Positions 1 to 64,000 of a DNA stretch of 64,000 bases are shown here, piece by piece (positions within the stretch are counted from its first letter, which is position 1; each line of letters opens with the position of its first letter). This stretch comes from a virus, in IMG/VR virus record IMGVR_UViG_3300045988_183134, positions 96,001 through 160,000 of that record. One strand, written 5' to 3'. Position numbers and translations under genes: made by a program. The notes under the pieces were generated by a model that was not told the DNA's origin, did not search any database, and saw nothing but the letters and a program-made list of their open reading frames with translations.

Positions 1-2
1 AC

Positions 3-194
3 CGTCATCGCCGTGCGTTGCACGAAGGGCTGATGGCACGGGTGAACTTTGCCAATCGTCTGTGCGTGAAGCTGAACACACCTGTTCTTGCTGAACGGGT
101 CACGGAAGAGAACCGAGAAACCTATTTTGCTTTCGCAAAAGAGGTGGTCGATTCCTATTTCGGTGAAGCCATGCAGAACGGACGATTGCTCTAG
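3..194 (+). CDS. 3' end of a gene that starts left of the window; function unknown
   Basis: Frame is open from base 3 to TAG at 192-194 (...EVVDSYFGEAMQNGRLL*). It is absent from the ORF track because no start codon lies in the window. Confidence 0.35.
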   Translation, partial: RHRRALHEGLMARVNFANRLCVKLNTPVLAERVTEENRETYFAFAKEVVDSYFGEAMQNGRLL

Positions 195-245
195 GGCAAC
201 ATTGTCCCAACCCGTTTTAACACTACAACTATGGAGGTATTTATT

Positions 246-698
246 ATGTCTAATAACAAAGAAATTATCTGCAAACTCATCAAAGCCAAGAACCAGGAGG
301 CCAACAGCTACACAGACCAAACTTGCTACAATGCTGCCTACTGCTACGGCTATGTGGACGGCGCAACTATGGCACTGAACACTTTGAGCGGCGTACCCGA
401 ACGCCATAAGTGCTATGCTATCCTGTCCCATTATTCCAATGAAGATATCGGCACGTTTGACTCCGTTGCAATTTGCGGCGGGGTACATATGAGCTTTGAG
501 TCGGCCAAGAAAGCGGCTGATGAAATGCTTGCGGTCGATAAGGAAAATGGGTGCCACGATGACGCCGTTCCGTACACTCTCGACGATTGCAAAGAGTTTG
601 ACGACCTTCCTCTGTACATTGCAGGCGAGTGGGTCAAGGACAAATTTGAACACTATCACAACTTTTACGCTGTATTTGAACAGGATGCAGCGCTGTAG
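246..698 (+). CDS. hypothetical protein (150 aa)
   Basis: ORF 231..698. ATG 246 follows GGAGG by about 8 nt, and the ATG at 231 lies inside that RBS. Confidence 0.6.
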   Translation: MSNNKEIICKLIKAKNQEANSYTDQTCYNAAYCYGYVDGATMALNTLSGVPERHKCYAILSHYSNEDIGTFDSVAICGGVHMSFESAKKAADEMLAVDKENGCHDDAVPYTLDDCKEFDDLPLYIAGEWVKDKFEHYHNFYAVFEQDAAL

Positions 699-723
699 AA
701 AACAGAACGCTGGAGGTGCTCTT

Positions 724-1050
724 GTGTTTAAGGTATTAGGCGGCATTGGCCGTTCCGTTCCACTCTACAACGGCAAGGCTCGAATCCTTGTCAAGGCAAT
801 TATCCCGGTTGCTTCCAGCTACCTCGCTGATATGCAAAGTGTCTGTGAGGCAAACGGCTGGAAATCCGTTCTGGATGAACGCGGTAACCTGGTCGTCTTG
901 TCTGTTGTGTCCATTGACGCTTACCGGCTTTCCGACAGCACCTTGATGACCGCATATCTGCACTTTGCAGAAACTGCGGCTCAGAAACTTACGGGCTGCA
1001 AAAATCGGTATTTGGTCGCTGGTGTTGTGTCTTACGATGCAGCCGCATAA
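724..1050 (+). CDS. hypothetical protein (108 aa)
   Basis: 3' part of ORF 496..1050. In-frame GTG 724 is preceded by GGAGGTG (712-718). The upstream part of that ORF overlaps 246..698 in another frame. Confidence 0.4.
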   Translation: MFKVLGGIGRSVPLYNGKARILVKAIIPVASSYLADMQSVCEANGWKSVLDERGNLVVLSVVSIDAYRLSDSTLMTAYLHFAETAAQKLTGCKNRYLVAGVVSYDAAA

Positions 1051-1063
1051 GGAGGTTAACATT

Positions 1064-1684
1064 ATGAAATACCACGGATTTGAATCACCCATCGATTGGT
1101 CTCAGTACCTTATCCAGAAAGCAGACAAACACGAATATGAACCGTCTGAGCCGGGGAAGAGAGTCGAGGCTTTACTCGAAAAGCTCTACCTGCCGCAGAA
1201 CTCCTATTCCTACGCAAAGTTTCCTCAATGGTTTGCGGATTCCTCTGACAAGGGGACAGAAGAGGAACAGGTACGGTATGTGATGAATCATCTCTGCCCG
1301 AATCTGTACCACTTTTATAAAAATCCGACGCAGAAAGATTTTCGTCTGGGGCCTGATGTTGTGAACCTCATGGTTCACCAGCATATGTGTGAGAACACAC
1401 AGGCGACCATTCTGAACGAGGATGGTTCTCTTTTTCAGGATGGGGTTCATGATACTCACGAGGAAATCCTTCTGCTGACGTTGTTCTTTGAACACGAGTT
1501 CAACGATATGGATATTCGGTGCGCCCGCGTATCGTATACCTCATCGGACGCTGAAATCAAAGCCTGCTTCCTGCACGCGGTTCATAAGCGGTTTGGCTTA
1601 ATGGACCCGGCAGCGGAAAGGCTTTGGCTCAGCAACAAGTCTAACAAAGTTTACCTCATTAAAACAATCCACGGAATCGCTTGA
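1064..1684 (+). CDS. hypothetical protein (206 aa)
   Basis: ORF 965..1684. ATG 1064 (MKYHGFES...) follows AAGGAGG. Confidence 0.65.
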   Translation: MKYHGFESPIDWSQYLIQKADKHEYEPSEPGKRVEALLEKLYLPQNSYSYAKFPQWFADSSDKGTEEEQVRYVMNHLCPNLYHFYKNPTQKDFRLGPDVVNLMVHQHMCENTQATILNEDGSLFQDGVHDTHEEILLLTLFFEHEFNDMDIRCARVSYTSSDAEIKACFLHAVHKRFGLMDPAAERLWLSNKSNKVYLIKTIHGIA

Positions 1685-1709
1685 GCACAAATCAAAGGAG
1701 TGTAAAACT

Positions 1710-2258
1710 ATGAAATCTAATACTATTCGCAACGACTACGCTGCGGCACGAATTTCCGCTATATCCGCCATCATCGCAGCGGAAGCAATCGGAGTCACCC
1801 TGCTTCTCATTCTGATTCAGTCTCTGCTGAAAGCTGTAACTCCGCTGACGTCGGAATCCATTCTGATGCTGGTCCTGGGTTCTTTTGTCAGGACCGGAAC
1901 CACCGCATTCTGCATTTTCGGCGTGCTCTCTGCACTGGCTGCCTTGTACGTGTCAGCTTGTGCGACGAGAGAACGGTATTTTTACATTGAGAAGGGCGAG
2001 CTCAAATTCATAGCCAAGACCAAAGAAATGTTCGGCTGGCTGAAGAATTCTAAGCCCGCAATTGGCTGCTTTGCAACTGCAGGAGCGTTCGTGATAATGG
2101 CGATATCCCTAATTGCTGATATCGGTATCTTCGATTCCGGTCTCAGCCACGAAACGCTCGGTGCCCTCATCAATGTTGCAGTTCTGATGCTTCACATCGC
2201 CGGTGGCTGTATCGTTGCTTCGGTGGCTTGTGCGGTTTGGGACAGCAATAAGATATAG
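1710..2258 (+). CDS. integral membrane protein, several TM helices
   Basis: ORF with RBS AAAGGAG upstream. It has long hydrophobic segments (AISAIIAAEAIGVTLLLILI, LMLVLGSFV..., AFVIMAISLIADIGIF, LINVAVLMLHIAGGCIVASV). Confidence 0.65.
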   Translation: MKSNTIRNDYAAARISAISAIIAAEAIGVTLLLILIQSLLKAVTPLTSESILMLVLGSFVRTGTTAFCIFGVLSALAALYVSACATRERYFYIEKGELKFIAKTKEMFGWLKNSKPAIGCFATAGAFVIMAISLIADIGIFDSGLSHETLGALINVAVLMLHIAGGCIVASVACAVWDSNKI

Positions 2259-2292
2259 GGCTCAAAATTCCAGACCTACGTGTATATAATCC

Positions 2293-2327
2293 AGAGCTGT
2301 CCATCTTCGGATGGGCAGCTCTTTTTG
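2293..2327 (+). terminator. intrinsic terminator
   Basis: Hairpin agagctgtccatc-ttcg-gatgggcagctct followed by TTTTT. Confidence 0.7.
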
Positions 2328-2355
2328 TTGCTCAAATTTGCGAATTGCGGATAAT
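2328..2355 (+). promoter_or_regulatory. TGTGCGAA-box promoter, copy a (box variant TTTGCGAA)
   Basis: TTGCTC-aaa-TTTGCGAA-ttgcg-GATAAT-aaaaaa, directly after a terminator. Confidence 0.5.
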
Positions 2356-2418
2356 AAAAAATATAAAAATCATAAATACAGGAGAGCGAATCGCAGTGAC
2401 AGATTTACTTGGCAATAT

Positions 2419-2446
2419 GATGCGGAATGTGCGAATTGACGAATAA
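2419..2446 (+). promoter_or_regulatory. TGTGCGAA-box promoter, copy b (weak -35 and -10)
   Basis: GATGCG-gaa-TGTGCGAA-ttgac-GAATAA-agaag. It lies immediately left of the TnpB-element left-end hairpin. Confidence 0.45.
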
Positions 2447-2548
2447 AGAAGAGCGCACGCCCCGTCTATAGCCGTAAGGCTTAGGCGGGGTTAGCTCGTG
2501 TTTAAGGACAAGAATCAGGATTTTTTATTTTCCGTTCTGATAAAGGTA

Positions 2549-2576
2549 TTGCCTGGTTGTGCGAACTGGATACTGT
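2549..2576 (+). promoter_or_regulatory. TGTGCGAA-box promoter, copy c, upstream of tnpB
   Basis: TTGCCT-ggt-TGTGCGAA-ctgga-TACTGT-aaaatt. It lies inside the inferred IS boundaries. Confidence 0.45.
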
Positions 2577-2611
2577 AAAATTATAGTGAACCGCAAGGGA
2601 GGTGAGCCACT

Positions 2612-3721
2612 TTGAAAGTACATAAAGGCTATAAATTTCGGCTAGAGCCTACAGAAGAACAGAAAGTCAAAATCAATAAAACGCTCGGCTGCTGCCGTTT
2701 TGTATATAACTCTATGCTAGATAGGCGTATAAAAGCTTATCAACGGCGCGGTGAAAGTATGAGCTATATTGATACACAAAATCTGCTTCCTCAGATGAAA
2801 ACTTATCTTCCTTGGCTTGCTGAAGTAGATAGTCAAGCACTCAAATATAGCTGTCGTCAGTTAAATAATGCCTATAAAGGCTTTTTCGAAGACGGTAAAG
2901 GGTTCCCCCAATTCAAACGAAAACGGGGAGAAGAAAGCTATACAACTACAAAAGCAAAAAGCATTAAAGTTGACGAAAAGTACATTCAGCTTCCGACACT
3001 TGGGAAGATGCGTTATCGTAAGAGTCGCAACATTGAGGGACGCATCTGTAAGGCAACAATCCGTCGCTCAGCAAGCGGCAAATACTATGTAAGTATTCTT
3101 TGCGAAGTAGAAGTAATGCCGCTTCCGGTTAAAGATACCGTCATCGGTTTAGATGTTGGCATCAAATCTTTTGCTGTTGACAGCAATGGAAAAGAATATC
3201 CAAACAATAAATATCTTCAGAAAGCGGAAGCTAAACTAAAGCGTGAGCAGAAAAAGCTGTCACGCAAAAAGAAAGGTTCTGCCAACTGGGAGAAGCAACG
3301 TATCAAGGTGGCTTGCTGCCACGAAAAAGTGACCAATAAGCGAAAAGATGCCCTACACAAGTTGTCATCTACACTGGTGAAAGAAAACCAAATCATCTGT
3401 GTAGAAGACCTCAATGTAAATGGTATGGTTCGCAATCACAACCTTGCTAAAAGTATTTCCGATGTTTCTTGGGGAGAGTTCTTCCGACAACTTGATTATA
3501 AATCCAGTTGGGCAGGAAGAGCAGTTGTAAAAATACCAACCTTCTATCCAAGCAGCCAGACCTGCTCTTGCTGCGGCTACCAAAACAAAGAGGTAAAAAA
3601 CCTCAATGTTCGGCATTGGGTCTGTCCGAAATGTAACACATCACACGATAGGGATAAAAATGCAGCAGAAAACATTCTAAAGAAAGGAATGGACATGCTG
3701 GCTACGCCAGCCGCCTCATAG
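2612..3721 (+). CDS. tnpB: TnpB (IS605 OrfB-type RNA-guided RuvC nuclease), 369 aa
   Basis: TTG start after GGAGGTG. N-terminus is [13 protein letters not shown]. RuvC motifs are [24 protein letters not shown] and [10 protein letters not shown]. Zinc ribbon is SQTCSCCGY...[10 protein letters not shown]. Confidence 0.9.
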
Positions 3722-3814
3722 CCACAGACGAACAGTACGGTCAGGACGACCGAATCTTAAAGTCTGTGGAGAGCGAACCTCTATCAAGGGCTGCGGCCTG
3801 CGGTAAGCTCGCTC
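3560..3814 (+). ncRNA. candidate TnpB omega/right-end RNA scaffold
   Basis: Position overlaps the tnpB 3' end and runs to the right-end hairpin. Stems ccacagac/gtctgtgg (3722-3770) and gagcga/tcgctc (3771-3814) are visible. The 5' limit is a guess. Confidence 0.35.
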
Positions 3815-3878
3815 TATGAAGCAGAAATCCATACTGAGTAACGGGGCAACCCGTGAAAAGTTGGAAGTCCGAATCATT

Positions 3879-5384
3879 ATGCTTGCAATCAAAGCCAAAA
3901 GGTCAAATAAAACACTCTATCTATTCGCGTCCATCATCGTAACTGCCATTGCTGTCATTATGGCAGAACGGCAAGGAGTCGTTGACAGCGATTATTTCTG
4001 GCATATCACCCTGGGAAAAAGTATCTGGCAAAATAAAGCCATCCCAACTCAGGACACTTTCTCCTGGCTAAGCCCGGAACTCAATTTGCAGGAAACCGCT
4101 CATTCCTGGCTCAGCAGCCTGATTCTTTACGCGTTTTCCTGCATTTCCACAAATCCTGTCTACGGAATGCTTGCATTCATCGCAGTGACAGTCTTTGCCT
4201 ACTGTCTGTTCATTGAATATATCTGGGGCAGACAAATCAAAGACCCTTTCATGAATGTCTTGGCTTTGGCTCTTGTCACGCTGCCGCTTGACTGGGCAGG
4301 AAGACCGCAAAACATCGGCTTAACGCTCTTTGCAATCGGATTCTATCTGCTGAACAAAGTCTATGAAGAACCTGACACAAAGCTCCGCTGGCTGCTTCCT
4401 GTTGTGAGCGTTCTTTGGGCAAACCTGCACGGCGGGGCATTGCCCATTCTGCTCGCGTTCAATCTGCTGTTCTTGGTCTTGTGCTTTGCTCCTGACATCA
4501 ATGCCTTTGATATCTATAACGAAAAGGGCGACTCAAAGAAGCGGTTCCGTGCCCTGTTCCAGGTCTTTCTTTCCGATATTTTGGCCGGACTCCTGAATCC
4601 ATACGGCATCAAGCTCTATATCTATTTCTTTGTGACAAACAATGAAACGACCAAGAAATATGTTTCTGAATGGATGCCGAGCCATCTTGCCAATGAAGTT
4701 GTGTTTCTGTGCCTTGCCTTCTTGTTTCTGATTGTAGCTTACCGAATGAAGGTAAAGCTCACAGAATTTGCCCCGTATCTCTGCTGCCTGTTCATGACAG
4801 CAATGTATGTCCGAATCCGCAGCTATTGGGTTATCGTCATGACTCCCCTCATTTACCGGTTCCTCACTTCTCTTATCTCCGCACAGGAAAACCGGATGTG
4901 GAAAGCTGGCGGCAGGCCCAACAGTTCCTGGGCGGGAAACACCAAGAAATACACTATCGCTGCAGCTGCCGTGCTCGTTCTTGTATCTGCTGTCTATGCA
5001 CCTTCCATGGCCAACGACCCCGATAAGACAGGGGATTACATCACAGCTGACCTTGTCTCATACATCCAAGACCTCAACCCGCAGCGGCTCTATACCTCCT
5101 ACAATGATGGCGGGTATTGCATCTATCATGGCATCAAAAGCTTCGCGGATTCCAGAGCAGACCTATTCCCGGACGATGTCATCGAAGCAAGTGTGAATTT
5201 TGCATTCATGAGCTATTCCACCGACACTGGCATGGAAGACTGTTTGAATCAATTTGACTTTGATGCCATCCTTTTACGGCGCTCCCAAAGCGGTCCCTGC
5301 ATCGAATATCTAAACCAACTTTCTGGCTGGACACAAGGATATAAAGACGATTATTTCGTTGTTTTTGTACCTTCCGAAACCTAA
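3879..5384 (+). CDS. polytopic membrane protein with a C-terminal soluble domain; GT-C/ArnT-like glycosyltransferase candidate
   Basis: ORF 3816..5384. The first 21 codons lie on IS-flanking structured sequence, so ATG 3879 is preferred. It has about 10 or more hydrophobic segments and an early DSDYFWHITLGK loop. The family call is weak. Confidence 0.55.
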   Translation: MLAIKAKRSNKTLYLFASIIVTAIAVIMAERQGVVDSDYFWHITLGKSIWQNKAIPTQDTFSWLSPELNLQETAHSWLSSLILYAFSCISTNPVYGMLAFIAVTVFAYCLFIEYIWGRQIKDPFMNVLALALVTLPLDWAGRPQNIGLTLFAIGFYLLNKVYEEPDTKLRWLLPVVSVLWANLHGGALPILLAFNLLFLVLCFAPDINAFDIYNEKGDSKKRFRALFQVFLSDILAGLLNPYGIKLYIYFFVTNNETTKKYVSEWMPSHLANEVVFLCLAFLFLIVAYRMKVKLTEFAPYLCCLFMTAMYVRIRSYWVIVMTPLIYRFLTSLISAQENRMWKAGGRPNSSWAGNTKKYTIAAAAVLVLVSAVYAPSMANDPDKTGDYITADLVSYIQDLNPQRLYTSYNDGGYCIYHGIKSFADSRADLFPDDVIEASVNFAFMSYSTDTGMEDCLNQFDFDAILLRRSQSGPCIEYLNQLSGWTQGYKDDYFVVFVPSET

Positions 5385-5391
5385 AAATCTC

Positions 5392-5427
5392 TGCCCTTGA
5401 CCGGATTTTTCGGCCAGGGGCATTTTT
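5392..5427 (+). terminator. intrinsic terminator
   Basis: tgcccttgaccgg...cggccaggggca followed by TTTTT. Confidence 0.6.
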
Positions 5428-5579
5428 GTACATATGTTTAGTGAAATCTAAACGGCTGACCGCTTTCTGGACAAGGCTTTCGAGTATTCAAATCGACTCT
5501 GGATTTTGTTCCAGGCTTGTTTTGTGCAATATTTACAAACTTTCTTTATTATGGGCGGTCGATTTGTAGTGTTGCTATC

Positions 5580-5607
5580 TAGCGAAGGTGTGCGAATTGC
5601 AGACAAT
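5580..5607 (+). promoter_or_regulatory. TGTGCGAA-box promoter, copy d, upstream of rep
   Basis: TAGCGA-agg-TGTGCGAA-ttgca-GACAAT-gaaag, 55 nt upstream of the rep ATG. Confidence 0.5.
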
Positions 5608-5661
5608 GAAAGTATGGGTTAAAATCCCAACACCTGAATACAAAATCAGAAGGACACATCA

Positions 5662-7812
5662 ATGCTAAATAACAGCTATACAAAAACGAATACCATCTTC
5701 GGACAGGCGCTTGGATGCACTGCCCTTGATGACGCATTTGTAAAGCTGCTGAGTGATGTAAATGCCGATGGCGTGACTCAGTTCCTGATTCGGACAAATG
5801 GCGAAGAGAAAATGAAGACCGTTGCCCAAATCAATTCTGAGTCTCTGGAAGCGGGTGTTCGTGAGCGCATCTTTGATAAAGTCAGCCCGAAATATGGGAC
5901 CCCGACTTATTGGGATACCTCTACCAACATCTACTTCTCCATCAATACGTTCCATCCTCAGAAATCTCTGCGCGGAAAAGGTATCCGTCGTAAGGCGGAT
6001 GTCGAAAAGCTGCGCGCTCTGTTCTTTGACATTGATTGCCACGGCGAAAACGCACCAGCTGACATCAGCGACCGCATCGGTGAACTTGTACTGGATGCCG
6101 TGAATCATCATGAGATTCCGGACTGTGCAGTTTCTAACAGCGGCCGTGGTGTTGGCTTGTTTGTGTTTCTTGAACCCTGCAACCCAAACAATCTCTCTTA
6201 CGGCTTGGCCTACAGCGGCGTACATAGAGCAATTTCTCTCAAGCTGAATGAGTTGATTGAGAAGGCCCAGTTCACGGCAAATGTTGAGCTGGATAAGGCG
6301 GTTCATGAAACCAACCGCGTTGCTCGTCTGCCTGGTACTTACAACACCAAGGCAAAACGCTGCTGCCATTGTATTCGGGTCCCTGAAGGAAAGCCCTTCA
6401 ACCTGCTGAAGCTCGCCGACCAGTATGAAGTCCCTTATCGGTTTGCTGATGAGAAAGTTGCTCCGTCTGACGCGAATTTCAACAAGACTGAGGACGAAAT
6501 CCTTGACTGGGCTAAAAAGCGCTTCGCGGCAATGTGCATGCGCTATCCGCATCTTCTTGAAGTTCTGAACAATTACAAGAAGAAGGAAGAACGGAAAGCA
6601 AACTTCGTCTGCCGCTTTGAGCTGGCGCTTCGTTACCTTCAGGCAAATCCGTGTGGTGAAGGAAACCGCCACAACACCCTCTTGGCTGTACTTTCCACCT
6701 GCTATGACCGTGGCGGTCATCCGGATATGGATAAGGCACAGCTCATCAACCGCACTTTTTCTCAGCCACTTTCTGACAAGGAAGTTGCGCATCTCGTTTC
6801 CACCTGCAAATACCCTTGCAAGAACTCGACGATTGAAGCACTCTCCGGCATTCCCGCAAGTGCTCTCAAGAATCCCAAAGCTAAGGCGGAAGGGAAGAAG
6901 AACGAAAGCGAATCTAAGCCAAAGCGTTACGAAAAAGGCGAAATTCCGCCTCCGATTGCAAGCTCCAAGGCTGACCGTTACATGCTCGGTGTTCTCATCA
7001 ACCACGGCATCATTCCCGACCTCCGCATCCGGAACCATCGTCAGAAGTACGAGGCTCAGGAACGCCGGAAACAGCGCATGGTCATCTATGACCGTATCCC
7101 GGAACTCTATGCTTCCGGAATGTCCGTTCGTGCCATTGCAAAGGAACTGAAAATCTCGGTTCCCACTGTATATGAGCAGGCTAAAGTGCGTGGTCTTGAT
7201 ATCGTGGAGAAGGAACAGCAGGCATTCCGCGTCAAGAACCTGACAGCTCAGCGACTCGTTGAGATGGGATATCAGAAGCAGAAAGTTGCTGAACTGATGG
7301 GCGTTAACCGGAACACGGTGTTCAACGCTCTGAACCGGACTTTTGATTCTGTGTCTGAAGAAGACCTTATGCTCATTGACAAGGCGGTTAATAAGCTCAT
7401 TGGTCGTGTCGAGGTTATCGTGGAGACTCCCGAACCACAGACGGCTGACGAGCTGGAAACGGCAAAGCCGCAGGAAGCTAATGAAACTACTGTGACTGCT
7501 GAATCCGCTGAAACTGCTGAGACGGTTGCGACCGCCAAGGCTGCGGACAGTACCGAGACCGTCACTACCGAGAAGGAGTGTTCTTCTAAGGATGACAACA
7601 AGCCAGACGACAATGTACCTTTTGCTCCATTCAGTGATGCGTACAATCAGCTGTGCTTTGAACCTCAATCCCACAAAGGTTGGCACTCCGTCAAGGATGC
7701 GTTGAACAACTACGCGACCAGCTGCTGCTCTGCGATAAGTCAGCTCTGGGATGGCGTTGGCAAAGTTCAAAGGCACTTTGACTACGGTCGAGCGCAGCAA
7801 GCCGCAACCTGA
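5662..7812 (+). CDS. replication initiator, primase-polymerase-like core with a PriCT-1-like motif and C-terminal HTH modules
   Basis: Motifs LFFDIDCHGENA, RVARLPGTYNTKAKR and GEGNRHNTLLAVLSTCYDRG. Two HTH-like stretches are SVRAIAKELKISVPTVYEQAK and KVAELMGVNRNTVFNAL. It has an acidic AETAET-rich tail, and an iteron region follows. Confidence 0.8.
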   Translation: MLNNSYTKTNTIFGQALGCTALDDAFVKLLSDVNADGVTQFLIRTNGEEKMKTVAQINSESLEAGVRERIFDKVSPKYGTPTYWDTSTNIYFSINTFHPQKSLRGKGIRRKADVEKLRALFFDIDCHGENAPADISDRIGELVLDAVNHHEIPDCAVSNSGRGVGLFVFLEPCNPNNLSYGLAYSGVHRAISLKLNELIEKAQFTANVELDKAVHETNRVARLPGTYNTKAKRCCHCIRVPEGKPFNLLKLADQYEVPYRFADEKVAPSDANFNKTEDEILDWAKKRFAAMCMRYPHLLEVLNNYKKKEERKANFVCRFELALRYLQANPCGEGNRHNTLLAVLSTCYDRGGHPDMDKAQLINRTFSQPLSDKEVAHLVSTCKYPCKNSTIEALSGIPASALKNPKAKAEGKKNESESKPKRYEKGEIPPPIASSKADRYMLGVLINHGIIPDLRIRNHRQKYEAQERRKQRMVIYDRIPELYASGMSVRAIAKELKISVPTVYEQAKVRGLDIVEKEQQAFRVKNLTAQRLVEMGYQKQKVAELMGVNRNTVFNALNRTFDSVSEEDLMLIDKAVNKLIGRVEVIVETPEPQTADELETAKPQEANETTVTAESAETAETVATAKAADSTETVTTEKECSSKDDNKPDDNVPFAPFSDAYNQLCFEPQSHKGWHSVKDALNNYATSCCSAISQLWDGVGKVQRHFDYGRAQQAAT

Positions 7813-7924
7813 ACCTTTTTAGTACCTTCACAATTTGATACTATCTCTTTTGCGCGAATCGAACCTTAAAAAGCTATATGCTGGAAGTCATTTCTAATTG
7901 AACCTGTATCTCTGGTCGGCAAAC

Positions 7925-8276
7925 GGACACACTCATTCATGAGCGAGAACACAAGTTTGCCGGGTTGATGTGCAGGATTTGAAGCGAATCTCTTCCTTTT
8001 GTGCAAAGTTCAATTCACTATTGACAGTCCCGGTGAGGCAAAATTTAGACTCACACGTTCGAGAAGGACACGCCCATTTATGAGTGAGAACAAAATTCCC
8101 GAACAGGCTGCGGCTCAGGAGTCACGCTCGCAATGCCGGGATGCTGGTAGAGGATTTCACGGACCACAAATGCTGGCAAACGCTACAGTATTTTCGCATT
8201 CATGCTGTTGTTTCAAAACCAAAACCACAGGATAAGTGTATCCTTTCGGAGGACACGCCCGCTTGCGAGTGAGAAC
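7925..8276 (+). repeat. three 26-bp direct repeats (candidate iterons)
   Basis: GGACACactcattcatGAGcGAGAAC at 7925-7950, GGACACgcccatttatGAGtGAGAAC at 8066-8091 and GGACACgcccgcttgcGAGtGAGAAC at 8251-8276. Confidence 0.7.
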
Positions 8277-8578
8277 GAAATCTAAAGGAATCTGACACAA
8301 ATCCCACCCTTTTGGGGCTGACAGTTGAACTGCGGACGGATGAAGTGGCCCACGTGGCGGCCATGACGGCTTTTCCGACTTAAAAATTTATAGTCGGCTG
8401 GACTGGTAATAGGAGTTCAGGAGCCCGATTTCTCCTGAAAAACGGACCCTGCCTAAGAATGTCAAACGAGTTGGCAATGTTCTTCAGGCTTTTGTTCGCG
8501 TCCCCTTAGTAGAACTCTATATATTATATATAAAGGGCATTGATAAGTAAGAGAGACTACTAGATTTGAACTGAGAAG

Positions 8579-8642
8579 GATTGGCTTAGAGTTAGCTTAG
8601 GATTGCTTAGGATTAGCTTTGAGTTCCTTGGGATTGGCTTTG
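8579..8642 (+). repeat. six tandem ~11-bp repeats next to an AT-rich tract (origin-like)
   Basis: gattggcttag agttagcttag gattgcttag gattagctttg agttccttgg gattggctttg. The tract tatatattatatataaa lies at 8518-8535. Confidence 0.65.
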
Positions 8643-8733
8643 TCATAGCTTTACCTTAGGAAACCCACTATTCCTTAGCTGCAATTTGGCGACCGTTGCG
8701 GGTTGTTGCGAGTTGTGTCCACTGCCGTCTGGA

Positions 8734-8838
8734 GCGTAGCTGCCTTGCTTTTGGGCTGGTGCTTCTTTGCTCCCTGGCATTCGCGTAGCTGCTTGTTTCT
8801 CATCCCTCCACATTCCGTGCCTTAGCTTGCGTAGCTGC
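8734..8838 (+). repeat. three copies of GCGTAGCTGC spaced 49 and 46 bp apart
   Basis: Exact 10-mers at 8734, 8783 and 8829. The spacing is not all a multiple of 3, so this is a DNA-level rather than a coding repeat. Confidence 0.55.
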
Positions 8839-8933
8839 TCCATTGGGCTTCGGCTGCCTGGATTTCTTGTTTCTTGCATTTGTGTCTAAACTGCTAACAA
8901 TTCGCCCTTCGCATTGAGGGCATGTTCGGCTCA

Positions 8934-8942
8934 TGGTATAAT
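8934..8942 (+). promoter_or_regulatory. extended -10 promoter TGGTATAAT
   Basis: Perfect TGnTATAAT, 26 nt upstream of ATG 8968, followed by AGGAGG. Confidence 0.55.
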
Positions 8943-8967
8943 TAAATCATAGCAGGAGGAGCTGGAC

Positions 8968-9141
8968 ATGAAGCGATATCGGTACTTGTGCATCTGCAAG
9001 GCAAACAAACCTGACTGCCAATATGCCTGCCTTTGCCGTATCGCATCTGCCAGATTCCCATTGTGGCGGGTTCCGAAATTTTGCTGCTTGAAGCGGCTTG
9101 GGACCTGTACGTACCAAAGCGTGTGGAAGGTGATTGTGTGA
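8968..9141 (+). CDS. small basic Cys-rich protein (57 aa), not in the ORF track
   Basis: My translation is MKRYRYLCICKANKPDCQYACLCRIASARFPLWRVPKFCCLKRLGTCTYQSVWKVIV* (8 Cys, 11 K/R). AGGAGG lies 8 nt upstream and an extended -10 lies upstream of that. Confidence 0.5.
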   Translation: MKRYRYLCICKANKPDCQYACLCRIASARFPLWRVPKFCCLKRLGTCTYQSVWKVIV

Positions 9142-9149
9142 GCAGCAGC

Positions 9150-9881
9150 ATGATTCTTGAACATCTCGATGCCTGGCAGGGACAATGCCTTGTCTTAACC
9201 ATTGTGGTGATTCTTGCTATCGAATGGCTTGGCCGGAACTTGAGTCTCTGGCTTGTCATGAAAGCTTTCGGCACTAAGACGGCAAGGTTCTACGATACCC
9301 GTGTTACTGCAATCGGCGTTATCCACCACGAGCTTTCCCATCTCCTGGTTGCCATCTTCACCGGTGCTCGAATCGATGGCGTGAAGCTCTACAAGATTTT
9401 CCAGAAACAGGATGACGAAGTTCTCGGCTATGTGAACTACACGCCACGCGGCCTTTATCCGTTCCGCTGCATCCAGCAGACCCTCATCGGCATTGCCCCA
9501 GGAATCCTCGGCATGGTTCAGATTTGCACCATGAGCCAGCTGCTTCTTGGGTTCTGGTCGAGTCTTGGCAATGACTGCTTCAAGCATCCTGCCATCTGGA
9601 TACTCGCAATCGTCATGAGCCAGATAGCATATCATTCCTGCCCGAGCCGGTACGATATCCAGGGCTCGTGGTTCTGCATCGGCCTTGTGGTCCTTGCATT
9701 CTGTCTGTTCCGGGACAATATCTTTCCTACCTGGTTCGCCTTGCAGGTCATCCAGTGTGTGGCATTCGCCGTTATCCTTGCATCCGCACCCGTGATGCTC
9801 CTGAGCGTCATCGTGATGGTTGCTAAACTCATAAAGCACCTTGTCTTTGCTGGAGGTAAACAAATCTTTGAAGTTCGATAA
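9150..9881 (+). CDS. membrane metalloprotease, peptidase M50B-like (HExxH)
   Basis: ORF 9033..9881 with VIHHELSHLLVAIFTGARIDG and multiple TM segments. ATG 9150 is chosen because it lies 9 nt after the small-ORF stop and just before the first TM helix. The start is uncertain. Confidence 0.6.
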   Translation: MILEHLDAWQGQCLVLTIVVILAIEWLGRNLSLWLVMKAFGTKTARFYDTRVTAIGVIHHELSHLLVAIFTGARIDGVKLYKIFQKQDDEVLGYVNYTPRGLYPFRCIQQTLIGIAPGILGMVQICTMSQLLLGFWSSLGNDCFKHPAIWILAIVMSQIAYHSCPSRYDIQGSWFCIGLVVLAFCLFRDNIFPTWFALQVIQCVAFAVILASAPVMLLSVIVMVAKLIKHLVFAGGKQIFEVR

Positions 9882-10482
9882 ACTCTATCTTCGCGTTACG
9901 GCTCTGCTCAATGGCCGCGAAGTTCATTACGACTATGTCATCAGCCCGAACGCCGATGACCTGACCGATGAAAAGGCCGACTTGATGAAAAAGGAACTCT
10001 CGGAATCTCTGCTCAAAGACCTTCCGGCTGGCACAAAAATCCTTAGCACTGAGTTCATCCCGGAAACGGAGATGATTGCTCCGATTTTCGACGGAGACCG
10101 GGTCACTTCATGGCGGTTCCTCGATTACGTTGCAAACATCCTTTCTCCCGAACCTGACATGAACGGAAACCTGCATCCGAAATTCACCCCGCTCGCTGTT
10201 GTGCGCGTGATGGTGGACGAGGATGTTTCGTTGATTCAGCTGGAAGAACGGGAACGAATCCGAATCATGGTCGGGAACTATGTTATGGAATTGACCAAAG
10301 CTCCGATTTACGCCATACAGCAAATTACGCCGGACGATTACTGGCGTATTCTGAAAGGCATCGGTGTGATGCGAAACTTCCCGACCTCTCAGAGAATCCT
10401 TGTGAAGGTCGTCTCCTTGGCGGAACTCAAACGCTGCACGGAACGGCGCAGGAAACGGTTCGAGGAGAACGAAAAGGGCTGA
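9841..10482 (+). CDS. hypothetical protein
   Basis: ORF from the track. A likelier start is TTG 9868, after GGAGG at about 9853. It overlaps the stop of the preceding gene. Confidence 0.55.
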   Translation: MSLLEVNKSLKFDKLYLRVTALLNGREVHYDYVISPNADDLTDEKADLMKKELSESLLKDLPAGTKILSTEFIPETEMIAPIFDGDRVTSWRFLDYVANILSPEPDMNGNLHPKFTPLAVVRVMVDEDVSLIQLEERERIRIMVGNYVMELTKAPIYAIQQITPDDYWRILKGIGVMRNFPTSQRILVKVVSLAELKRCTERRRKRFEENEKG

Positions 10483-10677
10483 ATGAACAGCTTGCCCTTT
10501 GCCTGTACGTTCGCCGGAACCCTCACACCCCGCCCACCAATGCATCGTTCAGAACGTCTGCAGTAACCTTGGTGAGCCTGGTTGCTAAATCTTTTGGCAG
10601 ATACTTGTATTCCATTGCGAATCCCGTACACTGTGAAGTATCGTGAATACCCACAAACCTGAAAGGCGGTTTTTATC

Positions 10678-11034
10678 ATGCTGAAAAATATTCTTGCCGT
10701 GATTGGTGCTGTGACGGTTGCTGCTGTTGCTTATGTGGCTTTCAGCGACCACGTGATTGTGAAAATTGAACCCGATGAAGAAGGCCCTGAGGACCCCGAA
10801 GAGCCGGAAGAACCCGAAGAGCCTACAAAGCCTTCTGAACCACAGGAAGAAGACCACAAGTTGACCTTCGATGAGCTTGTTCGCAAGATGGATGAATCCG
10901 AGGAACGCTTGGCTGAAGCGGAAGCAGCTGCTGCCGCCAAAGACGATGACAATGATGAGGATGACGAGGACGATGAGCCCGAATCCAAAGTCGAAGAAGT
11001 CAAAATCCAGGATGACTCGACTGAAACTGAGTGA
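10678..11034 (+). CDS. N-terminally anchored, highly acidic protein (PEEPEEPEEP, D/E-rich)
   Basis: ORF has one N-terminal hydrophobic helix (ILAVIGAVTVAAVAYVAF) followed by low-complexity acidic sequence. Confidence 0.55.
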   Translation: MLKNILAVIGAVTVAAVAYVAFSDHVIVKIEPDEEGPEDPEEPEEPEEPTKPSEPQEEDHKLTFDELVRKMDESEERLAEAEAAAAAKDDDNDEDDEDDEPESKVEEVKIQDDSTETE

Positions 11035-11049
11035 CAAGGAGTAAAAGCT

Positions 11050-11601
11050 ATGGACACTGATACTCGTATTTCCGTGATTGCAGGACGGCCCGGAGCCGGT
11101 AAGACTCGCTGGGCTGCCAGGGAAGTGGTTGAGACGCTTCGCGACGTGAACAACGTCGTCATTTACATCGGCTTTGACCGGGAGTTTGAGCGTATCTGCC
11201 GGATGGTTTCGGACACCTATGGCAGCAAACCTCACGGCAAGCTCCTCTTTGCGTTGCAGGATGGCGCAGGGGAAGCAATCGGAAAGGCCGTCGATATCGC
11301 CAATAACGGGGAGCCCCGCATGTATCTCGGCAATGAGGACGATGACGAGTACCAGAACAATCGGCGGATGGTGTTTGTGTTCTATGACCAGTGCCGCCAC
11401 GATATCTTCAACGGTCGCCGCGACCTCCTGAGAGCTGCTGCCAGGGCCGGGGTTCATGTCAATGTCCTTTGCCAGATTTTCAGCCAAATTGACCGTGGTG
11501 ATGTGGATTGGCTGAACGAATACTGCACGCCTTTCGTCATTTCGAAGTCCCGTGAACCGCGCCTGGCAACGCAGGAAGAGATTCAGGAAAAGTACCGTTA
11601 A
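11050..11601 (+). CDS. small P-loop NTPase
   Basis: Walker A VIAGRPGAGKTRW and Walker B-like MVFVFYDQ. RBS is AAGGAG. Confidence 0.6.
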   Translation: MDTDTRISVIAGRPGAGKTRWAAREVVETLRDVNNVVIYIGFDREFERICRMVSDTYGSKPHGKLLFALQDGAGEAIGKAVDIANNGEPRMYLGNEDDDEYQNNRRMVFVFYDQCRHDIFNGRRDLLRAAARAGVHVNVLCQIFSQIDRGDVDWLNEYCTPFVISKSREPRLATQEEIQEKYR

Positions 11602-11754
11602 GCCATCTGAACCATCTGTTGCCGGAGAACGGAAACCTATTTTCGCTGTTGCGGGAAGTTTTGCTGGCGTATATCATAAGCTGCACGGGCGGCCGATACA
11701 GGATGTCAGCCGGTATGAGACAGTCATCAATGGCTTAGACTAGAGAGGACGACA

Positions 11755-14211
11755 ATGGCAAAGACACTGGTTATCGCTGAGAAGCCTTCGCTTGGACGCA
11801 GCATTGCGTCGGGACTCACCTGGTGGAAGAACGAACAGTTCACACGGCAGGGAAAAGACCGGAATACATGGCTGGAAAGCCAGAATTATATCGTGGCTTC
11901 CTCCGTTGGACATCTGTACGAACTCATTGACCTGGATGCGTATTTTCCGGATTATGAGCCGGGGAAAAAACATTCCTGGACGATGGAACGGCTTCCGTTC
12001 TTTCCCGACAACTGGAATTTTAAGTTCGAGGGGAAGGACAATGTCAAGAGCCTGATTCGAACTATCAATAGCCTGATGAACCGCACAGACGTTGATAAGA
12101 TTTATAATGCCGGAGACCCTGACCGGGAAGGTCAGCGGTTGGTTGATGAAATCATCTATTACGGCCTCAAAAAGCCGAAACCTATCTATCGACTTTGGCT
12201 GCCTGATACGACCAATAAGACCGTCAAGCAGGCGTTTGAAACGGCAAAGCCCAATGACGGGTATGCGGATTTTTCCTCCTCTGCCGAGACTCGCAGTGAG
12301 ATGGACTGGCTCTTGGGAATTGAGCTGACTCGGTATGTGTCCGTCAAGGCAGGCACTTTTATCCGCATCGGACGCTGCGTCTGCCCGATTGTTGCCCATG
12401 TCATTGAACGCGAGAAGGCTATTCGGGATTTTGTTCCGAAACCGTACTCCGCCGTTTCCAGCAAGGAGAAGACGAACGGTGAGGACATTGAACTGACCAG
12501 TAAACGGACGTTCGAGGAAGGCCATGAAGCCGAAGCTCAGGCGTTGGCGGATGCCTTCAACCAGGCGGGCGCGACCGTGACGAGCGTCAAGACCGAACGC
12601 AAGACTGTCAATCCAGGTAAGCTCTTCTCGATGAGCGACTTGCAGAGCTTCGCCTGTAAGGCCGATAAGACCCTGTCTCCGGCAGATGTTCTCGCCGCAA
12701 CGCAGGCACTCTATGAAGGCGGATTCGTCACCTACCCGCGTACTAACAGCAGCTACCTTGCCACGAATGAAACCGTCAAGGTGGACGCAGCCATCAAAGG
12801 TTTAGCGCAGAACGGAATTACGGGCCTTGTCAATAAGCCGGGCCTTAAATCGATTTATGACGACAGTAAAATCGAGGCTCACTCTGCTATCACCCCGACC
12901 GGTAAATGGCCTGGAGCATTGGCAGGAGCACAGAAAACGGTTTTTGAATGTATCTTGAATCGATTCTGTGCCGTTTTCTGTGCGGAGGATTGCACCGTGG
13001 ACCGAACCACGATTGTCATTCATTGCCATGACGAGGACTTCATGCTGAAAGGTGATGTACAGGTCACTCCCGGTTGGCGGAAATTCGAGAAGCCGTCAAA
13101 TGGCGACAAGATGCTCCCGAAGCTCAACAAGGGTGATGCGGTAAACATCAATTTCCAGCTGGTCGGAAAGATGACGACACCTCCGAAACGGTATACGGTC
13201 GAAGCCCTTAATAACTGGATGGTCGCCCCGATGCGCGGTGCTGAAAAAGAAGATACCGAATATACCGATGCCGAATGGAAAGAGATTCTTTCTGACGCTA
13301 CCATCTGCACCGAAGCAACCCGTGCTGATACGGTAGACCGATGCGTCAAGAGCCAGTACATTTCCCTCAAAAAGGGCGTGTATTACGGTGAACCTGCAGG
13401 ATTCCAGCTGGTCGATATCATGGATAAGCTCGGCATTGTTTTGGATGTTCCCGTGACCGTTAACCTTTCCAAGCAGCTGCACTCCATCAAGGACGGAAAC
13501 CTGACCCGCGTTCAGGTTTTGGAGTTCACCAAACAGACCCTTGAGAGCATCATGTCAAAGGATGTGACGATTGAAGCTGCACAGGGAGCCAGCAGCAAGT
13601 ATCCAGTTCTCTGCCAGTGCCCAAAATGCGGCAAGGATGTTGTGGAAACAAAGCTTGCCTATGCATGTACCGGGAAAGACTCTGATGGGAAACGATGCCC
13701 GGTCGCAATCTGGAAGAAGAACAAGTTCCTTGAAGCGCTCGGCAAAGAAATGACCAAAGCAACAGCAAAGGCTCTGCTCACAAAAGGCAAAGCTCCGCTC
13801 AAAGGATGCACAAGCGCCAAGACCGGCAAGAAATACGACTGCATTCTAACATGCGACTTTTCCGGAGACCGACTAGCTTATCACATCGAATTTGACGGCG
13901 CTCCTGTATCGTTTGGAAGCAAAGTCGGAAAATGCCCGTTCTGCGGAAAGCCTGTGGCAGAGACGGCAAAAGCCTTCACCTGCACGAACAAGTCTTGCGG
14001 CGCGGCGCTCTGGAAGGAATCGAAGCTGTATGGCAATGAGCTTGATGTTGATGCCGATATTGCCAAGACTCTTCTCTCCGGGAAAACCGTCGAAGCCACG
14101 ATTCAGAACAAAGAGAGAACCGGCACACAGGATGTTGAGGTTGGGATTGAACCGTATACGGCACCCAATGGCAGAAAATATATCGGCCTTTGCATCATGA
14201 AAACCAAATAG
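11755..14211 (+). CDS. topB: DNA topoisomerase III (type IA) with C-terminal zinc ribbons
   Basis: Toprim start is KTLVIAEKPSLGRSIA. The active-site region is GGFVTYPRTNSSYL. C-terminal motifs are CPKCGKDVVE...C and CPFCGKPVAE...C. Confidence 0.9.
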   Translation: MAKTLVIAEKPSLGRSIASGLTWWKNEQFTRQGKDRNTWLESQNYIVASSVGHLYELIDLDAYFPDYEPGKKHSWTMERLPFFPDNWNFKFEGKDNVKSLIRTINSLMNRTDVDKIYNAGDPDREGQRLVDEIIYYGLKKPKPIYRLWLPDTTNKTVKQAFETAKPNDGYADFSSSAETRSEMDWLLGIELTRYVSVKAGTFIRIGRCVCPIVAHVIEREKAIRDFVPKPYSAVSSKEKTNGEDIELTSKRTFEEGHEAEAQALADAFNQAGATVTSVKTERKTVNPGKLFSMSDLQSFACKADKTLSPADVLAATQALYEGGFVTYPRTNSSYLATNETVKVDAAIKGLAQNGITGLVNKPGLKSIYDDSKIEAHSAITPTGKWPGALAGAQKTVFECILNRFCAVFCAEDCTVDRTTIVIHCHDEDFMLKGDVQVTPGWRKFEKPSNGDKMLPKLNKGDAVNINFQLVGKMTTPPKRYTVEALNNWMVAPMRGAEKEDTEYTDAEWKEILSDATICTEATRADTVDRCVKSQYISLKKGVYYGEPAGFQLVDIMDKLGIVLDVPVTVNLSKQLHSIKDGNLTRVQVLEFTKQTLESIMSKDVTIEAAQGASSKYPVLCQCPKCGKDVVETKLAYACTGKDSDGKRCPVAIWKKNKFLEALGKEMTKATAKALLTKGKAPLKGCTSAKTGKKYDCILTCDFSGDRLAYHIEFDGAPVSFGSKVGKCPFCGKPVAETAKAFTCTNKSCGAALWKESKLYGNELDVDADIAKTLLSGKTVEATIQNKERTGTQDVEVGIEPYTAPNGRKYIGLCIMKTK

Positions 14212-14225
14212 TTAATTTGCCTCAT

Positions 14226-14254
14226 CGCCTGCCCATTTTGGGTGGGCGTTTTTT
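14226..14254 (+). terminator. intrinsic terminator
   Basis: cgcctgccca-tttt-gggtgggcg followed by TTTTTT. Confidence 0.7.
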
Positions 14255-14255
14255 G

Positions 14256-14283
14256 TTGCCAAGCTGTGCGAATTGCGTATGAT
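14256..14283 (+). promoter_or_regulatory. TGTGCGAA-box promoter, copy e
   Basis: TTGCCA-agc-TGTGCGAA-ttgcg-TATGAT-taagaa, directly after a terminator. Confidence 0.55.
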
Positions 14284-14347
14284 TAAGAACAGTGATAAGA
14301 AACTAAAAATCAACGGTAGAAGGACAAACACATTGAAGCTATATTTT

Positions 14348-15058
14348 ATGAAAGTCGGGTATTTCCTGATATTTATTTTCGCAATCCTCAATTTTTCGGG
14401 GCTGAAGCAAACGGAATTCGAAATCCGGCAGCTGGATAGCACGGCAAGAATCCTGACAACTCATGCGGAAGCGGTACAGGCAGCACAAGAACAACCAACG
14501 TTGAACGCAGCGGCCGCCGCCGCTCTAACGAGAGCCGATACCCAAATCGCGATTGCTTCGTTCTCAAATGAGAATGTAGCGGGGGAAGCAAAACGACTCG
14601 CGTCTCTCTGCAACGCAAACATCAAAGAGAAGTCCATTACGGCATCGGTGTCGAATGACGCGGTTCTGGAAGAGATGGCGAGAAGACCGAATATGTATGG
14701 GCGGCTCGTGATTCCTTCCGTGGGAGTCAATGTGGCGTTGTTTGCAGTCGTCAGCCAGGCAGCAGCGGATGCACAGGACAGCGCTGCATATTTTCCGTTC
14801 AAAAACTATATGCTGGTTGCGGACCACTGGAATCAGGGGTTCTGGAAAATCAAGCGTTGCTCGGTTGGAACGAAAGCTTATATTTATCGCGGAACTTCGA
14901 TACAAACGCTTACATGTACCGGCATCTGTCGCGGCGTGAACGCTGGTTATGATTTGCTGTATGAGGATGGGTCGAGCGTTACGACAGGCAGCGGAACCAT
15001 CATGTATACCTGCAACGGTTCGAATTATCACGATATCACATTGACTTTTTGGAGCTGA
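14348..15058 (+). CDS. membrane-anchored sortase-like protein (divergent)
   Basis: ORF 14273..15058, with start at ATG 14348 or TTG 14333. It has an N-terminal TM helix and the motifs RLVIPSVGVNVALF, LVADHWNQGF and IMYTCNG. No clear conserved Arg follows the Cys. Confidence 0.4.
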   Translation: MKVGYFLIFIFAILNFSGLKQTEFEIRQLDSTARILTTHAEAVQAAQEQPTLNAAAAAALTRADTQIAIASFSNENVAGEAKRLASLCNANIKEKSITASVSNDAVLEEMARRPNMYGRLVIPSVGVNVALFAVVSQAAADAQDSAAYFPFKNYMLVADHWNQGFWKIKRCSVGTKAYIYRGTSIQTLTCTGICRGVNAGYDLLYEDGSSVTTGSGTIMYTCNGSNYHDITLTFWS

Positions 15059-15063
15059 GTTTT

Positions 15064-15960
15064 ATGCAGAAGAATAATAAAAAGATGACATGCCTTGCGG
15101 CGATTCTCATGGCAGCACTTGCTGCATTGCTGATTTTCGCTATCGTTGACGCGAACCGCATCAATCGTAGTCTTTCTAAGCTGCAGCAAACGGTGAATTA
15201 TGAAGAGCGGCTGGAACCTTTGCTGTTCTATGGCGCAACCGCTGAAACTGCCGAGACGGCTGCAACAGCCGAAACCGCAAAGACTCTGGAGCCGGAGCTG
15301 AACTTCACCGTGACGAAAAGCGGCATTGTTCCAGATGACGGCTCCTATGTTCCGGTCACGCTGGGCGACGTGACTGTCTGCATTCCTGTCGCCGCTGCCG
15401 GGCAGGGCGGATGCACGGTGACCTATTGCTCCGGTAATTCCACTGCCGCAATCGGGGATTACAAAATTGCGTTGGTGGAAGGGAATACGGAAGACTCCGT
15501 TGTGACTTTCCAAAACGACGACAAGGAAATCCTGTCGGGGATAAGGACGATGGGAGAAGGATTGACTTTGACCGTTGCTGCTGAAGCCGAGGAAGGGCAG
15601 GAGACGGAACAAGAGGCAGTGATTGAAAAGCTGCTTGCTGATGCAGTAATCACCGATACAGCTCCTGCGACAACCGTGTTTGGAGAAACCGTAAAAGACG
15701 ATGTCGTAATCGAAGCGGACGATGGCTATTTGCAGCTGCAGCTGAATGACAACACCGTTTTGGTATCGACTTTCTCTTTCAATTATGACAAAAACGTATT
15801 CTCTAAAACTCTGAATCTTCCCGGTGGACTCACCGTTCGATACGGGAACGTGCAGGACAAAGAGACCGGGTATATCCCGTTTGTCTCTACGGTAAATAAC
15901 CGCAATATCAAAATTCTTGCAACCAGTGTAGAAGCGTTGCAGGGATTCTTCCAGGGCTAA
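15064..15960 (+). CDS. N-terminally anchored protein, paralog of 16109..17005
   Basis: Sequence begins MQKNNKKMTCLAAILMAALAALLIF, followed by an AETAETAATAETAKT stretch. It shares TVCIP and ...SVE.L.G.F blocks with the next gene. Confidence 0.65.
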   Translation: MQKNNKKMTCLAAILMAALAALLIFAIVDANRINRSLSKLQQTVNYEERLEPLLFYGATAETAETAATAETAKTLEPELNFTVTKSGIVPDDGSYVPVTLGDVTVCIPVAAAGQGGCTVTYCSGNSTAAIGDYKIALVEGNTEDSVVTFQNDDKEILSGIRTMGEGLTLTVAAEAEEGQETEQEAVIEKLLADAVITDTAPATTVFGETVKDDVVIEADDGYLQLQLNDNTVLVSTFSFNYDKNVFSKTLNLPGGLTVRYGNVQDKETGYIPFVSTVNNRNIKILATSVEALQGFFQG

Positions 15961-16108
15961 TACGTTCTGAACCAATCTTTCACTGAGCCATCTGCCCGTT
16001 TCGGGGGGGGTGGCTTTTGTGTTGGCACTTTGCTTGCCAGTTCTTGCGATGCTCGTATCATTAGAAACTGAATCAGTATTTTTTGCGGGGAATCGGGTGA
16101 GGAGAACC

Positions 16109-17005
16109 ATGAAAAACAACGGAGAAAAGCTTGAAGGGCTGATGATTGCGGCGATGCTGCTGATTTTTGTCACAAGCATCTGGGCGTTCAGGGACGCTCA
16201 AAGAATGCACGAAAAGTTGGCGGAGAAGGTACAGCAGACGCCGGAAACGGCTGAATTTGCAGAGTTTGTATCTCATTTATTGCCAGCAACGCCGGAAACG
16301 GCAGAAATCACTCCATTTGATGCAAGTGACCCGCACATGAATTTTGTTGCAAGCAAAGAAAGACTCAAATTGACTCTCAATTCCTGTGTGCCGCTCTCTT
16401 TGGATGATACAACGGTCTGCATTCCGATACAGAGCATCGGTGAAAGGAGCCTGGTATCGTATCAGACGCAAGACCATACGGCCTGCGTTGGGGCCTATCA
16501 TATGACTCTTGTGAATGGGCACAAGAAAGAAGGCGTCAACTTTCTTCTGATAAATGATTCCGCCTTGATATCCGGAACAAGGAACATCAATGAGGATACC
16601 AGCCTTGTCGTCACGGCACTTGTCAAGGTGAATGAAGAACAGCAGCAAACCAAAGTGATACAACAGCTTTTGGATGGAGCGGTTCTTTGTGATGTCGCAC
16701 CGACCATCACAATCTTTGGCGTTCCAGTTAAGAACAATTCGATGATTGAAGTGGATAACGCTCTTGCCAAAATCGAAACGAATCAGGGCAGGGTATTTAT
16801 CACAAGCTCGGCCGCTATCAAGGAATCCAAGCCTCTCGATGAATCTGTGGTTCTGCCATCCGGCATTGAAGCCAAATACAACAGCACTGCCCGAACCGGG
16901 TCTGGGGATATTGTTTTCGTGATTGAGCAGGATGGCTGCAGATATTATCTGCTGGCTCCGAGCGTGGAGCAACTGCTCGGCGTGTTTGGCAATTCTGAAT
17001 CTTAA
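16109..17005 (+). CDS. N-terminally anchored protein, paralog of 15064..15960
   Basis: ORF 16010..17005. ATG 16109 follows GAGGAG. It has a TM helix (LMIAAMLLIFVTSIWAF) and TPETAEF/TPETAEI repeats. Confidence 0.65.
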   Translation: MKNNGEKLEGLMIAAMLLIFVTSIWAFRDAQRMHEKLAEKVQQTPETAEFAEFVSHLLPATPETAEITPFDASDPHMNFVASKERLKLTLNSCVPLSLDDTTVCIPIQSIGERSLVSYQTQDHTACVGAYHMTLVNGHKKEGVNFLLINDSALISGTRNINEDTSLVVTALVKVNEEQQQTKVIQQLLDGAVLCDVAPTITIFGVPVKNNSMIEVDNALAKIETNQGRVFITSSAAIKESKPLDESVVLPSGIEAKYNSTARTGSGDIVFVIEQDGCRYYLLAPSVEQLLGVFGNSES

Positions 17006-17052
17006 TCAAGGCTTTTGCGGTTGCAACTGACATCAAGGAGGGTATCAATCAA

Positions 17053-17256
17053 ATGTGCAATTACAGTGACTTTGTCGAGCAGCAGGGACTCAAAAAAGGC
17101 CGCGAAGAAGGGCATCTCGAATCTCTTTCTGAGAGCGTTGCGAACCTCGTTCGTTCGGGACATTTTTCCATTGAAGCAGCGCTGGACATTTTGAAGGTGT
17201 CTGCTGATATTCGCTCGACTGTCAAAGAAAACGCTGAGAAAGCGCTCAGTAAATAA
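17053..17256 (+). CDS. small protein resembling the C-terminal module of Rpn/PD-(D/E)XK 'transposase' proteins
   Basis: The pattern KKGREEGHLESL...NLVRSGHFSIEAALDILKVS is recalled from that family. This is a weak call. Confidence 0.35.
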   Translation: MCNYSDFVEQQGLKKGREEGHLESLSESVANLVRSGHFSIEAALDILKVSADIRSTVKENAEKALSK

Positions 17257-17331
17257 CAATAAGCCGTTGCCTATGCTGGGGGCAGCGGCTTCTTCTCTTT
17301 GCTACGCAGTGCTGTCGGCCTCACAAATCTC

Positions 17332-17359
17332 TTGCAATATTGTGCGAACAGCATATCAT
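17332..17359 (+). promoter_or_regulatory. TGTGCGAA-box promoter, copy f
   Basis: TTGCAA-tat-TGTGCGAA-cagca-TATCAT-aaaaaa. Confidence 0.55.
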
Positions 17360-17426
17360 AAAAAATGTACGATAGATAACAGCCTTTTGGCCCAATGCGT
17401 ACAATTCATATTCTGCAGCTAAATTA

Positions 17427-17459
17427 GCAGACTCACCAATTCGGTGGGCCTGCTTTTTT
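17427..17459 (+). terminator. terminator-like hairpin inside the 5' leader of 17542..18084
   Basis: gcagactcacc-aattc-ggtgggcctgc followed by TTTTTT, about 65 nt after the predicted start site and 83 nt before the ATG. Confidence 0.5.
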
Positions 17460-17541
17460 ATTTGCAAGAAAGGAGTGCCGACAGTTTTCTGTCAACCATT
17501 TCCGAAAAAACAAATATCAATCAAAAGAAAGGACAAATTGT

Positions 17542-18084
17542 ATGTTTAACGCAACCTGCCTAATCAAGACCGACATCGATACCGTGAACAAATGTATGGG
17601 GCAAAATCCCTACAATCCTGAGACGTTTCTTCAGAACTTTGCGTCTCGTCTGACATCTTTCAATGACCCCCTTCTCAATATGTACCCAACATCCGAGATT
17701 GCAGGAAACATCGAAGACGAGGATGTTATTCTGGGCCTTCGCGAACCGCAAAAACTCATTGAATGGGCGAAAACCATGAAGGAACGCACGCAGTGCATGG
17801 CAATGGCTGAGTTCAGTGCAGCATTGCAGAAGCATAAAGCAGAAGGCATCGATATCACAAAGCCGATGTATACCTGCCTGCGCTCCATTGAAATGGATTC
17901 CAACGAATCTTATCTTCTTCGCTACGCCGCTGAACTGCTCGACAACCATCCAAACCCGGAATGCGGTGAGCTGTTTTATGACGGCGACTCCTGGAAGTGT
18001 TTCCCAAACGGTTTTCAGCTGAAAGACATCGAAGCTCATGCTGAGGACTACATCATCATTCCGGGGCTGTTCTATGACGACTGA
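17542..18084 (+). CDS. hypothetical acidic protein (180 aa)
   Basis: ORF with RBS AAAGGA upstream. Confidence 0.65.
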   Translation: MFNATCLIKTDIDTVNKCMGQNPYNPETFLQNFASRLTSFNDPLLNMYPTSEIAGNIEDEDVILGLREPQKLIEWAKTMKERTQCMAMAEFSAALQKHKAEGIDITKPMYTCLRSIEMDSNESYLLRYAAELLDNHPNPECGELFYDGDSWKCFPNGFQLKDIEAHAEDYIIIPGLFYDD

Positions 18085-18104
18085 TTGAAAACGAAAGGAA
18101 TTTT

Positions 18105-18341
18105 ATGGACTGGAAATTTATCATGTGTCTGCTCGTTATGTGCTCCACCACCGTCTGGAAGCTTCTGGAAATCCTCACCTACGGTGAGATTCAGGTCCGG
18201 CAGGTGGATGACATCATGATGATGTATATGACATTTACCATCTACGCCGCCTATAAGGCTGGCATGGCGGTTCAGGCCAAAAAAACGAAGCAAACCGAAG
18301 AAAATATCGCAACCACCTCTGATAAGCAAAAAGGAGAATGA
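18105..18341 (+). CDS. small membrane protein (78 aa, 2 TM)
   Basis: ORF with RBS AAAGGA. Hydrophobic segments are FIMCLLVMCSTTVWKLL and MMMYMTFTIYAAY. Confidence 0.5.
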   Translation: MDWKFIMCLLVMCSTTVWKLLEILTYGEIQVRQVDDIMMMYMTFTIYAAYKAGMAVQAKKTKQTEENIATTSDKQKGE

Positions 18342-18345
18342 CTCT

Positions 18346-19113
18346 ATGTATCAGCTGCAAAACATCGATTATCTGTACCGTATCTCGACTATGACCGGCT
18401 CGTCCAAGCTCGTTACCGTTCAGGCGGACAGAGACTCCCATGACCTGAACGATAAGCATTTCGTGATGCTGAATCTGTGCCGGGCAATCGTGAATTTCGC
18501 CAATGAAGGGCACGTGATTTCAGCTGTGTATGAACTGGAACCAGATGGGACCTCCAAGCGGGTTGCCTATCGCGGATTGCCGGAATACCAGGAAGCACTC
18601 AAAGACCCTGAACCGGATGTGATTGTTGCAAAATTTGCAACGAACTTTTCGTCCGGCGCTTCGTTCGCTTCACAATGCCGCGTGAATCAAAAGAGCCGTG
18701 AAGTGTTCGACATTGAGGCTTCCGGGACTCCTTCTGATAATGATGATATTTCTGAACGCCTTGTTTCGCTGGATGACGGCGAACACTGGCATCAGGTTCA
18801 CTGCATTGATGATATCCTCGATGAATACGACGATGATATTGACAATGCTTTGGATGCTCTGTATTCCATCGAAGCTCACGGTGATATCGACGGGGACTAC
18901 TGGTGTACTACCACCGATAAAGACCTGAACCGAACCATTCGTGAATGCCGCACCGAAATTCTCGTTGATGCGCTGCTTGCTCGCGGCTCTGAGGCGGTAG
19001 AAGAATTTCTCGGTTATCCCGTGAATATGTCGGAAGCCGAATGCGTGCTCGAAGAATACCTGAATAACCTGTCCGATGAGGATTTGGCAAACGCCTTCTT
19101 CGAAACTCTTTGA
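18346..19113 (+). CDS. hypothetical, strongly acidic protein (255 aa)
   Basis: ORF with RBS AAAGGAG and D/E-rich runs (DDILDEYDDDIDNALD). Confidence 0.65.
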   Translation: MYQLQNIDYLYRISTMTGSSKLVTVQADRDSHDLNDKHFVMLNLCRAIVNFANEGHVISAVYELEPDGTSKRVAYRGLPEYQEALKDPEPDVIVAKFATNFSSGASFASQCRVNQKSREVFDIEASGTPSDNDDISERLVSLDDGEHWHQVHCIDDILDEYDDDIDNALDALYSIEAHGDIDGDYWCTTTDKDLNRTIRECRTEILVDALLARGSEAVEEFLGYPVNMSEAECVLEEYLNNLSDEDLANAFFETL

Positions 19114-19123
19114 GTTACCGCAC

Positions 19124-19151
19124 TTGCGCAGATGTGCGAACAGGATATTAT
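19124..19151 (+). promoter_or_regulatory. TGTGCGAA-box promoter, copy g
   Basis: TTGCGC-aga-TGTGCGAA-cagga-TATTAT-aaaaat. Confidence 0.55.
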
Positions 19152-19220
19152 AAAAATTGTACGATAGATACCATCTACTAGGCGCGTTTTGCGTTCGTAC
19201 AATTCATAATTTCGCTTGAA

Positions 19221-19254
19221 GGCGGACTTCCCATACCGGGAGGCCCGCCTTTTT
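19221..19254 (+). terminator. terminator-like hairpin inside the 5' leader of 19283..19912
   Basis: ggcggacttccc-atac-cgggaggcccgcc followed by TTTTT, then AGGAGG and ATG 19283. Confidence 0.5.
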
Positions 19255-19282
19255 GCATCAAAAATTACAGGAGGTAAATACC

Positions 19283-19912
19283 ATGTTCAACATTATGAAT
19301 CTCAACAACATCGAAAACATTTTCTACTGGACCGACAATAACGGTGCTGTTTCTCTTCCCGGAGATACTGCCCTAACGTATCGGACCAAATCGGACCTTC
19401 CTCGGTTCGTGGCTGCCGTTTACAGTGCGCTGAACACCGATAGTGGTGTTTCAGAACGTGTTGTCACCCTGAACGGCCACTGCGGTTTGCTGTTGGATGT
19501 ACTCTACGATAAGGACTGGGTATCGGAGACTTTCTCTAATCTCAACTGTGAGATTCCAGACGAAATCATCATGAACCTGTTCGGCGCTGCCTTGCCGTGT
19601 CTGGCACAGATAATGTGGAATGATATCCACACCTCACTTAACAAGACGGAACATTGTTCGAACTGCCCCGACCTCAGAATTTTGGTTGGCCAAAATACAG
19701 ATAAGGATGGTCATGAGCTTTGCTTCTTCATTCCCTTTGGCGGCACAGAGTTTGACCATGATGAACGAATCAGGTGCGCACATGCGGCTCGCGTTGTAGA
19801 GAATTATCTAGACAATGTGGCTTATGGCAAAAAGGTAGAAACATATATTCGTGGACTCGTTGAAGCTGCCAGTATTGACGGCGCTATTTCTGAAAGCAAC
19901 ACGGAGGTGTGA
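19283..19912 (+). CDS. hypothetical protein (209 aa)
   Basis: ORF 19253..19912. ATG 19283 follows AGGAGG by 8 nt. Confidence 0.65.
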   Translation: MFNIMNLNNIENIFYWTDNNGAVSLPGDTALTYRTKSDLPRFVAAVYSALNTDSGVSERVVTLNGHCGLLLDVLYDKDWVSETFSNLNCEIPDEIIMNLFGAALPCLAQIMWNDIHTSLNKTEHCSNCPDLRILVGQNTDKDGHELCFFIPFGGTEFDHDERIRCAHAARVVENYLDNVAYGKKVETYIRGLVEAASIDGAISESNTEV

Positions 19913-19915
19913 GCT

Positions 19916-19996
19916 ATGCTTATCAAGAATATCAAGTGGGATACGGACGGCGACATGGAGGCTCTTGCCTCCTTACCAATAAAAAGGGTGCCGTAA
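19916..19996 (+). pseudogene. truncated small 'IKWDTDGD' gene fused to IS remnant sequence
   Basis: GGAGGTG followed by ATG. The product MLIKNIKWDTDGDMEALASLP then runs into IscB-remnant DNA (IKRVP*). I recall the N-terminal motif from small Firmicutes phage/plasmid proteins. Confidence 0.35.
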
Positions 19997-20109
19997 ATGT
20001 AGAGTTCAAAGTACCTGCAAAAAATGGTCAAAAATCTGCAAGCCTTAAAAAGCTTAAAATCGTAAAGACGACAGATTCCATGCATTCTGCATGGGAAAAA
20101 ATATCTTAA
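19975..20109 (+). pseudogene. IscB C-terminal remnant 1
   Basis: ...NKKGAVNVEFKVPAKNGQKSASLKKLKIVKTTDSMHSAW aligns with the intact IscB C-terminus HNKGTRLLIPANGKSKSVAISKVQVVCHAGAW. The downstream DNA taatcatttaaagaaaggagtagcagg matches the sequence after iscB (29285-29320). Confidence 0.6.
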
Positions 20110-20176
20110 TCATTTAAAGAAAGGAGTAGCAGGGTATTTGTGCTAACTGAGTACACTTCAAATTGCCTCTTGGTTA

Positions 20177-20234
20177 GCGCATTCCTCACCGCCTAAGTCA
20201 AGTCGCAAGCGACTATAGACGGTGTACCCTGCGC
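20177..20234 (+). repeat. IscB-element right-end hairpin (copy H4)
   Basis: GCGCAttcctCACCGCCTAAG...CTATAGACGGTGtacccTGCGC, near-identical in flanks and design to 29347-29395. Confidence 0.6.
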
Positions 20235-20244
20235 ACATAATTTG

Positions 20245-20706
20245 ATGAAATGGAATGTATTTTGTAACGAAAACGCTCCTTATCGTATTTATTATCGTCA
20301 AATTGAGATTGATGGATATGAGATGTATGTCATGTTTCCATTGCCAATGACTGGCATGGAATGTGGCTGGGCAGTATCGCATGGCGCAACTACGGCAGCT
20401 ACCATTCAGGAAGCGGTTCAAAAGTTTTATCCCTTTATGATAGAGTATATCTGCGATAAAGAGGATTCCGACAACGATACGCAACAATACATTCTCAAAA
20501 ACCTCAATTCTCTTGGCAGCTCTGTGGATTTTTGGGGCAGAAAAAATGACCGTCAACATGTCATTGACGGCATGAGCGCAACGCAGAAATCGCAGCTTTT
20601 ATGCTATATTCTGCGAAATCATGAAGTCTTTGGCAAGATGACTTGCCGTGACTGGAAGAATTGGCTGCTGGATGACGCTGAACCTCAGTTTGGTATCTGG
20701 TTCTGA
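20245..20706 (+). CDS. hypothetical protein (153 aa)
   Basis: ORF 20242..20706, with ATG at 20245. Confidence 0.55.
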   Translation: MKWNVFCNENAPYRIYYRQIEIDGYEMYVMFPLPMTGMECGWAVSHGATTAATIQEAVQKFYPFMIEYICDKEDSDNDTQQYILKNLNSLGSSVDFWGRKNDRQHVIDGMSATQKSQLLCYILRNHEVFGKMTCRDWKNWLLDDAEPQFGIWF

Positions 20707-20707
20707 T

Positions 20708-20899
20708 GGCATTAAAAACGGCAGGCAACATCCCGGCCCTGAACAACAAGAAGGACAAGCGTGCTTCGTTTCCGGTCGTCGTGCATCGGGAAGTTTTACC
20801 CTCAAAAAGCTTGACGGCACGCGTATTTCCAAAGGTGTAACATTTAAAAAATTGCGGCTATTAGAGCCTGCAACAAATTATCTAATAGAAAGGATGTGA
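20708..20899 (+). pseudogene. IscB C-terminal remnant 2
   Basis: ...ACFVSGRRASGSFTLKKLDGTRISKGVTFKKLRLLEPATNYLIE matches the pattern I recall for IscB C-terminal domains. No N-terminal part is present. Confidence 0.5.
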
Positions 20900-20901
20900 A
20901 C

Positions 20902-20943
20902 GGGCAATTCCTCCCACGACTAAAGTCGCGGGTCTCCTTGCCC
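20902..20943 (+). repeat. IscB-type right-end hairpin (copy H5, shorter)
   Basis: GGGCAattcctCCCacgactaaagtcgcGGGtctcctTGCCC. It shares the 'attcct' spacer with the hairpins at 20177 and 29347. Confidence 0.5.
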
Positions 20944-20949
20944 TGATTT

Positions 20950-21918
20950 ATGAAAGCTGAAATTAAATTTGCAAACACAAGCAATGGACCCAAAGCCTTT
21001 GTCAAGACTTTTGACGATGATTGGACTCCTATGAGCACGCCGCTCAAGGCATACAAAAAAGACATGCGCAGTATCAAGCCTGCAGGTAACTACGAAGAAG
21101 GAAAGGACTACATGGTAGCCGTCAGCCCTTGGGTTCTTGAAGCATTTCTGAAAGCCAATCAGATTGATTATGTTCAGCTGATTCGCGGCCAGGACCTCAA
21201 GAATCCGCCCGTTGGCAGCATTCGGTATGCGAACGAGAAGGAAGTCGTCTGGTACGAGTATTCTTCCGCAACCACCACACGCCGCTGCACGGACTTGTCC
21301 CGCGCAAAAAGCTTTGTTCAGGAATGGGTCAATCTTGATTGTCCTACACTCAAACGCTTTAGCACGAATCAGAAAGTGCTTTCCGTGAACGGCTTTGGCG
21401 CTGCGGTTCCGCTGTTTGAAAGCCCGCTGGTCGATACCTCCTATGTCGATACTGTCATCGCAGACGATATTGAAGACAAGGAAATCGAAGGACTACGCAA
21501 GCATCTGAACCCGGATGGCGTAATCTCGCAGCTGCTGAACAATGTTCAGAAAGCGAGAGCCGAGAAGGGAATCGATGAAGTGGAAAGCCGCGTCAAGCAG
21601 GTCGAAACCCAGATTCGCCTTTTCCTGCGCACTCCGGAAATCGAAAACAAAATCAAAGACATCGAAACTGCTCATCTCAATGAGGAGGGCGGCTTTGACT
21701 GTGGTTTCATTTTCTGGTATCCGAAAGCTGATTCTCAGCTCGAAAAGGACATGAGCCTGCTGGTCGGTGCCAACAGGCGCAAGCTGAGCTGGCTCGATAT
21801 TGCGGTTCCGACTTTCAGCCAGAGCGTTAATGTTCAGAGATACGGCGCAGAGCTTGTCAAGAAACTCGCAAAAGAGCGTCTTGGCATTGAACTCTATTAT
21901 CATTCGGAGCTCGACTAA
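20950..21918 (+). CDS. hypothetical protein (322 aa)
   Basis: ORF from the track; no family recognised. Confidence 0.65.
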   Translation: MKAEIKFANTSNGPKAFVKTFDDDWTPMSTPLKAYKKDMRSIKPAGNYEEGKDYMVAVSPWVLEAFLKANQIDYVQLIRGQDLKNPPVGSIRYANEKEVVWYEYSSATTTRRCTDLSRAKSFVQEWVNLDCPTLKRFSTNQKVLSVNGFGAAVPLFESPLVDTSYVDTVIADDIEDKEIEGLRKHLNPDGVISQLLNNVQKARAEKGIDEVESRVKQVETQIRLFLRTPEIENKIKDIETAHLNEEGGFDCGFIFWYPKADSQLEKDMSLLVGANRRKLSWLDIAVPTFSQSVNVQRYGAELVKKLAKERLGIELYYHSELD

Positions 21919-21919
21919 T

Positions 21920-22600
21920 ATGCCTGACATGAGAATTTCATTGATGAAAGGGGAGACAATCCCCAGAGATATCAAGGGCCGCAGAATCATTTGCTGCTTT
22001 TGCAATGACAAGGGGACTTGGGATACCAAGACTCTTGAGAAATTTGCAAAGAGATTCCCGAAAGCAAAAGAGTGGTACTTACATAAGCTGCCAGAACAGC
22101 TTCGGTATCCCGGTCAGGTTCTATTCTGTCCGGGCAATAACGAGAACACGATTGTGGCAATTATGATTTGCAGTACTGAAACCGCCGACAAGTACGGCTC
22201 GAAAATTCAGTTCCCGTATCTGTACGGGTGTCTCTTGCAGGCGATGGTCAAGGCCAAACAAGCTGAGGCTTCCGTCATCGTATCAAAGCTCGGAACCGAT
22301 ATGGTCGAATGGCAGTGGAGAAAACTTATTTGGATTCTGAACCATGCGGCGGAAATGAATGAAGGGGTAACGGCAATCGCAGTTTCACCCTATGATTTGT
22401 CTGATGTGTTCGTTGAACCCAAAAAGAAGAAGTCCACTTCCAGAAAGACGAAAGCCAAAAAAGATTTGGAAGATTCCGAAGAGACCGATAGCGAAAAGGA
22501 CAACTGGGATGGTCCTCAAGAAAACGGCAGAGACCAACAGCTCAGCATGCCTGATGAAAAAGAAGACAAGAAATATAGTAAATACGATAATTTGCGCTAA
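21920..22600 (+). CDS. macro-domain-like protein with substituted Gly loops and an acidic/basic tail
   Basis: ORF 21800..22600. ATG 21920 lies 1 nt after the previous stop. RIICCFCNDKGTWDTKTLEKFAKRFPKAKEWY and VIVSKLGTDMVEWQW resemble the Macro_2-type pattern (hxNCxGxMGxGIA..fP.a...Y; IGcGlaGG.W), but the glycines are replaced. Confidence 0.35.
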   Translation: MPDMRISLMKGETIPRDIKGRRIICCFCNDKGTWDTKTLEKFAKRFPKAKEWYLHKLPEQLRYPGQVLFCPGNNENTIVAIMICSTETADKYGSKIQFPYLYGCLLQAMVKAKQAEASVIVSKLGTDMVEWQWRKLIWILNHAAEMNEGVTAIAVSPYDLSDVFVEPKKKKSTSRKTKAKKDLEDSEETDSEKDNWDGPQENGRDQQLSMPDEKEDKKYSKYDNLR

Positions 22601-22607
22601 CTTACGA

Positions 22608-22636
22608 GCTCCTGCAGCAATGCAGGGGCTTTTTTG
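22608..22636 (+). terminator. intrinsic terminator
   Basis: gctcctgca-gcaa-tgcaggggc followed by TTTTTT. Confidence 0.7.
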
Positions 22637-22686
22637 TTGTCTTTCTACAAAAATTTCATTTTTACAGTTTCGAGGCTCTTTTTTGC

Positions 22687-22714
22687 TTGCCTCACTGTGC
22701 GAATCAAAGATAAT
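22687..22714 (+). promoter_or_regulatory. TGTGCGAA-box promoter, copy h
   Basis: TTGCCT-cac-TGTGCGAA-tcaaa-GATAAT-gaagac, 58 nt upstream of ATG 22772. Confidence 0.55.
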
Positions 22715-22771
22715 GAAGACAACAGCCTAAAAGTGGCACTAAAAAGTAGCAATCAAGAAAGAGGTTATAAC

Positions 22772-23608
22772 ATGGCAACTAAGTTTTATCTTGCCGAAAT
22801 TCCGGATGATTTTCCGGCAACCAACGTCAAATTTGAAAATATGACCAAGCCACTGTTGGCGATTCCGGCCAAGATGGTTGATGGGAAGCCGATTACGATT
22901 GTCGGCTACATCAATGCTGGCCAGAAAAAATACAAAGCAAACGATTACGGCTTTGTTGAGTTCAATGACAACGGGGCCGATTTTGCGCAGTTCAAAGACG
23001 CCAATATGGATACTCGGTATTCCGTGAGAGAAAAGGTTTCCGGTGATATTCTCGGATACCTGCCGCTTGAAACCGGGGAACTCGTTGGCATTGTGCGTGA
23101 GAAGGAAAAACCGATTCTTCTTCTGATTATCGCGGTGATTGCTGCTCTCGTGCTGCTCGTTGCCCTTATCACTGCAAGCCTTTATAAAATGGTGAACAAG
23201 CCCCTTGATGGCAGCGGCAGCGATGCCAGCTCCGCAAGCAGCGAAATCGTGATTGCTGACGGCGAAGCGTATGACGGGACGATGGACAACGGCAAAACCG
23301 ATTCCGAGGAGATGCGATTCATCGAATTCCCGGCATTCACGACCATCTATGTGAGCCCTGACAGTACCGTGGACCTGGTGAACCCGGAAAGCAACCATGT
23401 CTACTTCAAATATACGATTCTTGAGAACGATGAAGTGCTCTATGAATCCGATTACATTGCCCCAGGCCAGAAATACGCCTGGCAGGCATCGGATTACATT
23501 ACCGGGGCAGGAGAGCACGCTGTGGTGTTCTCGGTATCTACTGTCGGTGTAGATGACCAACAGCCGCGCAATGGCGCTGAGTTTGCGGTCACGGCCGTTG
23601 TATCTTAA
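22772..23608 (+). CDS. bitopic membrane protein (central TM), unknown function
   Basis: ORF 22634..23608. ATG 22772 follows AAGAAAGAGG. TM helix is ILLLIIAVIAALVLLVALITASLY. Confidence 0.65.
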   Translation: MATKFYLAEIPDDFPATNVKFENMTKPLLAIPAKMVDGKPITIVGYINAGQKKYKANDYGFVEFNDNGADFAQFKDANMDTRYSVREKVSGDILGYLPLETGELVGIVREKEKPILLLIIAVIAALVLLVALITASLYKMVNKPLDGSGSDASSASSEIVIADGEAYDGTMDNGKTDSEEMRFIEFPAFTTIYVSPDSTVDLVNPESNHVYFKYTILENDEVLYESDYIAPGQKYAWQASDYITGAGEHAVVFSVSTVGVDDQQPRNGAEFAVTAVVS

Positions 23609-23746
23609 CTGGGCTGAATTGCGCGACAAGCGCATTTTGGTAAACTCGCAAGGGAGATAAATAGTAAAAGACAAGGGCTCGAATCAGCTGATGGCCTTGC
23701 ACATGGCTGATTTTGTGTCCGCAATCAACGAAGGAGGTTTCTGAAG

Positions 23747-24184
23747 ATGAAACTCGCCAAAGCTATGTCGATGGCCCTCGCTTGTGCGATGGCCGCGACT
23801 ATGTGTGCAACCTCCGCTTTTGCTGCAACTTCCGGCAGCACGAAGGTTAATGCCACTGTTACCCCGTCCTACACCCTGACCGTCCCTGAATCCATTACCC
23901 TGACCAACAACAAAGGCGGGAGTGGCACCTACACTGGTACGATTCCCGTCAACGTAAAGGGCGACATCGGTGAAGGTCAGTCCGTGACCGTTACTTCCAC
24001 TGCGCCTATCATGAAGTGCTCTGGTTCAAAGAACGTTACGGCTTCCTTTACCGGCACTCCTAAGAAGAGCTGGACCCGTATGGAGACTTCTGGTCAGGGC
24101 ACGACTGACAACTACGGTCTGTCTGCAGTCCTGACTCCTGGTGTTTGGGAAGGCACTGCTACCTTCTCCTGCGCTCTGGCATAA
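23747..24184 (+). CDS. secreted protein, paralog family member P1 (145 aa)
   Basis: RBS GAAGGAGG and signal peptide ...CATSAFA|AT. Family blocks are YTLTVPESITL, GTYTGTIPVNVKGD, SAVLTPGVWEGTATFSC. Confidence 0.8.
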   Translation: MKLAKAMSMALACAMAATMCATSAFAATSGSTKVNATVTPSYTLTVPESITLTNNKGGSGTYTGTIPVNVKGDIGEGQSVTVTSTAPIMKCSGSKNVTASFTGTPKKSWTRMETSGQGTTDNYGLSAVLTPGVWEGTATFSCALA

Positions 24185-24286
24185 TCAATCCCCATAACGC
24201 AACTGGGGTATCCCGCACAAAACCGAAAAGCGGTCGGCCTCACAAGCAGGCTGGCCGCCTTTTCTTTTGAATACGGAGGTTTTACC

Positions 24287-24730
24287 ATGAAACTGAAAAA
24301 ACTTACAGCAGCGGCATTGAGCTTTGTAATGATGCTTGGCATCAATACAGCCCCCGCATTTGCCGCTACGAGTAAATCTGCATCTACCGCGATTACCGCA
24401 GAGGTCGGGTCTGGGTATACAGTCACTGTCCCTGAAAAAATCGCGCTGACCAGCACGACTACAGGAACCGGCACGTATACGGGTACGATTGCTGTCAACA
24501 TCAAGGGAGATGTAGCAGCCAATCAAACGGTAACGGTTGCGGCAACTGCGCCTACGATGAAAGATACAGCAGGAAACAGCGTTGCTGCTACATTTACGTC
24601 TACCCCCAAGACAAAATGGTCACGGACTGACATGCAGGGCAATGGCACCACCAGTAACTATGTTGTTTCTGCATCCCTCACCCCCGGCAGCTGGACCGGA
24701 ACCGCGACCTTTACCTGTACTTTGGCTTAA
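24287..24730 (+). CDS. secreted protein, paralog family member P2 (147 aa)
   Basis: Signal peptide ...NTAPAFA|AT. Family blocks are YTVTVPEKIAL, GTYTGTIAVNIKGD, SASLTPGSWTGTATFTC. Confidence 0.8.
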   Translation: MKLKKLTAAALSFVMMLGINTAPAFAATSKSASTAITAEVGSGYTVTVPEKIALTSTTTGTGTYTGTIAVNIKGDVAANQTVTVAATAPTMKDTAGNSVAATFTSTPKTKWSRTDMQGNGTTSNYVVSASLTPGSWTGTATFTCTLA

Positions 24731-24769
24731 ATCTTGGAATCATGCCGCTATGCAGAGGAGGGCATTATT

Positions 24770-25204
24770 ATGAAGACATCAAAGAAAGTTCTGGCAGCCC
24801 TTCTGGCGATTTGTCTCAATACCGGAACTGCTCTGGCCGAAGTGGATAAGACTGCGACAACGGCGCTTGTTGCCGATGTGACTTCCGGGTATACGATTAC
24901 GGTGCCGGAAACTGTTGCATTGTCGAAGAGTACGGACGGGTCCGGTACTTATACGGGTATAATCCCGGTAAATCTCAAAGGCAGCGTTGGCAGTAACGAA
25001 AAAGTGACGGTGACTACCACAGTGACCGATATGACCGATGCGTCTGGGACTAAGGCTCCCGTGACATTCACGGCAAAACCGAAAACGGTCTGGTCATACT
25101 CCGACTTGCTGAATGGCGGAACTACAAGCAATTATGTGGTTTCCGCGACACTGACAGCAGGCAGCTGGAAGGGTACAGCTACATTTTCCTGCACGATGTC
25201 ATAA
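24770..25204 (+). CDS. secreted protein, paralog family member P3 (144 aa)
   Basis: ORF 24734..25204. ATG 24770 follows GAGGAGGG. Family blocks are YTITVPETVAL, GTYTGIIPVNLKGS, SATLTAGSWKGTATFSC. Confidence 0.8.
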   Translation: MKTSKKVLAALLAICLNTGTALAEVDKTATTALVADVTSGYTITVPETVALSKSTDGSGTYTGIIPVNLKGSVGSNEKVTVTTTVTDMTDASGTKAPVTFTAKPKTVWSYSDLLNGGTTSNYVVSATLTAGSWKGTATFSCTMS

Positions 25205-25232
25205 TGCCAAATTCGAAAGGATGTGAAAATCT

Positions 25233-27653
25233 GTGAACATCAAAAAAGCGGCTGCGAGTTTTCTATTTATGATTTTTGCCATGGTATGTAATGTGTCCAT
25301 GGCATTTGCAAGCTGGGGTGGCATGGGCTACAAAAACTGCGTGCTGTGCGGCGCATTGGTAACGCCTATGCCTACATATGGTGGCACACAGAAGTACACT
25401 GAATTCTACAACTGTGAAGAAGTTGAGGGCCTAACATCGAGCACAACTCAACGATATGCCCTGAAAAATATGTACGTTGTCAGCAACGCAGATGGCGTTA
25501 TCTGCACAAATTGCGTTGAACGTATTATCAGCGAACACAAAGGCGGCACGGGCGGTGAAGTTGATGAATCAGTGTACATCATTACCGTTCCCGAATCAGT
25601 GACACTAAGCAATGAAAACGGTGGCACTGGAGATTATGCTAACACCGTTTCTATCAAGGCAACGGGCAAACTGCTGACAAACCAGAAAGTATTTTTTAAT
25701 ACCTCTGCTCCGACCATGCACCGCGACGGCAGCACCGATGTTGTCTGCACCGCCACTGCTACCACTGCAACAGAATGGGACGCAACTGCTGTAAAAGGGA
25801 AAACTGCACAAACCGATTATTCCGTGACTGCGCACCTCACTCCAGGCGAATGGACCGGCAATATGGTGTTTTACGCTTCGGTAGGAGATACCTATACAGT
25901 TGAGGTAGGAGACAATTCTGTATTGCTTTCTCCTGCTTATGAGGATAAAACTCATATTGTATTTGAATCCGATAACCCCTCCGTGGCTTCCATTAGTTCG
26001 GACGGCCATATTATCGCTTCGGCAATCGGAACTGCGAACATCACGAAGACCGCATATGACAGTACCGGGACTCGCGTCATCTATTCGTCCAAATACACCA
26101 TCAATGTCACGGCGCAGATGCCGTTGATGGATGTGAGCCGTCTTGCTTCTGTATTGACGACTCTTTCCTCTCAGGGAAAAAACATCACCGTTATTTCGTT
26201 CGGCAATTATACAGTTCCGGGCAATGCAACGACCTATGACGTATCCGGCCAGGGTGACAAATCGATTGTCGCGTATGTTCCGACCACGATGTATGGCGGC
26301 TGGTGGTGGGGCGTTCAGAATGGCACAGAGCTTCGAGTGACAGATACGAACCGTGATATGGTGGCGTTTGCTTCCGGTAACAGCGTTTGCTTCAAAAGCG
26401 GTGCGTCTGACACTTCTACGGTTTTTGACAATATCAAGACCATTAACTTTGATGCAGTTGACACGACTCGCGTGACATCCGCTGCTTACGCATTCTATAA
26501 CATGAAGTCACTAACTACAATTACTGGACTCAGCCGTTGGGATACCAGTAAAATCACGACGATGAACAGCATGTTCAAGGGATGCACAGGACTTAAAAGC
26601 CTTGATTTCAGCAGCTTTAACACCAAAAATGTCACGGATTTCTCCAGTATGATGTATGGATGCACGGGTCTTTCGAAAATCACGGTCGCGGATACTTTTG
26701 CGACAGCTTATCTCCCGACTCCGGGCTTTTCCACGGGCTTTACCTACGTGAGCAGCAAGATGGGTCTTACCATTGCCGGAAACCCTTCCAGCGCTTTGAG
26801 CAGCTATAATTTCACTTCCGATAACCGTACCGTGACATACGATACTTCTACCGCATCTGATGATGAGTCCGATAATGAATTTCCGAACGAGGATTCCGAC
26901 AGCACCGTGGCACCTGCGCCGACAGCTTCGATGAACGTTTCAAACCTGGCGCAGGCAATGACGCAGCTCAAGGAATCCGGGACTGAAATCAAGGCGATTT
27001 CCTTTGGCGGCTATCAGGTCCCGGAATCGGCCAAAGTATTTGATGTCTCTGGAATCGGCTCCAGTACAATTCTGGCTTTTGTAAAAGAAGGCGAGAACCG
27101 GCTCTACGTCACGAATTCGGCTGGCGGAACACTTGTCTTTGGTGAGGGAAACAGCATTTCTTTTGATGAAAATGAGGCATTTGCCGACATTGAAAACATC
27201 GAGTATCAGAACGTTGATACTTCGCAGGTGACTTCTGCGGCATCTGCTTTTTCCGGGATGAAGAAGCTCACCAGCATTGGTGGATTAGAGAACTGGAACA
27301 TGTCGAACATCACTACGATGAACAGGATGTGTTATCAGTGTGAGGCTTTGCAGTCTATTGCCGGGATGGAGAAGTGGGATACCTCGAAAGTAACTGATAT
27401 GAGTGAAGCTTTTGCCGGTTGTCTTTCTCTCTCGGATGCTTCGCCGACAGATGGCTGGGATACCAGCAGCGTGACGAACAAAGAGAACATGTTTGCTGGC
27501 GCACTGTGCGAAAAAGCACCGGAGATAGCCAATGATACAGAGAACACTGATACTGATGCGGATTCGTCTGAGGGAAATTCCGAGCAAGCTGAAAGCAAAG
27601 CAAAAAACAAAGAGGGTCAACAACCCCCGCCTAAACCGGTTCACCGGTTATAG
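25233..27653 (+). CDS. large secreted surface protein: 4-Cys module, paralog-family domain (P4), Big_2-like domain, two BspA/DUF285-type LRR blocks
   Basis: GTG start with signal peptide ...CNVSMAFA. Cys motifs are NCVLCG...ICTNCVE. The P4 domain is YIITVPESVTL...HLTPGEWTGN. The Big_2-like part is NPSVASISSDGHIIASAIGTANIT. The LRR parts are W(D/N)TSK(I/V)T.M..MF..C..L repeats at about 26.4-26.7 and 27.2-27.5 kb. The last 9 codons and the stop lie in the IscB-element left-end hairpin. Confidence 0.8.
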   Translation: MNIKKAAASFLFMIFAMVCNVSMAFASWGGMGYKNCVLCGALVTPMPTYGGTQKYTEFYNCEEVEGLTSSTTQRYALKNMYVVSNADGVICTNCVERIISEHKGGTGGEVDESVYIITVPESVTLSNENGGTGDYANTVSIKATGKLLTNQKVFFNTSAPTMHRDGSTDVVCTATATTATEWDATAVKGKTAQTDYSVTAHLTPGEWTGNMVFYASVGDTYTVEVGDNSVLLSPAYEDKTHIVFESDNPSVASISSDGHIIASAIGTANITKTAYDSTGTRVIYSSKYTINVTAQMPLMDVSRLASVLTTLSSQGKNITVISFGNYTVPGNATTYDVSGQGDKSIVAYVPTTMYGGWWWGVQNGTELRVTDTNRDMVAFASGNSVCFKSGASDTSTVFDNIKTINFDAVDTTRVTSAAYAFYNMKSLTTITGLSRWDTSKITTMNSMFKGCTGLKSLDFSSFNTKNVTDFSSMMYGCTGLSKITVADTFATAYLPTPGFSTGFTYVSSKMGLTIAGNPSSALSSYNFTSDNRTVTYDTSTASDDESDNEFPNEDSDSTVAPAPTASMNVSNLAQAMTQLKESGTEIKAISFGGYQVPESAKVFDVSGIGSSTILAFVKEGENRLYVTNSAGGTLVFGEGNSISFDENEAFADIENIEYQNVDTSQVTSAASAFSGMKKLTSIGGLENWNMSNITTMNRMCYQCEALQSIAGMEKWDTSKVTDMSEAFAGCLSLSDASPTDGWDTSSVTNKENMFAGALCEKAPEIANDTENTDTDADSSEGNSEQAESKAKNKEGQQPPPKPVHRL

Positions 27654-27659
27654 ACGGGG

Positions 27660-27924
27660 CTTGCGGGGCAACCCGTAAGCCCGGTTGATTAGCCTAAGTC
27701 TGCTGCTCCAGCGGCAGGAAACTACGTTGTGTACTAATAATATAGGCACCTTACTCATGCTCCACAAGTGGTGAGCTCTGCGGATGTTTGTTAAAAATCT
27801 CTGAGGGTAGGAGACGTGCAAACATCATACCGAAAGGTAAAACAGTACAACAACATTGGCGATGTGGACCACGGGGCGCAAGCCCTGACTTATCGATTCA
27901 TTATTTACGAAAGGAGTACCTTGC
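27660..27924 (+). ncRNA. candidate IscB omega-RNA
   Basis: A 265-nt non-coding, GC-rich, hairpin-dense stretch lies between the left-end hairpin and the iscB ATG. Examples are gcggggcaacccgt, ccacggggcgcaagccctg and ctgctgctccagcggcag. This position is expected for IscB guide RNAs. Confidence 0.45.
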
Positions 27925-29295
27925 ATGAGCACTTGCGTTTGTGTTCTCAGCAACAGTGGTGAACGCTTAATGCCTACCATCCGTCTTGGCAAGGTACGCC
28001 GACTCTTGAAAGACGGAAAAGCAAAAATCGTCAAGCATCATCCTTTTACTATTCAACTGCTGTATGACAGCAAAACGAACACACAACCCATCGAAATCTG
28101 CGAAGACGTGGGCTACAACTACATCGGCATCAGCGTAAAAAGCGAATCCCACGAATATGTGTCTGCCCAGTATGATACATTACAGGATGAGAAAGCCTGC
28201 CACGACAGTTGTCGTAAGTTGCGCCGAACCCGCAGAAATAGACTGCGCTACCGTAAACCGCGCTTCGATAACCGCAAGCGCGGCGAAGGTTGGCTTGCAC
28301 CTTCTCTGGAACATAAGAAGCAGCTGAATATCCGTCTTATCGAACGGTATGTATCTGTAATCCCGATTACTCATGCAACGGTTGAAGTTGGTTCTTTTGA
28401 CACAATGTTGCTGCAAGCCATCCAGAAAGGCAAATCAAAACCGGAAGGTGTAGACTACCAGAAAGGTCCCCGCTACAACTTGGCAACTTTGCGTGAGGCA
28501 GTGTTCTACCGTGATAATTACACCTGCCAAGTTTTTGGACGCAAAATCGCGGATGGTGCCATTTTACATATGCACCACATGTTCTACTGGAAAGGAAGAC
28601 ACGGCTACCAGCTTGATGAGTTGGTTACAGCGTGTGAAAAATGCCACACGCCAGCAAATCATCAAAAAGGCGGCAAGCTCTTCGGTTTTGGCGAAGATAA
28701 AGAATTTGCCAATCTTTCAGGTGCAGCGTTTATGAACGCTGTTTGCTGGCAGATAGTAGATGCACTGCACGCCACATACGGTAAGGAATTTGTGACCATC
28801 ACTTATGGTGCGATGACAAAGGAAAAGCGAATCATTCTTGGCATAGAGAAAACCCACAACAACGATGCGTATGCAATGGGAGATTATCATCCGGTACATC
28901 GTTGCGTGTTTAGGCATTACCAAAAACGACGCAGAAACAATCGTGTGCTGGAAAAATTCTACGATGCCACTTATATCGACACCCGCACCGGTAACAAAGC
29001 AAAAGGTAAAGAACTTTTTAACGGCAGAATTAGCCGTAATCACAAAAAGAATTCTGAAGACCTGCACAAGTACCGCAGCAAAAAGGTGTCGAAGGGGCGT
29101 CGCTCTATAAGAAGACAGCGCTATGCAATTCAGCCATACGACACTGTGCGTCTCGAAAGTAAAACATACATTACAAGCGGGTGCCATAACAAAGGCACAA
29201 GACTTTTGATTCCTGCTAATGGGAAAAGTAAGTCCGTAGCAATTTCCAAAGTTCAAGTTGTTTGCCATGCGGGAGCATGGATACAAATCATTTAA
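27925..29295 (+). CDS. iscB: IscB (RuvC-HNH RNA-guided nuclease), 456 aa, apparently intact
   Basis: AAGGAG RBS. The PLMP-type N-terminus is SNSGERLMPTIRLGKVRRLLKDGKA. Split RuvC motifs are ICEDVGYNYIGISV, ATVEVGSFD and THNNDAYAMG. The HNH-like insert is YTCQVFG...HMHHMFYW...ACEKCH. Confidence 0.8.
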   Translation: MSTCVCVLSNSGERLMPTIRLGKVRRLLKDGKAKIVKHHPFTIQLLYDSKTNTQPIEICEDVGYNYIGISVKSESHEYVSAQYDTLQDEKACHDSCRKLRRTRRNRLRYRKPRFDNRKRGEGWLAPSLEHKKQLNIRLIERYVSVIPITHATVEVGSFDTMLLQAIQKGKSKPEGVDYQKGPRYNLATLREAVFYRDNYTCQVFGRKIADGAILHMHHMFYWKGRHGYQLDELVTACEKCHTPANHQKGGKLFGFGEDKEFANLSGAAFMNAVCWQIVDALHATYGKEFVTITYGAMTKEKRIILGIEKTHNNDAYAMGDYHPVHRCVFRHYQKRRRNNRVLEKFYDATYIDTRTGNKAKGKELFNGRISRNHKKNSEDLHKYRSKKVSKGRRSIRRQRYAIQPYDTVRLESKTYITSGCHNKGTRLLIPANGKSKSVAISKVQVVCHAGAWIQII

Positions 29296-29410
29296 ATGTT
29301 GAAAGGAGGTAAGCAGGAAATGCTGTATCTTAGTCTTTTCTAAGAAGCGCATTCCTCCCCACCTAAGCCTTACGGCTATAGATGGGGTGTCCTGCTCCAT
29401 AATTATGAAC

Positions 29411-30103
29411 ATGAAGGCTATCAAGCGCTTTGCTATGCTTTTGGCAGTGCTGTCTCCTTTTCTTTTGAATGTGTCGTTCGGATTTGCCGATACCGCTACA
29501 CGGACATGTTCGGTCTGTGGGCAGAAATTCACTGTGACAACCCCGGCCGCTGATGACGCCAAAACATTCGAGGCGTACAACAAGGTAAACTCGATTAAAG
29601 GCGTTGAGTCGGATAAGAGCGCTACTTATACCGCAATTACGGATGCAAATGTCTATGCAACGACCATTAACGGAAAGCCTCTGTGCTCGAATTGTCTGAG
29701 TACGATGGGCGCTGCTACTTCTACCGGTAAAGGATTGCCGAAAACGGCTTCCACTCAGCTGCTTGCGAGCGCAACGGCGGTCTATACGATTACGGTTCCC
29801 GAAACTGTTAAGCTGACAGGCGTTGACAGTGGCCCTGGCTCATATACGGCTGACATCACCATGACTTTGAAAGGTGATGTCGAGGAGAATGCGGTGATTG
29901 TGGTATCTGTGGACGGTGGAACCATGACCAACACTGCGGGCAAAACCGCTGCTGTCACGGTATCCAATCGGACCAAAAGCGAGTGGTCCCGAGCAGATTT
30001 GCTGAACGATGGAACGAGTGCAACTTGCAAAGTCTCTGCGGAGCTTGACCCCGGGCACTGGACCGGCACGGCAACATTCAGCTGCGAGAAACAGTATAAG
30101 TGA
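29411..30103 (+). CDS. secreted protein: 4-Cys module plus paralog-family domain (P5)
   Basis: ORF 29387..30103. ATG 29411 gives signal peptide MKAIKRFAMLLAVLSPFLLNVSFGFA. Cys motifs are TCSVCG...LCSNCL. Family blocks are YTITVPETVKL...ELDPGHWTGTATFSC. Confidence 0.75.
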   Translation: MKAIKRFAMLLAVLSPFLLNVSFGFADTATRTCSVCGQKFTVTTPAADDAKTFEAYNKVNSIKGVESDKSATYTAITDANVYATTINGKPLCSNCLSTMGAATSTGKGLPKTASTQLLASATAVYTITVPETVKLTGVDSGPGSYTADITMTLKGDVEENAVIVVSVDGGTMTNTAGKTAAVTVSNRTKSEWSRADLLNDGTSATCKVSAELDPGHWTGTATFSCEKQYK

Positions 30104-30130
30104 TGAATTTCTTGGAAAGGAGGGAACTGT

Positions 30131-30655
30131 ATGCGTTTGAAAGCTGTAGGGGCAGAAATTCTTGCCGCGCTGACGCTTGCCTGTCCAGTCTTAGCGTTCT
30201 CTGAACCAATTGGTTCGGATGACGCTGTCATAGATGCCGATGATACGATTGCGGCAGATACACCCGACTCGGATTCTAATGACACCGCCTGGCTGAGCGC
30301 TTCCAAGGATACTTCAACGCAGGTCACAGCGGAAGTGGACAGCTTTTATACATTGACCGTTCCGGAAGAAATCACGCTGAATGGTTCGGATGGTACTGGC
30401 ATCCAGACTGGCACAATTCCGGTCACTTTAATGGGGGATATCCCTCTCAAGGGAACTGTTCAAGTCAAAACCACTGCTACGCCTCTGCAGGCGAAAGGCT
30501 CTGTAGATGTGCCTATGACCATCGCAACACCAAAGGTTGAATGGAATCGCACTGAGATGCTCGGAGACGGAACGAGTTCAGACTATTCCGTAAGCGCAGT
30601 TCTTGCTCCTGGCGACTGGACTGGCACAGTGACGTTTGAATGCTTGGTGCAATAA
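30131..30655 (+). CDS. secreted protein, paralog family member P6 (174 aa) with an acidic N-terminal extension
   Basis: RBS GGAAAGGAGGG. Family blocks are YTLTVPEEITL, GTIPVTLMGD, SAVLAPGDWTGTVTFEC. Confidence 0.8.
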   Translation: MRLKAVGAEILAALTLACPVLAFSEPIGSDDAVIDADDTIAADTPDSDSNDTAWLSASKDTSTQVTAEVDSFYTLTVPEEITLNGSDGTGIQTGTIPVTLMGDIPLKGTVQVKTTATPLQAKGSVDVPMTIATPKVEWNRTEMLGDGTSSDYSVSAVLAPGDWTGTVTFECLVQ

Positions 30656-30672
30656 ATGCCAACAAATCTTAT

Positions 30673-30703
30673 ACCGCTTGCCCTTTTGGGTAGGCGGCTT
30701 TTT
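30673..30703. terminator. intrinsic terminator
   Basis: ccgcttgccc-tttt-gggtaggcgg followed by TTTTT. Confidence 0.6.
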
Positions 30704-30772
30704 GCTAGGTATTTGTTGTGCGTTCTGAACACGGCAGCTATGGCCTATCTTGTTTCCGGCATAAAAAGCAGG

Positions 30773-30834
30773 CACAATATATTGTGTTTTGGTATTGCAA
30801 TATACCATATATTGTGGTACAATATATCTACTGG
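30773..30834. promoter_or_regulatory. operator/promoter cluster: 14-bp perfect palindrome plus face-to-face extended -10 elements
   Basis: CACAATATATTGTG at 30773-30786. The reverse complement of 30799-30807 is TGGTATATT (minus strand). TGGTACAAT lies at 30815-30823 (plus strand). CAATATA/TATATTG half-sites are repeated. Confidence 0.45.
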
Positions 30835-30979
30835 CTCAAATGATAGCAAAGAACCTAAAGTTTGAGCATTTTCGTGTATGGCTATGAGACCGCTTCCTTC
30901 TACTTGAAGATAATATGAAATCATGTCAGCGGTTTCGCTCTCCGTCACGGCTCGAGAACATAACAATACGGCTATATAT

Positions 30980-31029
30980 CCGCTTCCTTCATTTCTAGAA
31001 GAACAAGGAAGTCGGCTCGCATTTTTTGT
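30980..31029 (+). terminator. leader terminator 1 upstream of 31144
   Basis: ccgcttcctt...aaggaagtcgg hairpin followed by cattttttg. Confidence 0.4.
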
Positions 31030-31088
31030 GCTGCTGACTTCAACACGTTAGCGGATATGCTTTCCGTATCTATTACGTGTCTCATCCA

Positions 31089-31121
31089 CCCGTGTCGAGT
31101 TTTTCTCGGCGCGGGATTTTT
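31089..31121 (+). terminator. leader terminator 2, immediately before the RBS of 31144
   Basis: cccgtgtcgag-ttttt-ctcggcgcggg-a-ttttt, then AGGAGG. Confidence 0.5.
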
Positions 31122-31143
31122 GTTTTGTTAGGAGGTCATTTGA

Positions 31144-33342
31144 ATGCTGACTGTTTATGATTTTAACCGCGTCACGTTTGCACATCATCGTGGCATCGTA
31201 CCACCCATGCCCGCACAAGAAGGGAAGAAAGCGGTGGAGAAACGCTATGTCTGTTCAGCGAACATGAAATTGATGGAATACGGCTATATTATGGCGCGAG
31301 ACCTCTTTGATGCCTGCTGCAAGGCCGAATACAATGATTTCCTCAAGACCTGGTCTGCGCTGTATGACTGTGTCACGGAGGATGGCAAGGCAATTTCTCA
31401 GACTTCTCCCATCTGGCCGAATTTCCCGGACGATGCGATGAAAGCCGACCTTGTGGACCTGTATGTTGTCAACTTCCTCAATTATCTGACCTGCGGCGAA
31501 TGGCAGCCAGACTTTGACCCAACAAAATTTTGCCCGGCACTGGACCGCAGCCATCTTCTTGCTGTGAAACAGATTCCGGCGTGTGATGAGGAGGAAATCT
31601 ACCGCTATTCCGTACAGAGCATTACCGGGCATTCTCCTCTGTCTCCTGACGAGGCGTCCTGCGTTTTCGATACTTTGATGCATGATATTGATTTCACATC
31701 TGAGCTGATGGACCGCATGAAACCCAAGCATATTCCATGCAAGGAAAATCTTGCTCTGTATGTGTCTCGCATTGTCTCTCGTCCCGAATGGCGGGAACAG
31801 GCATGCTTCCGGGATTTCAAGAGCTCTACCGATGTGCTGCGCCTGGCCGCAGCAATGAGCGACCAGGATGTGAGTCTTTCGAAAGCCCCGAAATTCCGGA
31901 ACTTTAAGCGCGGTGAACGTCGTCAGCTGCTGGAACTTCTGGAACACACTGATAAGAACGAGGGCTTTGCATTGCATCCCGAAGAGTTCAAGCGATTGGG
32001 CGAACGCCTGCATCCGGGTGATTACTCTTATGTCTTCAAGGAAGATTATGAGATTTTTACGAAGATTCGCAATGGTGTCAAGATTGAAACCTACAATTCC
32101 AAGCTCCAAGAACTTATGAAGAAACCGGTCAATGCTGAACTGCTTTCCGCTCACCTGATGATGCGGCCCGGTATGTTTGCCCGAAACCTGGACTTTGCAC
32201 TGCGCAACTGCTCCAATGAACAGCAGATGGAAAATGTTCTGTTCCGATTCATCTCGGTATGCAAGAGTATTGAACCGCGTGTCCTGGTCCAGCTCATCAA
32301 CCATTTTCGGAATCGCAACAATCCTGTGCATTTGGCAACCGGCAAGGCAAACGGCGCTGCCAGCAAAGCTCTGGAACGGGACATTGAACCTTTGTCTGAG
32401 GATATCTGCAAACGTGTGGCACGCGATATCTTTAACCAGCTGTGGCAGGTCCTTCGCGCAGAGGACACCGAACCGAAGAGCGTGTACATCGACCCGGATT
32501 GCCATTGCAATAAGCTGATTTTTCCGGATAATCCCCGTCAGGTCACTTCCGCCGTACGTGCTGCAGCCTGCGGCTCTCGCACGAATCTGTCGGACGGAAA
32601 TGTGCTCCGTGCATTCCTTTACTGGAAGGGAAACGATGGCCCTGACCTGTGGAATGGCATCGACCTGGACCTCTCGGTTGTGTTCTACGGAGAGGAAAAA
32701 GCAAAGTTCGTGTACTACGCGAATCCCAAGGACGAAACACTTGGCGCAATCCACTCCGGCGACCGCCGCTGCAGCGGTAAGAATGGTGCCGTTGAGTATG
32801 TAGATTTCGATATCAAGAAGTGCTTTCAGAATGGGTTCCGTTATGCCGCCCTCACTGTAAAATCCTACTCTGGGGAGAAGTTCTCTGAGATGGAGAACGC
32901 TTTCTGCGGCGTAATGGTTCGGGATGGCAAGACGGGTGAGCAGTTTGAACCTGCGACTGTCAAGGACCGCTTTGCTCTCACTACGGATTCTGACCAGCTC
33001 GTTATGGTCGTTATAGACCTCATGACCCGTGAAGTCATTACGGTGGATAAGAGCGTGGCTCAGTTCCGTTTGGCGTGCCGGAATGTTGTGACAGACTATG
33101 CACCTACAGTAGCAGCCTGCACCTACGCGATGCAGCTGAAGAGCCTGTCTATCAAGGAAATGCTCGGTATGCGCTATGCACAGTTCCTGAAAAGCGACGA
33201 CTGGAAACACGCAAGTGTTATCGTATCTGATGAACCTGAAAAGTTCAAGGTGACGAATAAGGATACTCCTGCGCCGCGCATTGTTAGCCCCTATGACATT
33301 CCGGGCATTTATGACCTGATTTTTGGCAAGGAAAATCAATAA
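31144..33342 (+). CDS. 732-aa protein with a C-terminal TerD-like domain; N-terminal ~480 aa unknown
   Basis: GIDLDLSVVFYGEEKAKFVYYANPKDETLGAIHSGDRRCSGKNGAVEYVDFDI matches the TerD-type pattern (DLDxS...F.N...HSGD...E.i.vdl). Confidence 0.6.
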   Translation: MLTVYDFNRVTFAHHRGIVPPMPAQEGKKAVEKRYVCSANMKLMEYGYIMARDLFDACCKAEYNDFLKTWSALYDCVTEDGKAISQTSPIWPNFPDDAMKADLVDLYVVNFLNYLTCGEWQPDFDPTKFCPALDRSHLLAVKQIPACDEEEIYRYSVQSITGHSPLSPDEASCVFDTLMHDIDFTSELMDRMKPKHIPCKENLALYVSRIVSRPEWREQACFRDFKSSTDVLRLAAAMSDQDVSLSKAPKFRNFKRGERRQLLELLEHTDKNEGFALHPEEFKRLGERLHPGDYSYVFKEDYEIFTKIRNGVKIETYNSKLQELMKKPVNAELLSAHLMMRPGMFARNLDFALRNCSNEQQMENVLFRFISVCKSIEPRVLVQLINHFRNRNNPVHLATGKANGAASKALERDIEPLSEDICKRVARDIFNQLWQVLRAEDTEPKSVYIDPDCHCNKLIFPDNPRQVTSAVRAAACGSRTNLSDGNVLRAFLYWKGNDGPDLWNGIDLDLSVVFYGEEKAKFVYYANPKDETLGAIHSGDRRCSGKNGAVEYVDFDIKKCFQNGFRYAALTVKSYSGEKFSEMENAFCGVMVRDGKTGEQFEPATVKDRFALTTDSDQLVMVVIDLMTREVITVDKSVAQFRLACRNVVTDYAPTVAACTYAMQLKSLSIKEMLGMRYAQFLKSDDWKHASVIVSDEPEKFKVTNKDTPAPRIVSPYDIPGIYDLIFGKENQ

Positions 33343-33383
33343 AAAAGAAGCTGTTCTCCTGAAAACGGAGAGCAGCTTTTTCT
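33343..33383. terminator. bidirectional terminator between convergent genes
   Basis: A-run, then agctgttctcc-tgaaaac-ggagagcagct, then T-run. Confidence 0.7.
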
Positions 33384-33386
33384 TTG

Positions 33387-33725
33387 TCAGGATGATTTTG
33401 CAAGAGAAGCGTTGGCAATATCCTTTTCGATTTCATCAAACTGATACAGCAAAAAATGCTTGCAATTTCTTAATTGGATGTCTAACCGTCTTTTGGTCAC
33501 CTTTTTGTCTTTAACCATGTCGAGATAATCTTTGGCTGGAGACATATCCGGGTTAAAAAGAACACATCCCAAATTTACCTGGCACTTGGCATACAGCTCA
33601 CGCACTTCACAGCAGCGGGTCATATGCTCGTCTTTACGTCTCACACTCCAGCGAGCGGAACGCAATGCACGATAGCAGTTTTGCAATGCCGTGGTGCTGT
33701 AAATCCTTTTCTCTGCAACCATCAT
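33387..33725 (-). CDS. small basic protein (112 aa), possible regulator
   Basis: 3' part of ORF 33387..33860. ATG 33725/33722 follows GGAGGG, with an extended -10 about 25 nt upstream. The product is basic, with four Cys. No family recognised. Confidence 0.5.
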   Translation of the reverse strand: MMVAEKRIYSTTALQNCYRALRSARWSVRRKDEHMTRCCEVRELYAKCQVNLGCVLFNPDMSPAKDYLDMVKDKKVTKRRLDIQLRNCKHFLLYQFDEIEKDIANASLAKSS

Positions 33726-33749
33726 TTCCCTCCGACTTTTTATGAGAAA

Positions 33750-33758
33750 ATTATACCA
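33750..33758 (-). promoter_or_regulatory. extended -10 promoter (AAATATATGGTATAAT class)
   Basis: The reverse complement reads aaatataTGGTATAAT and drives 33725<-. Confidence 0.55.
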
Positions 33759-33880
33759 TATATTTATGAATTGACTATGACAAAAGGTGGTAAAACCATC
33801 AAATATATGGTAAAAAACGCGAAGGCAAGAAAAATTTTGAAAAAAGTGAAAAAAATGCAAAAAAAACGTGATGTTTGTGC

Positions 33881-33908
33881 TTGCGTGGGTGTGCGAGTCG
33901 CAGATAAT
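33881..33908 (+). promoter_or_regulatory. TGTGCGAA-box promoter, copy m (box TGTGCGAG)
   Basis: TTGCGT-ggg-TGTGCGAG-tcgca-GATAAT-aaaatc, preceded by an A-tract. It lies 300 nt upstream of ATG 34209. Confidence 0.5.
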
Positions 33909-34208
33909 AAAATCAGTGGCTCAGAGCAGTAAGCCCCAGAGCTCCCTGATAAGGGCGAACTCATGGTGCATATCTGCGTCATCAAGTCATCACATGGTAG
34001 ACTGACGGGCCTTGCGGTGTTGCAAGAATGGTCAGGCGAGGGAAGCGATGAATCCCTCATTGCTGCCAAGTACATCGTGTTTTGATGCAGTCAGCGTCGA
34101 GAGGACGCGGATATGCATGGCTTGACTTTTGACCCGATGCATGCAGGAGCAAAGGAATCAAAAGAGATGGCCTAGTTCGAATCCACTATTTGAAAGGAGA
34201 TTACCCCA

Positions 34209-35795
34209 ATGAAATGTTACAAGCGCGTTGCAAGCGCTGTGATGGGTATGGCAATGGCCGCCAGCTGCATGGCTCCTATCACCGCTTACGCAATGGAAGA
34301 CACCAAACAGCCCACTGACAATACTGCTATTGCCAACCATCCCAATAACGAGACCATGCTGCACAGCACTCCCGTTTACCGCATCGGCGCCAAATCCTTC
34401 TACAAGGTGAACGACGACGGTTCCGTTGTCTACGCCGACCAGGATGCCGAAGGCTACACTGCAGTTCCTGCCGCTTATATTGCAGGCAGCCAGTATAACG
34501 ATGGCGAAGAGTACGGCGTTTATACCACCAAAAAGGCTGATGGCACCTTCCAGATGCATTACGTCAAGATTTCTGACTGCCAGCAGACTCAGGGTGGCGT
34601 GAACTGGAACCACGGCACTGCTGATGAAGCTAAGGTTTCTGACGATACCAAGGCTGAGGGCACCGACACCGCCACCAACGAAGACCCGACGATGTCCACC
34701 CAGTTCTACATCTACCTGGACAACGACACCGAGATTCCTCCCGAGACTCCTCCGACCGAGGAAGAGCATCCTGGCGTGAAGACCGATGACGGCCGCGTTG
34801 AGTACGATATCACCGTTGCTACCGTGAACCATGTCAACATGAAGGCTACTGTTCCTCTGTACGTCTGCATGTACGGTTTCCGTTCCACCGGCAACGTTGT
34901 TACCCCGACCAAGGATGCTTACCAGCTGCGCAACTACTCCACCATCGACAAGAACAGCCGCACCTACATTGCCGATATCGTGAAGGTTACCCATTACAGC
35001 CGCATCTACGATGCCGACCACTCCAACGACGAGCTGTTCTCCATCGCTTACGATGCCACCAGCAAGACCTACACCTACTGGTACAGCGACCCCTCCACCA
35101 CTCAGGGTTGGCAGCAGCCTGCTATCTACAAGACCCTGGCTGATGAGCATATCAACGCTTCCGGTGAGTGCTACGTCATCTACATCGATGGCGAGTGGGA
35201 CTTCAAGGCCGCTGGTACTCTGACCGGCGACGAGCTGCGCCAGACTGTGAAGGCTATCGACCAGAACCATCAGCTGTCTCAGGACTTCATCATCGGTGAT
35301 GGCGATACTCAGTGCAACTTCGGCAAGGCTTTCGCCGTTGGCGACAGCAAGACCGACAACTCCAAGCGTGAAGGTCTGGCCATCAAGGTTTCTGAGCTGC
35401 AGGCTGAGCCCGCAACCTGGCGTGTTGTGCCTATGAGCAACAGCGCCTTGAAGCGCGGCGAAATCGCTATGAGCATTGCTCCTGCTTCTGCAATGTACAA
35501 CGCTTCTGCTATCGACCTGTCCACCTGCTCCGCTCCTCTGGACATCACCGAGAACGGCTGGTTCATCGCTGGTGCTGAAAAGGCCAAGGTTGCTCAGGAT
35601 GGCGCTGGCACCGATGCTGTCAAGCATGACGATGCTCCGGCCCTGCCGCTGATTACCACCGCCAAGATTGCTGGTTCCAACGTCAACGACGCTGGCTGCA
35701 CTCCTGTCGTTCGCGTGACCTACAGCATCATCCCGATGTTCGAGACTGGCGATACTCAGACTGCTACCGCAGGCGGCGTCTCCAGCAACCGCTGA
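34209..35795 (+). CDS. secreted 528-aa protein homologous to the last module of the giant protein
   Basis: RBS AAAGGAG and signal peptide ...MAPITAYA|ME. KATVPLYVCMYGFRSTGNVV...LRNYSTI and LKRGEIAMSIA match ATVPLYVCMYGNTTSGEV...ITNYSTV and LRRGELYMRLR at 63.66-63.93 kb. Confidence 0.8.
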   Translation: MKCYKRVASAVMGMAMAASCMAPITAYAMEDTKQPTDNTAIANHPNNETMLHSTPVYRIGAKSFYKVNDDGSVVYADQDAEGYTAVPAAYIAGSQYNDGEEYGVYTTKKADGTFQMHYVKISDCQQTQGGVNWNHGTADEAKVSDDTKAEGTDTATNEDPTMSTQFYIYLDNDTEIPPETPPTEEEHPGVKTDDGRVEYDITVATVNHVNMKATVPLYVCMYGFRSTGNVVTPTKDAYQLRNYSTIDKNSRTYIADIVKVTHYSRIYDADHSNDELFSIAYDATSKTYTYWYSDPSTTQGWQQPAIYKTLADEHINASGECYVIYIDGEWDFKAAGTLTGDELRQTVKAIDQNHQLSQDFIIGDGDTQCNFGKAFAVGDSKTDNSKREGLAIKVSELQAEPATWRVVPMSNSALKRGEIAMSIAPASAMYNASAIDLSTCSAPLDITENGWFIAGAEKAKVAQDGAGTDAVKHDDAPALPLITTAKIAGSNVNDAGCTPVVRVTYSIIPMFETGDTQTATAGGVSSNR

Positions 35796-35924
35796 TAGAG
35801 TCTCCGGACCTAATATAAAGCAAGCCCAAATGTAAGGGTTGGCTGTCGAGTGACCTGCCGCTCGGCGGCCAACTTTTGTTAATAACAGCTCAGTCAAGTA
35901 ATTGACGGAAAGGAATTGAATATC

Positions 35925-36491
35925 ATGGCAACTACAATGACGACCCCTGAAAAGAATTCGAAGAAGAGTGGTAACAAGCTCCTGCATCGGACCGTTACGA
36001 TTTGTGTGATTCTCCTGCTTCTCCTGTGCGTGGGTCTGTTCTTCTGGCACAATAAAAATGCTACTGCTTCCGACAACCGCCTGGAAGATTCGGTCGCTGC
36101 ACAGCTTGGCCAGCTCGAAGGCAAGAGCGAGGCAGAGATTCAGGAAGAACTGAACCGCGTCGTGGAAGAGGGTACAATGGCCATCTCCATCAACGTCAAT
36201 CCGGTGTTTGATTCCGGCGATTCTGAAGGCACTCTCGAAATCGAGAATGCTCCCGGTAATAAATACGCTCAGGTTGTGAGCATCACCCTGGATGATAGCG
36301 GCAAGGAAATCTACAACAGTGGACTTATCCAGCCTAACTATCACATCCAGACAGATAAGCTGTCCGAGGCCCTGGCTGCCGGTTCTTATGACTGCACCGC
36401 TACCTTCACGGCTTATGATACCACCGATGCCGAGAATCCTATCGAGGTTGGCACTGCTGCTGCCAAGATTACGATTTCTGTGCTGTCTTAA
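35925..36491 (+). CDS. N-terminally anchored protein (188 aa)
   Basis: ORF 35916..36491, with ATG at 35925. TM helix is TVTICVILLLLLCVGLFFW. Confidence 0.6.
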   Translation: MATTMTTPEKNSKKSGNKLLHRTVTICVILLLLLCVGLFFWHNKNATASDNRLEDSVAAQLGQLEGKSEAEIQEELNRVVEEGTMAISINVNPVFDSGDSEGTLEIENAPGNKYAQVVSITLDDSGKEIYNSGLIQPNYHIQTDKLSEALAAGSYDCTATFTAYDTTDAENPIEVGTAAAKITISVLS

Positions 36492-36497
36492 CGATTC

Positions 36498-36535
36498 GCC
36501 CCGGTGCAGACTTCGGTTTGCCCCGGGGCTTTTTT
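36498..36535 (+). terminator. intrinsic terminator
   Basis: gccccgg...ccggggc followed by TTTTTT. Confidence 0.6.
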
Positions 36536-36567
36536 GGAACTTGTGATGCTGCAAAGGAGGCATTCCC

Positions 36568-36954
36568 GTGAAACAGCTTGCGAAAGTTCTCGCGTCTTTC
36601 TCGCTGGCCGCAACGATGTGTTTGGGCGTTGGCTTTGCAGCCGATTCTCCGCATCCTGGTGAGCATGGCACGGTTGACAAGGCTATGGTCTCTGAAGAAA
36701 CCGATAAGGCTTACGATGAGAAGCCGAACATGGGTACAAAATTCAATTTGTATCTTGCGCCTGACATCCCCGAAACGGTTCCTCCTATTAAAAAGGATGT
36801 TCCTAAGATGGGCGATACCGGCATTCCTCAGGAATCCCTGCTCCAGGCCCTGCTGGTAGCGGGTGGCTGCTATCTTGTGAGCGATGGCGTGGCTGTTGCT
36901 TGCAAGGGTGGACGCCGTAAACCTAAGAAGACTGCGGAACTGAAAAACGCATAA
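36568..36954 (+). CDS. secreted 128-aa protein with a C-terminal anchor-like tail (VPKMGDTG, then a hydrophobic stretch, then KGGRRKPKK)
   Basis: GTG start follows GGAGG. Signal peptide is ...CLGVGFA|AD. NMGTKFNLYLAPDIPETVPP matches TMSTQFYIYLDNDTEIPPETPP of 34209..35795. Confidence 0.65.
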   Translation: MKQLAKVLASFSLAATMCLGVGFAADSPHPGEHGTVDKAMVSEETDKAYDEKPNMGTKFNLYLAPDIPETVPPIKKDVPKMGDTGIPQESLLQALLVAGGCYLVSDGVAVACKGGRRKPKKTAELKNA

Positions 36955-36957
36955 GAA

Positions 36958-36993
36958 GAGCCCCGGTGCTGAAATGCATCGGGGCTTTTCTTT
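36958..36993. terminator. bidirectional terminator between convergent genes
   Basis: gccccggtgc-tgaaat-gcatcggggc followed by a T-rich stretch. Confidence 0.65.
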
Positions 36994-37005
36994 ATATTAG
37001 GAGGC

Positions 37006-38199
37006 TTACTGCCAATTCACCGGGTACTCATAAATGTCATAGCTGTCTGCGCTTTTGTCAATTTCATTCTTCTTAAACGCATCGATACTATCGTATACCG
37101 TCATCGTGATGCTGTTGGCGTGACCATCTACATCCACCGAACCATCGCTGTCGATGATGACGTTCTTAATCCAGAAGCCGAGAACTGCTGTTCCGGTTTC
37201 TTCGGTTTTGTCATCGATGTATTCGACTTCGTAGGGGATGAACAAGTCGTTGTATTCGCTAGAGAAGTTGCGTTCACCGTCTCCGCCTCTCCAGGAAATC
37301 ATGTATCCGACATCTGCCCAACGCGGCTCACCAACATTTTCTCTCGAAAAGCCAATTTCGTTGTGGTCTGCATCAAACACCGATTCTTTGTGAACGTTGT
37401 AGTCAGAACCGGCACTGTCTTCCAATCTGGCAACGGCAATCGGCTTGACGGCATCCAGAACGTCCTGAGTCACTTCGTCCACAGAGCGAATATATTTGGG
37501 TGCTCCCTTAACGGGAATCTCAATCGTGTCGCGGGTGAGTGCATATTTTTTAGCAAAATCTTGTGGAGCTTTTGGTTTTACATGTAAGGCGATGGTGTCG
37601 TCTTCGCTGTATTCCTTGTACGTGTCGAAATCATCCACATAATATTGTAGATTTTTAAGCGGACTATCTTCGGGGGCATCATTTATAAGGTTGAGTCTCA
37701 ATTCAGGGATTGTCCCGATGATTTCAAACGAAACTTTGCCTTCTTCAGGATTTTCGCTAAAAATTGTTGTGAATATCGAATCATCAAACGGGTCAACCAT
37801 CTCGGGCTCTTTCAAACCCGATACTGTGATTTCCTTGCTTGCTGCTTTGGCGGTTACTTTGTTCTCTTTTTGGAAGTAATCGGAAACCTCAACACTCAGG
37901 GTAACGGTATCGCCGTTTGACAGGTTCTCGGATGGCGTGACCTCGTAGTTCACTTCGCCCATCATGGCCGTTTCCGTGCGAGCTTCATCCATGTCAGTTT
38001 GACTCTTGCCTTTGCCGAAAACATCCGTTCCGATTTTATTGTAATCGACATTGACGGTTGCAGTTGCCTGACCATTTATCCCGTCGAACGTGACATCCGC
38101 ATATTGCAGGAAATCAACAGTCTTGGAACAGCCTGTGAGCGACAGCGCGAGCCCTGCGGTTGCTGCTGCAACCAAAAGTAAACGCCTTAACCCTTTCAT
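37006..38199 (-). CDS. lipoprotein (397 aa)
   Basis: ORF 37006..38262. ATG 38199 follows AAGGAG. Lipobox is LALSLTG|CSK. Confidence 0.75.
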   Translation of the reverse strand: MKGLRRLLLVAAATAGLALSLTGCSKTVDFLQYADVTFDGINGQATATVNVDYNKIGTDVFGKGKSQTDMDEARTETAMMGEVNYEVTPSENLSNGDTVTLSVEVSDYFQKENKVTAKAASKEITVSGLKEPEMVDPFDDSIFTTIFSENPEEGKVSFEIIGTIPELRLNLINDAPEDSPLKNLQYYVDDFDTYKEYSEDDTIALHVKPKAPQDFAKKYALTRDTIEIPVKGAPKYIRSVDEVTQDVLDAVKPIAVARLEDSAGSDYNVHKESVFDADHNEIGFSRENVGEPRWADVGYMISWRGGDGERNFSSEYNDLFIPYEVEYIDDKTEETGTAVLGFWIKNVIIDSDGSVDVDGHANSITMTVYDSIDAFKKNEIDKSADSYDIYEYPVNWQ

Positions 38200-38367
38200 T
38201 TCAAACACTCCTTTTTGTTGGATTTCTGTTGGCGTTGTATTGCTTTTATTATAACATGACACATATTTGCGGTCAACATATCTGCGACAGGTACAATAAA
38301 TATGAGAAATATTAGGAATTTAGAAGATTTATTGCAGTTTAGAATTTGTATGAGTTTCAACTGTCAG

Positions 38368-38395
38368 TTGCCGGAATGTGCGAATCTCATACAAT
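38368..38395 (+). promoter_or_regulatory. TGTGCGAA-box promoter, copy i
   Basis: TTGCCG-gaa-TGTGCGAA-tctca-TACAAT-aaaaat, 45 nt upstream of ATG 38440. Confidence 0.55.
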
Positions 38396-38439
38396 AAAAA
38401 TAGACAATATCGTAATTTGCGCCGTTGTGGGGTGTACAA

Positions 38440-39324
38440 ATGCATACAGATAACAAAACAAAACTGACCTGGTTCGGGATTCTTCGATTGATAGTAGGCG
38501 GAATCTTTCGGCTTATCAGCATCGTTGCACTTCTGGCTGTGCTTGGAATCAGCTATCTTCTGTTTCAAAATGTAAAGCAGACAAAGGAAACGCAGGACCT
38601 CAATGTTCAGCTGGTTGAGATGCGTCAGGAAGCAGAAACCGAAGAAGACAATACGGACTGGTCTAAGGGTATGTTGGACGTGAACCCGGATTATAAAGGC
38701 TGGCTCACGATTTACGGAACACAAATCTCCGAACCAGTCGTGCAGGGGGAAACAAACGAAACTTATCTGCGCACCAACATCAATGGCGAACACGCTGAAG
38801 CGGGGACACTGTTCCTCGATGAAACCACTGATTTGACTCAGGATGGCAACCTTATCATTTACGGCCATAAAATGAACGACGGAACCATGTTCGGAACTCT
38901 TGATAAGTTTGAGGATGAAGAGTTTTTTGATAATAATGGAACAGTTTGCTGGGAAAGTGAGAAGGGCAAAGAGTACTATCAGATTTTTGCGCTCTTGGTT
39001 TTACCCGGATACAGTACAGCCCCTGATTTTATCGACCTTCAAGCCTGGAACAACGTTCTGGACGAAGAGCAAACTGCCGACATGCTCAACACGATTGCAG
39101 ACCGAGCTTCTATCTTTAGAGGGGAATCCTTTAATCTTGAAAAGGACAAGTACATCTTCCTGGTGACTTGTGATTACAGCATCAACAACGGCCGCCTTGT
39201 TCTAGTGGGCAGGCGGCTCAGCAAGAAGAGCGAGACGGAAGACACCACAGAGGAAAGTACCGATAACGCGGAAGAGGTTATATCGGAAGACGGGGCAGAG
39301 ACGTCATCAGAACCAGAGGTGTGA
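38440..39324 (+). CDS. srtB: class B sortase with an acidic C-terminal tail
   Basis: N-terminal TM helix. Motifs are LTIYGTQISEPVVQG, IIYGHKMNDGTMFGTL, IFLVTCDYS and GRLVLVGRRL. Confidence 0.8.
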   Translation: MHTDNKTKLTWFGILRLIVGGIFRLISIVALLAVLGISYLLFQNVKQTKETQDLNVQLVEMRQEAETEEDNTDWSKGMLDVNPDYKGWLTIYGTQISEPVVQGETNETYLRTNINGEHAEAGTLFLDETTDLTQDGNLIIYGHKMNDGTMFGTLDKFEDEEFFDNNGTVCWESEKGKEYYQIFALLVLPGYSTAPDFIDLQAWNNVLDEEQTADMLNTIADRASIFRGESFNLEKDKYIFLVTCDYSINNGRLVLVGRRLSKKSETEDTTEESTDNAEEVISEDGAETSSEPEV

Positions 39325-40754
39325 AGAAGGAAATGAACATGGAGCAGAACGTAGCACTAGAAATGTTCGGCTATTTGAAAGAACATTTTGTTGGTCTGGC
39401 AAAAGACAAAGGCGATGAGGTCATTGAAGGCAGTGAATTTATTCGTGTGACTCGCTCTAAAACCAATAATGTGTGGGATTGTGAAAAAGAAGTAAAGCAG
39501 CTGCTTGATAAAACAGGTGGTAACAATGTAAAAGTTAATTGCCCAACGGATTGTGTGATTATCAACTATAGTTCAAAGGTTCAATCGCTGTATGTCGGGC
39601 TGTTTTCTGCGCGGGAAATGTCATACACTTACAGCGGTATTGAAAAAAGCTATTTTGAGATGCTTGCTACAAACGAAAGACGAGTAAAAGGTTACTCGTA
39701 CAGCAAGGATGGCGTTTTGTATGCTCATTCAACGCTGCGCCGTAAGGTGAGTCGTTCAAAATCAAAGATACCAGAATACAATCCACCGTTTTCTATGAAC
39801 TTTGTTTCAAAAGGGACGAAACATTGGCCTTGCACAATGAAAGACCTGTTCTCCGTTCGGGCAATGGGCAGCAGCTTGTTTGATGATTTTATCCGGGCAA
39901 TGATGCTTTACTGGGGTAAGTCGAATTCGATTTGGAACGACCTGGAAAAGGATTATGCCGGGATGTCTGCCTATGGTGCCATTCCACTTTCGATAATCAA
40001 GGAATCTCACACAAGAAAAGAACTCATTGCAAAGTACTACGGGGAAGATAAAGCATTTAATCGCAACAATCGAGAGCCTATCGGATATGGCATTTTCTTG
40101 GCGCGGGCTGCAAGGGTTGTGAAACCGGAGGAACTTCAAAAGCTGTTTGGATACAATCCGGGCTTTGTATTTATTGGTAGGGCTAAAAACGATTTGGTTG
40201 AGCCGCTGGTTCGGTTCATTGGAAACAGCATCCCGGAAGAAGATAACAAACGATACTCGTCTATCGATGCGAATATAAAAGATGCCATTTTAATGAGCTT
40301 CAAGAAGAGAAAGCTCATTCCGGTGTCTTTTAAGTCTGTAAATGGATTCGTCAAATGGCATGATGAATTGGCTTTGACATATATATATTCTGCGGCTGAA
40401 AAAATGCAAATTAAAGAAGATTCTAAGTTCAACCAACTGAAGCTGCCGGAAGATTGTGTTAAATTGACAACAACTAGGCAGATGGTGGAAGAAGGTATAT
40501 TCCAGCATAATTGCGTTGCTTCATATATCGATAGGGTAAACAATGATTACTGTTCGATTTGGTCACAGAGAAAAGCAGATGGGACGCGAAATACCATTGA
40601 AATCCAAATGAAAAACAAAAAGTACTGTATTGTTCAAATGTGTGCTTTTGCCAATCAACGCCCCTTGGAAGAGGACTATAAAAAAGTCAAATGCGCTGTT
40701 GATGAATGCAACAAGGCAAAGAAAAGAGAATTATTGCCTCCAACAGTTAGTTGA
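39321..40754 (+). CDS. PcfJ-like protein (477 aa)
   Basis: GTG start overlaps the srtB stop; alternative starts are ATG 39333 or 39339. The C-terminal block is EEGIFQHNCVASYIDRVNNDYCSIWSQRK...TIEIQ...IVQMCAFANQRP. Confidence 0.7.
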   Translation: MKKEMNMEQNVALEMFGYLKEHFVGLAKDKGDEVIEGSEFIRVTRSKTNNVWDCEKEVKQLLDKTGGNNVKVNCPTDCVIINYSSKVQSLYVGLFSAREMSYTYSGIEKSYFEMLATNERRVKGYSYSKDGVLYAHSTLRRKVSRSKSKIPEYNPPFSMNFVSKGTKHWPCTMKDLFSVRAMGSSLFDDFIRAMMLYWGKSNSIWNDLEKDYAGMSAYGAIPLSIIKESHTRKELIAKYYGEDKAFNRNNREPIGYGIFLARAARVVKPEELQKLFGYNPGFVFIGRAKNDLVEPLVRFIGNSIPEEDNKRYSSIDANIKDAILMSFKKRKLIPVSFKSVNGFVKWHDELALTYIYSAAEKMQIKEDSKFNQLKLPEDCVKLTTTRQMVEEGIFQHNCVASYIDRVNNDYCSIWSQRKADGTRNTIEIQMKNKKYCIVQMCAFANQRPLEEDYKKVKCAVDECNKAKKRELLPPTVS

Positions 40755-40813
40755 CCCTATGATTATTACCGGCTTTGGAAAAGCACTAAGATAAAAGCTA
40801 GAAAGTGATAAAA

Positions 40814-41389
40814 ATGCTAAACCTTTTACATAATAAGCCCCAGCTGCACCTGTTTGCACCTGAACCGTTGTCCGTGACGGTCCTTTCGAGACAGGATACT
40901 GAAGAACAGGCTTCGACATTTGGTTTCAATGACTTCGTTGTGAGCATCGGGAATCCCGAACAAGCTGAGCTTCATTTCCCGTGCCCGTCTCTTCACCTGC
41001 ATTTCTTCGACAAGGAAGACGAGCGGTGCATCACAGAGGAACAAGCAGAGGCTCTTGCGGCGTTTGTCCGAAAAGAAATCGGACTTGGCCGTCATCATTT
41101 CATTGTTCATTGCAACCAGGGGATATCTCGAAGTGCGGGTGCTGCAGCAGCGTTCCTACGAGCGTTTGGGTTTGATGAAGGAATCATCCTGGATGATGGC
41201 CGATACTGCATCAATGGTTGGTGCTATCTCCATGTATGCCGTGCGTTTGGCTTGAAGGTTTCTGAGGAAGAAGCGACCGCTGCAAGGCTCCGGAGCAGAC
41301 GGGCATATCTGCTGACCTGGTCCGTGGTAGGCGACGAAGAGGAAACGAATGATTCTGAAGATACAACAACAGATGTAGATTTGACTTGA
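40814..41389 (+). CDS. Cys-based (PTP-loop) phosphatase-like protein
   Basis: ORF 40805..41389 with CX5R(S) loop FIVHCNQGISRSAGAA and an acidic tail. Confidence 0.6.
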   Translation: MLNLLHNKPQLHLFAPEPLSVTVLSRQDTEEQASTFGFNDFVVSIGNPEQAELHFPCPSLHLHFFDKEDERCITEEQAEALAAFVRKEIGLGRHHFIVHCNQGISRSAGAAAAFLRAFGFDEGIILDDGRYCINGWCYLHVCRAFGLKVSEEEATAARLRSRRAYLLTWSVVGDEEETNDSEDTTTDVDLT

Positions 41390-41405
41390 AAGGCGGGAAT
41401 ATAAA

Positions 41406-41777
41406 ATGCAACTCGAAAAGATGCTACTGGAATACGATTGCTTTCCGATTTTGGCTATATACGTTGAGGATGGCAAGCGCTACTTTTGCAATGGTACTGA
41501 ACTCCGGACATATGACCGCATTGTTGCGTATCCGGCTACGGCGTCTCAGTTAATTCGGGTTCTCACCAATGAAGCTACACTTGCCGGAGTATTCGGAAAC
41601 GCGGAGACTGTGTGGGTAGCAACTCAAGAACCTGGTTCCGATGACTTCAAAATCGAAAAGAAATCTGCAGCAGACTTGGACAAATACGACAAGCTGCCAG
41701 AAGGGGTGTATGCGTCGTCTCACCCTGAACGATTAGCGAAATATGTAGAGTTCTTAACGAGCGTTGATGCAGAATAA
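41406..41777 (+). CDS. 123-aa protein, short paralog of 52058..52720
   Basis: Shared blocks are LEYD..P.L, RYFCN.TE.RTY, KYD(K/R)LP and SHP(E/N)RL(A/E)KY. It starts 17 nt after the phosphatase-like gene. Confidence 0.7.
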   Translation: MQLEKMLLEYDCFPILAIYVEDGKRYFCNGTELRTYDRIVAYPATASQLIRVLTNEATLAGVFGNAETVWVATQEPGSDDFKIEKKSAADLDKYDKLPEGVYASSHPERLAKYVEFLTSVDAE

Positions 41778-41780
41778 TAA

Positions 41781-41855
41781 AGAACGGCACGAAAGCTAAA
41801 ACCGAAACTACTGTACCTAAAAAAACAGTAGGGTAATAGCTAACGTGCCGTTTCT
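41781..41855. terminator. long hairpin/bidirectional terminator between convergent genes
   Basis: agaacggcacg...cgtgccgtttct enclosing an inner hairpin ctactgtacc...acagtag. Confidence 0.55.
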
Positions 41856-41868
41856 TGTGCGATGATTG

Positions 41869-42240
41869 TCAGACGTGCAATTTTTCCTTGAGCCCTTCCT
41901 GAAGTACCTGCGAAAAATCGATGTTTTCTTTTTCAGCAAGCTCATTGAGCCAGCAGGGGATTGCAATGCTCTTCTGAACCATACGTTGTTGCTCCTCAAG
42001 AGACACATCAACGAGTGTGACGATTTGTCCGGATTTAGCAGCTATGCCGTTGGTCGAGAATGGCTTCGGTATTGACTTTTCTGCGTTTTCTTCGGAAAAA
42101 GCCCACATGCAAATGGCGTTTTTCGCGGCGCTAATGGCGTCGGATTGCTGCTCACCTTTAACAGTTAGGTTGAAGTCTGGAATGTATGCTGTGTATCCTT
42201 CTTCTGTAGAAGTCAATACGATGGGGTAGGCTGTCTTCAT
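41869..42240 (-). CDS. hicB: HicB-family antitoxin-like protein
   Basis: ORF 41869..42426. ATG 42240 gives MKTAYPIVLTSTEEGYTAYIPDFNLTVKGEQQSDAISAAKNAI...SIPKP plus the C-terminal KSIAIPCWLNELAEKENIDFSQVLQEGLKEKL. Confidence 0.65.
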   Translation of the reverse strand: MKTAYPIVLTSTEEGYTAYIPDFNLTVKGEQQSDAISAAKNAICMWAFSEENAEKSIPKPFSTNGIAAKSGQIVTLVDVSLEEQQRMVQKSIAIPCWLNELAEKENIDFSQVLQEGLKEKLHV

Positions 42241-42292
42241 ATATACCTTTAATTCAAATAATTCAATCGATTGGACGTTCTGAAACTGATAT

Positions 42293-43003
42293 TTAGCGGA
42301 TAATATAGTCTCTAATGTGGCGGACAGTTTCTGGATGTTTCTCCAAATGGTCACACTGTTGTGCGAGGAGACAGGCAAAAACGAAGCGCGGGTCCGAATG
42401 AGGCCAAATAATGTTGCCTTTTTCATCTGAAAAGTAAAAGTCTATGGTGCTGTACAGAGGAGACGTTGCGGGAAGTGGTATGATTGACCCGTTGAAATCA
42501 ATTTCAAAGATAGAATTCGTCGCCTGAGCTGCGGCAACATGATGACGATGGTTAGTCACTACCACTAAGTTGAGCTCCGGATAATATTTGCCCTTAGGAA
42601 TCTCCTCAGCCAAATTAAAACCCTCCTGCTCAATATCTTTCATTGCGTCAATCAATTTGCCTGTGGTGTCAGGAAATACTATGATATGGTTTTTACTTGC
42701 TGAAAAGTGCCCTTTCGTTGAATTCATTTCAAATGCAGGAGGGAGCTTTACCAGTTCTTGAAGTTCGGTGAGATATTGAGAATTCGTGCGGTAGGCGTAA
42801 AAGCCTGCCATTTCATGAAGCAGGCTGTCAATGTAGAAGCGACCATACAAGATTCTTTCGTCTACAGGCATTGTATCGTCGTCCATCATTGCAATTGTTG
42901 TTGCAGCATCTCCGAGCCAAGAATTGTTGCGTAGAGCTTTTTCAATGTCAACAACAGGGTCGTGATAGTTTGGAAGATATTTGAAAATCTCAGTGTTATT
43001 CAA
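42293..43003 (-). CDS. hypothetical protein (236 aa), middle gene of the HicB-like operon
   Basis: ORF from the track. It overlaps the upstream gene by 8 nt. Confidence 0.65.
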   Translation of the reverse strand: MNNTEIFKYLPNYHDPVVDIEKALRNNSWLGDAATTIAMMDDDTMPVDERILYGRFYIDSLLHEMAGFYAYRTNSQYLTELQELVKLPPAFEMNSTKGHFSASKNHIIVFPDTTGKLIDAMKDIEQEGFNLAEEIPKGKYYPELNLVVVTNHRHHVAAAQATNSIFEIDFNGSIIPLPATSPLYSTIDFYFSDEKGNIIWPHSDPRFVFACLLAQQCDHLEKHPETVRHIRDYIIR

Positions 43004-43358
43004 TGTTAAGGACCTCCAATTCTTGATTTAACGTGTCCAAAATAATGGGGACGCAGTATGCGTTTAGTGCTCTCTCACTACCAAAACTGATGTAGTTCAG
43101 TGCTGAGATGAGCTTGCCACATCCTCCACGATAGTCTCGCTTCTTCATCTTTTGCTTGAATGCATAAAGGGATTCGATGTACTTCATGTTTGTGGCGACG
43201 CGATAAGTGGTCAATTCAGGGGTGGACTCATTCATGCGCTTGCGGCATTCGATGAGTGCTGCCAGGAAGTCGTTGGTTCTGTAGGCAGCGTCCAGAGGCT
43301 CCATGATATAGGCGTGAATAGGGTCGCTAATGCCTTTTACAATATTGTAGTTGTCCAT
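42996..43358 (-). CDS. hypothetical protein (120 aa), first gene of the HicB-like operon
   Basis: ORF 42996..43403. ATG 43358 follows AAGGAG. Confidence 0.6.
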   Translation of the reverse strand: MDNYNIVKGISDPIHAYIMEPLDAAYRTNDFLAALIECRKRMNESTPELTTYRVATNMKYIESLYAFKQKMKKRDYRGGCGKLISALNYISFGSERALNAYCVPIILDTLNQELEVLNIE

Positions 43359-43444
43359 GGCAAATATCTCCTTTGTATTGAATCTACGTACAATTCTACG
43401 CAAATCGCAATAAAAAGGAACACGCTATGACATAAACTACCATA

Positions 43445-43453
43445 AATATACCA
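43445..43453 (-). promoter_or_regulatory. extended -10 promoter (AAATATATGGTATATT class)
   Basis: The reverse complement reads aaatataTGGTATATT, about 90 nt upstream of 43358<-. Confidence 0.5.
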
Positions 43454-43489
43454 TATATTTTACTTTTATAAAAGCCTGATTTCCTGTAT

Positions 43490-43531
43490 CTTGTTTACAA
43501 ATTGACAGTTTCATCGTATAATGTAAACAAG
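43490..43531 (+). promoter_or_regulatory. promoter embedded in a 10-bp perfect inverted repeat (autoregulation operator candidate)
   Basis: CTTGTTTACA...TGTAAACAAG flanks TTTACA-17 nt-TATAAT, just upstream of the XRE-type gene. Confidence 0.55.
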
Positions 43532-43546
43532 AAGGGGAGGACTGTC

Positions 43547-44566
43547 ATGAAAATAGGCAAGAGCATCCGATACTTTCGTTCCCAGAAAGGCGTGTCTCAG
43601 CAATGGCTGGCTGATGCCATCGGCATAAGCAAAATGAGCATTTCGTATTTTGAGAGTGACAAGCGCCGCCCGGACATTGCGACTGTCAAGCGCATCTGTT
43701 CGGCGCTGGATGTGTCTTTGGGCAAATTCATGGCGTTCAGTGACGGTGTTACCCTCTCTGATGGCTCTTTCGAGAAAACGGATGAACTGTCAGCAGCTCA
43801 GAAAAACGCCATCCTCGCACAGATTCGCTATGCAGTACAACGATACTGTGATGCGTGTGCTTGCGCAAACGTGGATTGCAGCGAGTGTGCGCTGCCAAAA
43901 GATAAAGTGCCGATGCTTGATAGTGCAGCAGATGCTGCCGTCTATATGCGTGAAGCGTTTGGCCTTCCTGTGAATGGTCCTATCGGCAATCTCACGCGGG
44001 TTCTCGAAAGCAAAGGCGTCTGCGTTGCCATAGTAAAGCAAGAGGATTCCGGAGTGCCCATCGAAAACTTTTCCGGGTATCATGCCGTATCAAACAAAGG
44101 CTTTCGCCTTATCGCTTTTAATGAGGAATTGACTTACGGCTACCAACGCATGACCATTGCGAAAGAAACTGCACGCTCACTCTTCTCTAACGCGAGCGAA
44201 CGGCAAATCAGCAGCGCAGCAAGACATTTCCTGCTTCCGAGTTCTGACTTGGTACGAGAAATCGGAGAGAAACGGCCAAATATCAGCTTCAAAGAAATAC
44301 AGCTTGTAGGAGAAGAATACGGCGTGTCTGACCAGTGCGTGGTATTGCGAGCAAGGGAAGAAGGTATCATCACCCGCGAAACATATAGCCGTATCCAGAA
44401 CGGAAAGCACTATCCAGCGGATGCGTATAAGAACGATGAGCAGCCTGTGAGATTACTGCAATTGGTATGTAGAGCATATACCGACAATCTCATTGGTATC
44501 TCTAAGGCCGCTGAGCTGCTAAACACCAATACAAGCTATGCGACAGAGCTGTGCGAAGGCAAATAG
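43547..44566 (+). CDS. XRE-family HTH fused to a degenerate ImmA/IrrE (M78)-like domain
   Basis: ORF 43502..44566. ATG 43547 follows GGGGAGG. The HTH is QKGVSQQWLADAIGISKMSISYFESDKRRP. The position of HExxH reads IAKETARSLF, and ARHFLLPSSDL follows. Confidence 0.65.
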   Translation: MKIGKSIRYFRSQKGVSQQWLADAIGISKMSISYFESDKRRPDIATVKRICSALDVSLGKFMAFSDGVTLSDGSFEKTDELSAAQKNAILAQIRYAVQRYCDACACANVDCSECALPKDKVPMLDSAADAAVYMREAFGLPVNGPIGNLTRVLESKGVCVAIVKQEDSGVPIENFSGYHAVSNKGFRLIAFNEELTYGYQRMTIAKETARSLFSNASERQISSAARHFLLPSSDLVREIGEKRPNISFKEIQLVGEEYGVSDQCVVLRAREEGIITRETYSRIQNGKHYPADAYKNDEQPVRLLQLVCRAYTDNLIGISKAAELLNTNTSYATELCEGK

Positions 44567-44647
44567 TAAAATTCATGGACAACACTTATAAATTGAAGTA
44601 TACTTTTGTTAAGGCAAATGCTCTTGTAAAGTGAGGTGTGATTTCGC

Positions 44648-45739
44648 GTGCGATTTTTGTTGATGAATAAAGATACCAAGTGGCTCTTGTTTGACTGTTA
44701 TGAGGACGAGTTTGGCTTTACGGCTGGCAAAGAAATCGAATGGTATACTTCGTTCAGACCGATTCAATACAACAATATTGGTGACTTCCTTGATGCACGC
44801 AAAGCGCCTAAGCATAGAAAGCACATCGCTGAGCTTCTGAAAAAGTACGGTTGTGAATCCACTGAAAATTTTTTGCGATTAACGCATGCACTGTCACTCA
44901 ATGATACTTTCTGGGTAAAAGAGCCAGAAAGCCCTTTGACATGGAACGAAGTTTCCTTATACAGAAACGAATTTGATGAACTGGTTTCTAACGCGGCCTT
45001 TGATGGAATTATATCCTCTACCACTCTTTCTTCGACATCCCCTGAATTCGGGACAGATGGTGCTTATGCAAAGTGCTGGCAACGTGAAAACGGCACGGTC
45101 TATCTGTATAAAAGCGGCAGCGACACTTATGAAATCGAACCCTTGTCCGAATTTCTTGCGTCACAGGTAGCTGATATACTTTGCCATAACCACGTCGAGT
45201 ATGGCCTTGCCTTTTATCATAGACGACTGGCATCAAAGTGCAAGCTGTTTACCAGTGAACAATTCGGTTTGGCTAAAATGTCGGCACTTCCAGTTACTAA
45301 TCGTAAAAATCCCGCTGCCTTCCTAAAATTTGCTGAGCAATATGGTAGTGAAGACTTAATGCGCAGGATGTTCATTTTGGATGCTCTTATTCTCAACATC
45401 GACCGTCATTTAGGTAATGTCGGATTTCTTTTCGATAATGATACAATGCAAATTACCGAAATGGCTCCCATTTACGACAACAATCGCAGCCTACTGTTTC
45501 AATTCGATACAGAAACCATCGAAAACAACCCGGAATGGTGCATATCAAAGTGTGAGCCAAGAATAGGTGAAGATTTCATTAAGACCTCACAAGCAGTTCT
45601 TACCGATGAATTGAGAGTGGAATTAAAAAACATGAATGGCTTTGAATTTCATGCACCGAAAGATATTGGCGTTCCTATGGATAGGCTGGTGGCGTTGAGC
45701 CGAATCTTAAATATACAACTGAACAAAATCTTACAATAA
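44648..45739 (+). CDS. HipA-like Ser/Thr kinase
   Basis: Motifs are LDALILNIDRHLGNVGFLF and MAPIYDNNRSL. Start is GTG 44648 (after GAGGTG) or ATG 44663. Confidence 0.7.
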   Translation: MRFLLMNKDTKWLLFDCYEDEFGFTAGKEIEWYTSFRPIQYNNIGDFLDARKAPKHRKHIAELLKKYGCESTENFLRLTHALSLNDTFWVKEPESPLTWNEVSLYRNEFDELVSNAAFDGIISSTTLSSTSPEFGTDGAYAKCWQRENGTVYLYKSGSDTYEIEPLSEFLASQVADILCHNHVEYGLAFYHRRLASKCKLFTSEQFGLAKMSALPVTNRKNPAAFLKFAEQYGSEDLMRRMFILDALILNIDRHLGNVGFLFDNDTMQITEMAPIYDNNRSLLFQFDTETIENNPEWCISKCEPRIGEDFIKTSQAVLTDELRVELKNMNGFEFHAPKDIGVPMDRLVALSRILNIQLNKILQ

Positions 45740-45741
45740 CA

Positions 45742-45778
45742 AAGGGGAGTCGCGATTCACGACTCCCCTTCTTGTTTT
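45742..45778 (+). terminator. intrinsic terminator
   Basis: aaggggagtcg-cgattca-cgactcccctt followed by cttgtttt. Confidence 0.7.
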
Positions 45779-45936
45779 GTCGAAGTGAGTGTATAAAAAA
45801 TCAGCTTGAACGCTGAAATTGTGTTGGCAATTGGCCAAAAGCACTAAATTGATAGCATAAAATCAAAATTTGCGATAAAATCAATTGAATTTCCTTAATT
45901 TGCAGCGTATACTATTAGAAGGAAGGGAGTAGTATT

Positions 45937-47235
45937 ATGCTGATTGAGTTTACTGTAAAAAATTATCGGTCTTTTCGAGACGAAGCAGCTCTCTCGATGG
46001 AAGCAACGGGAGCAAGCACGCTGAAAAGTGTGCTCATTCCATATGGCGGAATGCGGATTCTGCCGGGTGCTGCCATTTACGGGAAGAACGGTGGCGGTAA
46101 GAGCAATGTTATCCGAGCTTTTTGGCTTTCGGTTCAATTCATCAGAAACGCACAAAAGACACAGCATGAGAAAGCAGCTATCCCCGTTGTTCCGTTTGCA
46201 TTGAATGACTACTCGGCATCTGAGCCGACAGAGTTTTCGTTTGTATATACCTTGGATGGAATCAGGTATTGGTATGCCTTTTCTGCCACAAAAGAAAAGG
46301 TATATGCTGAGTCGTTGTATCATGCACCGAAAGGGCAGAAGGCACTGGTTTTTGCTAGAGAAGGGCAGGAATTCACCTTTACCGAAGAGAAGGCTCGTAG
46401 AAATCTGATTAGTCAGGTTGTTGCCGAAAATCAACTGTTCTTTTCTGTAGCATGTACCATGAACGACGTTGCCTGCTCCAAAGCTATGACTTGGTTCCGG
46501 GAGAAAATCTATTTTTCAAGAGACTATTCGGATATTCCCCGGCAGCTGCTTGAATATTCGAACGACTCTAATATGCTGAAAGCGATTTCCGATTATGCGA
46601 AGGCTGCAGATGTTGGTATCGAAGATATGAAATTCGAAATCAATAGTAAAGAAATTAACGAAGAAGCTGATTTGCCTGCAAACATTCCCGAAGAAGTTAA
46701 AGCTGCACTTGTACAGTTCATGCATGTGCTTTCGGAAACCTCTAACAATTCGGAAACACACCTCAAGATGGGGCAGGTTAACGCAACATCCATGCATCAA
46801 GGCCAAAACAAGGACGGAACAAGCCATATGTTTTCGATGGAGCTGGCAGACGAGTCTGATGGCACAAGAAAACTGATGGCCATTGCTCCTGCAATTGAGT
46901 CCGTGCTGTCAAAGGGCGGCCTTTTGCTGGTAGATGAAATCGAAAAAGAACTGCATCCTGCTCTGGTAGAGCTTATTGTTGCCAAATTCCAGAGCAAAAA
47001 GACAAACCCGAATGAAGCACAAATTGTCTTTACGACACACAACACCGACCTGTTGAGTATGGAGCTGCTGCGTAAAGACCAACTCTACTTTGTTGATAAG
47101 AACAAAGATGATGGTGCTTCAGAACTCTACAGCATCAGCGATTTTTCCACTCGCACGACCGAAAATGTTCGCAAGGGCTATCTCCTCGGAAAATATGGCG
47201 CGGCTCCCAATGTCGAAATTGAGGAGGTTGAATAA
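45937..47235 (+). CDS. AAA_15/21-type (ABC/SMC-like) ATPase of the kind found in abortive-infection/defence pairs
   Basis: Motifs are MLIEFTVKNYRSFRDE, Walker A GKNGGGKSNV and Walker B LLLVDEIEKELHP, plus TTHN. Confidence 0.7.
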   Translation: MLIEFTVKNYRSFRDEAALSMEATGASTLKSVLIPYGGMRILPGAAIYGKNGGGKSNVIRAFWLSVQFIRNAQKTQHEKAAIPVVPFALNDYSASEPTEFSFVYTLDGIRYWYAFSATKEKVYAESLYHAPKGQKALVFAREGQEFTFTEEKARRNLISQVVAENQLFFSVACTMNDVACSKAMTWFREKIYFSRDYSDIPRQLLEYSNDSNMLKAISDYAKAADVGIEDMKFEINSKEINEEADLPANIPEEVKAALVQFMHVLSETSNNSETHLKMGQVNATSMHQGQNKDGTSHMFSMELADESDGTRKLMAIAPAIESVLSKGGLLLVDEIEKELHPALVELIVAKFQSKKTNPNEAQIVFTTHNTDLLSMELLRKDQLYFVDKNKDDGASELYSISDFSTRTTENVRKGYLLGKYGAAPNVEIEEVE

Positions 47236-47764
47236 TGGCTTGCAAGCTGAAGAAATCCAAGGTCAGTCTAATGAGTGTGACGATTCGTCCGGGCTTTGCG
47301 ACGATTCCGTTTGCCTAAAATGGTTTTGGAATGGGCTTTTCTGCATTTTCTTCAGAGAGAGCCCACAAATAGACAGCTTTTTTTGCAGGATATCGAGCGT
47401 GACGATGTCCCCAAAGTCATCACAAAGTTTCTGCAGGGATTCATTTGATTCAGCCTGAAGAGCACTGCGCAATGTTTGGAGCTGCCCACTGAATACGGCG
47501 TACAAAAACAATGGTTCTCGCAACTTTGGAAAATCGCCGCAACAGGAAGCAAGCCTTTTTATGCTAAGGGTGCTTTCTCCCGAAAGCTCTTTCACAAAAC
47601 CCGCGCCAAGGAAGCCCACTGCGTGAGCGGTGGGAGGAATTGGTGCATGAGTTTTTAAGAAAGACGAATGTGTACAATCTGTAAATAAGAAAGCTACTTG
47701 ATTTCTTTTTGCATCAAAAAATATTATAATACCGATATAATCAATCAAAGAAAGGAGGGCTATT

Positions 47765-49504
47765 ATGGCTTTCGGAAACAAGAACAGTACGCCGTCGTTT
47801 GCGTTAACTCTTCCTATGAAAGTAACCGAACAGGATGAAATTTTTCTTTCCAAAAAGTTTCGCGTTGGATGTACGATTTACAACCAAATGGTTAAGAAAA
47901 CCACAAAAATGTGGCATCAGCTGCGCAAGACGCGAGAATACAAAAATCTTATAAAAGCCATAAAAGCCGCTCCTGTCAACAGTGATGAACGGAAAGCACT
48001 GTTGATACAGCGTTCCAATTTGATTAAGCAAGCAAGCTTTTCAGAGGGAGCGTTCCATAAGCTGGTCGTGCCTTACCAGAAAGCGTACAACGTAAATTGC
48101 GATGTCGCTCAAAAAGTGGCATCCGCTGTCTGGAAAGCGTGGGATGACTTCTTTTATGGAAAGGGAAAAACCGTACACTATAAAAAGTTGAACGATTTTG
48201 TAACCCTTTCCGGGAAGAAAAATAACAGCGGTATATTCTTTCGTCCAGCAAATCATACGGTGAGTTCTTTGGAATCCGCTAAGCGAAAGGCGAAAAACTC
48301 TATCGAGAAAAGATACTTCGACGCATATAGAAAGCCAGATGCCAAAGAAGGTGAAGAGGTAGTTCTTCCCGATGAGGTGAAAGCGCAAATGGACAAAGAG
48401 GTCACCGACGCTACGGCGAAAATCAAACCGTGTATCGGAGAAGGCAATCTGCGCATCATTTACGAAAAGCACGAATTCCTTGTCAAATTGCGAAATCCCG
48501 ATATACAAACGGGATGGTATCAACAGGAAGCACTTAAATGCGGCGTCAAATATTGCCGGATTGTTCGTTCATGGGTCGGCACCAAGTGGAAGTATTACGC
48601 TCAACTTGTTCTGGAAGGTTATCCGCCCATCAAATGCGACAGCAACGGTGTTGTAAAGCACCATGTAAAGCAGGGGCGTGTCGGCATAGATATCGGCACA
48701 CAAACCATTGCTTTTTGCGGCAAAGATGTTTGCGACCTTCGTGTGCTTGCACCGTCTGCTATAGCGGAAACTCGCAATGGTCTTACAAAGGAAATCGCTC
48801 GCGTTATGCGGCAAATGGACCGTTCGCGCCGTGCGATGAATCCGCGGTATTATAACGAAAACGGAACCATTAAACGGCTGAAACGCAAGAACGGACATAA
48901 GCAAATTCGTCATTGGAACTACAGCAAGAACTATTATCGGCTGCTGTATAAACTGCGGGACTTGAACCGCAAACTTGCCGCTGTACGCAAGACGGAGCAT
49001 TATATTCTCGCTAATGAAATGCTGACATACGGCAACGAATTCGTAGTTGAAGATATGAACTACAAAGCTTTGCAAAAGCGCAGCAAGAAGACGAAAATCA
49101 ATCCCAAAACCGGTAGAGCGCATACCAAAAAGCGGTTCGGTAAAACTATCGGACGCTGCGCTCCTGCTTTGTTTATCACCATTTTGGGGCAAAAAGCAAG
49201 TCGATACGGCGGCAGCGTTATCAAGGTCAGCACCTTTGAAACAAAGGCTTCGCAGTTTGACCATACCGATGATAGCTACACCAAGAAGAAATTGTCCCAG
49301 CGTTTTGCTAAACTTTCAGACGGAACCGTTGTTCAGAGGGATTTGTATTCTGCATTCCTTTTATTGCACCTTAGAAAGAACCTTCAATCCTATAACAAGA
49401 AAACCATTAAGAAAGACTTCCCGCAGTTTAAGAAGCTGCACAACGAAACAAAAGAACGCTTGCAAAACAACCACGAGTGGTTGCCTGCAAGCGTAGGATT
49501 CTAA
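47765..49504 (+). CDS. large TnpB-like RuvC nuclease (579 aa) lacking zinc-finger cysteines
   Basis: RBS AAAGGAGGG. RuvC-like motifs are GRVGIDIGTQTIAF, FVVEDMNYKAL and VVQRDLYSAFLL. The usual CxxC...CxxC segment reads STFETKASQFDHTDDSYTKKKLSQRFAKLSDGTV, with no Cys. Confidence 0.7.
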   Translation: MAFGNKNSTPSFALTLPMKVTEQDEIFLSKKFRVGCTIYNQMVKKTTKMWHQLRKTREYKNLIKAIKAAPVNSDERKALLIQRSNLIKQASFSEGAFHKLVVPYQKAYNVNCDVAQKVASAVWKAWDDFFYGKGKTVHYKKLNDFVTLSGKKNNSGIFFRPANHTVSSLESAKRKAKNSIEKRYFDAYRKPDAKEGEEVVLPDEVKAQMDKEVTDATAKIKPCIGEGNLRIIYEKHEFLVKLRNPDIQTGWYQQEALKCGVKYCRIVRSWVGTKWKYYAQLVLEGYPPIKCDSNGVVKHHVKQGRVGIDIGTQTIAFCGKDVCDLRVLAPSAIAETRNGLTKEIARVMRQMDRSRRAMNPRYYNENGTIKRLKRKNGHKQIRHWNYSKNYYRLLYKLRDLNRKLAAVRKTEHYILANEMLTYGNEFVVEDMNYKALQKRSKKTKINPKTGRAHTKKRFGKTIGRCAPALFITILGQKASRYGGSVIKVSTFETKASQFDHTDDSYTKKKLSQRFAKLSDGTVVQRDLYSAFLLLHLRKNLQSYNKKTIKKDFPQFKKLHNETKERLQNNHEWLPASVGF

Positions 49505-49775
49505 AACACTTAAATTTTTTAAAGGGTTTCGACGTAGCCCTATTGATTGCCTTGATGTACTGCTTTCAGCAGCACTTGATAGGTGAAACCCTAATTTAGG
49601 GGATATCTACACTTTTTATGCTGGCTTTTCGGGCATTTTGCCCTGCCTTTAAGCTTCGCTTTGGGTAGTAAGTACATTGGTCTATCGAAAGATAGTGTAT
49701 CCGGCGGTTTTTGCTGTTGGAAAACCCTGTAACTGCATTGCGTCAGCATAGAATCCCTCTCCGTAAGGGGTGGGA
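49505..49775 (+). ncRNA. candidate omega/right-end RNA of the TnpB-like element
   Basis: Structured non-coding DNA lies between the stop codon and the right-end hairpin (gggtttc...gaaaccc, gcagcagcacttgat...). Confidence 0.3.
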
Positions 49776-49815
49776 GTACGTCAAATACTGGCGAAGAAAA
49801 CCTAAAAATGTCAGA

Positions 49816-51195
49816 TTACTTCTCATGGCTTTTCCTGATTCCAAAAACGTCATTTCCGTCCAGATAAATGAAAGGCTTTTCATGCTCGTTGAATCCGTTG
49901 ATGGCAACGAAACCGAGTTGCTTAACTTTGAGCTCTTTGATAGCCTCTACTTGCTGGGCCTCGTGATGAATCTCATCCAGAGTCATGGGCTGGGCATAGT
50001 ACTTTGCTTCGAAAATCTCATAGCCATCAGCAAACTCTAAAGCAACATCGAATTCACCGTTCGTGCGGTGGACTGGGTCATCGTAATAGTAGCTGCCAAT
50101 GTTGCGTACACCTTTCAACTTTCCAGAACGGACCTGCAAGCTGAAATAGTCACGGCAGATGCCTTCAAAACGTCGGGAGATGAAGTCTGTCAGAACGGGA
50201 CTGATGTACTCGTCATAGAATGCCTTGGCTCCTAGCACTTGGAGTGCGCTACTGTTCTTATATACAAAGGTGAAGTAGAATCTCAGAAGATTGTCGTTGA
50301 TTTCAAAAGCAGACTTTTTATTGTCGTTCAGCCTGTTAATGGGATTATTTCGGGAAAGAATCTCTAAGTCAAGCAGGGGCTTGATTTGCTTTGCGAGGTT
50401 GCCGGTCTTCCTCGCATCCAGTTTATCTTCGATTTCGGTATAGCGCTTCTTCCCATTTCCAATGACAGAAAAGATACGTTCTGCATTGATGCTTACCGAG
50501 TAGTCCGAAAGCAGCAGCTGGCTGGCATACAGATACACTGCGCTCGTAGGATTGAGAACGGTGTTGATAATATTTTCTCGGAGAGTGGCTTCAGGGTTTA
50601 GTGCTTGATTAACAAATGGGGAACCGCCAAAAACGGCATAATGGCCAACTTTGTCGTAGGGTGTTTTGTCAGGATAGAACTTGGCAGCATCCAGATAACT
50701 CAACTCATTTAACTTGATTGTGACAGCAAACCGACCATATAGAGCGTTCTTCTCTTGCAACGCATCCTTCATAATACCGATGTGAGAACCAGAAAGGATA
50801 AGTTCGATGTTAGAGAGTCGGTTGTCGATAATGCTCTGGAAGATGGAATCAACCGCAGCGGAGTCCGTCATGGATTTGAGATAGGGGTACTCATCGATGA
50901 CGACAACAATCTTTTGGGGCAGCGCATTGAGATAAGTGAATACATCCTGCAGCGTGCTAAAGCTCAGAGGCACAGGCAGAACCTTGGCACGGACAAGCTC
51001 CTGCACAAAGCCATTGATATTGTCCTGCATTATGCTTTTCAAGCACTCAAAGTACACCTTCTGATACTGGCAGCTCTCAAGTGCTTTTCGAATGAGAGTA
51101 GTCTTTCCAACGCGGCGCTTGCCGTAAACCATAATGGCCTTTCCGATATAATCTTCCTGCAAAAGAGCCAGCTCTTTCTCGCGGCCAATAAACAT
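49816..51195 (-). CDS. ATPase of the 'archaeal ATPase'/DUF234 type
   Basis: N-terminus is MFIGREKELALLQE, and Walker A is VYGKRRVGKTTLIRK. Length is 459 aa. Confidence 0.65.
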   Translation of the reverse strand: MFIGREKELALLQEDYIGKAIMVYGKRRVGKTTLIRKALESCQYQKVYFECLKSIMQDNINGFVQELVRAKVLPVPLSFSTLQDVFTYLNALPQKIVVVIDEYPYLKSMTDSAAVDSIFQSIIDNRLSNIELILSGSHIGIMKDALQEKNALYGRFAVTIKLNELSYLDAAKFYPDKTPYDKVGHYAVFGGSPFVNQALNPEATLRENIINTVLNPTSAVYLYASQLLLSDYSVSINAERIFSVIGNGKKRYTEIEDKLDARKTGNLAKQIKPLLDLEILSRNNPINRLNDNKKSAFEINDNLLRFYFTFVYKNSSALQVLGAKAFYDEYISPVLTDFISRRFEGICRDYFSLQVRSGKLKGVRNIGSYYYDDPVHRTNGEFDVALEFADGYEIFEAKYYAQPMTLDEIHHEAQQVEAIKELKVKQLGFVAINGFNEHEKPFIYLDGNDVFGIRKSHEK

Positions 51196-51558
51196 AGCAC
51201 ACCTCCAATAACACTGAAGCGAATTTCACTGAATTTATTTTCAATGTTATTTTACCATACGGACGCGCGAAAATCAAATGTTAATCCAGCTGAAACGAGC
51301 AGAGAAAAAGAGCAGGCTCATCTTTGACAATGAACCTGCTCTGAAAAGTATCAATAGCCTACCGAGCGACGCCAACATATGACGCTTGCCTCGAATATAG
51401 CACTTCGAAAGGACTTACTTTTGGTATAATTCTAGTGTATGATTCGTGCAAAGCAAAGGCAATACTGTTTTTGAAAAAAAGAAGCTCGAATTTCTTTGCT
51501 AAAATTATGTCTTTATGTTGTTTATACATTACGGTTGGTTGAAAACTCTACAAATATA

Positions 51559-51567
51559 TGGTACTAT
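51559..51567 (+). promoter_or_regulatory. extended -10 promoter (AAATATATGGTACTAT)
   Basis: caaatataTGGTACTAT, 33 nt upstream of ATG 51600. Confidence 0.5.
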
Positions 51568-51599
51568 ATTTATAGCAAATATAGACAGGATGAATAACA

Positions 51600-52061
51600 A
51601 TGAATGCACATTATCCAAGTGATTATCCAGATGGGTTTGAGGAAAAACTAATTGCTGCTGGTGCTAAAACGCAAACAATCACTCCCGTATACAGAATACT
51701 ATATGATGGTAAGCTGAACGCCTTCAACTTTGAGTCAACGTATATTAACTATAGGAGAAGACACAAAACACTTACTAAAAGGAAGTTACAGCACTTGGGG
51801 ACATATTCGACTTCCTGCTTTGCGGAACTCGATGACGTTGCATATACAATTCAATATTCAATGAAAAATCCGCCATTTGCGAAAATCTGTAAAGGCGTAA
51901 TTACACAAACTTCAGGTTACAGTCAAAGGACGGTGGATAGAGAGCCAGAAACAGAAAGCTCACATGTTGATTGGTGGATTTATTCTGATATTGACGTTAA
52001 TTCTGAAGTTCTCACTAATTTTTCTATCTGTTCTTTCGAGAAAGAAGGCGAGAAAGTATGA
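51600..52061 (+). CDS. 153-aa protein, first gene of the SecB-like operon (toxin candidate)
   Basis: ORF from the track. Its stop overlaps the next start (ATGA). No family recognised. Confidence 0.65.
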   Translation: MNAHYPSDYPDGFEEKLIAAGAKTQTITPVYRILYDGKLNAFNFESTYINYRRRHKTLTKRKLQHLGTYSTSCFAELDDVAYTIQYSMKNPPFAKICKGVITQTSGYSQRTVDREPETESSHVDWWIYSDIDVNSEVLTNFSICSFEKEGEKV

Positions 52062-52720
52062 GTTACAAAGGAGAACTGTTGTTCGAAGGGACAAAGTTCA
52101 AGTCTTATTTTAAGCAAGACTTAATAATTGAACAGACTTTTCTGGAATATGATGAGATTCCATTGCTGTGTGCGTGCCTGGACGAGGAGGGAAATCGCTA
52201 CTTTTGTAATTGTACCGAATTTCGCACATATGAAAAATGGGCTATATATCCGGTAAGTATTCTTCAACTTTTGAAGATGGTAAAAAATGAAGTTACTCCG
52301 GCTGATACTTTTGATGCTTCCACAGTTGTATATGTCTTTACAATCGATTGGGAAAACGAGAGTGAAAAGTTCGAAAAAAAGACAGTATCTGAGTTAACGA
52401 AATATGACAGATTGCCAGACAATATATATTTGACTTCGCATCCAAATCGACTCGAAAAATATGCAGATAGCCTTCAAACTGTTTACAAAGCTCAAACTGC
52501 GTTGTGCTGCAGTAAGCGTTACGTTGCCTGCTGTGTCCGAAGCGTTGACGTGACCAATGAACTCCTTAGTAGCCTTATATTGTCAAAGGCGAACTATCCG
52601 GTACGATTGAACGTAGAGATTAGTATTGGCAAAAACCATAGAGATATTCAACTGCAAGAAACAAACAACATCGACATTATACACATGACAAAATCGGATT
52701 ATGCATGTGTTAGCGTATGA
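52058..52720 (+). CDS. 220-aa protein, long paralog of 41406..41777 with a ~95-aa C-terminal extension (antitoxin candidate)
   Basis: Residues ~25-135 align with the 123-aa paralog (RYFCNCTEFRTY, KYDRLPDNIY, SHPNRLEKY). It has ATGA overlaps on both sides. Confidence 0.7.
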   Translation: MSYKGELLFEGTKFKSYFKQDLIIEQTFLEYDEIPLLCACLDEEGNRYFCNCTEFRTYEKWAIYPVSILQLLKMVKNEVTPADTFDASTVVYVFTIDWENESEKFEKKTVSELTKYDRLPDNIYLTSHPNRLEKYADSLQTVYKAQTALCCSKRYVACCVRSVDVTNELLSSLILSKANYPVRLNVEISIGKNHRDIQLQETNNIDIIHMTKSDYACVSV

Positions 52721-53154
52721 GGACGCGTAATTATATGGAACTCACCAAATTGGCTTTAATAAAAACTGTGATGCCATGTGTTAAATTGGAAATCGCAGAG
52801 CAAGCTTTACAAAATGAAAGCAATCCACGTGAACAACTTCATCAAAAAATCAATATACAGGGTGGCGTTGAAGACGAAGAGGAACCGTCAACCGTAAAAG
52901 TTAGAATTAAAATTTCTGTCTCTACAGACTCTGGGAATGTTGCTTTTGAAGCGTGCAGAGAAAGCACATTCCAAAATGAGTCTGGCGAAAAATGGAAAAA
53001 TCGCGAAGATGCTATGCAAGATGTCAAAAACACTGCTATCCCATTGGCATATGAAGATATGCAGCGATTTGTTGAAGAATTGTCCAAAAGTGCCGGGATT
53101 TCTCCGTTTCCAATCCCGGGCTATGATACTATCCAAAAGGATGAGAGTGAGTAA
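52717..53154 (+). CDS. SecB-like chaperone
   Basis: STVKVRIKISVSTDSGNVAFEACRESTF and NTAIPLAYEDMQRFVEELSKSAGISPFPIPGYD align by eye with E. coli SecB [29 protein letters not shown] and [31 protein letters not shown]. Confidence 0.55.
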   Translation: MRTRNYMELTKLALIKTVMPCVKLEIAEQALQNESNPREQLHQKINIQGGVEDEEEPSTVKVRIKISVSTDSGNVAFEACRESTFQNESGEKWKNREDAMQDVKNTAIPLAYEDMQRFVEELSKSAGISPFPIPGYDTIQKDESE

Positions 53155-53430
53155 AACGGGCTTTGACTGATGTTCACGCCTCGTAAGCTCAGAACGTGTA
53201 AAGCAATTCAAGAAAGTTATATCTCAAATATCGCAATAGCGTATAGGCTATACCAGCCTGTGCGCTTTCTTTTTGCCATATTTCGTCATAATCAATAAAA
53301 GCATTTATTGCTTTTTGTTAATCATGTAATTGACTTTGCAAAACAGTGTCGGTAAAATAAAGGTATTCGATAGACCGCATTAACAATCTGTGAACTTTTT
53401 GGGGTTCGTATTGTGCGATTGCCACATAAA

Positions 53431-53439
53431 TGGTATTAT
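53431..53439 (+). promoter_or_regulatory. extended -10 promoter TGGTATTAT (a degenerate TGTGCGAT box lies at 53412)
   Basis: tTGTGCGATtgccacataaaTGGTATTAT, about 140 nt upstream of 53576. Confidence 0.4.
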
Positions 53440-53575
53440 GCAATTGTACAGAAGGATAGGCGGCAAAAGAGTCCACAGCATCGTCGATGACGAAATCCAA
53501 AGCTGCGTAGGGCTGACGTCGAACCTATTAGTTGAATGTGGCCCCCGGCACTAGACGCCGGGATGTAAAGGAGAA

Positions 53576-54772
53576 TTGAATATGAAACGTAAGACTATCA
53601 TTTTAGCAGTGGTAGCAGCCGCTGCGATGGCGCTCAGCCTGGTAGGGTGCGGCGTGAAAATCACGAACATCGCGGTTCCGGAGTCTGCGATGGTGGAGAA
53701 GGGTGAAAGTATTACCCTGCCTGTTGTGTACGGCACCGACGATGCTCCGGCCGTAACTCCTGAGACTGCTGCAACCGGTGAAAGTGCTGCAACGGATGAG
53801 AAAGTAGCCAAGGCTGCCGAAAAGCTCACCATTGAGTGGACCTCCTCCGATGAGAGCGTTGCGACGGTCGATGCCACTGGCATGGTGGTTGCTGTCTCTG
53901 CAGGTGAAGCTGACATCACTGCAAGCGTCACGGATTCTGAGATGAGTGCTGTCTGCAAGGTTACGGTTAAAGTGGCCGCGAAAGACATCACCGTTCCCGA
54001 CAACCTTGACGTCAAGCTCAACGATGGAAACGAAACCACTGTCGAGACAACGGTAAGCCCGGCTGATGCCACCGATGTGAAGGTAAGTTACGCTTCTACT
54101 GATGAGGCAGTGGCCACCGTCGATAAAGACGGCAGGGTTCAGGTCTTGCAGCCTGGTGAATGCGACATCACCACGACCCTCATGCAGGATGGCGAAAAGG
54201 TCACCGAGAAGACGACTCATGTGAAAGCATTCTATGAGGTTGAAAGCATCACGCTCGATTCCAACGAAGGCAAGTTGACGGTCGGTAACTCTCACACCAT
54301 TAAGGCGATGGTTGCTCCCGAAGAGGTTGCCGCCGAAACTACCATCGAGTGGTCGTCCAGCAACGAGAAGGTCGCTACAGTCGATGAGAACGGTAAAGTC
54401 ACTGCAATTGCGGCCGGTGAGGCAACCATCACCGCAACTGCCGGTGAGGAAAGTGCCAACTACGAAGTGACGGTTGAACAGCCGAAGAAGGTCACGACCA
54501 GCAACAAGACTTATAAAAGCAGCAGTTCCAGCAACAGTTCTGCTGCTGTGACGCCTTCCAACCCGGCACCTGTTGCCCCGGCTCCCGCACAGCCTGACCC
54601 GGCACTGGCACAGCCTGACCCTCAGCCGGAACAGCCCGCGCAAGACTCTCAACCCAGCGGGGGCACTGATAACTCTGGCGGTAATAGTGAGGATGACTGG
54701 TGGCATGGTCCTGTTCTTTCTGCGCCGACTGATAACGGTTGCCCTCCTGAGGATGTTGGCATTCTTTGCTGA
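53576..54772 (+). CDS. lipoprotein with three or four Big_2-like Ig repeats and a Pro-rich tail
   Basis: Lipobox is ALSLVG|CGV. Repeats are ESVATVDATGMVVAVSAGEADITA, EAVATVDKDGRVQVLQPGECDIT and EKVATVDENGKVTAIAAGEATITA. The tail is PAPVAPAPAQPDPALAQPDPQPEQP. Confidence 0.8.
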   Translation: MNMKRKTIILAVVAAAAMALSLVGCGVKITNIAVPESAMVEKGESITLPVVYGTDDAPAVTPETAATGESAATDEKVAKAAEKLTIEWTSSDESVATVDATGMVVAVSAGEADITASVTDSEMSAVCKVTVKVAAKDITVPDNLDVKLNDGNETTVETTVSPADATDVKVSYASTDEAVATVDKDGRVQVLQPGECDITTTLMQDGEKVTEKTTHVKAFYEVESITLDSNEGKLTVGNSHTIKAMVAPEEVAAETTIEWSSSNEKVATVDENGKVTAIAAGEATITATAGEESANYEVTVEQPKKVTTSNKTYKSSSSSNSSAAVTPSNPAPVAPAPAQPDPALAQPDPQPEQPAQDSQPSGGTDNSGGNSEDDWWHGPVLSAPTDNGCPPEDVGILC

Positions 54773-54868
54773 TGGCTTTTTCGCCGACTGATAACGGTTG
54801 TACTGACGAAGAAAGAGCAGCTGCATTGTGTTAAATAAGTTGCTTGAGTAAAATTATTCTATCCAATG

Positions 54869-54902
54869 AAAAGGAGACTCCGTTTTGGGGTCTCCTCTTT
54901 TA
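54869..54902. terminator. bidirectional terminator
   Basis: aaaa-ggagac-tccgttttgg-gtctcc-tctttt. Confidence 0.65.
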
Positions 54903-54974
54903 TATTCTTCCGCCCCAAAAAGCCCGTTTCAAAAGAAAAGCTAATGCCTAAGCTTTCAAAAACTTCTTGCAAAT

Positions 54975-54983
54975 AATATACCA
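54975..54983 (-). promoter_or_regulatory. extended -10 promoter (AAATATATGGTATATT class) with no ORF downstream
   Basis: The reverse complement reads caaatataTGGTATATT. It points leftwards toward the terminator at 54869-54902, about 70-100 nt away. Confidence 0.4.
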
Positions 54984-55150
54984 TATATTTGACTGCTAAT
55001 TTTCACAAGTTTTCCTCCCCACGTTGTCGTAATTGCACAAAGACCCATATGCAAAGAAGAAGCCGTCCCACAAAGGCTCGGCTTCTTTTTTCTATTTGTG
55101 TCGTTGAAAAGTCATTTTTTACTTTCCGCGAAATTTGTTTTTCTGGCTTA

Positions 55151-55178
55151 TTGCCAAGGCTTGCGAATCGCATATGAT
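55151..55178 (+). promoter_or_regulatory. TGTGCGAA-box promoter, copy n (box CTTGCGAA)
   Basis: TTGCCA-agg-CTTGCGAA-tcgca-TATGAT-agaaaa, followed by TGTACGG. It lies 105 nt upstream of ATG 55283. Confidence 0.5.
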
Positions 55179-55282
55179 AGAAAATGTACGGAAGCAAAAA
55201 GCAATGCGTGCAGGGGCGTTGAAGCGTGGCGCTCAGCCAAAGTGCCTGCAAAAACGCCGCTGTACAGAAAGGAAATCGCATT

Positions 55283-58200
55283 ATGCAGAAAATTATGCAA
55301 AAAGTGACCTCCGTAGCATTGGCCGCCAGCATGCTGTTTTCGATGATGTCTACGACCGCACTTGCGTTCGCAGACGAAACCGGAGACAGCACCTCTGTTT
55401 CGACCGATGTTACGGATGCCCCGGCTGCGGAAGAGGCAGATGCGGTGGATTCCGGTAGTTCAAATGATGCCGACTCCTCTGATGCCACTTCCGCGCCGAC
55501 TATCACGGATGTTGTGGACCTGACGCATGAATCGTATGAGGATACCAACTCTAACGATGAAACTACTCAGGATGCAACGTCTGATGTGGTGGATGGGGAA
55601 GAGACTTCTGAATCGGATGCCAACGACACAGAAGTCTCTACTCCTGAAACTGCAGAACCCACTTTCGTCGGTTTGCAGACAGTAACGCCGGAATACGGCG
55701 ACAAGCTAACCGCAAATGTCGGCGATTCTGTCACTCTGGATGCTCTGCTGAATCGTGACGATGTAGCAGTCACCTATCAGTGGCAGCGCAAGCAGAACTT
55801 TGCTGTTGATACGGCGTTGGCTCTCTACAACTACGAAGAGGATGAGCCTACCTGGTACAACTTCGTTATCGAAGATACCACAGAGCACACCGTCCTTGAA
55901 GAGCGTCCCGACTATGTCTGGCAAGGCTGCGAGATGTACTACGCTGTAGTCGATGCACTCGATGAAATCGGTGCTGATTCCAGCGATGTCCAGATTGCAT
56001 ACCACACTCCCAACTTCGTTCTGGATGGCTACACCATCACCGCTGCCAATGCCGAAGACGGCACCGTTGAAGTCTATGCTTCTAACGGAGAGAGCACCTA
56101 CACCGCACATCTCAACGATGACGGCAAGTGGGAGTTCGGTGATGAAGCTGCTGCCAGCCAGGATACGGATTGGCAGGATATTGAGGGCGCAACGGAATCC
56201 ACCTACACTTTTGAAGTGACGGAAGATGACCTGTCCGCCAACTATCGCTGCCGCATTGTTGTGACCGATGAAGCATACCGCGAGGAAAACTTCAAGGCTC
56301 TCGAGGATTTGGGCAATGAGCTGACCGACGAGGACAAGGCCGGAGATATCATTCTCCAGACAGCTCAGTTCAGCATCAGCCTGCCGGAAGACGAGAACAG
56401 CAGTGACGTTGCTACTCAGAACATGCCTGATACGGTTGTTATGCTGGCAGACACGTTCTCTTCTCGCTCCGCTGACAGCATTGCCATTTCCTCGGATAAC
56501 CAGTGGATTACGGGTCTTAACGGCAACTACGAGTACATCACCAAGAACATGTACGACCAGGTGACTGAATGGTTCAAGGCTGGTAAGATTGATAAAGCCA
56601 CCGCAGACCGTTACTGGACTCAGATTGGCGGTGCTTGGAGTGGCTCAAAGGTCGGAACTGCCAATGTTCTGGATGATAACGGCTTCCCCACTGGTGCAAC
56701 TCGTCAGTACATGGAGTTCCCGCTGACGGATGGCAATATGTTGGAAGTCAACTCTGAATGGTATGGTCAGACCGTTTATTTCCGTCCACACAACAACAGT
56801 AACGATTGGAATCTGACTGGCACTGCGGTCAATGTTCCCGCTTACACTGCTGTTCTTCGCAACAATGGTAGTTATGGCACTGGCGCATCCGGTACAAAAT
56901 ACAAGGATGCTGTTGTGTTTTTGAATCCTTGGGTATCTGATGCAGGTCGTATGTATGCAAATTTCATCAATTTTGTATCAGATAACGGTTGGCTGCGTAA
57001 CACAAGTGGAAGTGGCCATTTGAGTCAACATATTACAGTTCTTTCAGTTAAAGCTGAGCAATTCAACCAGGACCCTGACCAGTATATGATGGATGCTGAG
57101 GGTAACTACCGTATCGACTCTATTGGCTGGGGCGTCTGCGTTAATCAGGAACCTGACCTTTCCGGTAAAGCCTATTATGCTATCAAGGCATTCCTGAGCC
57201 AGGGCTACGGTATGTGTATCGGCCACGATACAATGTATGCCTATGCTGGTTCCTGGTATGATGCCCATGAAGCTGGTTACACCGACCCCGGCTCTCGTGA
57301 CTATTACGAGGGTGGTCGTTATGGCCCTGATAAGAATGATACCTCTACCCGCTATTACGTTCTTAACAGTGTTCCTAACATTGACAATGGCCATTGGAAC
57401 ATGAATGCTCTGATGGGTGCGAACGGTGGTAACATCGATTCTGGTACAGTTCTTCCTACTGACGCTATCTCGATGATTCTGTCTACCGGTGGTTCTCACA
57501 GTTCCTACGGCAAGGCTGGTATTATGTACGGCTCTGACCAGCTGAGTGTGAAACTGAAGCCTTACTCCAATTCTCAGGCTCAGAGCACTGTCAAGTATCG
57601 TAATCCTACCAACTTCCCATATGATGTGCCGACTGGAACCACACTCGAAGCTTCCAAGACTCACTCCAACTCGCAGGTTGCTTTCGGCCCTATCTGGGTT
57701 GAATACGCTGGCGGTAACGTGACTGGTGCTGAGTTCGGTTACAATCCGGACCCGACAACCAAGACAATTACCGATGAAGAGACTGGTCAGTCCTGGTTTG
57801 GCACAAGCAACTTTTACTTGTCTGGTACTGGCAACTTCCTGATGAACCAGATTGGTCACTTGCCGGACAACAAAGCGACCAAGGCCGAAGCTTCTCTGTT
57901 CGCCAACACTGTCATGTACATCTCTCAGCGTAAACAGTGCGAGATTTGTGCAGCACAGCAGAATGGCCAGGAAGATGTCCATTTCGTGATTCGTGTTTCC
58001 TCTGTCAACGCGCAGCAGGTTCTGTCCGCTTTGCAGAATGGCGGTACTTTCTGGTATCCGCTGAATGGCTGCTATCAGCTGACGGATGACCTGACTCTGC
58101 CGGAAGGCTGGAAGCCCATCAAGAACTTCTCCGGTCACTGGAACGCAGATGTCTATAAGGTGAAGCTCGCAAGCAACAATCAGCCTGTGTTCGATAACAC

Positions 58201-61200
58201 AAGCGTGACTGCAAACGGTATGTATACCAGCGGCAAGAACAACGGCTGGAACTTGGGTTCTGATATGACCAAAGGTACGCTGCCGATTCTGAAGCTGGAC
58301 AATCAGCCGGATGTTCGCATCACCGGTGTTGCCCGTGTTGTTGGTGACCTGAATGCATTGTTCCCGACCTCTTACGGCGTAACCGATTATACCGGTTACA
58401 AAGTTGTTGTTCATGGCTCTGATGGCGTTGACTATAACTGTGTTGTAAACAGCGATAGCAAATACGTTATCTCGAACCTGCCGACCACCGGTATGATGCG
58501 TGCCGATGTCATTGACAAGAGCGGCAACAAGGTCACTCAGTTTGGCATGATTACGGTCGATGTTCCGAACCATTTCTGGAACGACACTGAAACCCATCCT
58601 CTGCAGCTGATGACCCCAACCGCTGACCCGATTGATGACTATAAGGACTGGGAAGGTCCGGTCAACAAGACGGTTGACAGTAAGCTGTATTACAATGAAC
58701 AGCTGAAAGCCTCCGATGTTACCTGGTATTACCGCATTATCTCCGTTGACAACCAGGTTGGCGATTGGGTGAAAATCGGTAATCCTGGCACTTCCTTCGA
58801 TACCTCTGACGGCACTGTGAGCGGCAAGATTAACAGCCTGACGTTCACTGCAGCAACGGACAGCGACTTGCCTTATACGACAAGCTCTGTAAGTTACTCC
58901 AAGTTGGATTACACCACGAACCGTATTCAGTTCAAGTGCGAATACAACGTGAGTGGTACTGTATATTCCAGTATGGATAAGGCTGAGGATGGCCGCAACG
59001 GTTATGTTGACGTTGAAATCCGCCCGATGTATATCGAGCAGGCTTTTGACCGCCGCATCTCCGTTGGTGGCAGCACTTCCTTCTCCTTCGATGCGTTCTA
59101 CTGGAAGGGTGTTGAGGATGGCCTGACCTACGAGGTCCAGTACCGTGATGCAAGCGGTAACTGGGTTGCCGTTGGCAGTGATTCTACTCTGTTCCCGTCC
59201 TCTAAGTACAAAATCAGTTATGTAACCAAGACTGATGATAATGATGCTTTGGGCGGTGGTGTCTGGTATCCGTCCGATTTCTGGGTTCCTGATTCCTTCA
59301 CTGGCAGTGATGCGAAGATGAATGCAGGTAAATCTACATTCAATAAGCACACCACTGTTACGCTGGAACTCTCGAATGCAGCGATGGATTGGGATGGCAC
59401 GGATTTCCGCTGTGTCTTCACCTATAAGTCTACCGGGCATACCATGAGCACCGATACTACCACGGCAAACGATATTGCACAGGCTCGTACTGGTCACCTT
59501 ATCATCTATGCACCGCCCATTGAGATGACGCCATTGAAGGCTCAGTCTCTGCTGCTGAATAACTACGATTCCAGCAACGGCAACCTTGCATGGACAACCC
59601 CGGCTTCCAACCCGAATAATGGCCGTAGCCCGAAGGAAATTCCTTTGGATGCTATCAATCCTGATAAACTGGGCCAGGGTGGTAAAGCCTATGGCGCAGC
59701 AGGTGATAACAAGGCCATTTATACCACAAAGATTACCTATTACGGTAATAAAGACAGTGCTCCCACCATTAAGTGGTTGTACAGTGATGTGGCAGGCGGC
59801 GGCAGCCTCTCTCAGTTCAAGGATGTCGGTGATGCCGTCACATTGAAGTACAGCGATGTTGGCAAGAAGATTGGCAACATCAGCAAGCTGAACAGCCGAG
59901 TGGCTGAACTTGAAAAGAGTTTCATGTCCAGCGGCAAAGCATTCAATAAGTTCAGCGGCTACATTAAGCTGGAAGCAATGTATCCGACTGAATCCAAGGA
60001 CCTGAACAACAGTTCTTATGCGGAATGGAACGCTATCGTGTCTCTGTACATTGATAACGCTACCAACCCGATGGATTACGGTAACACGCACTTCTATTTC
60101 CGTTGCCAGGCTGAAGCTCAGTACATGCAGAACTGGGATAGCGCCGATATGAAGCCCTATACCACTGCTGCAACTGATGCCTACAACTTTAATCGTGACG
60201 TGAACTCCAGCAATCCGGAAGACCATCTGTATAAGGATATCAGCCAGTCCTCTTACGGCGCTGAACTGGTTTTGGATTACAACATTTCCATTAAGGCCAA
60301 TGTTCCGAACAAAGCTACGAAGAAGCGTAATACTATTACGACTGCAAATGGCAGCGCAAAGGACATTTCGACCCTGCGGAATGAAATTTCCGAAATCAAC
60401 ACAGCTCTGAATAACGGCGGTGCGGTTTACAACTACAAAGACCTGGCGATTATCGCTCCGAATGGTCTGCGTTACATGGAAACCTACTTCATCGCGGGGA
60501 ATGGCGTAAATAACCGCTCCGGTATCGATTCCCGCGACACTGTGGTTATCGATAACAAGATTCGCAACTCTGACGGTAAGTGCTTTACGGACCTCTTCGA
60601 AAAGGTTACGGATGATGAATTCGTCAACAAGCGTCAAGGCTTCGCTTACCGTTCTAAGAGCGGCAACACGATTCCGAAGGAAACTTGGGAATGGTTCTGG
60701 CGTAATGCTATCTACTACATCTGCTATGATGCTCCGACCACAAAGGCCAACATGGACCAGGTGTATTTCTACATTGATGAACAGAACAGCGGTGCATCCT
60801 CTTCTCAGGTCTACTCCGAACCCAACAGCACTTCGAAACCCTATTCTATGTACACTGCTCCGTATACCGGTGAGTATATCATCACTCTGAACGGTGCAGG
60901 CGGCGGCGTTGATAACCAGTTTGGTCTGTCTCCCGAACGCACTTCGCTTGGCGGCAAGACCACGATTCGCGTCAAGGCGGAAAAGGGCGCGACGCTCTAT
61001 TTCGTCAACGGCGGTGCTGGTTCTCATGACCCGACACACTACGTCAACGGTGCATCGAGCCCCGATGCTAACGCAAAAGTTGTGGTCCAGGGCGGCTACA
61101 ACGGCGGTGGTAACGGCGGTATCATGATGCAGGAGCGCTACGCTCACTGGAGCTTGAAGGGCGCTTCTGGCGGCGGTGCTACTACCGTGGCTGTCGGCAT

Positions 61201-64000
61201 CATCGGCACAGGTCGTTTGGCTGAGTACGGCGATGAAAACACGGCTAAGAAGTATGTTCTGGCTGTTGCAGGCGGTGGTGGTGCTAACCAGCACGGCGCT
61301 TGCGATGCTACTGGCGGTTCCGATAACAACGGCGTCCTGCATGTCTGGGGCGGCCAGCTTGGCGGCGGTGGTCCGTTTGGCCAAGGTATGTCTGGCGGCG
61401 ACTTCTCTATGTTCCTCGGTGGTATTACTGATGGTTCTTCTGAGGTTGGTGTTGAAGGCCCTGGCGGTGGCGGCGGCGGCTGGTACGGCGGCTACGCTAA
61501 CGAGTCCTCTAAGCTCGCCAATGCAGATGGCTGGGGCAGCTGTAAGCGCGACGGCAATGGCGGTTTGAGCTGGGCTGCAGGCGTTGGTACTACTCTAACT
61601 GATGCAGGCGGACACAAGGTTCAGGTCTTGGAAGTCAACATCAGCAATGATGGCGGCGGTTCCGGTTCTGAGCAGGCTGGTAATTCCAGCATTGAGCTGG
61701 TCAAATCCTCTGTTTCTCGTTTCTCTCGTAACGGCAAGAATGCTTTCGATACCGCATACGAAGATACCGACCCCGATTCCGGTATTGAGGAACAGCATGT
61801 AACCATTACTATCACTGCAGCCAATAAGCTGTATGATGGCAACCCCGATGAAGCTTCCATCAGCGTTTCCGGCAACCTGTCTTCTACCGATATGGACAAT
61901 ATCGTGAAGAACACCACTATCGTCTATGCTAACCGTAAAGGTACATTGACGAAGGCTCCAAGCGATGCGTCTACGGACAAGAACCAGTATCCGCGCTCCG
62001 ATTGCGGTTCCTATACCGCAACAGCAAAATGTACGGTGTCGGGTTACATCATCACATATCGCTACGAGAACACGAACCCCGGTCATACTTATGACGGCAG
62101 CAGTCCGAGCGGTATTGGTGATACCGTCAAGTTCGATATCTATCCTCGCGGATTGACGATTATCGGTACTGGCGATAAACCCTACGACCGCACCAGCAAG
62201 GCAACTCTGGAAAATGTTCATATTGCTTCTGGCGGCTTGATTGCGAAGGACGAGAACACTGTGAAGCTGAGCACCACTACGGTGACTGGTAACTACACGG
62301 TTGATGGCAAGAATGTCAGCGATGCTGGCGGTCCCTATGTCGTCATCCGAACCAGTGAACTCTCTCTCGTTGGCAACAGCGCAGGCAACTACTACATTGA
62401 GAAGGAAGACTTGTCTGGCTCTATCACTCCTCTGGATTTGTACGTTCACAGTATTTATCTGGAAGACCCGACCTATCCTCGCAACGTCAAACACTATGAC
62501 GGCACGACCAAAGCCACCATTAAGGATATCCTGATTGATGGCGTGCTTGAAGGTGATGACGTTAAGATTAAGGAAGAAACCCTTCCCGGCAATTATAAGA
62601 CCAAGGATGCTGGCCAGAAGCTGAATGCAGATGGCACGGTAAGCTCCAACTGGCCTTATGAGTTGGACGAGAATCCGATTACGGCAGATGCTCATCCGAC
62701 ACTGACTGGTAAGGATGCCAAGAACTACCGTATCACAAAGGAGAAGTATTCCGGCGCTATCGCACGCGCCAACCTGACCGCACAGGTTGCAAGTTGGCGT
62801 GGATTGTATGGTGACGGCGTAGGGGAGAAGCCCTGGCATGACAAGAAGGCTTACGGTTACGGTACTGCAGCTTCTGCAGGCTGCTGGCTGGAAATCGATG
62901 GTCTGGTGCAGGGTGATACCTTGACTTTGGACCAGAGCTACAAGAAGTCTTATTTCAAGACTCTGGTAAGTGGTCATGAAAGTCTTGTTCCTGATGAATC
63001 GACTCCTGTTGGCACTTATCCGTTAACTTATGTTGGCTTGACTGAAGCCAATTACCCCGTTCTGAAGAACTATATTGTCATGGTTCTGAATGGCCGCTTT
63101 GTCGTTGACCCGCGTCCGCTGCATGTGACGGTTCTTGACAGCGATAAGATTATCTACAACGAGAACCCGAACTTCCATGTGAACATTCAGATGGAAGATG
63201 ATGATGCAAATCTGATTGATGTCGTGAGCGACGTTGACGCCACTCCGATTCTGGATGCAAAGCTCAAGGCGAAAGATACAGTCAGCAGCGTCTTGTACGT
63301 TGCGGGCGGTAATCCCTCCAACCTGACTCAAGAATTTGTGGATGCCTACGATTATCGTAAGCAGGAAAATGTCAAGGAAAGCAAGACCAATATCCCGTTT
63401 GTGACCGATTGCACCATCAGCTCCCTGCCTCTGTACGCAGATGGTACGAGCACCGATGATGATTTTGAGTGGAACTACGAGGATAAGACCTGCGATTTCT
63501 GCCATTATAACCACAAGCTTCTGGCTCCGTATCTGGTAACTATCAACACCGACACCAAGAGTGGTCCTGCATTGGATGTTCATACGGTCGTTAACCCGAA
63601 TGGTGAAACGGTTCGCAACTACGAGCTGATTATCCATGATGGCGGCCTGTATGTGCATCCGGCTCTGCTGAAGGCTACGGTTCCTCTGTACGTCTGTATG
63701 TATGGCAACACCACAAGTGGTGAGGTCAAAGAGCCTACCAACTATCGCATCACGAACTACTCTACTGTGGCTATCCAAATCAAGAATATCAAGGCCAATG
63801 GTCCTTGGCTGATGCGTGATATGCCTGGCATGGAGTACTACCCTGACGGCGAGTATGGCAACTCGGTATACGACATGACAAAGAACCGTCTGCGCCGTGG
63901 CGAGCTGTACATGCGTCTGCGCGATACCGTCCTGACTCAGGGTGATAACGCAATTGACCATAGCGATACGGCTTGGGTCATTCCGAAAGCTACCGGCGAT
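55283..64000 (+). CDS. giant secreted surface protein, more than 2,905 codons, continues past the window end
   Basis: RBS GAAAGGA. Signal peptide is MQKIMQKVTSVALAASMLFSMMSTTALAFA. I translated 55283 to about 58200 and spot-checked at 61379 and 63959-64000 without finding a stop. All + ORFs listed in this span are in another frame. Ig-like segments are present. The glycine-rich domain (YTAPYTGEYIITLNGAGGG...GGGGGGWYGGY) lies at about 60.84-61.56 kb. MBG/YDG-type repeats lie at about 61.8-63.2 kb. The ATVPLYVCMYG module lies at 63.66 kb. Confidence 0.85.
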   Translation, partial: MQKIMQKVTSVALAASMLFSMMSTTALAFADETGDSTSVSTDVTDAPAAEEADAVDSGSSNDADSSDATSAPTITDVVDLTHESYEDTNSNDETTQDATSDVVDGEETSESDANDTEVSTPETAEPTFVGLQTVTPEYGDKLTANVGDSVTLDALLNRDDVAVTYQWQRKQNFAVDTALALYNYEEDEPTWYNFVIEDTTEHTVLEERPDYVWQGCEMYYAVVDALDEIGADSSDVQIAYHTPNFVLDGYTITAANAEDGTVEVYASNGESTYTAHLNDDGKWEFGDEAAASQDTDWQDIEGATESTYTFEVTEDDLSANYRCRIVVTDEAYREENFKALEDLGNELTDEDKAGDIILQTAQFSISLPEDENSSDVATQNMPDTVVMLADTFSSRSADSIAISSDNQWITGLNGNYEYITKNMYDQVTEWFKAGKIDKATADRYWTQIGGAWSGSKVGTANVLDDNGFPTGATRQYMEFPLTDGNMLEVNSEWYGQTVYFRPHNNSNDWNLTGTAVNVPAYTAVLRNNGSYGTGASGTKYKDAVVFLNPWVSDAGRMYANFINFVSDNGWLRNTSGSGHLSQHITVLSVKAEQFNQDPDQYMMDAEGNYRIDSIGWGVCVNQEPDLSGKAYYAIKAFLSQGYGMCIGHDTMYAYAGSWYDAHEAGYTDPGSRDYYEGGRYGPDKNDTSTRYYVLNSVPNIDNGHWNMNALMGANGGNIDSGTVLPTDAISMILSTGGSHSSYGKAGIMYGSDQLSVKLKPYSNSQAQSTVKYRNPTNFPYDVPTGTTLEASKTHSNSQVAFGPIWVEYAGGNVTGAEFGYNPDPTTKTITDEETGQSWFGTSNFYLSGTGNFLMNQIGHLPDNKATKAEASLFANTVMYISQRKQCEICAAQQNGQEDVHFVIRVSSVNAQQVLSALQNGGTFWYPLNGCYQLTDDLTLPEGWKPIKNFSGHWNADVYKVKLASNNQPVFDNTSVTANGMYTSGKNNGWNLGSDMTKGTLPILKLDNQPDVRITGVARVVGDLNALFPTSYGVTDYTGYKVVVHGSDGVDYNCVVNSDSKYVISNLPTTGMMRADVIDKSGNKVTQFGMITVDVPNHFWNDTETHPLQLMTPTADPIDDYKDWEGPVNKTVDSKLYYNEQLKASDVTWYYRIISVDNQVGDWVKIGNPGTSFDTSDGTVSGKINSLTFTAATDSDLPYTTSSVSYSKLDYTTNRIQFKCEYNVSGTVYSSMDKAEDGRNGYVDVEIRPMYIEQAFDRRISVGGSTSFSFDAFYWKGVEDGLTYEVQYRDASGNWVAVGSDSTLFPSSKYKISYVTKTDDNDALGGGVWYPSDFWVPDSFTGSDAKMNAGKSTFNKHTTVTLELSNAAMDWDGTDFRCVFTYKSTGHTMSTDTTTANDIAQARTGHLIIYAPPIEMTPLKAQSLLLNNYDSSNGNLAWTTPASNPNNGRSPKEIPLDAINPDKLGQGGKAYGAAGDNKAIYTTKITYYGNKDSAPTIKWLYSDVAGGGSLSQFKDVGDAVTLKYSDVGKKIGNISKLNSRVAELEKSFMSSGKAFNKFSGYIKLEAMYPTESKDLNNSSYAEWNAIVSLYIDNATNPMDYGNTHFYFRCQAEAQYMQNWDSADMKPYTTAATDAYNFNRDVNSSNPEDHLYKDISQSSYGAELVLDYNISIKANVPNKATKKRNTITTANGSAKDISTLRNEISEINTALNNGGAVYNYKDLAIIAPNGLRYMETYFIAGNGVNNRSGIDSRDTVVIDNKIRNSDGKCFTDLFEKVTDDEFVNKRQGFAYRSKSGNTIPKETWEWFWRNAIYYICYDAPTTKANMDQVYFYIDEQNSGASSSQVYSEPNSTSKPYSMYTAPYTGEYIITLNGAGGGVDNQFGLSPERTSLGGKTTIRVKAEKGATLYFVNGGAGSHDPTHYVNGASSPDANAKVVVQGGYNGGGNGGIMMQERYAHWSLKGASGGGATTVAVGIIGTGRLAEYGDENTAKKYVLAVAGGGGANQHGACDATGGSDNNGVLHVWGGQLGGGGPFGQGMSGGDFSMFLGGITDGSSEVGVEGPGGGGGGWYGGYANESSKLANADGWGSCKRDGNGGLSWAAGVGTTLTDAGGHKVQVLEVNISNDGGGSGSEQAGNSSIELVKSSVSRFSRNGKNAFDTAYEDTDPDSGIEEQHVTITITAANKLYDGNPDEASISVSGNLSSTDMDNIVKNTTIVYANRKGTLTKAPSDASTDKNQYPRSDCGSYTATAKCTVSGYIITYRYENTNPGHTYDGSSPSGIGDTVKFDIYPRGLTIIGTGDKPYDRTSKATLENVHIASGGLIAKDENTVKLSTTTVTGNYTVDGKNVSDAGGPYVVIRTSELSLVGNSAGNYYIEKEDLSGSITPLDLYVHSIYLEDPTYPRNVKHYDGTTKATIKDILIDGVLEGDDVKIKEETLPGNYKTKDAGQKLNADGTVSSNWPYELDENPITADAHPTLTGKDAKNYRITKEKYSGAIARANLTAQVASWRGLYGDGVGEKPWHDKKAYGYGTAASAGCWLEIDGLVQGDTLTLDQSYKKSYFKTLVSGHESLVPDESTPVGTYPLTYVGLTEANYPVLKNYIVMVLNGRFVVDPRPLHVTVLDSDKIIYNENPNFHVNIQMEDDDANLIDVVSDVDATPILDAKLKAKDTVSSVLYVAGGNPSNLTQEFVDAYDYRKQENVKESKTNIPFVTDCTISSLPLYADGTSTDDDFEWNYEDKTCDFCHYNHKLLAPYLVTINTDTKSGPALDVHTVVNPNGETVRNYELIIHDGGLYVHPALLKATVPLYVCMYGNTTSGEVKEPTNYRITNYSTVAIQIKNIKANGPWLMRDMPGMEYYPDGEYGNSVYDMTKNRLRRGELYMRLRDTVLTQGDNAIDHSDTAWVIPKATGD

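Follow-up and report, generated by a model that had tools for sequence, protein, structure and literature searches.

Introduction

Short conserved sequences repeated at the promoters of a mobile element have been described in several systems. In the C1 repressor network of phage-plasmid P1, many promoters of one large extrachromosomal replicon carry a short asymmetric sequence that joins them in one regulon, a likeness to the arrangement proposed here. The C1 operators serve a repressor and their placement varies with respect to the hexamers, whereas the register is invariant here and the sequences are unrelated. The IncP (RK2) KorA/KorB and IncW (R388) systems likewise have conserved operator sequences at backbone promoters plasmid-wide. 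Read by plasmid-encoded proteins, these operators of Proteobacteria are palindromic or repeated, and their distance from the hexamers varies; the present sequence is a single asymmetric box locked in a 16-bp spacer on a Bacillota megaplasmid. The large Firmicute plasmid pBS32 also has its own promoter class spread over it. However, pBS32 relies on a sigma factor, SigN, with its own hexamers, whereas here the hexamers are sigma-A-like and no sigma factor was found in the loci searched.

The lambda CII promoters, in which a TTGC-N6-TTGC direct repeat flanks a poor -35 and is read by a tetrameric activator, and the T4 MotA-box middle promoters combine a sigma-70-type -10 with a factor element placed within or beside the -35 region at a fixed distance. 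A resemblance to the CII box is seen here, as TTGC (positions 1-4) and GTGC (11-14) give a TTGC-N6-kTGC direct repeat. Compared with lambda PRE, the second repeat lies about 5 bp nearer the -10, and the box is longer, reaching TGCGAA. The sampled loci yielded no protein resembling CII or MotA, and a CII homologue was absent from their Pfam scans. The Mu Mor/C proteins (PF08765), whose C-terminal helix-turn-helix (HTH) part is matched by the candidate proteins discussed below, recognise dyads that overlie the -35 or lie upstream of it, whereas the box here sits inside the spacer.

The Hodor megaplasmids are human-gut elements of 211-389 kb that are often filed as huge phage (Yuan et al., bioRxiv 2026, PMC12934698). 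They have a GC content of about 47% (G1) or 44.6% (G2) and encode several sortases, giant secreted surface proteins of >7300 aa and about 2600 aa, TnpB, Phage_lysozyme2, a CRISPR-Cas system of type I-C, a ParM-like protein, and a helicase with an HD-family relaxase (PMC12934698). The preprint is silent on promoters, sigma factors and regulators (PMC12934698).

Here we describe, as predicted from sequence, a promoter that heads most transcription units of this giant human-gut plasmid family and a previously undescribed, terminator-containing leader RNA behind many of these promoters. Both the promoter class and the leader RNA extend the preprint account. The reading we favour, at a probability of about 0.45, is a house promoter of Hodor-like plasmids, read by host RNA polymerase together with an element-encoded specificity factor.

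Results

The window belongs to a Hodor-like megaplasmid

The window (the whole 64-kb stretch of DNA analysed) belongs to a Hodor-like conjugative megaplasmid of human-gut Bacillota. Its family shares with Hodor the human-gut source, the filing in a viral catalogue, a GC content of about 47%, sortases and a giant surface protein. Exact copies of the Rep-like protein of the window are found on 231-kb and 120-kb gut metagenome contigs. The IMG/VR relatives reach 389,222 bp, and the loci have a mean GC of 47.4%. The surface features comprise a sortase (38425-39324), an ORF of >2924 aa, and ORFs of 1639-2956 aa in relatives. The window and its relatives together encode TnpB, Phage_lysozyme2, Cas7/Csd1, MreB-like_C, a UvrD-like helicase and an HD_4 protein. 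Rep_3, ParA/ParB, VirB4/VirD4 and the SecYEG-trigger factor module, further marks of Hodor elements, were not seen in the sampled pieces, which represent part of the elements.

Promoter copies in the window

Both strands of the window were searched with the pattern TTGCC-N4-TGTGCGAA-N5-KATAAT, allowing up to 3 mismatches, and with a weight matrix derived from relatives at a cut-off of 8 bits. The pattern has 10 matches, all on the + strand, versus 0.01 expected by chance; they start at 2328, 2549, 5580, 14256, 17332, 19124, 22687, 33881, 38368 and 55151. The matrix has 11 matches of at least 8 bits on the + strand and 0 on the - strand, and 11 of 11 lie in non-coding DNA, which makes up 14.7% of the window. 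The promoter copies and associated features are as follows.

2328-2355, + strand: promoter copy a, TTGCTCAAATTTGCGAATTGCGGATAAT; box variant TTTGCGAA; 2 mismatches; 37.7 bits
2428-2435, + strand: isolated exact TGTGCGAA box, initially annotated as site b (2419-2446); below 8 bits
2549-2576, + strand: promoter copy c; weak -10 (TACTGT); 21.2 bits
5580-5607, + strand: promoter copy d; degenerate -35 (TAGC); pattern and matrix match
14256-14283, + strand: promoter copy e; 1 mismatch; 42.1 bits
16034-16061, + strand: extra weak copy, TTGCCAGTTCTTGCGATGCTCGTATCAT, absent from the initial list; 9.6 bits
17332-17359, + strand: promoter copy f; 45.1 bits, the best match in the window
17366-17459, + strand: leader RNA, TGTACGATAGATA...CGTACAATTCA...terminator; predicted to be transcribed from copy f
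19124-19151, + strand: promoter copy g; 39.9 bits
19158-19254, + strand: second copy of the leader RNA family, ahead of a gene with ATG near 19283
22687-22714, + strand: promoter copy h; 0 mismatches to the initially annotated pattern
33881-33908, + strand: promoter copy i; box TGTGCGAG; 28.7 bits
38368-38395, + strand: promoter copy j; sortase gene (38425/38440-39324) downstream; pattern and matrix match
55151-55178, + strand: promoter copy k; box CTTGCGAA; 22.5 bits

The initial annotation had listed eleven sites with one 28-bp layout, all intergenic and on the + strand. Strand and placement are borne out by both searches, and the layout holds for 10 of the 11. The exception is 2419: neither a -35 nor a -10 hexamer accompanies its box (2428-2435), which would fall within the copy a transcript. 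With a score under 8 bits, it counts as an isolated box rather than a promoter. Three degenerate look-alikes proposed at 7849, 30716 and 53412 each fall below 8 bits and are dropped. The weak copy at 16034 reads TTGCCA-16-TATCAT and lies upstream of a gene with its start at 16109. Exact TGTGCGAA occurs in 11 copies in the window versus 3.45 expected. Three of these are unrelated, two within coding DNA (27505 and 44550) and one on the - strand (52221), and the 8-mer is therefore only at chance density outside promoters. To call the 8-mer invariant was an overstatement, with one-base variants at 2328, 33881 and 55151; the description applies to the TGCGA(A) core.

As first described, the sites head + strand units and look promoter-like. 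They come just after terminators and have an RBS and ATG downstream. Copy a begins 6 bp beyond a terminator hairpin (2293-2322), and copy e begins 8 bp beyond the terminator (14226-14248) that follows the topoisomerase gene. A hairpin at 17261-17291 lies 41 bp upstream of copy f, and the terminator at 22606-22631 ends 56 bp before copy h, so the terminators first placed next to a and e and a short distance before f and h are confirmed. The terminator before 55151 is ~255 bp away.

In relative L095 the copy a promoter is directly 5' of a homologue of gene 3816-5384. In the window, a TnpB-only IS (2595-3874) is inserted 18 bp 3' of copy c; its boundaries were set from independent copies in L016, L068 and L123, and TnpB is a Pfam match. 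Copy d lies 55 nt 5' of the Rep-like primase/polymerase-HTH gene (5662-7812) and is kept in L095 and L122 although the sequence upstream diverges. The gene after 14256 had been labelled sortase-like, a label that finds no Pfam support. Copy h heads the surface-protein gene cluster. Copy i is followed by a leader of ~300 nt and gene 34209-35795. Copy j lies in a divergent intergenic region that also houses a box-less canonical sigma-A promoter (38276-38248) for a - strand gene. Copy k is upstream of a giant surface-protein ORF of >2924 aa, with ATG at 55283, a signal peptide and a YDG domain, which is still open at 64000.

Anatomy and conservation of the promoter

The layout is TTGC-N7-TGCGAA-N5-kAyAAT over 28 bp, with an A-rich start region after the -10. 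TGCGAA is positioned at about -23 to -18 and the next 5 bp are semi-conserved (yyGCr). Every copy lies in non-coding DNA, in most cases shortly past the terminator of the unit before it, and faces either the following gene or a structured leader RNA. The truly invariant part, judged over 74 independent promoter families, is TGCGA(A), and TGCGA is 98-100% conserved even in the 49 of 74 families outside the retrieval pattern. In the -35 of these families TTG is 97-100% conserved, position 4 is C (86-91%) and not A, and positions 5-6 are free. The -10, kAyAAT, resembles TATAAT (A2 100%, A5 96%, T6 100%). TTGC-N7-TGCGAA-N5 is found at 98 unique sites, whereas changing either gap by 1 bp in either direction leaves only 0-1 sites. 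The spacer between the TTGC-type -35 and the -10 is 16 bp in 98 of 98 unique sites. Of the sigma-A-like hexamers and 16-bp spacer first described, the -10 and the constant spacer fit; the -35 keeps TTG and has C where TTGACA has A. The sites are best taken as a promoter class of sigma-A type that is specific to the element. A point against the favoured reading is that the near-consensus -10 and the TTG might suffice for sigma-A to fire them unaided.

Two known arrangements were rejected. The Gram-positive extended -10 or '-16 region' (TRTGn) does not fit, because 9 bp separate the end of the box's TGTG from the hexamer; the bases immediately before the -10 are GCr, with no TG one base upstream of the hexamer. 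MerR-type activation from within the spacer needs an over-long spacer of 19-20 bp with a dyad operator, and the spacer here is 16 bp.

Helicase orthologues with 51-100% amino acid identity, in at least 5 upstream contexts, keep the box, while the N5 and the leader diverge. Judged by this survival in orthologous promoters with diverged flanks and N positions, the box is under selection. It is very improbable that the copies are non-functional and alike through recent duplication or homogenisation of a promoter cassette. Some copies do have long flanks in common, such as 17332 and 19124, which share a leader. However, TGCGA is fixed in 74 families with unrelated flanks while the N positions are free, the box is kept across orthologues at ~50% protein identity, and gene conversion homogenises contiguous tracts, not alternating positions.

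The main rival to the house promoter, somewhat unlikely in our estimate, is a global repressor operator. TGCGAA(yy)GCA would be an operator in constitutively competent sigma-A promoters, and an element-encoded repressor, bound in the spacer, would silence most of the 200-390 kb plasmid and release it on a signal. The box lies between the -35 and the -10 and overlaps the extended -10 position, which is a classic steric-block site, and the -10 is near consensus. There is a partial dyad, TGC-N5-GCA (G20 86%, C21 73%), although it is imperfect, with an extra base in one half-site. The isolated box at 2428 outside any promoter is also in keeping with an operator, and the P1 C1 operators, IncP KorA and mycobacteriophage L5 gp71 are precedents. 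However, steric block needs no absolute gap rigidity, and the distance from the hexamers varies among known dispersed operators. A promoter tuned to need help is suggested instead by the uniform, sub-optimal 16-bp spacer and by the conservation of C in TTGC.

Distribution in relatives and in bacterial genomes

In the Hodor-like elements sampled, which are part of the family, the motif occurs once per ~3-6 kb. IMG/VR contains at least 113 stretches with the motif, on contigs of 26-389 kb, and a permuted box gives 0. Retrieval by protein, not motif, gave 6 sites in 20 kb, all co-oriented, and the protein-retrieved loci give 114 matches on the operon strand versus 2 on the opposite strand. In 185,579 species genomes (596 Gb) a stricter pattern, comprising the full 28-bp architecture and not the box alone, has 8 matches, about the chance number. 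Two of the 8 are on one 224-kb contig homologous to the window, and the MAG carrying it has 0 matches on its other contigs. The element-wide promoter first proposed is thus matched by a motif abundant in relatives and at chance level in the species genomes. Its place at the head of most transcription units and its near-absence from bacterial genomes suggest that transcription is under the control of the plasmids themselves.

The sequence of the spacer can influence sigma-70 promoters, and the box might work with no dedicated factor, by intrinsic spacer contact with host RNA polymerase or as an exploited site of a host transcription factor. Because the genome scan covered the 28-bp architecture only, a host factor could act on the box elsewhere. 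We nevertheless regard this as improbable: host genomes would be expected to use a favoured architecture, yet ~8 matches occur in 596 Gb, and the box is unlike the known consensus sequences of the Spo0A, LexA, cre, Rex, sigma-54, sigma-H and ECF motifs.

Leader RNAs

Of 50 leader-type copies, all 50 have a conserved structured leader that begins 5-6 nt past the -10, in support of a promoter nature. The leader at 17366-17459 precedes gene 17542-18084, and the family has no Rfam match. The copy k leader has TGTACG at its start and a long stem formed with CGCTGTACA. A leader with a conditional terminator could provide a second layer of control on a subset of units.

A candidate specificity factor

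No obvious stand-alone regulator is encoded in the window, as the initial annotation had stated; of related features the window has only the tandem HTH tail carried by the Rep-like protein. The master regulator or dedicated sigma-like factor that it had suggested is hypothetical. A jackhmmer search with the RpoD C-terminal region (six-frame ORFs, E up to 10) found no sigma-70-like ORF in the window and 196 related loci, and Pfam scans of the window and related loci found no Sigma70_r2 or RNA_pol families. A plasmid-encoded sigma-70-family factor or separate RNA polymerase, with its gene in an unsampled part of the element, is a long shot. In this reading the whole 28-mer is the promoter. Promoters of alternative sigma factors and phage-type polymerases typically have fixed spacing and a long unbroken recognition sequence, the motif is element-specific, and the SigN regulon of the B. 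subtilis plasmid pBS32 is a precedent. The empty searches count against it, as do the sigma-A-like hexamers and the core genes in the Hodor preprint, which include no sigma factor (PMC12934698).

For the house promoter, a candidate comes from a conserved backbone operon outside the window, which encodes poly-HTH proteins followed by an AAA ATPase and is itself behind a 36.8-bit copy of the motif. The poly-HTH proteins contain Mor, HTH_23 and HTH_28 modules, with 3-6 tandem sigma-region-4/Mor-like HTH. The match to the Mor model (PF08765; E = 4e-14) covers only profile positions 54-101 of 107 and recurs 2-6 times per protein. Full membership of the Mor/C family was rejected, as the N-terminal dimerisation part is missing and the HTH is repeated instead of single. 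A structure search (Foldseek) returned only generic, local HTH matches. Confined to these elements, the protein family turns up on 62 of their IMG/VR contigs; in some contigs the 193-aa poly-HTH gene is cut short. Co-occurrence and self-location make this operon an unproven candidate for the box-reading factor. It lies between the helicase and the HD-domain gene, and an oriT or replication role is therefore equally possible.

Discussion

In the house-promoter reading, host sigma-A RNA polymerase would recognise the -10 and TTG. An element-encoded specificity factor, held on the polymerase in a fixed geometry, would simultaneously read the C of TTGC, TGCGAA and the GC at -16/-15. This factor could be an activator/appropriator or a sigma-like subunit, and the best candidate would be the poly-HTH/AAA ATPase operon, itself under this promoter. 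The replication, topoisomerase, helicase, sortase and surface-protein units would be switched together as one regulon, and acquired islands and - strand genes would use ordinary promoters.

A more elaborate version, a private two-tier programme, is doubtful. In the first tier the tandem-HTH proteins of the backbone operon would bind the three TTGC-like repeats TTGCnnA, kTGCGAA and TTGCA in the 28-mer, and would hold, or appropriate, the host's RNA polymerase in a single fixed geometry. In the second tier the leader RNA, UGUACGAUAGAUA...terminator, would gate elongation into some units. If true, promoter recognition would here rest on a module of a new kind, and not just on a new operator.

In gut Bacillota that are genetically intractable, the house promoters and the leader RNA might serve as regulated parts. 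The promoter also provides a sequence tag for further relatives, and the 28-mer a bait for the controlling factor. The description of Hodor-type megaplasmids dates only from 2026; they are widespread in the human gut, with genes mostly of unknown function. A family-specific promoter offers an immediate map of their transcription units and tells native units from acquired islands. It is unusual for a conserved box to be locked in the spacer of a sigma-A-like promoter; this one could therefore bring to light a new way in which host RNA polymerase is redirected.

Promoter copies in the window

The house promoter has a 28-bp layout, TTGC-N7-TGCGAA-N5-kAyAAT, in which the box (TGCGAA) lies within the spacer. 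The initial annotation had counted eleven sites with the full layout, all on the + strand and all sharing an invariant 8-mer. Ten of these carry the full layout; at 2419 the 8-mer is present and both hexamers are missing. The 8-mer itself varies by one base in the copies at 2328, 33881 and 55151. Allowing 3 mismatches, the pattern TTGCC-N4-TGTGCGAA-N5-KATAAT has 10 matches in the window, only on the + strand (0.01 expected), and a weight matrix derived from related elements (cut-off 8 bits) finds 11 sites on the + strand and 0 on the - strand. All 11 matrix matches, one per 5.8 kb, lie in non-coding DNA, which makes up 14.7% of the window. Three proposed look-alikes fall below the matrix cut-off.

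Promoter copies, 8-mers and leader RNAs in the window
2328, +, promoter copy a
2419, +, 8-mer without hexamers
2549, +, promoter copy c
5580, +, promoter copy d
14256, +, promoter copy e
16034, +, additional weak promoter copy found with the matrix and unlisted in the initial annotation
17332, +, promoter copy f
17366-17459, +, leader RNA
19124, +, promoter copy g
19158-19254, +, leader RNA
22687, +, promoter copy h
27505, exact 8-mer in coding DNA, unrelated to promoters
33881, +, promoter copy i
38368, +, promoter copy j
44550, exact 8-mer in coding DNA, unrelated to promoters
52221, -, exact 8-mer, unrelated to promoters
55151, +, promoter copy k
55185, +, leader RNA, partial

The window contains 11 exact copies of the 8-mer TGTGCGAA where 3.45 would be expected, and all but one lie on the + strand. 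Just three exact copies are unrelated to promoters, so the density away from promoters is at chance level. The claim that terminators precede promoter copies stands for a, e, f and h, which hairpins adjoin or shortly precede. Just upstream of promoter f, a 67-aa ORF (17053-17256) is identical to the C-terminus of a protein of about 340 aa in relatives (cluster 42) and is apparently a gene remnant.

A probable sigma-A-type promoter and its leader RNA

A sigma-A-type promoter agrees with the hexamers, the fixed 16-bp spacer, the placement after terminators, and the RBS and ATG that follow. It is also supported by a conserved structured RNA (54 distinct copies, two in the window) that begins 5-6 nt past the -10 and thus at the expected transcript start. 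Genes on the - strand of the window are without the motif. One of them (37006-38262) has a near-consensus sigma-A promoter with an extended -10 and no box (38276-38248, TTGACC-17-TGnTATAAT), which faces away from house promoter j in a divergent arrangement and provides an internal contrast.

The leader RNA is also found in related loci such as L014, L017, L074 and L087. Its 5' part reads UGUACG-AUAGAUAmC, a variable hairpin and CGUACA-AUUCAyAAUU, and the predicted 5' stem is nearly invariant. The 3' part contains a yyGC segment that could base-pair with the terminator's 5' half, followed by the intrinsic terminator, an RBS and ATG. RNAalifold gives the terminator 12 pairs, 7 of them with compensatory changes. 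No Rfam family matched the leader at gathering or permissive thresholds. Judged from sequence, the layout looks like that of a riboswitch or a protein-dependent attenuator.

Selection on a rigid geometry

Motif matches were collapsed to 74 promoter families with unrelated downstream sequences, and conservation was read from the 49 families outside the retrieval pattern. In these figures, which run somewhat high because sites were chosen by a matrix threshold, T1, T2 and G3 are conserved at 96-100%, C4 at 86% and A7 at 69%; T12-G13-C14-G15-A16 at 98-100% and A17 at 84%; G20 at 86%, C21 at 73%, A24 and T28 at 100% and A27 at 96%. The remaining positions are free. From this per-position conservation the invariant core is TGCGA(A). 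Simple duplication of promoter copies is contradicted by such position-specific conservation.

Orthologous promoters give a cleaner footprint than the percentages of the 74 families. A UvrD-like helicase of about 920 aa occurs in at least 5 unrelated upstream contexts, and in its most diverged orthologues (51% identity) TTGCACATyyGTGCGAA...kAyAAT is kept against a differing N5 and leader. The footprint recurs in a second gene family. The spacing is strict: TTGC-N7-TGCGAA-N5-kAnnAT has 98 unique sites, and a change of one base in either gap leaves 0-1.

A motif of gut megaplasmids

The pattern TTGC-N5-TGTGCGAA-N5-KATNAT matched at least 113 stretches of IMG/VR, and the permuted box GATGCGTA in the same frame had 0 matches there. 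Among the matches listed, nearly all are in human-gut catalogue contigs 26-389 kb in length, and a contig often has several. Made slightly stricter, the pattern had only 8 matches in 185,579 species (one genome each, 596 Gb), about the chance number, and 2 of these 8 lie on one 224-kb 'Clostridiales' MAG contig homologous to the giant gene of the window. The motif, plentiful in relatives and at chance level across species genomes, is thus element-specific. Loci retrieved by protein and not by motif contain 6 sites per 20 kb, all co-oriented with genes, and 62 further such loci have 114 matches on the operon strand versus 2 on the other. Crude ORF calls on motif-retrieved loci gave 178 same-strand and 57 opposite-strand sites; these statistics are noisy, so the co-orientation rests on the window and the protein-retrieved loci.

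Most ORFs of the window received no annotation from Pfam or PHROGs. Recognisable genes encode TnpB, a Rep-like primase/polymerase with two C-terminal HTH modules, a type IA topoisomerase, BspA/Big_2 surface proteins, a sortase and a PcfJ-like protein; there is also a low-GC island of defence-like genes and an ORF of more than 2924 aa extending past the window end. The exact Rep-like protein is found in 21 metagenome contigs, the longest 231 kb. Hodor elements, described in a 2026 preprint, are human-gut conjugative megaplasmids of 211-389 kb with 47.1% or 44.6% GC, mostly recovered from huge-phage and viral catalogues, that carry several sortases, giant surface proteins, TnpB, Phage_lysozyme2, type I-C CRISPR-Cas, a helicase and an HD-family relaxase (PMC12934698). 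This description fits the window and its relatives. The preprint is silent on promoters, sigma factors and regulators (PMC12934698). Rep_3, ParAB, VirB4/D4 and SecYEG were not seen in the sampled pieces of the window and relatives, and local GC content did not discriminate between Hodor groups G1 and G2 for the loci. No nucleotide match turned up in PLSDB, queried with window 1-20 kb and with promoter plus leader, or among GenBank phages, and a full-text literature search for the 8-mer returned primer noise only.

Several other features of the window deserve description. A HEARO RNA (Rfam RF02033, 95.5 bits) lies directly 5' of a 456-aa RRXRR/HNH ORF (27616-29295); by sequence this is an IscB-omega-RNA (OMEGA) unit, and RRXRR copies are also present in relatives L009 and L132. 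The regions 23747-25204 and 29387-30655 encode five paralogous secreted proteins (about 145-240 aa). All five have a signal peptide and the common motif TVPE..TL...G.GTYTG...W.GTATF.C, and none has a Pfam match. The family, with 23 members at 9 loci, flanks the large BspA/Big_2 protein, and its members may be pilin-like or sortase substrates. Very long - strand ORFs mirror + strand genes nearly end to end (5665-7800, 31255-33339, 34158-36680 and 57044-61384); given the absence of family matches and an odd composition, these ORFs are probably not genes but an antisense artefact of codon usage.

Mobile insertions and a probably acquired island

At 2595-3874 an IS605-type element with TnpB only (1,280 bp) is inserted 18 bp past promoter copy c; its boundaries were set from independent copies in L016, L068 and L123. 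Other TnpB copies also lie 25-257 nt downstream of motif promoters. In the related locus L095 the copy-a promoter directly precedes a homologue of the window gene 3816-5384, so 2356-3870 looks like later insertions. The low-GC island (42-45%, about 38400-53500) contains Xre-HTH plus HipA-like, AAA_21, ATPase_2/DUF234 and HicB-like genes, which are defence- or TA-like, and a second TnpB-like ORF (47765-49504). It is probably acquired cargo because the house promoter is missing apart from the copy at the left edge (38368).

How the box may be read

The box lies at about -23 to -18 and is neither an extended -10 nor a '-16' element (TRTG -16 region). A MerR-type mechanism was ruled out by spacer length. 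The box does not match the known consensus sequences of the Spo0A 0A box, LexA Cheo box, cre, Rex, sigma-54 (-24/-12), sigma-H or ECF-type -35/-10 elements.

The never-varying register points to a single complex reading box and hexamers together, as does the conserved TTGC (not TTGA) -35 in combination with the uniformly short spacer. That complex could be RNA polymerase with an element-encoded specificity factor, a reading to which we give a probability of about 0.45. The spacer also contains a partial dyad, TGC-N5-GCA, which could serve as the operator of a global repressor, with P1 C1 and IncP KorA as parallels; this alternative is quite plausible, if somewhat less probable than the specificity factor. 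A dedicated sigma factor or polymerase is less likely, as the window and 196 loci, a partial sampling of the elements, yielded nothing sigma-like. Pfam scans of all window ORFs and about 230 proteins of relatives contained no sigma factor, and jackhmmer with the E. coli RpoD C-terminal region found nothing sigma-like among all six-frame ORFs of the incompletely sampled DNA.

Candidates for the specificity factor are small proteins composed only of tandem HTH modules (poly-HTH), detected in relatives by Pfam scans. Their Pfam matches are to the Mor C-terminal part, HTH_23, HTH_28 and HTH_7, with a weak one to sigma-70 region 4. In the window, the Rep-like protein (gene 5662-7812) ends in a tail made of the same module (aa 456-560).

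Conserved poly-HTH operon in related loci
L135:9299-12362, also L075, L192 and 60 further IMG/VR loci: proteins with 3xHTH, 2-3xHTH and 6xHTH, plus an AAA ATPase

In L135 the operon is preceded by a 36.8-bit motif copy, its AAA ATPase is classical, and it lies 5 kb downstream of the UvrD-like helicase gene and 5.5 kb upstream of an HD-domain protein gene. The 6xHTH protein occurs in 62 IMG/VR contigs at 93-100% identity save two at 73-74%, one of which is a close relative of the window. A 193-aa member has no homologues outside metagenome contigs of this kind, and none of those homologues falls below 62% identity. These sequence comparisons suggest that the family is confined to the megaplasmids. 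Modelled with AlphaFold (pLDDT 80), the 193-aa protein consists of three helical HTH units; it has no significant global match in the PDB and a local likeness to LuxR-type, sigma, Mu C, Tc3 and ParB HTH domains. Purely as conjecture, three HTH modules could face three TTGC-like repeats at positions 1, 11 and 18 of the 28-mer. The 193-aa gene is truncated in some contigs. The operon location would suit an oriT or replication accessory protein equally well; a search for iterons or repeats adjoining it yielded nothing convincing. The strongest reading would be a private promoter-recognition module built of tandem HTH proteins, and it has a fairly low probability.

Relation to known regulons

Plasmid- and phage-wide regulons with a common sequence include P1 C1, IncP kor, the R388 networks, pBS32 SigN, L5 stoperators, T4 MotA boxes and lambda CII, which has a TTGC-N6-TTGC repeat. 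What is new here is in part the element family itself, recently described, very large and from the gut. Also new are a single asymmetric box whose geometry within a sigma-A-like promoter spacer never varies, and the apparent coupling of that promoter to a leader RNA not in Rfam.

Follow-up and report, generated by a model that had tools for sequence, protein, structure and literature searches.

Six copies of one secreted domain in an operon

What does a cell build from six versions of one small secreted domain that are encoded together? This question is raised by an operon in the window, which here means the whole 64-kb stretch of DNA that was analyzed. The original prediction, made from the sequence alone, had described six copies of one secreted domain, and all six ORFs (P1 to P6) were found at the predicted positions on the + strand (Table 1). 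The sequence blocks given for them, Y(T/I)(L/I/V)TVPE, G.YTG and SA.L(T/A)PG.W.GT..F.C, are present in P1–P6, about 120 residues can be aligned across the six proteins, and 17 columns of the six-protein alignment are invariant. In fact, these six stop-to-stop ORFs are the sole matches of the domain HMM in the window, with E-values from 3.8e-26 (P4) to 5.3e-56 (P2), which is well past chance level. The domains of P1–P6 share 26–56% identity in pairs, and P1–P6 are thus old paralogs and not recent duplicates.

Table 1. Features of the operon and of the element inserted in it.
Feature	Coordinates	Strand	Description	Remarks
Membrane protein	22772..23608	+	bitopic membrane protein, 278 aa	cytoplasmic N-domain, TM helix ~115–141, extracellular Ig-like domain ~190–277
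P1	23747..24184	+	145-aa small subunit: signal peptide, N-terminal strand, domain	HMM E 1.6e-50; GGAGG ribosome-binding site
Hairpin	24230..24258	+	intrinsic-terminator-like hairpin in the P1–P2 gap	11 bp, 8 GC, then T-run
P2	24287..24730	+	147-aa small subunit	HMM E 5.3e-56
P3	24770..25204	+	144-aa small subunit	HMM E 7.5e-49; six-protein alignment
P4	25233..27653	+	806-aa large subunit	HMM E 3.8e-26; 3' end altered by IscB insertion at 27616
IscB (OMEGA) element	27616..29404	+	HEARO/omega RNA 27616–27872; IscB ORF 27925–29295	outside the system
P5	29411..30103	+	230 aa: signal peptide, 4-Cys module, N-terminal strand, domain	HMM E 6.7e-37
P6	30131..30655	+	174-aa small subunit; acidic low-complexity N-terminal extension before N-terminal strand	HMM E 2e-47
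Hairpin	30674..30697	+	terminator-like hairpin	operon end

The genes of the operon are separated by gaps of 27–102 nt, and in the alignment the P1–P6 proteins stop 1–5 residues past the last β-strand. As judged from the sequence, each protein has the predicted signal peptide: the N-terminus is rich in K/R, the core is hydrophobic and an AxA-type site follows, and the cleavage sites take the forms AFA↓A, ALA↓E, AFA↓S, GFA↓D and AFS↓E. No LPXTG-like sorting signal is found in P1–P6 or in any of the 175 family members, which agrees with what had been noted for the array; family members have no anchor of another kind either. The Cys near the C terminus that had been emphasized is present in five of the six copies (P4 is without it), but the emphasis is not borne out, as Ile or Val replaces it in about one third of the family (C 62, I 24 and V 10 among 120 family representatives); the column is therefore read as a buried hydrophobic strand position with no obligatory disulfide.

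The description as a tandem array stands for the six copies but not for their contiguity, as a 1.79-kb IscB/HEARO element separates P4 from P5. Its HEARO RNA matches Rfam RF02033 with 95.5 bits (gathering score 83), and its IscB ORF matches Pfam RRXRR (2.2e-45) and HNH. Six related loci (L001–L006) are without the element, and P4 is followed there directly by P5; compared with them, the flanks of the insertion are 99–100% identical and the window has lost 72 nt of ancestral sequence. The insertion cut the 3' end of P4, whose intact orthologs have 814–815 aa, and removed the native ribosome-binding-site region of P5, so that no Shine-Dalgarno sequence is found upstream of P5 in the window. With P4 clipped and this site lost, the distal genes may be impaired in this window.

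A domain family known only from metagenomes

The original prediction could not assign the domain to a named family, and none was found in our searches, either as a Pfam, NCBIfam or PHROG model or as a PDB sequence match. DUF4402 (PF14352) was considered and rejected: 12 of 35 sequences match it weakly (best E 0.0088, 10–16 bits against a cut-off of 25.2), and the matches are out of register, with the protein N-terminus aligned to profile positions 42–95. The family is metagenome-only and comprises about 1,044 cluster representatives. Clustered at 50% identity it gives about 1,000 clusters, and single 90% clusters contain 700–1,800 metagenomic members. A search of 185,579 species genomes with close patterns gave no representative.

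Family members are either stand-alone or fused with BspA-LRR/DUF285 adhesin repeats. Among 72 scanned members, the adhesin-type cargo domains are LRR_5 (in 22), DUF285 (in 11) and LRR_8 (in 9). The domain is N-terminal in 83 and C-terminal in 17 of 173 relatives. Moreover, three loci (L022–L024) have long members with neither a small subunit nor a membrane partner on the contig.

P1 and the selection on the paralogs

In gene order, P1 comes first behind the membrane protein, and it is the most conserved paralog between loci, with 83–84% identity against 50–69% for the others. Its dN is 0.12 against 0.32, with a dN/dS of about 0.1; P1 is under strongly purifying selection, and the other copies evolve at about three times the rate of P1. 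The hairpin in the P1–P2 gap is the strongest terminator-like site in 22300–31200 (RNA fold z-score −2.6), and the same hairpin is found at the same place in another locus, L010 (4951–4979). It is a candidate attenuator that may set the ratio of P1 to the minor subunits. Slowest evolution, the conserved 3' terminator hairpin and the first gene position together make P1 the candidate major subunit.

Diversified proteins of this kind could also be independent secreted paralogs that do not assemble, serving as variable antigens, on the surface or secreted, or as decoys, with their diversity driven by the host or by phages. The 26–56% identity and the faster evolution of the non-P1 copies would fit this, but the purifying selection on P1, the conserved N-terminal strand, the operon layout, and a gene order and membrane partner that are conserved down to about 30% identity do not, and we consider this explanation improbable.

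The large subunit and the 4-Cys module

P4 consists of a signal peptide, a 4-Cys module (~33–110), the domain without its N-terminal strand (114–217), a Big_2 domain (230–278) and repeats. Its C-terminal part forms two blocks of DUF285/PARCEL/BspA-type LRR repeats, with Pfam matches to DUF285 (4.6e-32), LRR_5 (1e-6) and Big_2 (3e-5) for the protein and an NCBIfam match to the PARCEL repeat (1.3e-23). In all P4 orthologs the domain-HMM match begins at profile position 15. The P4 repeats also match three PHROGs without assigned function.

The 4-Cys modules of the two longer members, P4 and P5, are homologous, as had been proposed for them. Their layout is CxxC, about 55 residues and CxxC, with conserved Tyr residues. 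A CxxC...CxxC pair N-terminal to the domain occurs in 21 proteins (19 family proteins plus P4 and P5 of the window), two of which cannot be aligned with the module, leaving about 19 true members. DUF4428 is matched by 5 of 16 modules (best E 1.1e-5), but the modules of P4 and P5 reach only E 0.12–0.22. All remaining weak matches are to zinc-knuckle, zinc-ribbon or treble-clef families, and by these profile matches the module resembles a DUF4428-like zinc knuckle or ribbon.

The membrane partner

In each of the 11 array-bearing loci, and likewise in the window, a membrane protein with the conserved motif SSEI(V/T)IADG..DG..DNG lies directly 5' of the array. In the distant loci L025–L027, a homolog with TM helix and Ig-like domain (E 1e-27, about 30% identity) leads a minimal three-gene module; membrane partner and gene order are thus conserved between loci down to about 30% identity. 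The protein has no Pfam match. Its C-terminal domain was modeled by AlphaFold2 with pLDDT 81–92, and this Ig-like domain has no Foldseek match at E ≤ 1e-3. Periplasmic chaperones of chaperone-usher systems account for 23 of the top 50 matches, at a non-significant E of 0.04–0.1, so the model weakly resembles PapD-family chaperones. The protein is a candidate base, anchor or assembly factor.

Predicted fold and the N-terminal strand

The AlphaFold2 model of P2 has a pLDDT above 90 in the domain, and the best PDB matches found for it by Foldseek are pilins that assemble by donor-strand exchange. Five matches reach E ≤ 1e-3, and every one is a chain of CfaB, the CFA/I major pilin (best E 2.6e-4, TM 0.52). 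Below them are CS17, CfaE, FimG, CsuE, PapK and YhlD; the matches to CfaB, CS17, CfaE, FimG, CsuE and PapK span E 2.6e-4 to 0.17. Foldseek support for a pilin fold is moderate, Ig-like sandwiches being common. No sequence or profile similarity accompanies it: hhalign of the domain against CfaB gives a probability of about 1%, and pilin families have no Pfam match in the six proteins and their relatives and are absent from the PDB hmmsearch. Going by the model, the domain is an undescribed β-sandwich whose predicted fold is nearest to the incomplete-Ig pilins of chaperone-usher pili.

In the monomer model, residues ~25–43 of P2, the N-terminal strand, are left out of the fold (pLDDT 50–71). This strand is amphipathic, with the consensus V-x-A-x-V-x-S-x-Y, and is as well conserved as the core strands. 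It is present in 40 of the 52 stand-alone members below 200 aa, the other 12 being 11 fragments or chimeras and one intermediate. Otherwise its loss is limited to 11 of the 81 large adhesin-type proteins, all P4 orthologs among them. Chaperone-usher tip adhesins likewise have no donor strand. Two findings count against strand exchange: among 17 proteins that have the domain at the C terminus, 16 keep the strand internally, and in the minimal module of L026 the large LRR protein retains it. All these findings, the solitary members included, can be explained equally well by a polymerizing pilin and by a domain that serves as anchor or handle.

Assembly or anchoring

Our preferred reading, which we hold tentatively, is that the operon (22772–30655) encodes a multi-protein cell-surface structure for adhesin display, whose subunits are strand-complemented and which probably takes the form of a short fibre. 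We infer fibre assembly and strand exchange from the monomer model together with the sequence patterns. The exported subunits would join non-covalently, the N-terminal strand of one completing the sandwich of the next, to form a short fibre or stalk made mainly of P1, in which P2, P3, P5 and P6 would be the minor subunits or adaptors. P4, being without a donor strand, could act as acceptor only and would thus stand at the distal end, displaying its LRR adhesin. The membrane protein would anchor or nucleate the structure at the cell surface, and neither usher nor sortase would be required.

A further step would be to regard the structure as a donor-strand-exchange pilus of gut Clostridia, independent of usher and sortase and made of subunits that have the chaperone-usher pilin fold, with the membrane-tethered PapD-like Ig domain as chaperone or assembly platform and anchor and with an LRR adhesin without donor strand at the tip; this we consider unlikely. 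It is equally doubtful that mobile elements carry such a pilus widely in human-gut metagenomes, and that it is the monoderm counterpart of chaperone-usher pili or related to them by evolution.

The domain may instead be a non-covalent anchor or handle in a non-filamentous platform like that of WxL clusters, which we regard as somewhat unlikely. A WxLIP-like membrane protein would then bind both the small and the large proteins with the domain and stabilize them at the wall, maybe by strand insertion, in complexes that are 1:1 or otherwise small; the LRR adhesin would be displayed in this way, and no polymer would form. The three-part architecture found in the window and in L025–L027 is that of a minimal WxL cluster (PMC9772566, PMC10599100), and LRRs are also found on the large WxL protein ElrA. 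Moreover, the domain is the only possible anchor of the solitary long members and is carried by many unrelated cargo proteins, at the N or the C terminus. However, no conserved W-x-L was found, and PF13731 is absent at E ≤ 1 from the six proteins, at E ≤ 0.01 from 72 relatives and at E ≤ 10 from 35 domain sequences; DUF916 and DUF3324 are likewise absent, even at E ≤ 10. In addition, the WxL domain always lies at the C terminus whereas the domain of the array is N-terminal in large proteins, and the TM helix of the anchor is N-terminal or central and not C-terminal. The four to five small paralogs without cargo, of which one shows strong conservation and precedes a terminator, are more simply explained as structural subunits.

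Genetic context

The host of the element is most likely an uncultured, monoderm Clostridiales bacterium of the human gut, and related contigs reach 113–171 kb. The original prediction had joined the array with the sortases and a giant protein in a plasmid-encoded surface structure such as an adhesin, a pilus-like fibre or a mating-aggregation apparatus. An adhesin or pilus-like structure with diversified subunits agrees with the pilin-fold matches, the LRR/DUF285 cargo of P4 and the membrane partner, but the mating apparatus is without support: no relaxase or T4SS family was found in the 35 Pfam-scanned ORFs of the window, which include most large ones. A plasmid origin found no support in PLSDB, which has no match at the DNA or protein level. 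The sortase lies about 8 kb away, and without a sorting signal on any family member its link to the array is unsupported. The same applies to the giant protein, whose true ORF lies on the + strand and runs off the window end, the minus-strand ORFs reported earlier being antisense shadows. In one related locus, L007, a classical FctA/sortase/SipA cluster adjoins the array. Peptidase_S26 genes are absent from the scanned window ORFs, and the copy in L007 is part of the sortase-pilus cluster next to the array.

Surface adhesins are often encoded by Gram-positive conjugative elements. The array could accordingly be a plasmid-borne accessory of conjugation, i.e. a mating-pair adhesin or pilus or an aggregation substance acting with the sortases and the giant protein. 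Genes for topoisomerase III and for PcfJ-like, TnpB, IscB, HipA-like and AbiEii-like proteins give the region the look of a mobile element, and a sortase lies within 6–8 kb in several loci. We give this explanation little probability, as VirB4/VirD4-type ATPases are also missing from the 35 scanned ORFs, PLSDB and sorting signals were negative as above, and the minimal module also occurs in unrelated contexts (L023 beside secA; L025–L027).

It is highly improbable that the proteins belong to a large prophage or phage-plasmid, where they would bind receptors or be associated with the tail. This would be in line with the PHROG matches of the P4 repeats, a weak Phage_tube_2 match of P3 (E 0.008) and the phage-like look of loci L025–L027, with many small ORFs and a methyltransferase. 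Against it, INPHARED has no match at the DNA or protein level, BFVD viral structures give none at E ≤ 1e-3, the sole PHROG match of the domain itself (phrog_6709 with P2, E 0.0057) is below significance, and a Sec signal peptide, unusual in virion proteins, is present on every copy.

Significance

Gut Clostridia of the Lachnospiraceae and Oscillospiraceae type are abundant, and their adhesin display is poorly understood. Many of their BspA-LRR/DUF285 surface proteins are without a recognizable anchor, for which the domain family is a candidate principle of anchoring or assembly. If donor-strand polymerization is true, it would add a further class to the Gram-positive pili, which so far include sortase, type IV, Ena/F-Ena and TasA types, and would place the chaperone-usher pilin fold beyond diderm bacteria, with a bearing on chaperone-usher origin. 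Three new families merit curation, namely the domain, the membrane partner and the extracytoplasmic 4-Cys module, and the operon is compact and testable in a heterologous Gram-positive host.

Comparison with known systems

By analogy, the best reading of the operon is a surface complex analogous to both WxL clusters and chaperone-usher pili and a member of neither. The WxL clusters (Csc clusters) of Lactobacillales and Listeria also combine small domain-only proteins, a large protein with adhesin modules (LRR, Ig-like) and a membrane Ig-like protein, and their domain proteins do without LPXTG, and their proposed mechanism includes predicted strand insertion beside the mobile N-terminal strand of the domain (PMC10599100, PMC9772566). 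However, the two show no detectable sequence relationship; the domain has about 120 aa here against about 180 aa, besides its opposite position in large proteins; a single Ig-like domain is found in the anchor, whereas WxLIP combines DUF916, DUF3324 and a C-terminal TM helix; the hosts are Clostridia and not Bacilli; and the predicted fold best matches chaperone-usher pilins.

CFA/I-type chaperone-usher pili (class 5 or alternate; major pilin CfaB, tip adhesin CfaE, chaperone CfaA, usher CfaC) have similar subunits of about 145 aa, in which an amphipathic N-terminal strand precedes an Ig-like sandwich terminating with its last strand; the donor strand of CfaB is VEKNITVTASVDPVI (verified), and the segment in the subunits of the array reads, for example, STKVNATVTPSY. 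Both systems have one major and several minor subunits and a large adhesin without a donor strand. Unlike CFA/I, the operon has no usher and no soluble two-domain chaperone (PapD_N/C and Usher Pfam families are absent from the window ORFs scanned), and its adhesin cargo is C-terminal to the pilin-like domain, the reverse of CfaE or FimH. No outer-membrane usher is possible in an apparently monoderm host of Clostridiales.

Sortase-assembled Gram-positive pili resemble the operon in having several pilin-like paralogs with an adhesin, and a sortase gene within a few kb, but the family members have neither LPXTG nor CnaA, CnaB or FctA domains.

Donor-strand polymers that form without a chaperone in single-membrane organisms are known from TasA/BsaA (10.1101/2024.11.04.621531), the archaeal bundling pili AbpA (PMC9245690) and the cannulae CanA (10.1101/2024.12.30.630787). 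In these and in Sulfolobus threads, the proteins are Sec-secreted and an N-terminal strand completes the neighbour (10.1101/2024.11.04.621531, PMC9245690, 10.1101/2024.12.30.630787, PMC9715654). They are usher-free like the operon, and a membrane or wall accessory such as TapA anchors or nucleates them. As differences, the six proteins and their relatives have no Peptidase_M73/TasA Pfam match, no SipW-type peptidase adjoins the array in the window, and the top Foldseek matches include no structure of the TasA type (CanA ranks 32nd, probability 0.18). The subunits of the operon are also smaller, and they come as four to six paralogs together with an LRR adhesin.

A conserved operon of secreted paralogs

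The window encodes a conserved operon for six paralogs, P1–P6, which are secreted in Sec fashion and share a domain with a predicted pilin fold. One of them (P4, a large LRR protein) carries adhesin repeats, a membrane-anchored Ig-like partner encoded upstream of P1 is obligatory, and there is no covalent wall anchor. The original prediction of six domain copies in tandem was borne out as to their number: six ORFs lie where it had placed them, all on the + strand, and the motif blocks it had quoted are found in their alignment, about 120 residues long and invariant in 17 columns. A domain HMM searched against the stop-to-stop ORFs of the window matched exactly these six (E 3.8e-26 to 5.3e-56) and nothing beyond them, and their domains are 26–56% identical. 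The array is not continuous, being interrupted by an IscB element.

Each protein possesses a signal peptide, as had been predicted, in which a K/R-rich n-region is followed by a hydrophobic core and an AxA-type cleavage site, recognized by sequence only. GGAGG ribosome-binding sites are present for P1, P2, P3 and P6. LPXTG-like signals are absent from all six, and a near-C-terminal Cys occurs in five of the six copies, both in agreement with the prediction. Among 120 family representatives this column is occupied by Cys in 62, Ile in 24 and Val in 10. Because Ile or Val replaces Cys in a third of the family, the column is a buried strand position and not a required disulfide, and an inter-subunit disulfide was rejected.

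The cargo of P4 consists of Big_2 and two DUF285/PARCEL blocks (Pfam, NCBIfam). P4 and P5 do carry homologous 4-Cys modules, sharing CxxC, about 55 residues, a second CxxC and conserved Tyr residues. Such a CxxC...CxxC pair precedes the domain in 21 proteins; two of these cannot be aligned with the module, so that it has about 19 members. The modules resemble solely zinc-knuckle and zinc-ribbon families; DUF4428 is matched by 5 of 16 of them (best E 1.1e-5), with the window's own modules below threshold.

Features of the window and their positions
Feature	Position	Strand	Description
TnpB	2612-3721	+	OrfB_IS605 plus Cas12f1-like TNB
Spurious ORFs (examples)	5665-7800, 22739-23674, 31255-33339, 34158-36680	-	
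Membrane partner	22772-23608	+	278 aa, bitopic
P1	23747-24184	+	145 aa
Terminator-like hairpin between P1 and P2	24230-24258		11 bp, 8 GC, T-run; fold z-score -2.6
P2	24287-24730	+	147 aa
P3	24770-25204	+	144 aa
P4	25233-27653	+	806 aa
IscB (OMEGA) element	27616-29404		inserted into P4 3' end
HEARO (omega) RNA	27616-27872		Rfam RF02033, 95.5 bits vs gathering score 83
IscB ORF	27925-29295		RRXRR+HNH (Pfam)
P5	29411-30103	+	230 aa
P6	30131-30655	+	174 aa
Second terminator-like site, end of operon	30674-30697		
MXAN_6230/SCO0854 RING-domain-family match	31144-33342	+	732 aa, E 5.8e-70, below family cut-off; TerD-like segment
Protein with no family	34209-35795	+	528 aa
Sortase gene	38425-39324	+	E 2.8e-12
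HTH_3 regulator, HipA-like kinase, AAA_21 (AbiEii-type) ATPase, adjacent	43502-47235	+	
Giant gene	55283-64000, runs off window end	+	signal peptide, at least 2,906 aa
Antisense shadows of giant gene	57044-61384, 61595-62977, 63023-63961	-	V/I/A/L/R-rich composition

Six near-identical metagenomic contigs are without the IscB element, and there P5 starts 13 nt past P4. BLAST of the flanks indicated that the insertion replaced 72 nt, which held the final ~22 codons of P4, stop included, plus the ribosome-binding-site region of P5; intact P4 is 814–815 aa long. A decayed IscB copy (a 102-aa RRXRR fragment) lies elsewhere in two of these contigs, L002 and L003. The window contains a TnpB, and another is inserted between the membrane-partner gene and P1 in contig L001 (8023-9168). 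IS200/605-type elements appear to have targeted the operon region repeatedly.

Distribution and cargo of the domain family

The domain had been described as unassignable to any named family, and so it proved: Pfam, NCBIfam and PHROGs searches on P1–P6 returned nothing covering it, and Pfam gave no family for it on 72 full-length relatives or on 35 domain sequences at E<=10. DUF4402 matched recurrently, but weakly and out of register, and was rejected. Two profiles searched against PDB sequences found nothing but a non-significant match to a Bap repeat, and no description of the domain was found in the literature. The family is genuine and large: among 1.84 billion representatives searched with a profile, 1,044 proteins passed E<=1e-3 and 196 passed E<=1e-10. 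The family members found are all metagenomic (JGI, ENA, Logan), with no name besides "hypothetical protein". A scan of 185,579 species genomes with patterns from the close alignment revealed no relative.

The domain HMM recovered 173 relatives among 175 retrieved proteins. The domain stands alone in 73 of these (<200 aa), is N-terminal on longer proteins in 83 and C-terminal in 17; none of the 173 has two domain copies, that is, there is no natural tandem, and none has LPXTG. In the 72 relatives scanned with Pfam, the cargo comprises BspA-type LRR_5 (22), DUF285 (11), LRR_8 (9) and Flg_new (2), so the family cargo is of adhesin type. Some metagenomic gene calls (P0194, P0068 and P0184) are chimeras or frameshifts, for example a membrane-protein N-terminus fused to a P6-like domain, and were removed from the alignments; they could also reflect real operon rearrangements.

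Predicted fold and the N-terminal strand

We built an AlphaFold2 model of P2 on a 23-sequence alignment. It is a beta-sandwich with pLDDT >90 for residues ~44–147, while the mature N-terminal segment (~27–43) is unplaced, with pLDDT 50–71 and no strand assigned. All five Foldseek matches to the PDB at E<=1e-3 are chains of CfaB (best E 2.6e-4, TM 0.52), the major pilin of CFA/I fimbriae. The next matches were CS17, CfaE, FimG, CsuE, PapK/PapG and YhlD, all of them, like CfaB, donor-strand-exchange subunits of chaperone-usher systems. A Foldseek search of BFVD gave no match at E<=1e-3, and profile-sequence comparison with CfaB by hhalign was negative. The predicted relationship to CfaB is thus at the level of fold only, with moderate Foldseek support.

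The segment left unplaced in the model is an amphipathic strand with the consensus V-x-A-x-V-x-S-x-Y, as conserved as the core strands. It occupies the position of the CfaB donor strand, VEKNITVTASVDPVI; for the latter, the engineered donor-strand-complemented fusions 3f84 and 3f85 confirm both sequence and role. The strand is present in 40 of 52 stand-alone members (<200 aa), the other 12 being 11 fragments or chimeras and one intermediate. The sole proteins that lack it are 11 of 81 long adhesin-type ones, including P4 and all P4 orthologs, and in these a 4-Cys module or the signal-peptide cleavage site stands directly before YxITVP.

The membrane partner and a minimal module

The membrane partner is encoded by one copy directly upstream of the first small subunit in 11 of 11 array-bearing loci, including the distant locus L007, and its ectodomain is conserved more than the subunits. 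Its 50 homolog clusters are all metagenomic and contain no Pfam domains except in a chimeric fragment, P0204, with HTH-type domains. The AF2 model has a beta-rich domain on the cytoplasmic side, a TM helix (115–141) and a seven-strand Ig-like domain (pLDDT 81–92), and the protein carries the conserved motif SSEI(T/V)IADG..DG..DNG. Foldseek returned no match at E<=1e-3; periplasmic chaperones of chaperone-usher systems (Caf1M, FaeE, PapD, SfaE, FimC, CsuC, DraB, YadV) make up 23 of its top 50 matches, at E 0.04–0.1. This likeness of the modelled protein is suggestive, not significant. On a further reading, the system would be a donor-strand-exchange pilus of a monoderm, built with no usher and with a PapD-like assembly factor tethered to the membrane; we consider this rather improbable, and of high interest if true.

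Three distant human-gut contigs (up to 411–551 kb) hold a minimal three-gene module at ~7823–10438. It comprises a 161-aa TM plus Ig-like homolog of the membrane partner (E 1e-27), an LRR_5 protein bearing the family's domain at its N terminus, and a single small subunit of 145 aa that shares ~31% identity with the query domain. Beyond the module lie TPM_phosphatase and LemA genes and a TnpB.

Operon organization and proposed assembly

Intergenic gaps in the operon are 27–102 nt. The hairpin between P1 and P2 is the strongest terminator-like site in the region and is kept at the same place in a related locus (L010, 4951-4979). Lying within the operon after the first small-subunit gene, it may be an attenuator setting subunit stoichiometry. 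Of the paralogs, P1 varies least between loci (83–84% identity vs 50–69% for the others) and is under strong purifying selection, with dN/dS ~0.1 and a dN of 0.12 vs ~0.32 for P2, dS being saturated in the non-P1 comparisons. In pap/fim-type operons, the major structural subunit is classically recognized by a conserved gene at the head of the array with an attenuator behind it. By this analogy of gene position, conservation and attenuator, P1 would be the major structural subunit.

We tentatively propose a short fibre or stalk, in which the N-terminal strand would link the subunits by beta-strand complementation. P1 would form most of it, P2, P3, P5 and P6 may serve as minor or adaptor subunits, P4, without a donor strand, would be the distal adhesin, and the membrane protein would act as base or nucleator. 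An usher would be unneeded in a one-membrane organism, as in the polymers of TasA/BsaA, AbpA and CanA (10.1101/2024.11.04.621531, PMC9245690, 10.1101/2024.12.30.630787). This assembly is a real possibility, somewhat short of probable.

The main rival is a non-filamentous surface platform resembling the WxL cluster, which we hold to be on the unlikely side. WxL clusters have the same minimal trio, namely a small protein, a large protein with host-binding domains and a membrane-anchored Ig-like WxLIP, and strand insertion is predicted there beside a mobile N-terminal strand (PMC9772566, PMC10599100). Some long members sit alone (on the short contigs of three, partner and small subunits are both missing), some long proteins bear the domain at the C terminus, and the large protein of the minimal module retains the N-terminal strand; each of these fits a handle or anchor as well as a pilin. 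Fibre and platform agree on a strand-complemented surface complex displaying LRR adhesins and differ on polymerization.

Host and genomic context

The human-gut Clostridiales MAG HRGM_Genome_2451 has a topoisomerase III with 77% identity to that of the window, and the related contigs, which reach 113–171 kb, come from gut metagenomes. The region looks mobile, with TopoIII, a PcfJ-like protein, TnpB, IscB, HipA-like and AbiEii-like proteins and a sortase. A plasmid-encoded mating apparatus, as originally suggested, is unsupported, because no relaxase or T4SS family was found by Pfam among the 35 window ORFs scanned (most of the large ones) and the plasmid and phage collections PLSDB and INPHARED gave neither DNA nor protein matches. 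The three adjacent genes from the HTH_3 regulator to the ATPase look like toxin-antitoxin or defence genes. The 732-aa and 528-aa genes are conserved in every close locus, shortly after the array.

TTA, CTA and TCA codons are nearly absent from the element's genes (19, 19 and 43 of 10,714 codons); therefore in-phase antisense frames stay open, giving many long spurious minus-strand ORFs. The "giant protein" previously read on the minus strand is such an antisense shadow, and was rejected in favour of the + strand gene, whose product is G/T/D/S-rich with one YDG domain. No LPXTG-type sortase substrate is detectable in the window; the giant + strand protein, whose C-terminus lies beyond it, is a possible one. 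In L007 a classical sortase-pilus cluster (1969-7823), with a DUF7601/Flg_new_2 protein, a Peptidase_S26 SipA-like protein, an FctA-type pilin and a sortase, immediately precedes the membrane-partner gene and array.

Comparison with known systems

From sequence and predicted models, we judge this to be a Gram-positive surface-display or pilus operon. The domain, the membrane partner and the 4-Cys module represent three undescribed families, so far only in uncultured gut Firmicutes. The system is outside all four families compared. It departs from WxL in motifs, profile, domain position and WxLIP domains; unlike chaperone-usher systems it has no profile match, usher or soluble chaperone; unlike sortase pili it has no LPXTG or Cna/FctA domains; and unlike TasA it has neither a Peptidase_M73 match nor SipW. 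In architecture it is most like the WxL cluster, and its predicted subunit structure is most like a chaperone-usher or TasA-type polymer.

Follow-up and report, generated by a model that had tools for sequence, protein, structure and literature searches.

A candidate toxin-antitoxin-chaperone operon that joins a predicted SecB-like protein to relatives of the PD-T4-10 pair

Three tightly coupled genes, here denoted g1, g2 and g3, in a 64,000-nucleotide window of an IMG/VR virus record (IMGVR_UViG_3300045988_183134, positions 96,001 to 160,000; all coordinates below are those of the window) raise the question of whether they form a tripartite toxin-antitoxin-chaperone (TAC) operon, as originally predicted, and, if so, which of the encoded proteins is the toxin. 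The open reading frames were found where the prediction had placed them, with ATGA overlaps at both junctions; the whole of g2 spans 52058-52720, and g3 opens at either 52717 or 52735 (Table 1). The downstream ATG is the more likely start of g3, because a GAGGA is located 11 nt upstream of it and most public gene calls choose it (the 139-aa form is found on 325 public contigs, and 145-aa forms on a few). With this start, the g2 stop codon falls inside the ribosome-binding region of g3, so that tight coupling is retained. The GC content of the operon is below that of its flanks. The promoter-like site upstream of g1 is a pattern match only, and such sites are not more frequent in the region than expected from shuffled sequences; it lies inside the segment 51295-51933, which is deleted in decayed variants.

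Table 1. Features of the candidate operon and of the paralogous locus used for comparison
Feature	Position	Strand	Description
Promoter-like site upstream of g1	51539..51567	+	TTGAAA, 17-nt spacer, TACTAT, TG extension; consensus scan
g1	51600..52061	+	153 aa; ORF with AGGA ribosome-binding site; candidate toxin/effector
g2 N-domain	52058..52486	+	aa 1-143; DUF6575-type; candidate toxin-neutralising core
g2 C-terminal tail	52487..52720	+	aa 144-220, ...SDYACVSV and stop codon; candidate chaperone-addiction (ChAD) extension
g3	52735..53154	+	predicted divergent SecB-like chaperone, 139 aa; alternative ATG at 52717 (145 aa)
Terminator-like hairpin	53238..53266	+	12-bp stem, followed by TTCTTTTT
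Phosphatase-like gene upstream of the g2 paralog	40805..41389	+	HCNQGISRS P-loop (HCxxGxxR motif)
Stand-alone g2 N-domain paralog	41406..41777	+	123 aa, no tail, no chaperone gene; outside the operon, comparison case

The assignment of g3 as a chaperone had been based on an alignment with SecB made by eye, which was not borne out by pairwise or Pfam statistics but held at the level of fold and profile. In the test against PF02556 (SecB) that the original prediction had called for, g3 has no match to this family at E<=1 and stays below the Pfam gathering score. It also matched none of the PADLOC models, no PDB sequence at E<=10, and no NCBIfam or PHROGs family, and a BLASTP comparison with E. 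coli SecB gave nothing significant. The AF2 model of g3 (pLDDT 78.6, pTM 0.76; one confident model out of five, from an input alignment of four sequences), in contrast, yielded a SecB fold. In a Foldseek search of the PDB with this model, the best 22 matches were all SecB-fold structures (5mtw, 1fx3, 1qyn, 1ozb, 2o2a and 2hng), with a moderate TM of 0.46-0.60 to SecB over 128-138 of the 139 residues, and the next fold class appeared at E about 0.1. The best match (E 9.7e-5) was 5mtw, the M. tuberculosis TAC chaperone Rv1957 with a ChAD peptide. A profile built from the third genes of distant loci only (see below) aligned with the entire length of g3 (E 1.2e-6 in a test of three sequences; hhalign E 6e-4). 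The structure model and the profile comparison support the SecB fold of g3. The third genes of the relatives share a C-terminal motif, NAPxLLxxYxRPxxxxxT...LPxxNF, which resembles the C-terminal segment of E. coli SecB.

The three-gene architecture is not confined to this locus. About 30 non-redundant metagenomic loci, with g1 identities of 30-58%, encode a g1-like protein followed by a homologue of the g2 N-domain (175-292 aa) and by a third gene of 117-164 aa, so that the g1-g2-g3 order is kept down to about 30% identity. Among the third genes of these loci, 16/23 match Pfam SecB (best E 1.3e-13) and 16/23 match CmdC (PD-T4-9_C; best E 1.6e-19). The g2-like proteins of the relatives consist of the conserved N-domain and non-conserved tails of 33-202 aa, and end in Ala-Ala in 11 of 30 cases and in Val-Ala in two. 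CmdA and M. tuberculosis HigA1 carry such an end as their ClpXP degron (PMC11618068; bioRxiv 10.1101/2024.02.24.581848). The g2 of the window ends in ...ACVSV, not Ala-Ala; E. coli HigA is also devoid of the degron (bioRxiv 10.1101/2024.02.24.581848). Word-index searches with g1, g2 and g3 retrieved only near-identical or frameshifted copies, and neither genome-collection scans for the g2 family nor tblastn searches against plasmids and phages retrieved anything. Pairs of 188-aa and 128-aa genes in related loci were examined as possible paralogs of the module and are not paralogs.

The original prediction regarded the partners of g3 as uncharacterised, which needs qualification: the g2 N-domain corresponds to DUF6575 and to the N-terminus of PD-T4-10B, and the g1 family weakly matches PD-T4-10A. 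The PD-T4-10_B profile is matched by g2 itself (E 8.8e-6), by 10 of 12 relatives (best E 7.2e-9) and by the family consensus (E 5.8e-15), and the match to g2 is confined to the first 110-130 of its 353 positions. PF20215 (DUF6575) was not detected in the g2 of the window and was detected in 15 of 25 homologues (best E 1.1e-9); a search of the PDB sequences with the g2-family profile gave noise only. The N-domain is under purifying selection (dN/dS 0.11).

As predicted, g2 has a paralog elsewhere in the window (44% identity over 119 aa, E 2e-34; E 3.6e-35 against the g2-family profile). The difference in length had been given as 97 aa at the C-terminus; the total is correct, but only about 76 aa are C-terminal and about 21 aa are N-terminal. 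The absence of a chaperone gene behind the paralog was also confirmed, as the next gene is HicB-like and lies on the minus strand, and so was the phosphatase-like character of the upstream gene, with its HCxxGxxR motif and weak DSPc, PTP-SAK and Tc-R-P matches (E 1e-3 to 5e-2, with the dual-specificity-phosphatase matches at about 1e-3) and a match to phrog_5614 (E 1.2e-8). This gene is unrelated to the g1 family. The pair is retained in two of the related loci (L002 and L003), and modular toxin swapping with the phosphatase-like gene may have occurred. The 77-aa tail of g2 is missing from the paralog and from shorter, 152-aa and 158-aa forms of g2, none of which has an intact chaperone; in agreement with the prediction that the extension tracks the chaperone, g2 homologues that lack the former have no chaperone. 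Within the tail, the spacing of Y155, Y190 and Y215 (35 and 25 residues) is only suggestive of the spaced aromatic residues by which a ChAD contacts its chaperone in TAC systems.

The g1 family comprises uncharacterised proteins of about 145 aa (116 cluster representatives at E<=1e-3 in a phmmer search of 1.84 billion representatives). Residues R32, S70, S72, H122, D124, W125 and W126 are near-invariant, and, judging from the polar residues among these, g1 looks like an enzyme. Across loci, g1 is more conserved than g2, and it evolves under purifying selection (dN/dS 0.20). No match to g1 was found in Pfam, NCBIfam or the PDB (the family profile gave noise only against the PDB sequences), and its AF2 model (pLDDT 30.6) was unusable, so that no fold was obtained. 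The g1 of the window matches no PADLOC model, including PD-T4-10_A, which is matched by 4/89 family members at E<=0.01 and, along positions 27-144 of 148, by the family consensus (E 2.4e-4). An R-S-E ADP-ribosyltransferase, suggested by VYR and YSTS, found no support, given that the 89 members contain no conserved ExE and have no ART match in Pfam; the case is weakened further by CmdT being an ADP-ribosyltransferase of the H-Y-E type (PMC11618068).

Natural variants of the locus show how its parts are inherited. The 152-aa short forms of g2 (L001-4) consist of g2 codons 1-143 joined, in the same reading frame, to the final 9 codons of g3, and a second deletion (52507-52880) takes out the g2 tail and the 5' end of g3. 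Compared with two other relatives (L026 and L028), the g2 tail and g3 are 96-99.5% identical (96-97% at the nucleotide level for the tail), whereas g1 and the g2 N-domain are 88-89% identical. These observations support joint loss, gain and recombination of the g2 tail and g3, with a history distinct from that of g1 and the g2 N-domain. An intact g1 occurs in the close loci only where the g2 N-domain is intact, and none of the 45 close loci compared, which are not independent samples, retains g1 and the tail after the loss of g3. Two loci (L023 and L031) keep g1 together with a tail-less g2 and a deleted g3. This state is consistent with removal of the ChAD making a TAC chaperone-independent, as stated, with reference to earlier work, in a preprint (bioRxiv 10.1101/2024.02.24.581848). 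The segment that covers the tail and g3 was also considered as an intron or RNA element, and this was discarded: it has no Rfam match at E<=1, is protein-coding and is conserved.

The module is located within a defence island that includes an AbiLi-like ATPase, a PDC-S27 ATPase, an RmrA-like gene and a PDC-M03A-like gene. Genes for a sortase, a PcfJ-like protein and large surface proteins belong to the same mobile element. We propose that this is a mobile element of gut bacteria, with the module in its variable defence region.

Taken together, we favour the interpretation, with a probability of roughly 0.62, that g1-g2-g3 is a tripartite TAC module in which g3 holds the g2 tail and the g2 N-domain restrains the toxin g1. 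By analogy with described systems, the architecture favours g1 as the toxin and g2 as the antitoxin. The SecB-like g3 would bind the poorly conserved g2 tail and thus shield g2 from aggregation or proteolysis, and the folded DUF6575-type N-domain of g2 would keep g1, a small, enzyme-like and putatively toxic partner, inactive. Should the chaperone be titrated away, g2 would be lost and g1 released; phage structural proteins titrate CmdC and HigC. The freed g1 may then arrest the cell, resulting in abortive infection or addiction. The conservation of the three-gene order, combined with the low dN/dS of g1 and of the g2 N-domain, was counted as more than chance. The original prediction of a TAC-like operon is therefore upheld in the SecB fold of g3, in the positional relatives that match PF02556 and CmdC, and in the co-inheritance of tail and chaperone; its assignment of roles is plausible but contested.

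The contested point is whether the roles are reversed, as in PD-T4-10, with g1 as the antitoxin, possibly an enzymatic one, g2 as the toxic protein, and g3 determining how the toxin, rather than the antitoxin, folds, how active it is or how long it persists. We regard this as unlikely. Antitoxin-first is the commonest gene order in type II TA systems and would place the antitoxin in g1, in line with the matches of the g1 family to PD-T4-10_A and of the g2 N-domain to PD-T4-10_B. The decayed variants fit such an arrangement as well, because the g1 deletion also removes the promoter. In E. coli, PD-T4-10B is toxic alone and is neutralised by PD-T4-10A, which could not be deleted (PMC9519451). 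However, PD-T4-10B has 353 aa, of which g2 shares only the N-terminal 110-130; the remainder, a possible seat of the toxicity, has no counterpart here, and the tails that replace it vary in sequence and length, unlike a toxin domain. Proteins that consist of the N-domain only also exist without a g1-like partner: one is the 41406-41777 paralog, and others are the short forms of L001-4, which lie directly behind an ATPase gene. A toxic N-domain would make such proteins lethal. Moreover, a degron and a chaperone-binding tail on a toxin provide no obvious logic of activation, and in all described TACs the extension sits on the antitoxin (PMC9519451, PMC11618068).

A broader proposition, which we consider doubtful, is that DUF6575/PD-T4-10-type modules are an unrecognised chaperone-gated family in which the addicted protein is a homologue of the toxic PD-T4-10B, so that either this is the first TAC with a toxin held by a SecB-like chaperone or the roles in PD-T4-10 need to be revisited. 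If so, a toxin under the control of a SecB-like chaperone would represent a new control logic; alternatively, a revised assignment might, for example, make PD-T4-10B an antitoxin-like scaffold with a long C-terminus in need of a chaperone from the host. In either case, DUF6575 would be a promiscuous partner domain, found alongside enzymes unrelated to one another (an ATPase, a phosphatase-like protein and the g1 family).

The classical role of SecB is that of an export chaperone, and the three genes might not encode a TA system at all: g3 could be a dedicated holdase or export chaperone whose task is to prevent g2 from folding ahead of transfer or secretion, with g2 a possible effector or anti-defence protein delivered by a conjugative element and g1 an accessory enzyme. 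The sortase, PcfJ-like and surface-protein genes of the element fit this possibility, as does the position of the DUF6575 paralog next to a phosphatase-like gene weakly similar to the Pfam Swiss Army Knife/polymorphic-toxin phosphatase domains. We nevertheless consider it improbable, given that the third genes of the relatives find their nearest match in CmdC, which is the chaperone component of a TAC involved in defence, that the Ala-Ala C-termini indicate regulated proteolysis rather than export, that the immediate neighbours are defence genes, that no signal peptide or secretion signal was noticed by eye in the sequence, and that the partner families have homologues in a TA pair for which abortive infection has been validated (PMC9519451). 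Finally, many decayed versions circulate (with g1 truncated, the tail and g3 deleted, or IS elements inserted), as would be expected if the three ORFs were a non-functional remnant retained by linkage without any joint function, but with dN/dS of 0.1-0.2 for g1 and the g2 N-domain, the intact trio being the majority form among close relatives, the architecture conserved to about 30% identity, and intact g2 present on at least 1000 contigs, this is highly improbable.

TAC systems are emerging as anti-phage sensors, in which the SecB-like chaperone serves as the phage detector. To our knowledge, only a handful of TA units (HigBA, MqsRA, HicAB and CmdTA) are wired to such chaperones, and we found no description in the literature of a SecB-fold chaperone combined with PD-T4-10-related partners. 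If the TAC interpretation is correct, the locus would, together with roughly 30 diverse relatives, constitute a fifth, unrelated chaperone-wired unit, common in human-gut metagenomes, which connects the CmdC-type chaperone of PD-T4-9 with the PD-T4-10 pair and offers a route to resolving the puzzle of the PD-T4-10 roles. The natural deletions and recombinants, in which the candidate ChAD and the chaperone appear to move as a cassette, provide a test bed for modularity, and the g1 family, with its near-invariant R, S-x-S and H-x-D-W-W, is a concrete candidate enzyme.

Among known proteins and systems, housekeeping SecB (PF02556) resembles g3 in the predicted fold and topology, four antiparallel strands and a long helix; g3, however, misses the Pfam threshold, and its gene belongs to a TA-like operon of a mobile element rather than to a housekeeping secB locus. 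The described TACs (M. tuberculosis HigBA1-Rv1957, E. coli HigBAC and MqsRAC) likewise consist of three coupled genes with the SecB-fold chaperone last, the middle protein carrying a C-terminal extension that is missing from chaperone-less homologues and forms a transferable unit with the chaperone. They differ in that g1 and g2 are unrelated to HigB/HigA, MqsR/MqsA and HicA/HicB (no such Pfam or PADLOC matches) and that g3 is too divergent for PF02556. CmdTAC (PD-T4-9) of E. coli shares with the wider family the CmdC-like chaperones and a middle protein that in many cases ends in Ala-Ala like CmdA, and both are found in defence contexts on mobile elements. The toxin and antitoxin models of PD-T4-9 are absent among the PADLOC matches of g1, g2 and their families; CmdA consists of two helices and a disordered tail (PMC11618068).

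The closest counterpart of g1 and g2 is PD-T4-10 of E. coli ECOR65, an experimentally validated anti-phage (abortive-infection) TA pair (PMC9519451). Roughly the first 130 residues of PD-T4-10B (DUF6575) have their homologue in the g2 N-domain, the similarity between PD-T4-10A and the g1 family is weak but spans almost the entire protein, and the gene order and the overlap of the ORFs are the same. About 220 further residues of PD-T4-10B match neither the g2 tails nor the SecB-like genes. Its length had suggested a fusion of a g2-like and a SecB-like protein, which was rejected at the sensitivity of these searches, as no SecB-like third gene matches PD-T4-10_B at E<=0.1 and the g2 tails are unmatched beyond position 130. 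PD-T4-10 has two genes and no chaperone gene, whereas the locus described here and about 30 related loci have three, and the roles reported for PD-T4-10, with A as the antitoxin and B as the toxin, are the opposite of those that the TAC architecture would lead one to expect for g1 and g2.

The three coupled ORFs g1, g2 and g3 lie at the coordinates given in the original prediction and overlap by ATGA at both junctions. Translation of g3 more probably starts at the downstream site, given the GAGGA motif 11 nt upstream and the use of this start in most public gene calls. The GC content of the operon segment is 38-39%, against 43-51% in its surroundings. The intact g2 sequence is present on at least 1000 contigs, and this toxin-antitoxin-chaperone (TAC)-like module is common in gut metagenomes.

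Features of the operon and its surroundings (window positions unless a related locus is named)
Feature	Position	Strand	Remarks
Phosphatase-like gene and stand-alone DUF6575-type protein	40805-41777; L002 2703-3669		Conserved pair
HicB-like antitoxin ORF	41869-42426	-	E 1.2e-4, under Pfam cutoff
236-aa and 135-aa ORFs	42293-43403	-	236-aa ORF overlaps upstream end of HicB-like ORF, 135-aa ORF beyond; no clear family (DUF6710 at E 0.14)
RmrA-like HTH-peptidase gene	43502-44566		
PDC-M03A-like gene	44648-45739		After RmrA-like gene
AbiLi/AriA-like AAA ATPase	45937-47235		
579-aa ORF, taken to be TnpB-like	47765-49504		Homologues in L001 and L008 directly after Y1_Tnp (IS200/IS605) transposase gene
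PDC-S27/DUF234 ATPase	49816-51195	-	
Promoter-like site	51539-51567		TTGAAA, 17 nt, TACTAT, TG extension; consensus match only
g1	51600-52061	+	ORF, 153 aa
g2	52058-52720	+	ORF, 220 aa
g3	52717-53154	+	ORF, 145 aa; alternative start 52735, 139 aa
Terminator-like hairpin	53238-53266		12 bp, then T-run; consensus match only
Big_2-repeat surface-protein genes	53576-54772		

The predicted resemblance of g3 to SecB held at the level of fold and family profile, but not with sequence methods. There was no match to g3 in Pfam (including the proposed PF02556), NCBIfam, PADLOC or PHROG, among PDB sequences at E<=10, or in BLASTP against E. coli SecB, and word-index homologue searches returned the same gene and frameshifted copies only. 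The AF2 model of g3 (pLDDT 78.6, pTM 0.76; one of five models confident, from an input alignment of four near-identical sequences) has a topology of four strands and then a 30-residue helix. In the proposed Foldseek search, the first 22 PDB matches of this model were all SecB-fold entries, including 5mtw (M. tuberculosis Rv1957 with its chaperone-addiction (ChAD) peptide, E 9.7e-5), H. influenzae and E. coli SecB (TM 0.52-0.60), and the SP1558 family; entries of another fold class first appeared at E ~0.1. A profile of third genes from distant loci only aligned with the whole length of g3, at 16.4 bits and E 1.2e-6 in a test of three sequences and at E 6e-4 with hhalign. From the model matches and this profile, we conclude that g3 is a divergent member of the SecB family.

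A phmmer search with g1 against 1.84 billion cluster representatives yielded 116 relatives at E<=1e-3, mostly of 140-160 aa, and a metagenome contig scan with the pattern SH[VI]DWW[IL][YF] yielded 219 confirmed relatives, from which 80 loci, mostly human gut, were retained. The family alignment is near-invariant at R32, G37, F44, S70, S72, G99, G106, H122, D124, W125, W126 and F141; its members matched no informative family in Pfam or NCBIfam and no PDB sequence. The survey of homologue neighbourhoods suggested with the original prediction recovered the same gene order in ~30 non-redundant loci (g1 identity 30-58%): the gene overlapping or abutting g1 encodes a homologue of the g2 N-domain (aa 1-143), 175-292 aa in length (phmmer E 1e-6 to 1e-60), and the third gene product is 117-164 aa long. 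Pfam SecB and PADLOC PD-T4-9_C (CmdC, the SecB-like chaperone of CmdTAC) were each matched by 16 of 23 third-gene products (best 1.3e-13 and 1.6e-19, respectively). The recurrence of this architecture with SecB-matching third genes defines a family, with the g3 of the window a divergent branch of its chaperone. These loci are metagenome assemblies, so assembly errors could account for some of the frameshifts.

The partners of g3, initially not recognized as described toxin-antitoxin (TA) proteins, have probable distant relatives among characterized proteins. PADLOC PD-T4-10_B is matched by g2 (profile positions 5-110 of 353, E 8.8e-6), by 10 of 12 g2 relatives (best 7.2e-9) and by the g2-family consensus (positions 13-129, E 5.8e-15), and PD-T4-10_A by 4 of 89 g1-family members and the g1 consensus (positions 27-144 of 148, E 2.4e-4). 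That two weak-to-moderate matches should fall on the partner genes of a single two-gene system is unlikely to be chance. PD-T4-10, a TA pair from E. coli ECOR65 with validated abortive-infection activity, has a toxic second protein, B, and a first protein, A, that neutralizes B and could not be deleted; neither has a predicted function, and DUF6575 is among the new defence domains named in the same paper (PMC9519451). Pfam DUF6575 was matched by 15 of 25 g2-family members (best 1.1e-9). The possibility that PD-T4-10B fuses an antitoxin with a chaperone was abandoned, since none of the SecB-like third genes matches PD-T4-10_B in its C-terminal part. An incomplete literature search found no link of PD-T4-10 or DUF6575 to SecB-like chaperones.

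The C-terminal tails of the g2 family, such as the candidate ChAD extension of g2 (aa 144-220), cannot be aligned between distant members and vary in length from 33 to 202 residues. Of 30 tails, 11 end in Ala-Ala, 2 in Val-Ala and one each in Tyr-Ala and Gly-Ala; in CmdA and M. tuberculosis HigA1, an Ala-Ala or Val-Ala terminus acts as the ClpXP degron (PMC11618068; bioRxiv 10.1101/2024.02.24.581848). The C-terminus of the g2 in the window is SDYACVSV, and those of its closest outgroups are YACV and CIYA. The spacing of the tail tyrosines (155, 190 and 215) is reminiscent of the E. coli HigA ChAD, with its aromatics ~30 residues apart. The predicted paralogy of g2 with ORF 41406-41777 is clear (44% identity over 119 aa, E 2e-34), although the shortfall of the latter, thought to be entirely C-terminal, comprises ~21 N-terminal and ~76 C-terminal residues. 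As anticipated, no chaperone gene follows this paralog, and a phosphatase-like gene precedes it, with an HCxxGxxR motif (HCNQGISRS), a match to phrog_5614 at 1.2e-8 and weak matches to DSPc, PTP-SAK and polymorphic-toxin phosphatase. These two genes may constitute a further TA-like or anti-defence pair.

Three independent observations, two deletions and a recombination mosaic, support the g2 tail and g3 as one genetic unit. In related loci L001-L004, g1 and g3 are missing, and the last 9 codons, stop and next bases of a 152-aa g2 (88% nt identity) are homologous to the g3 end, so that this form is an in-frame deletion of about 52486-53124. The second deletion, 52507-52880, removes the g2 tail and the 5' end of g3. 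Between the window and L026/L028, identity is 88-89% in g1 and the g2 N-domain (dS 0.37-0.49; dN/dS 0.20 and 0.11, respectively), against 96-97% in the g2 tail and 98.6-99.5% in g3 (dS ~0.04), which places a recombination breakpoint at the N-domain/tail junction. In line with the original prediction, the paralog and the 152-aa forms lack both the tail and the chaperone gene.

Most of the 45 close loci compared, which are not independent samples, carry the intact trio. The tail and g3 are deleted next to an intact g1 in L023 and L031; g1 and the promoter are deleted, with g2 and g3 intact, in L008, L067 and L072; both deletions occur in L005-7, L063, L065, L066, L068 and L070; and L096 has lost g1 and the 5' part of g2. 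None of the 45 combines an intact g1 with a missing g2 N-domain, or keeps g1 and the tail without g3. This pattern matches chaperone-addiction logic, where ChAD removal leaves a chaperone-independent pair, but as the promoter is lost along with g1, it cannot on its own tell toxin from antitoxin. Recurrence of deletions 51295-51933 and 52507-52880 in all combinations, on backbones ~10% apart in sequence, suggests frequent recombination between co-resident element copies rather than repeated independent deletion.

The operon sits in a dense defence island (neighbouring genes at 43502-51195), the gene order and content of which are shuffled in related contigs. An IS end may lie at 47267-47383, a 117-bp segment with 95% identity to sequence just upstream of the L001 Y1_Tnp transposase gene. 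In L008, g1 is truncated by related elements, which border the remnant in L097. In L001-L004 (~6689-8459), the short DUF6575 gene lies 58 bp behind the AbiLi-like ATPase gene in an operon-like arrangement, reflecting either joint function or a recombination scar. Some contigs carry RRXRR-domain genes inserted behind the module: L009 (10028-11290, also HNH) and L013 (7671-9209). IscB-type nucleases typically combine the RRXRR and HNH domains. The downstream Big_2-repeat genes, present in one to two copies of varying sequence in the window and related loci, are followed by a gene of ~2970 aa.

The best-supported reading, with a probability of about 0.6, is a TAC system with canonical roles, g1 as toxin, g2 as antitoxin and g3 as chaperone. 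The g2 N-domain would neutralize g1, and g3 would bind and stabilize the g2 tail; loss of the chaperone, for example by the kind of titration with phage proteins that has been demonstrated for CmdC and HigC, would release g1. Reversed roles, with g1 as antitoxin and g2 as toxin, would follow the assignment reported for PD-T4-10, but are improbable: the arrangement of the genes as T-A-C, the variable tail and candidate degron that g2-type proteins share with every described TAC antitoxin, the enzyme-like invariant residues and higher conservation of g1, the occurrence of N-domain-only proteins without a g1-like partner and the lack of a conserved candidate toxin domain in g2 all favour g1 as the toxin. 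A chaperone or export system unrelated to TA is less probable still, and a non-functional remnant very improbable.

In the structural and architectural features open to computational analysis, g1-g2-g3 resembles the TAC systems. Its putative toxin and antitoxin are not related to those of HigBA, MqsRA, HicAB or CmdTA.
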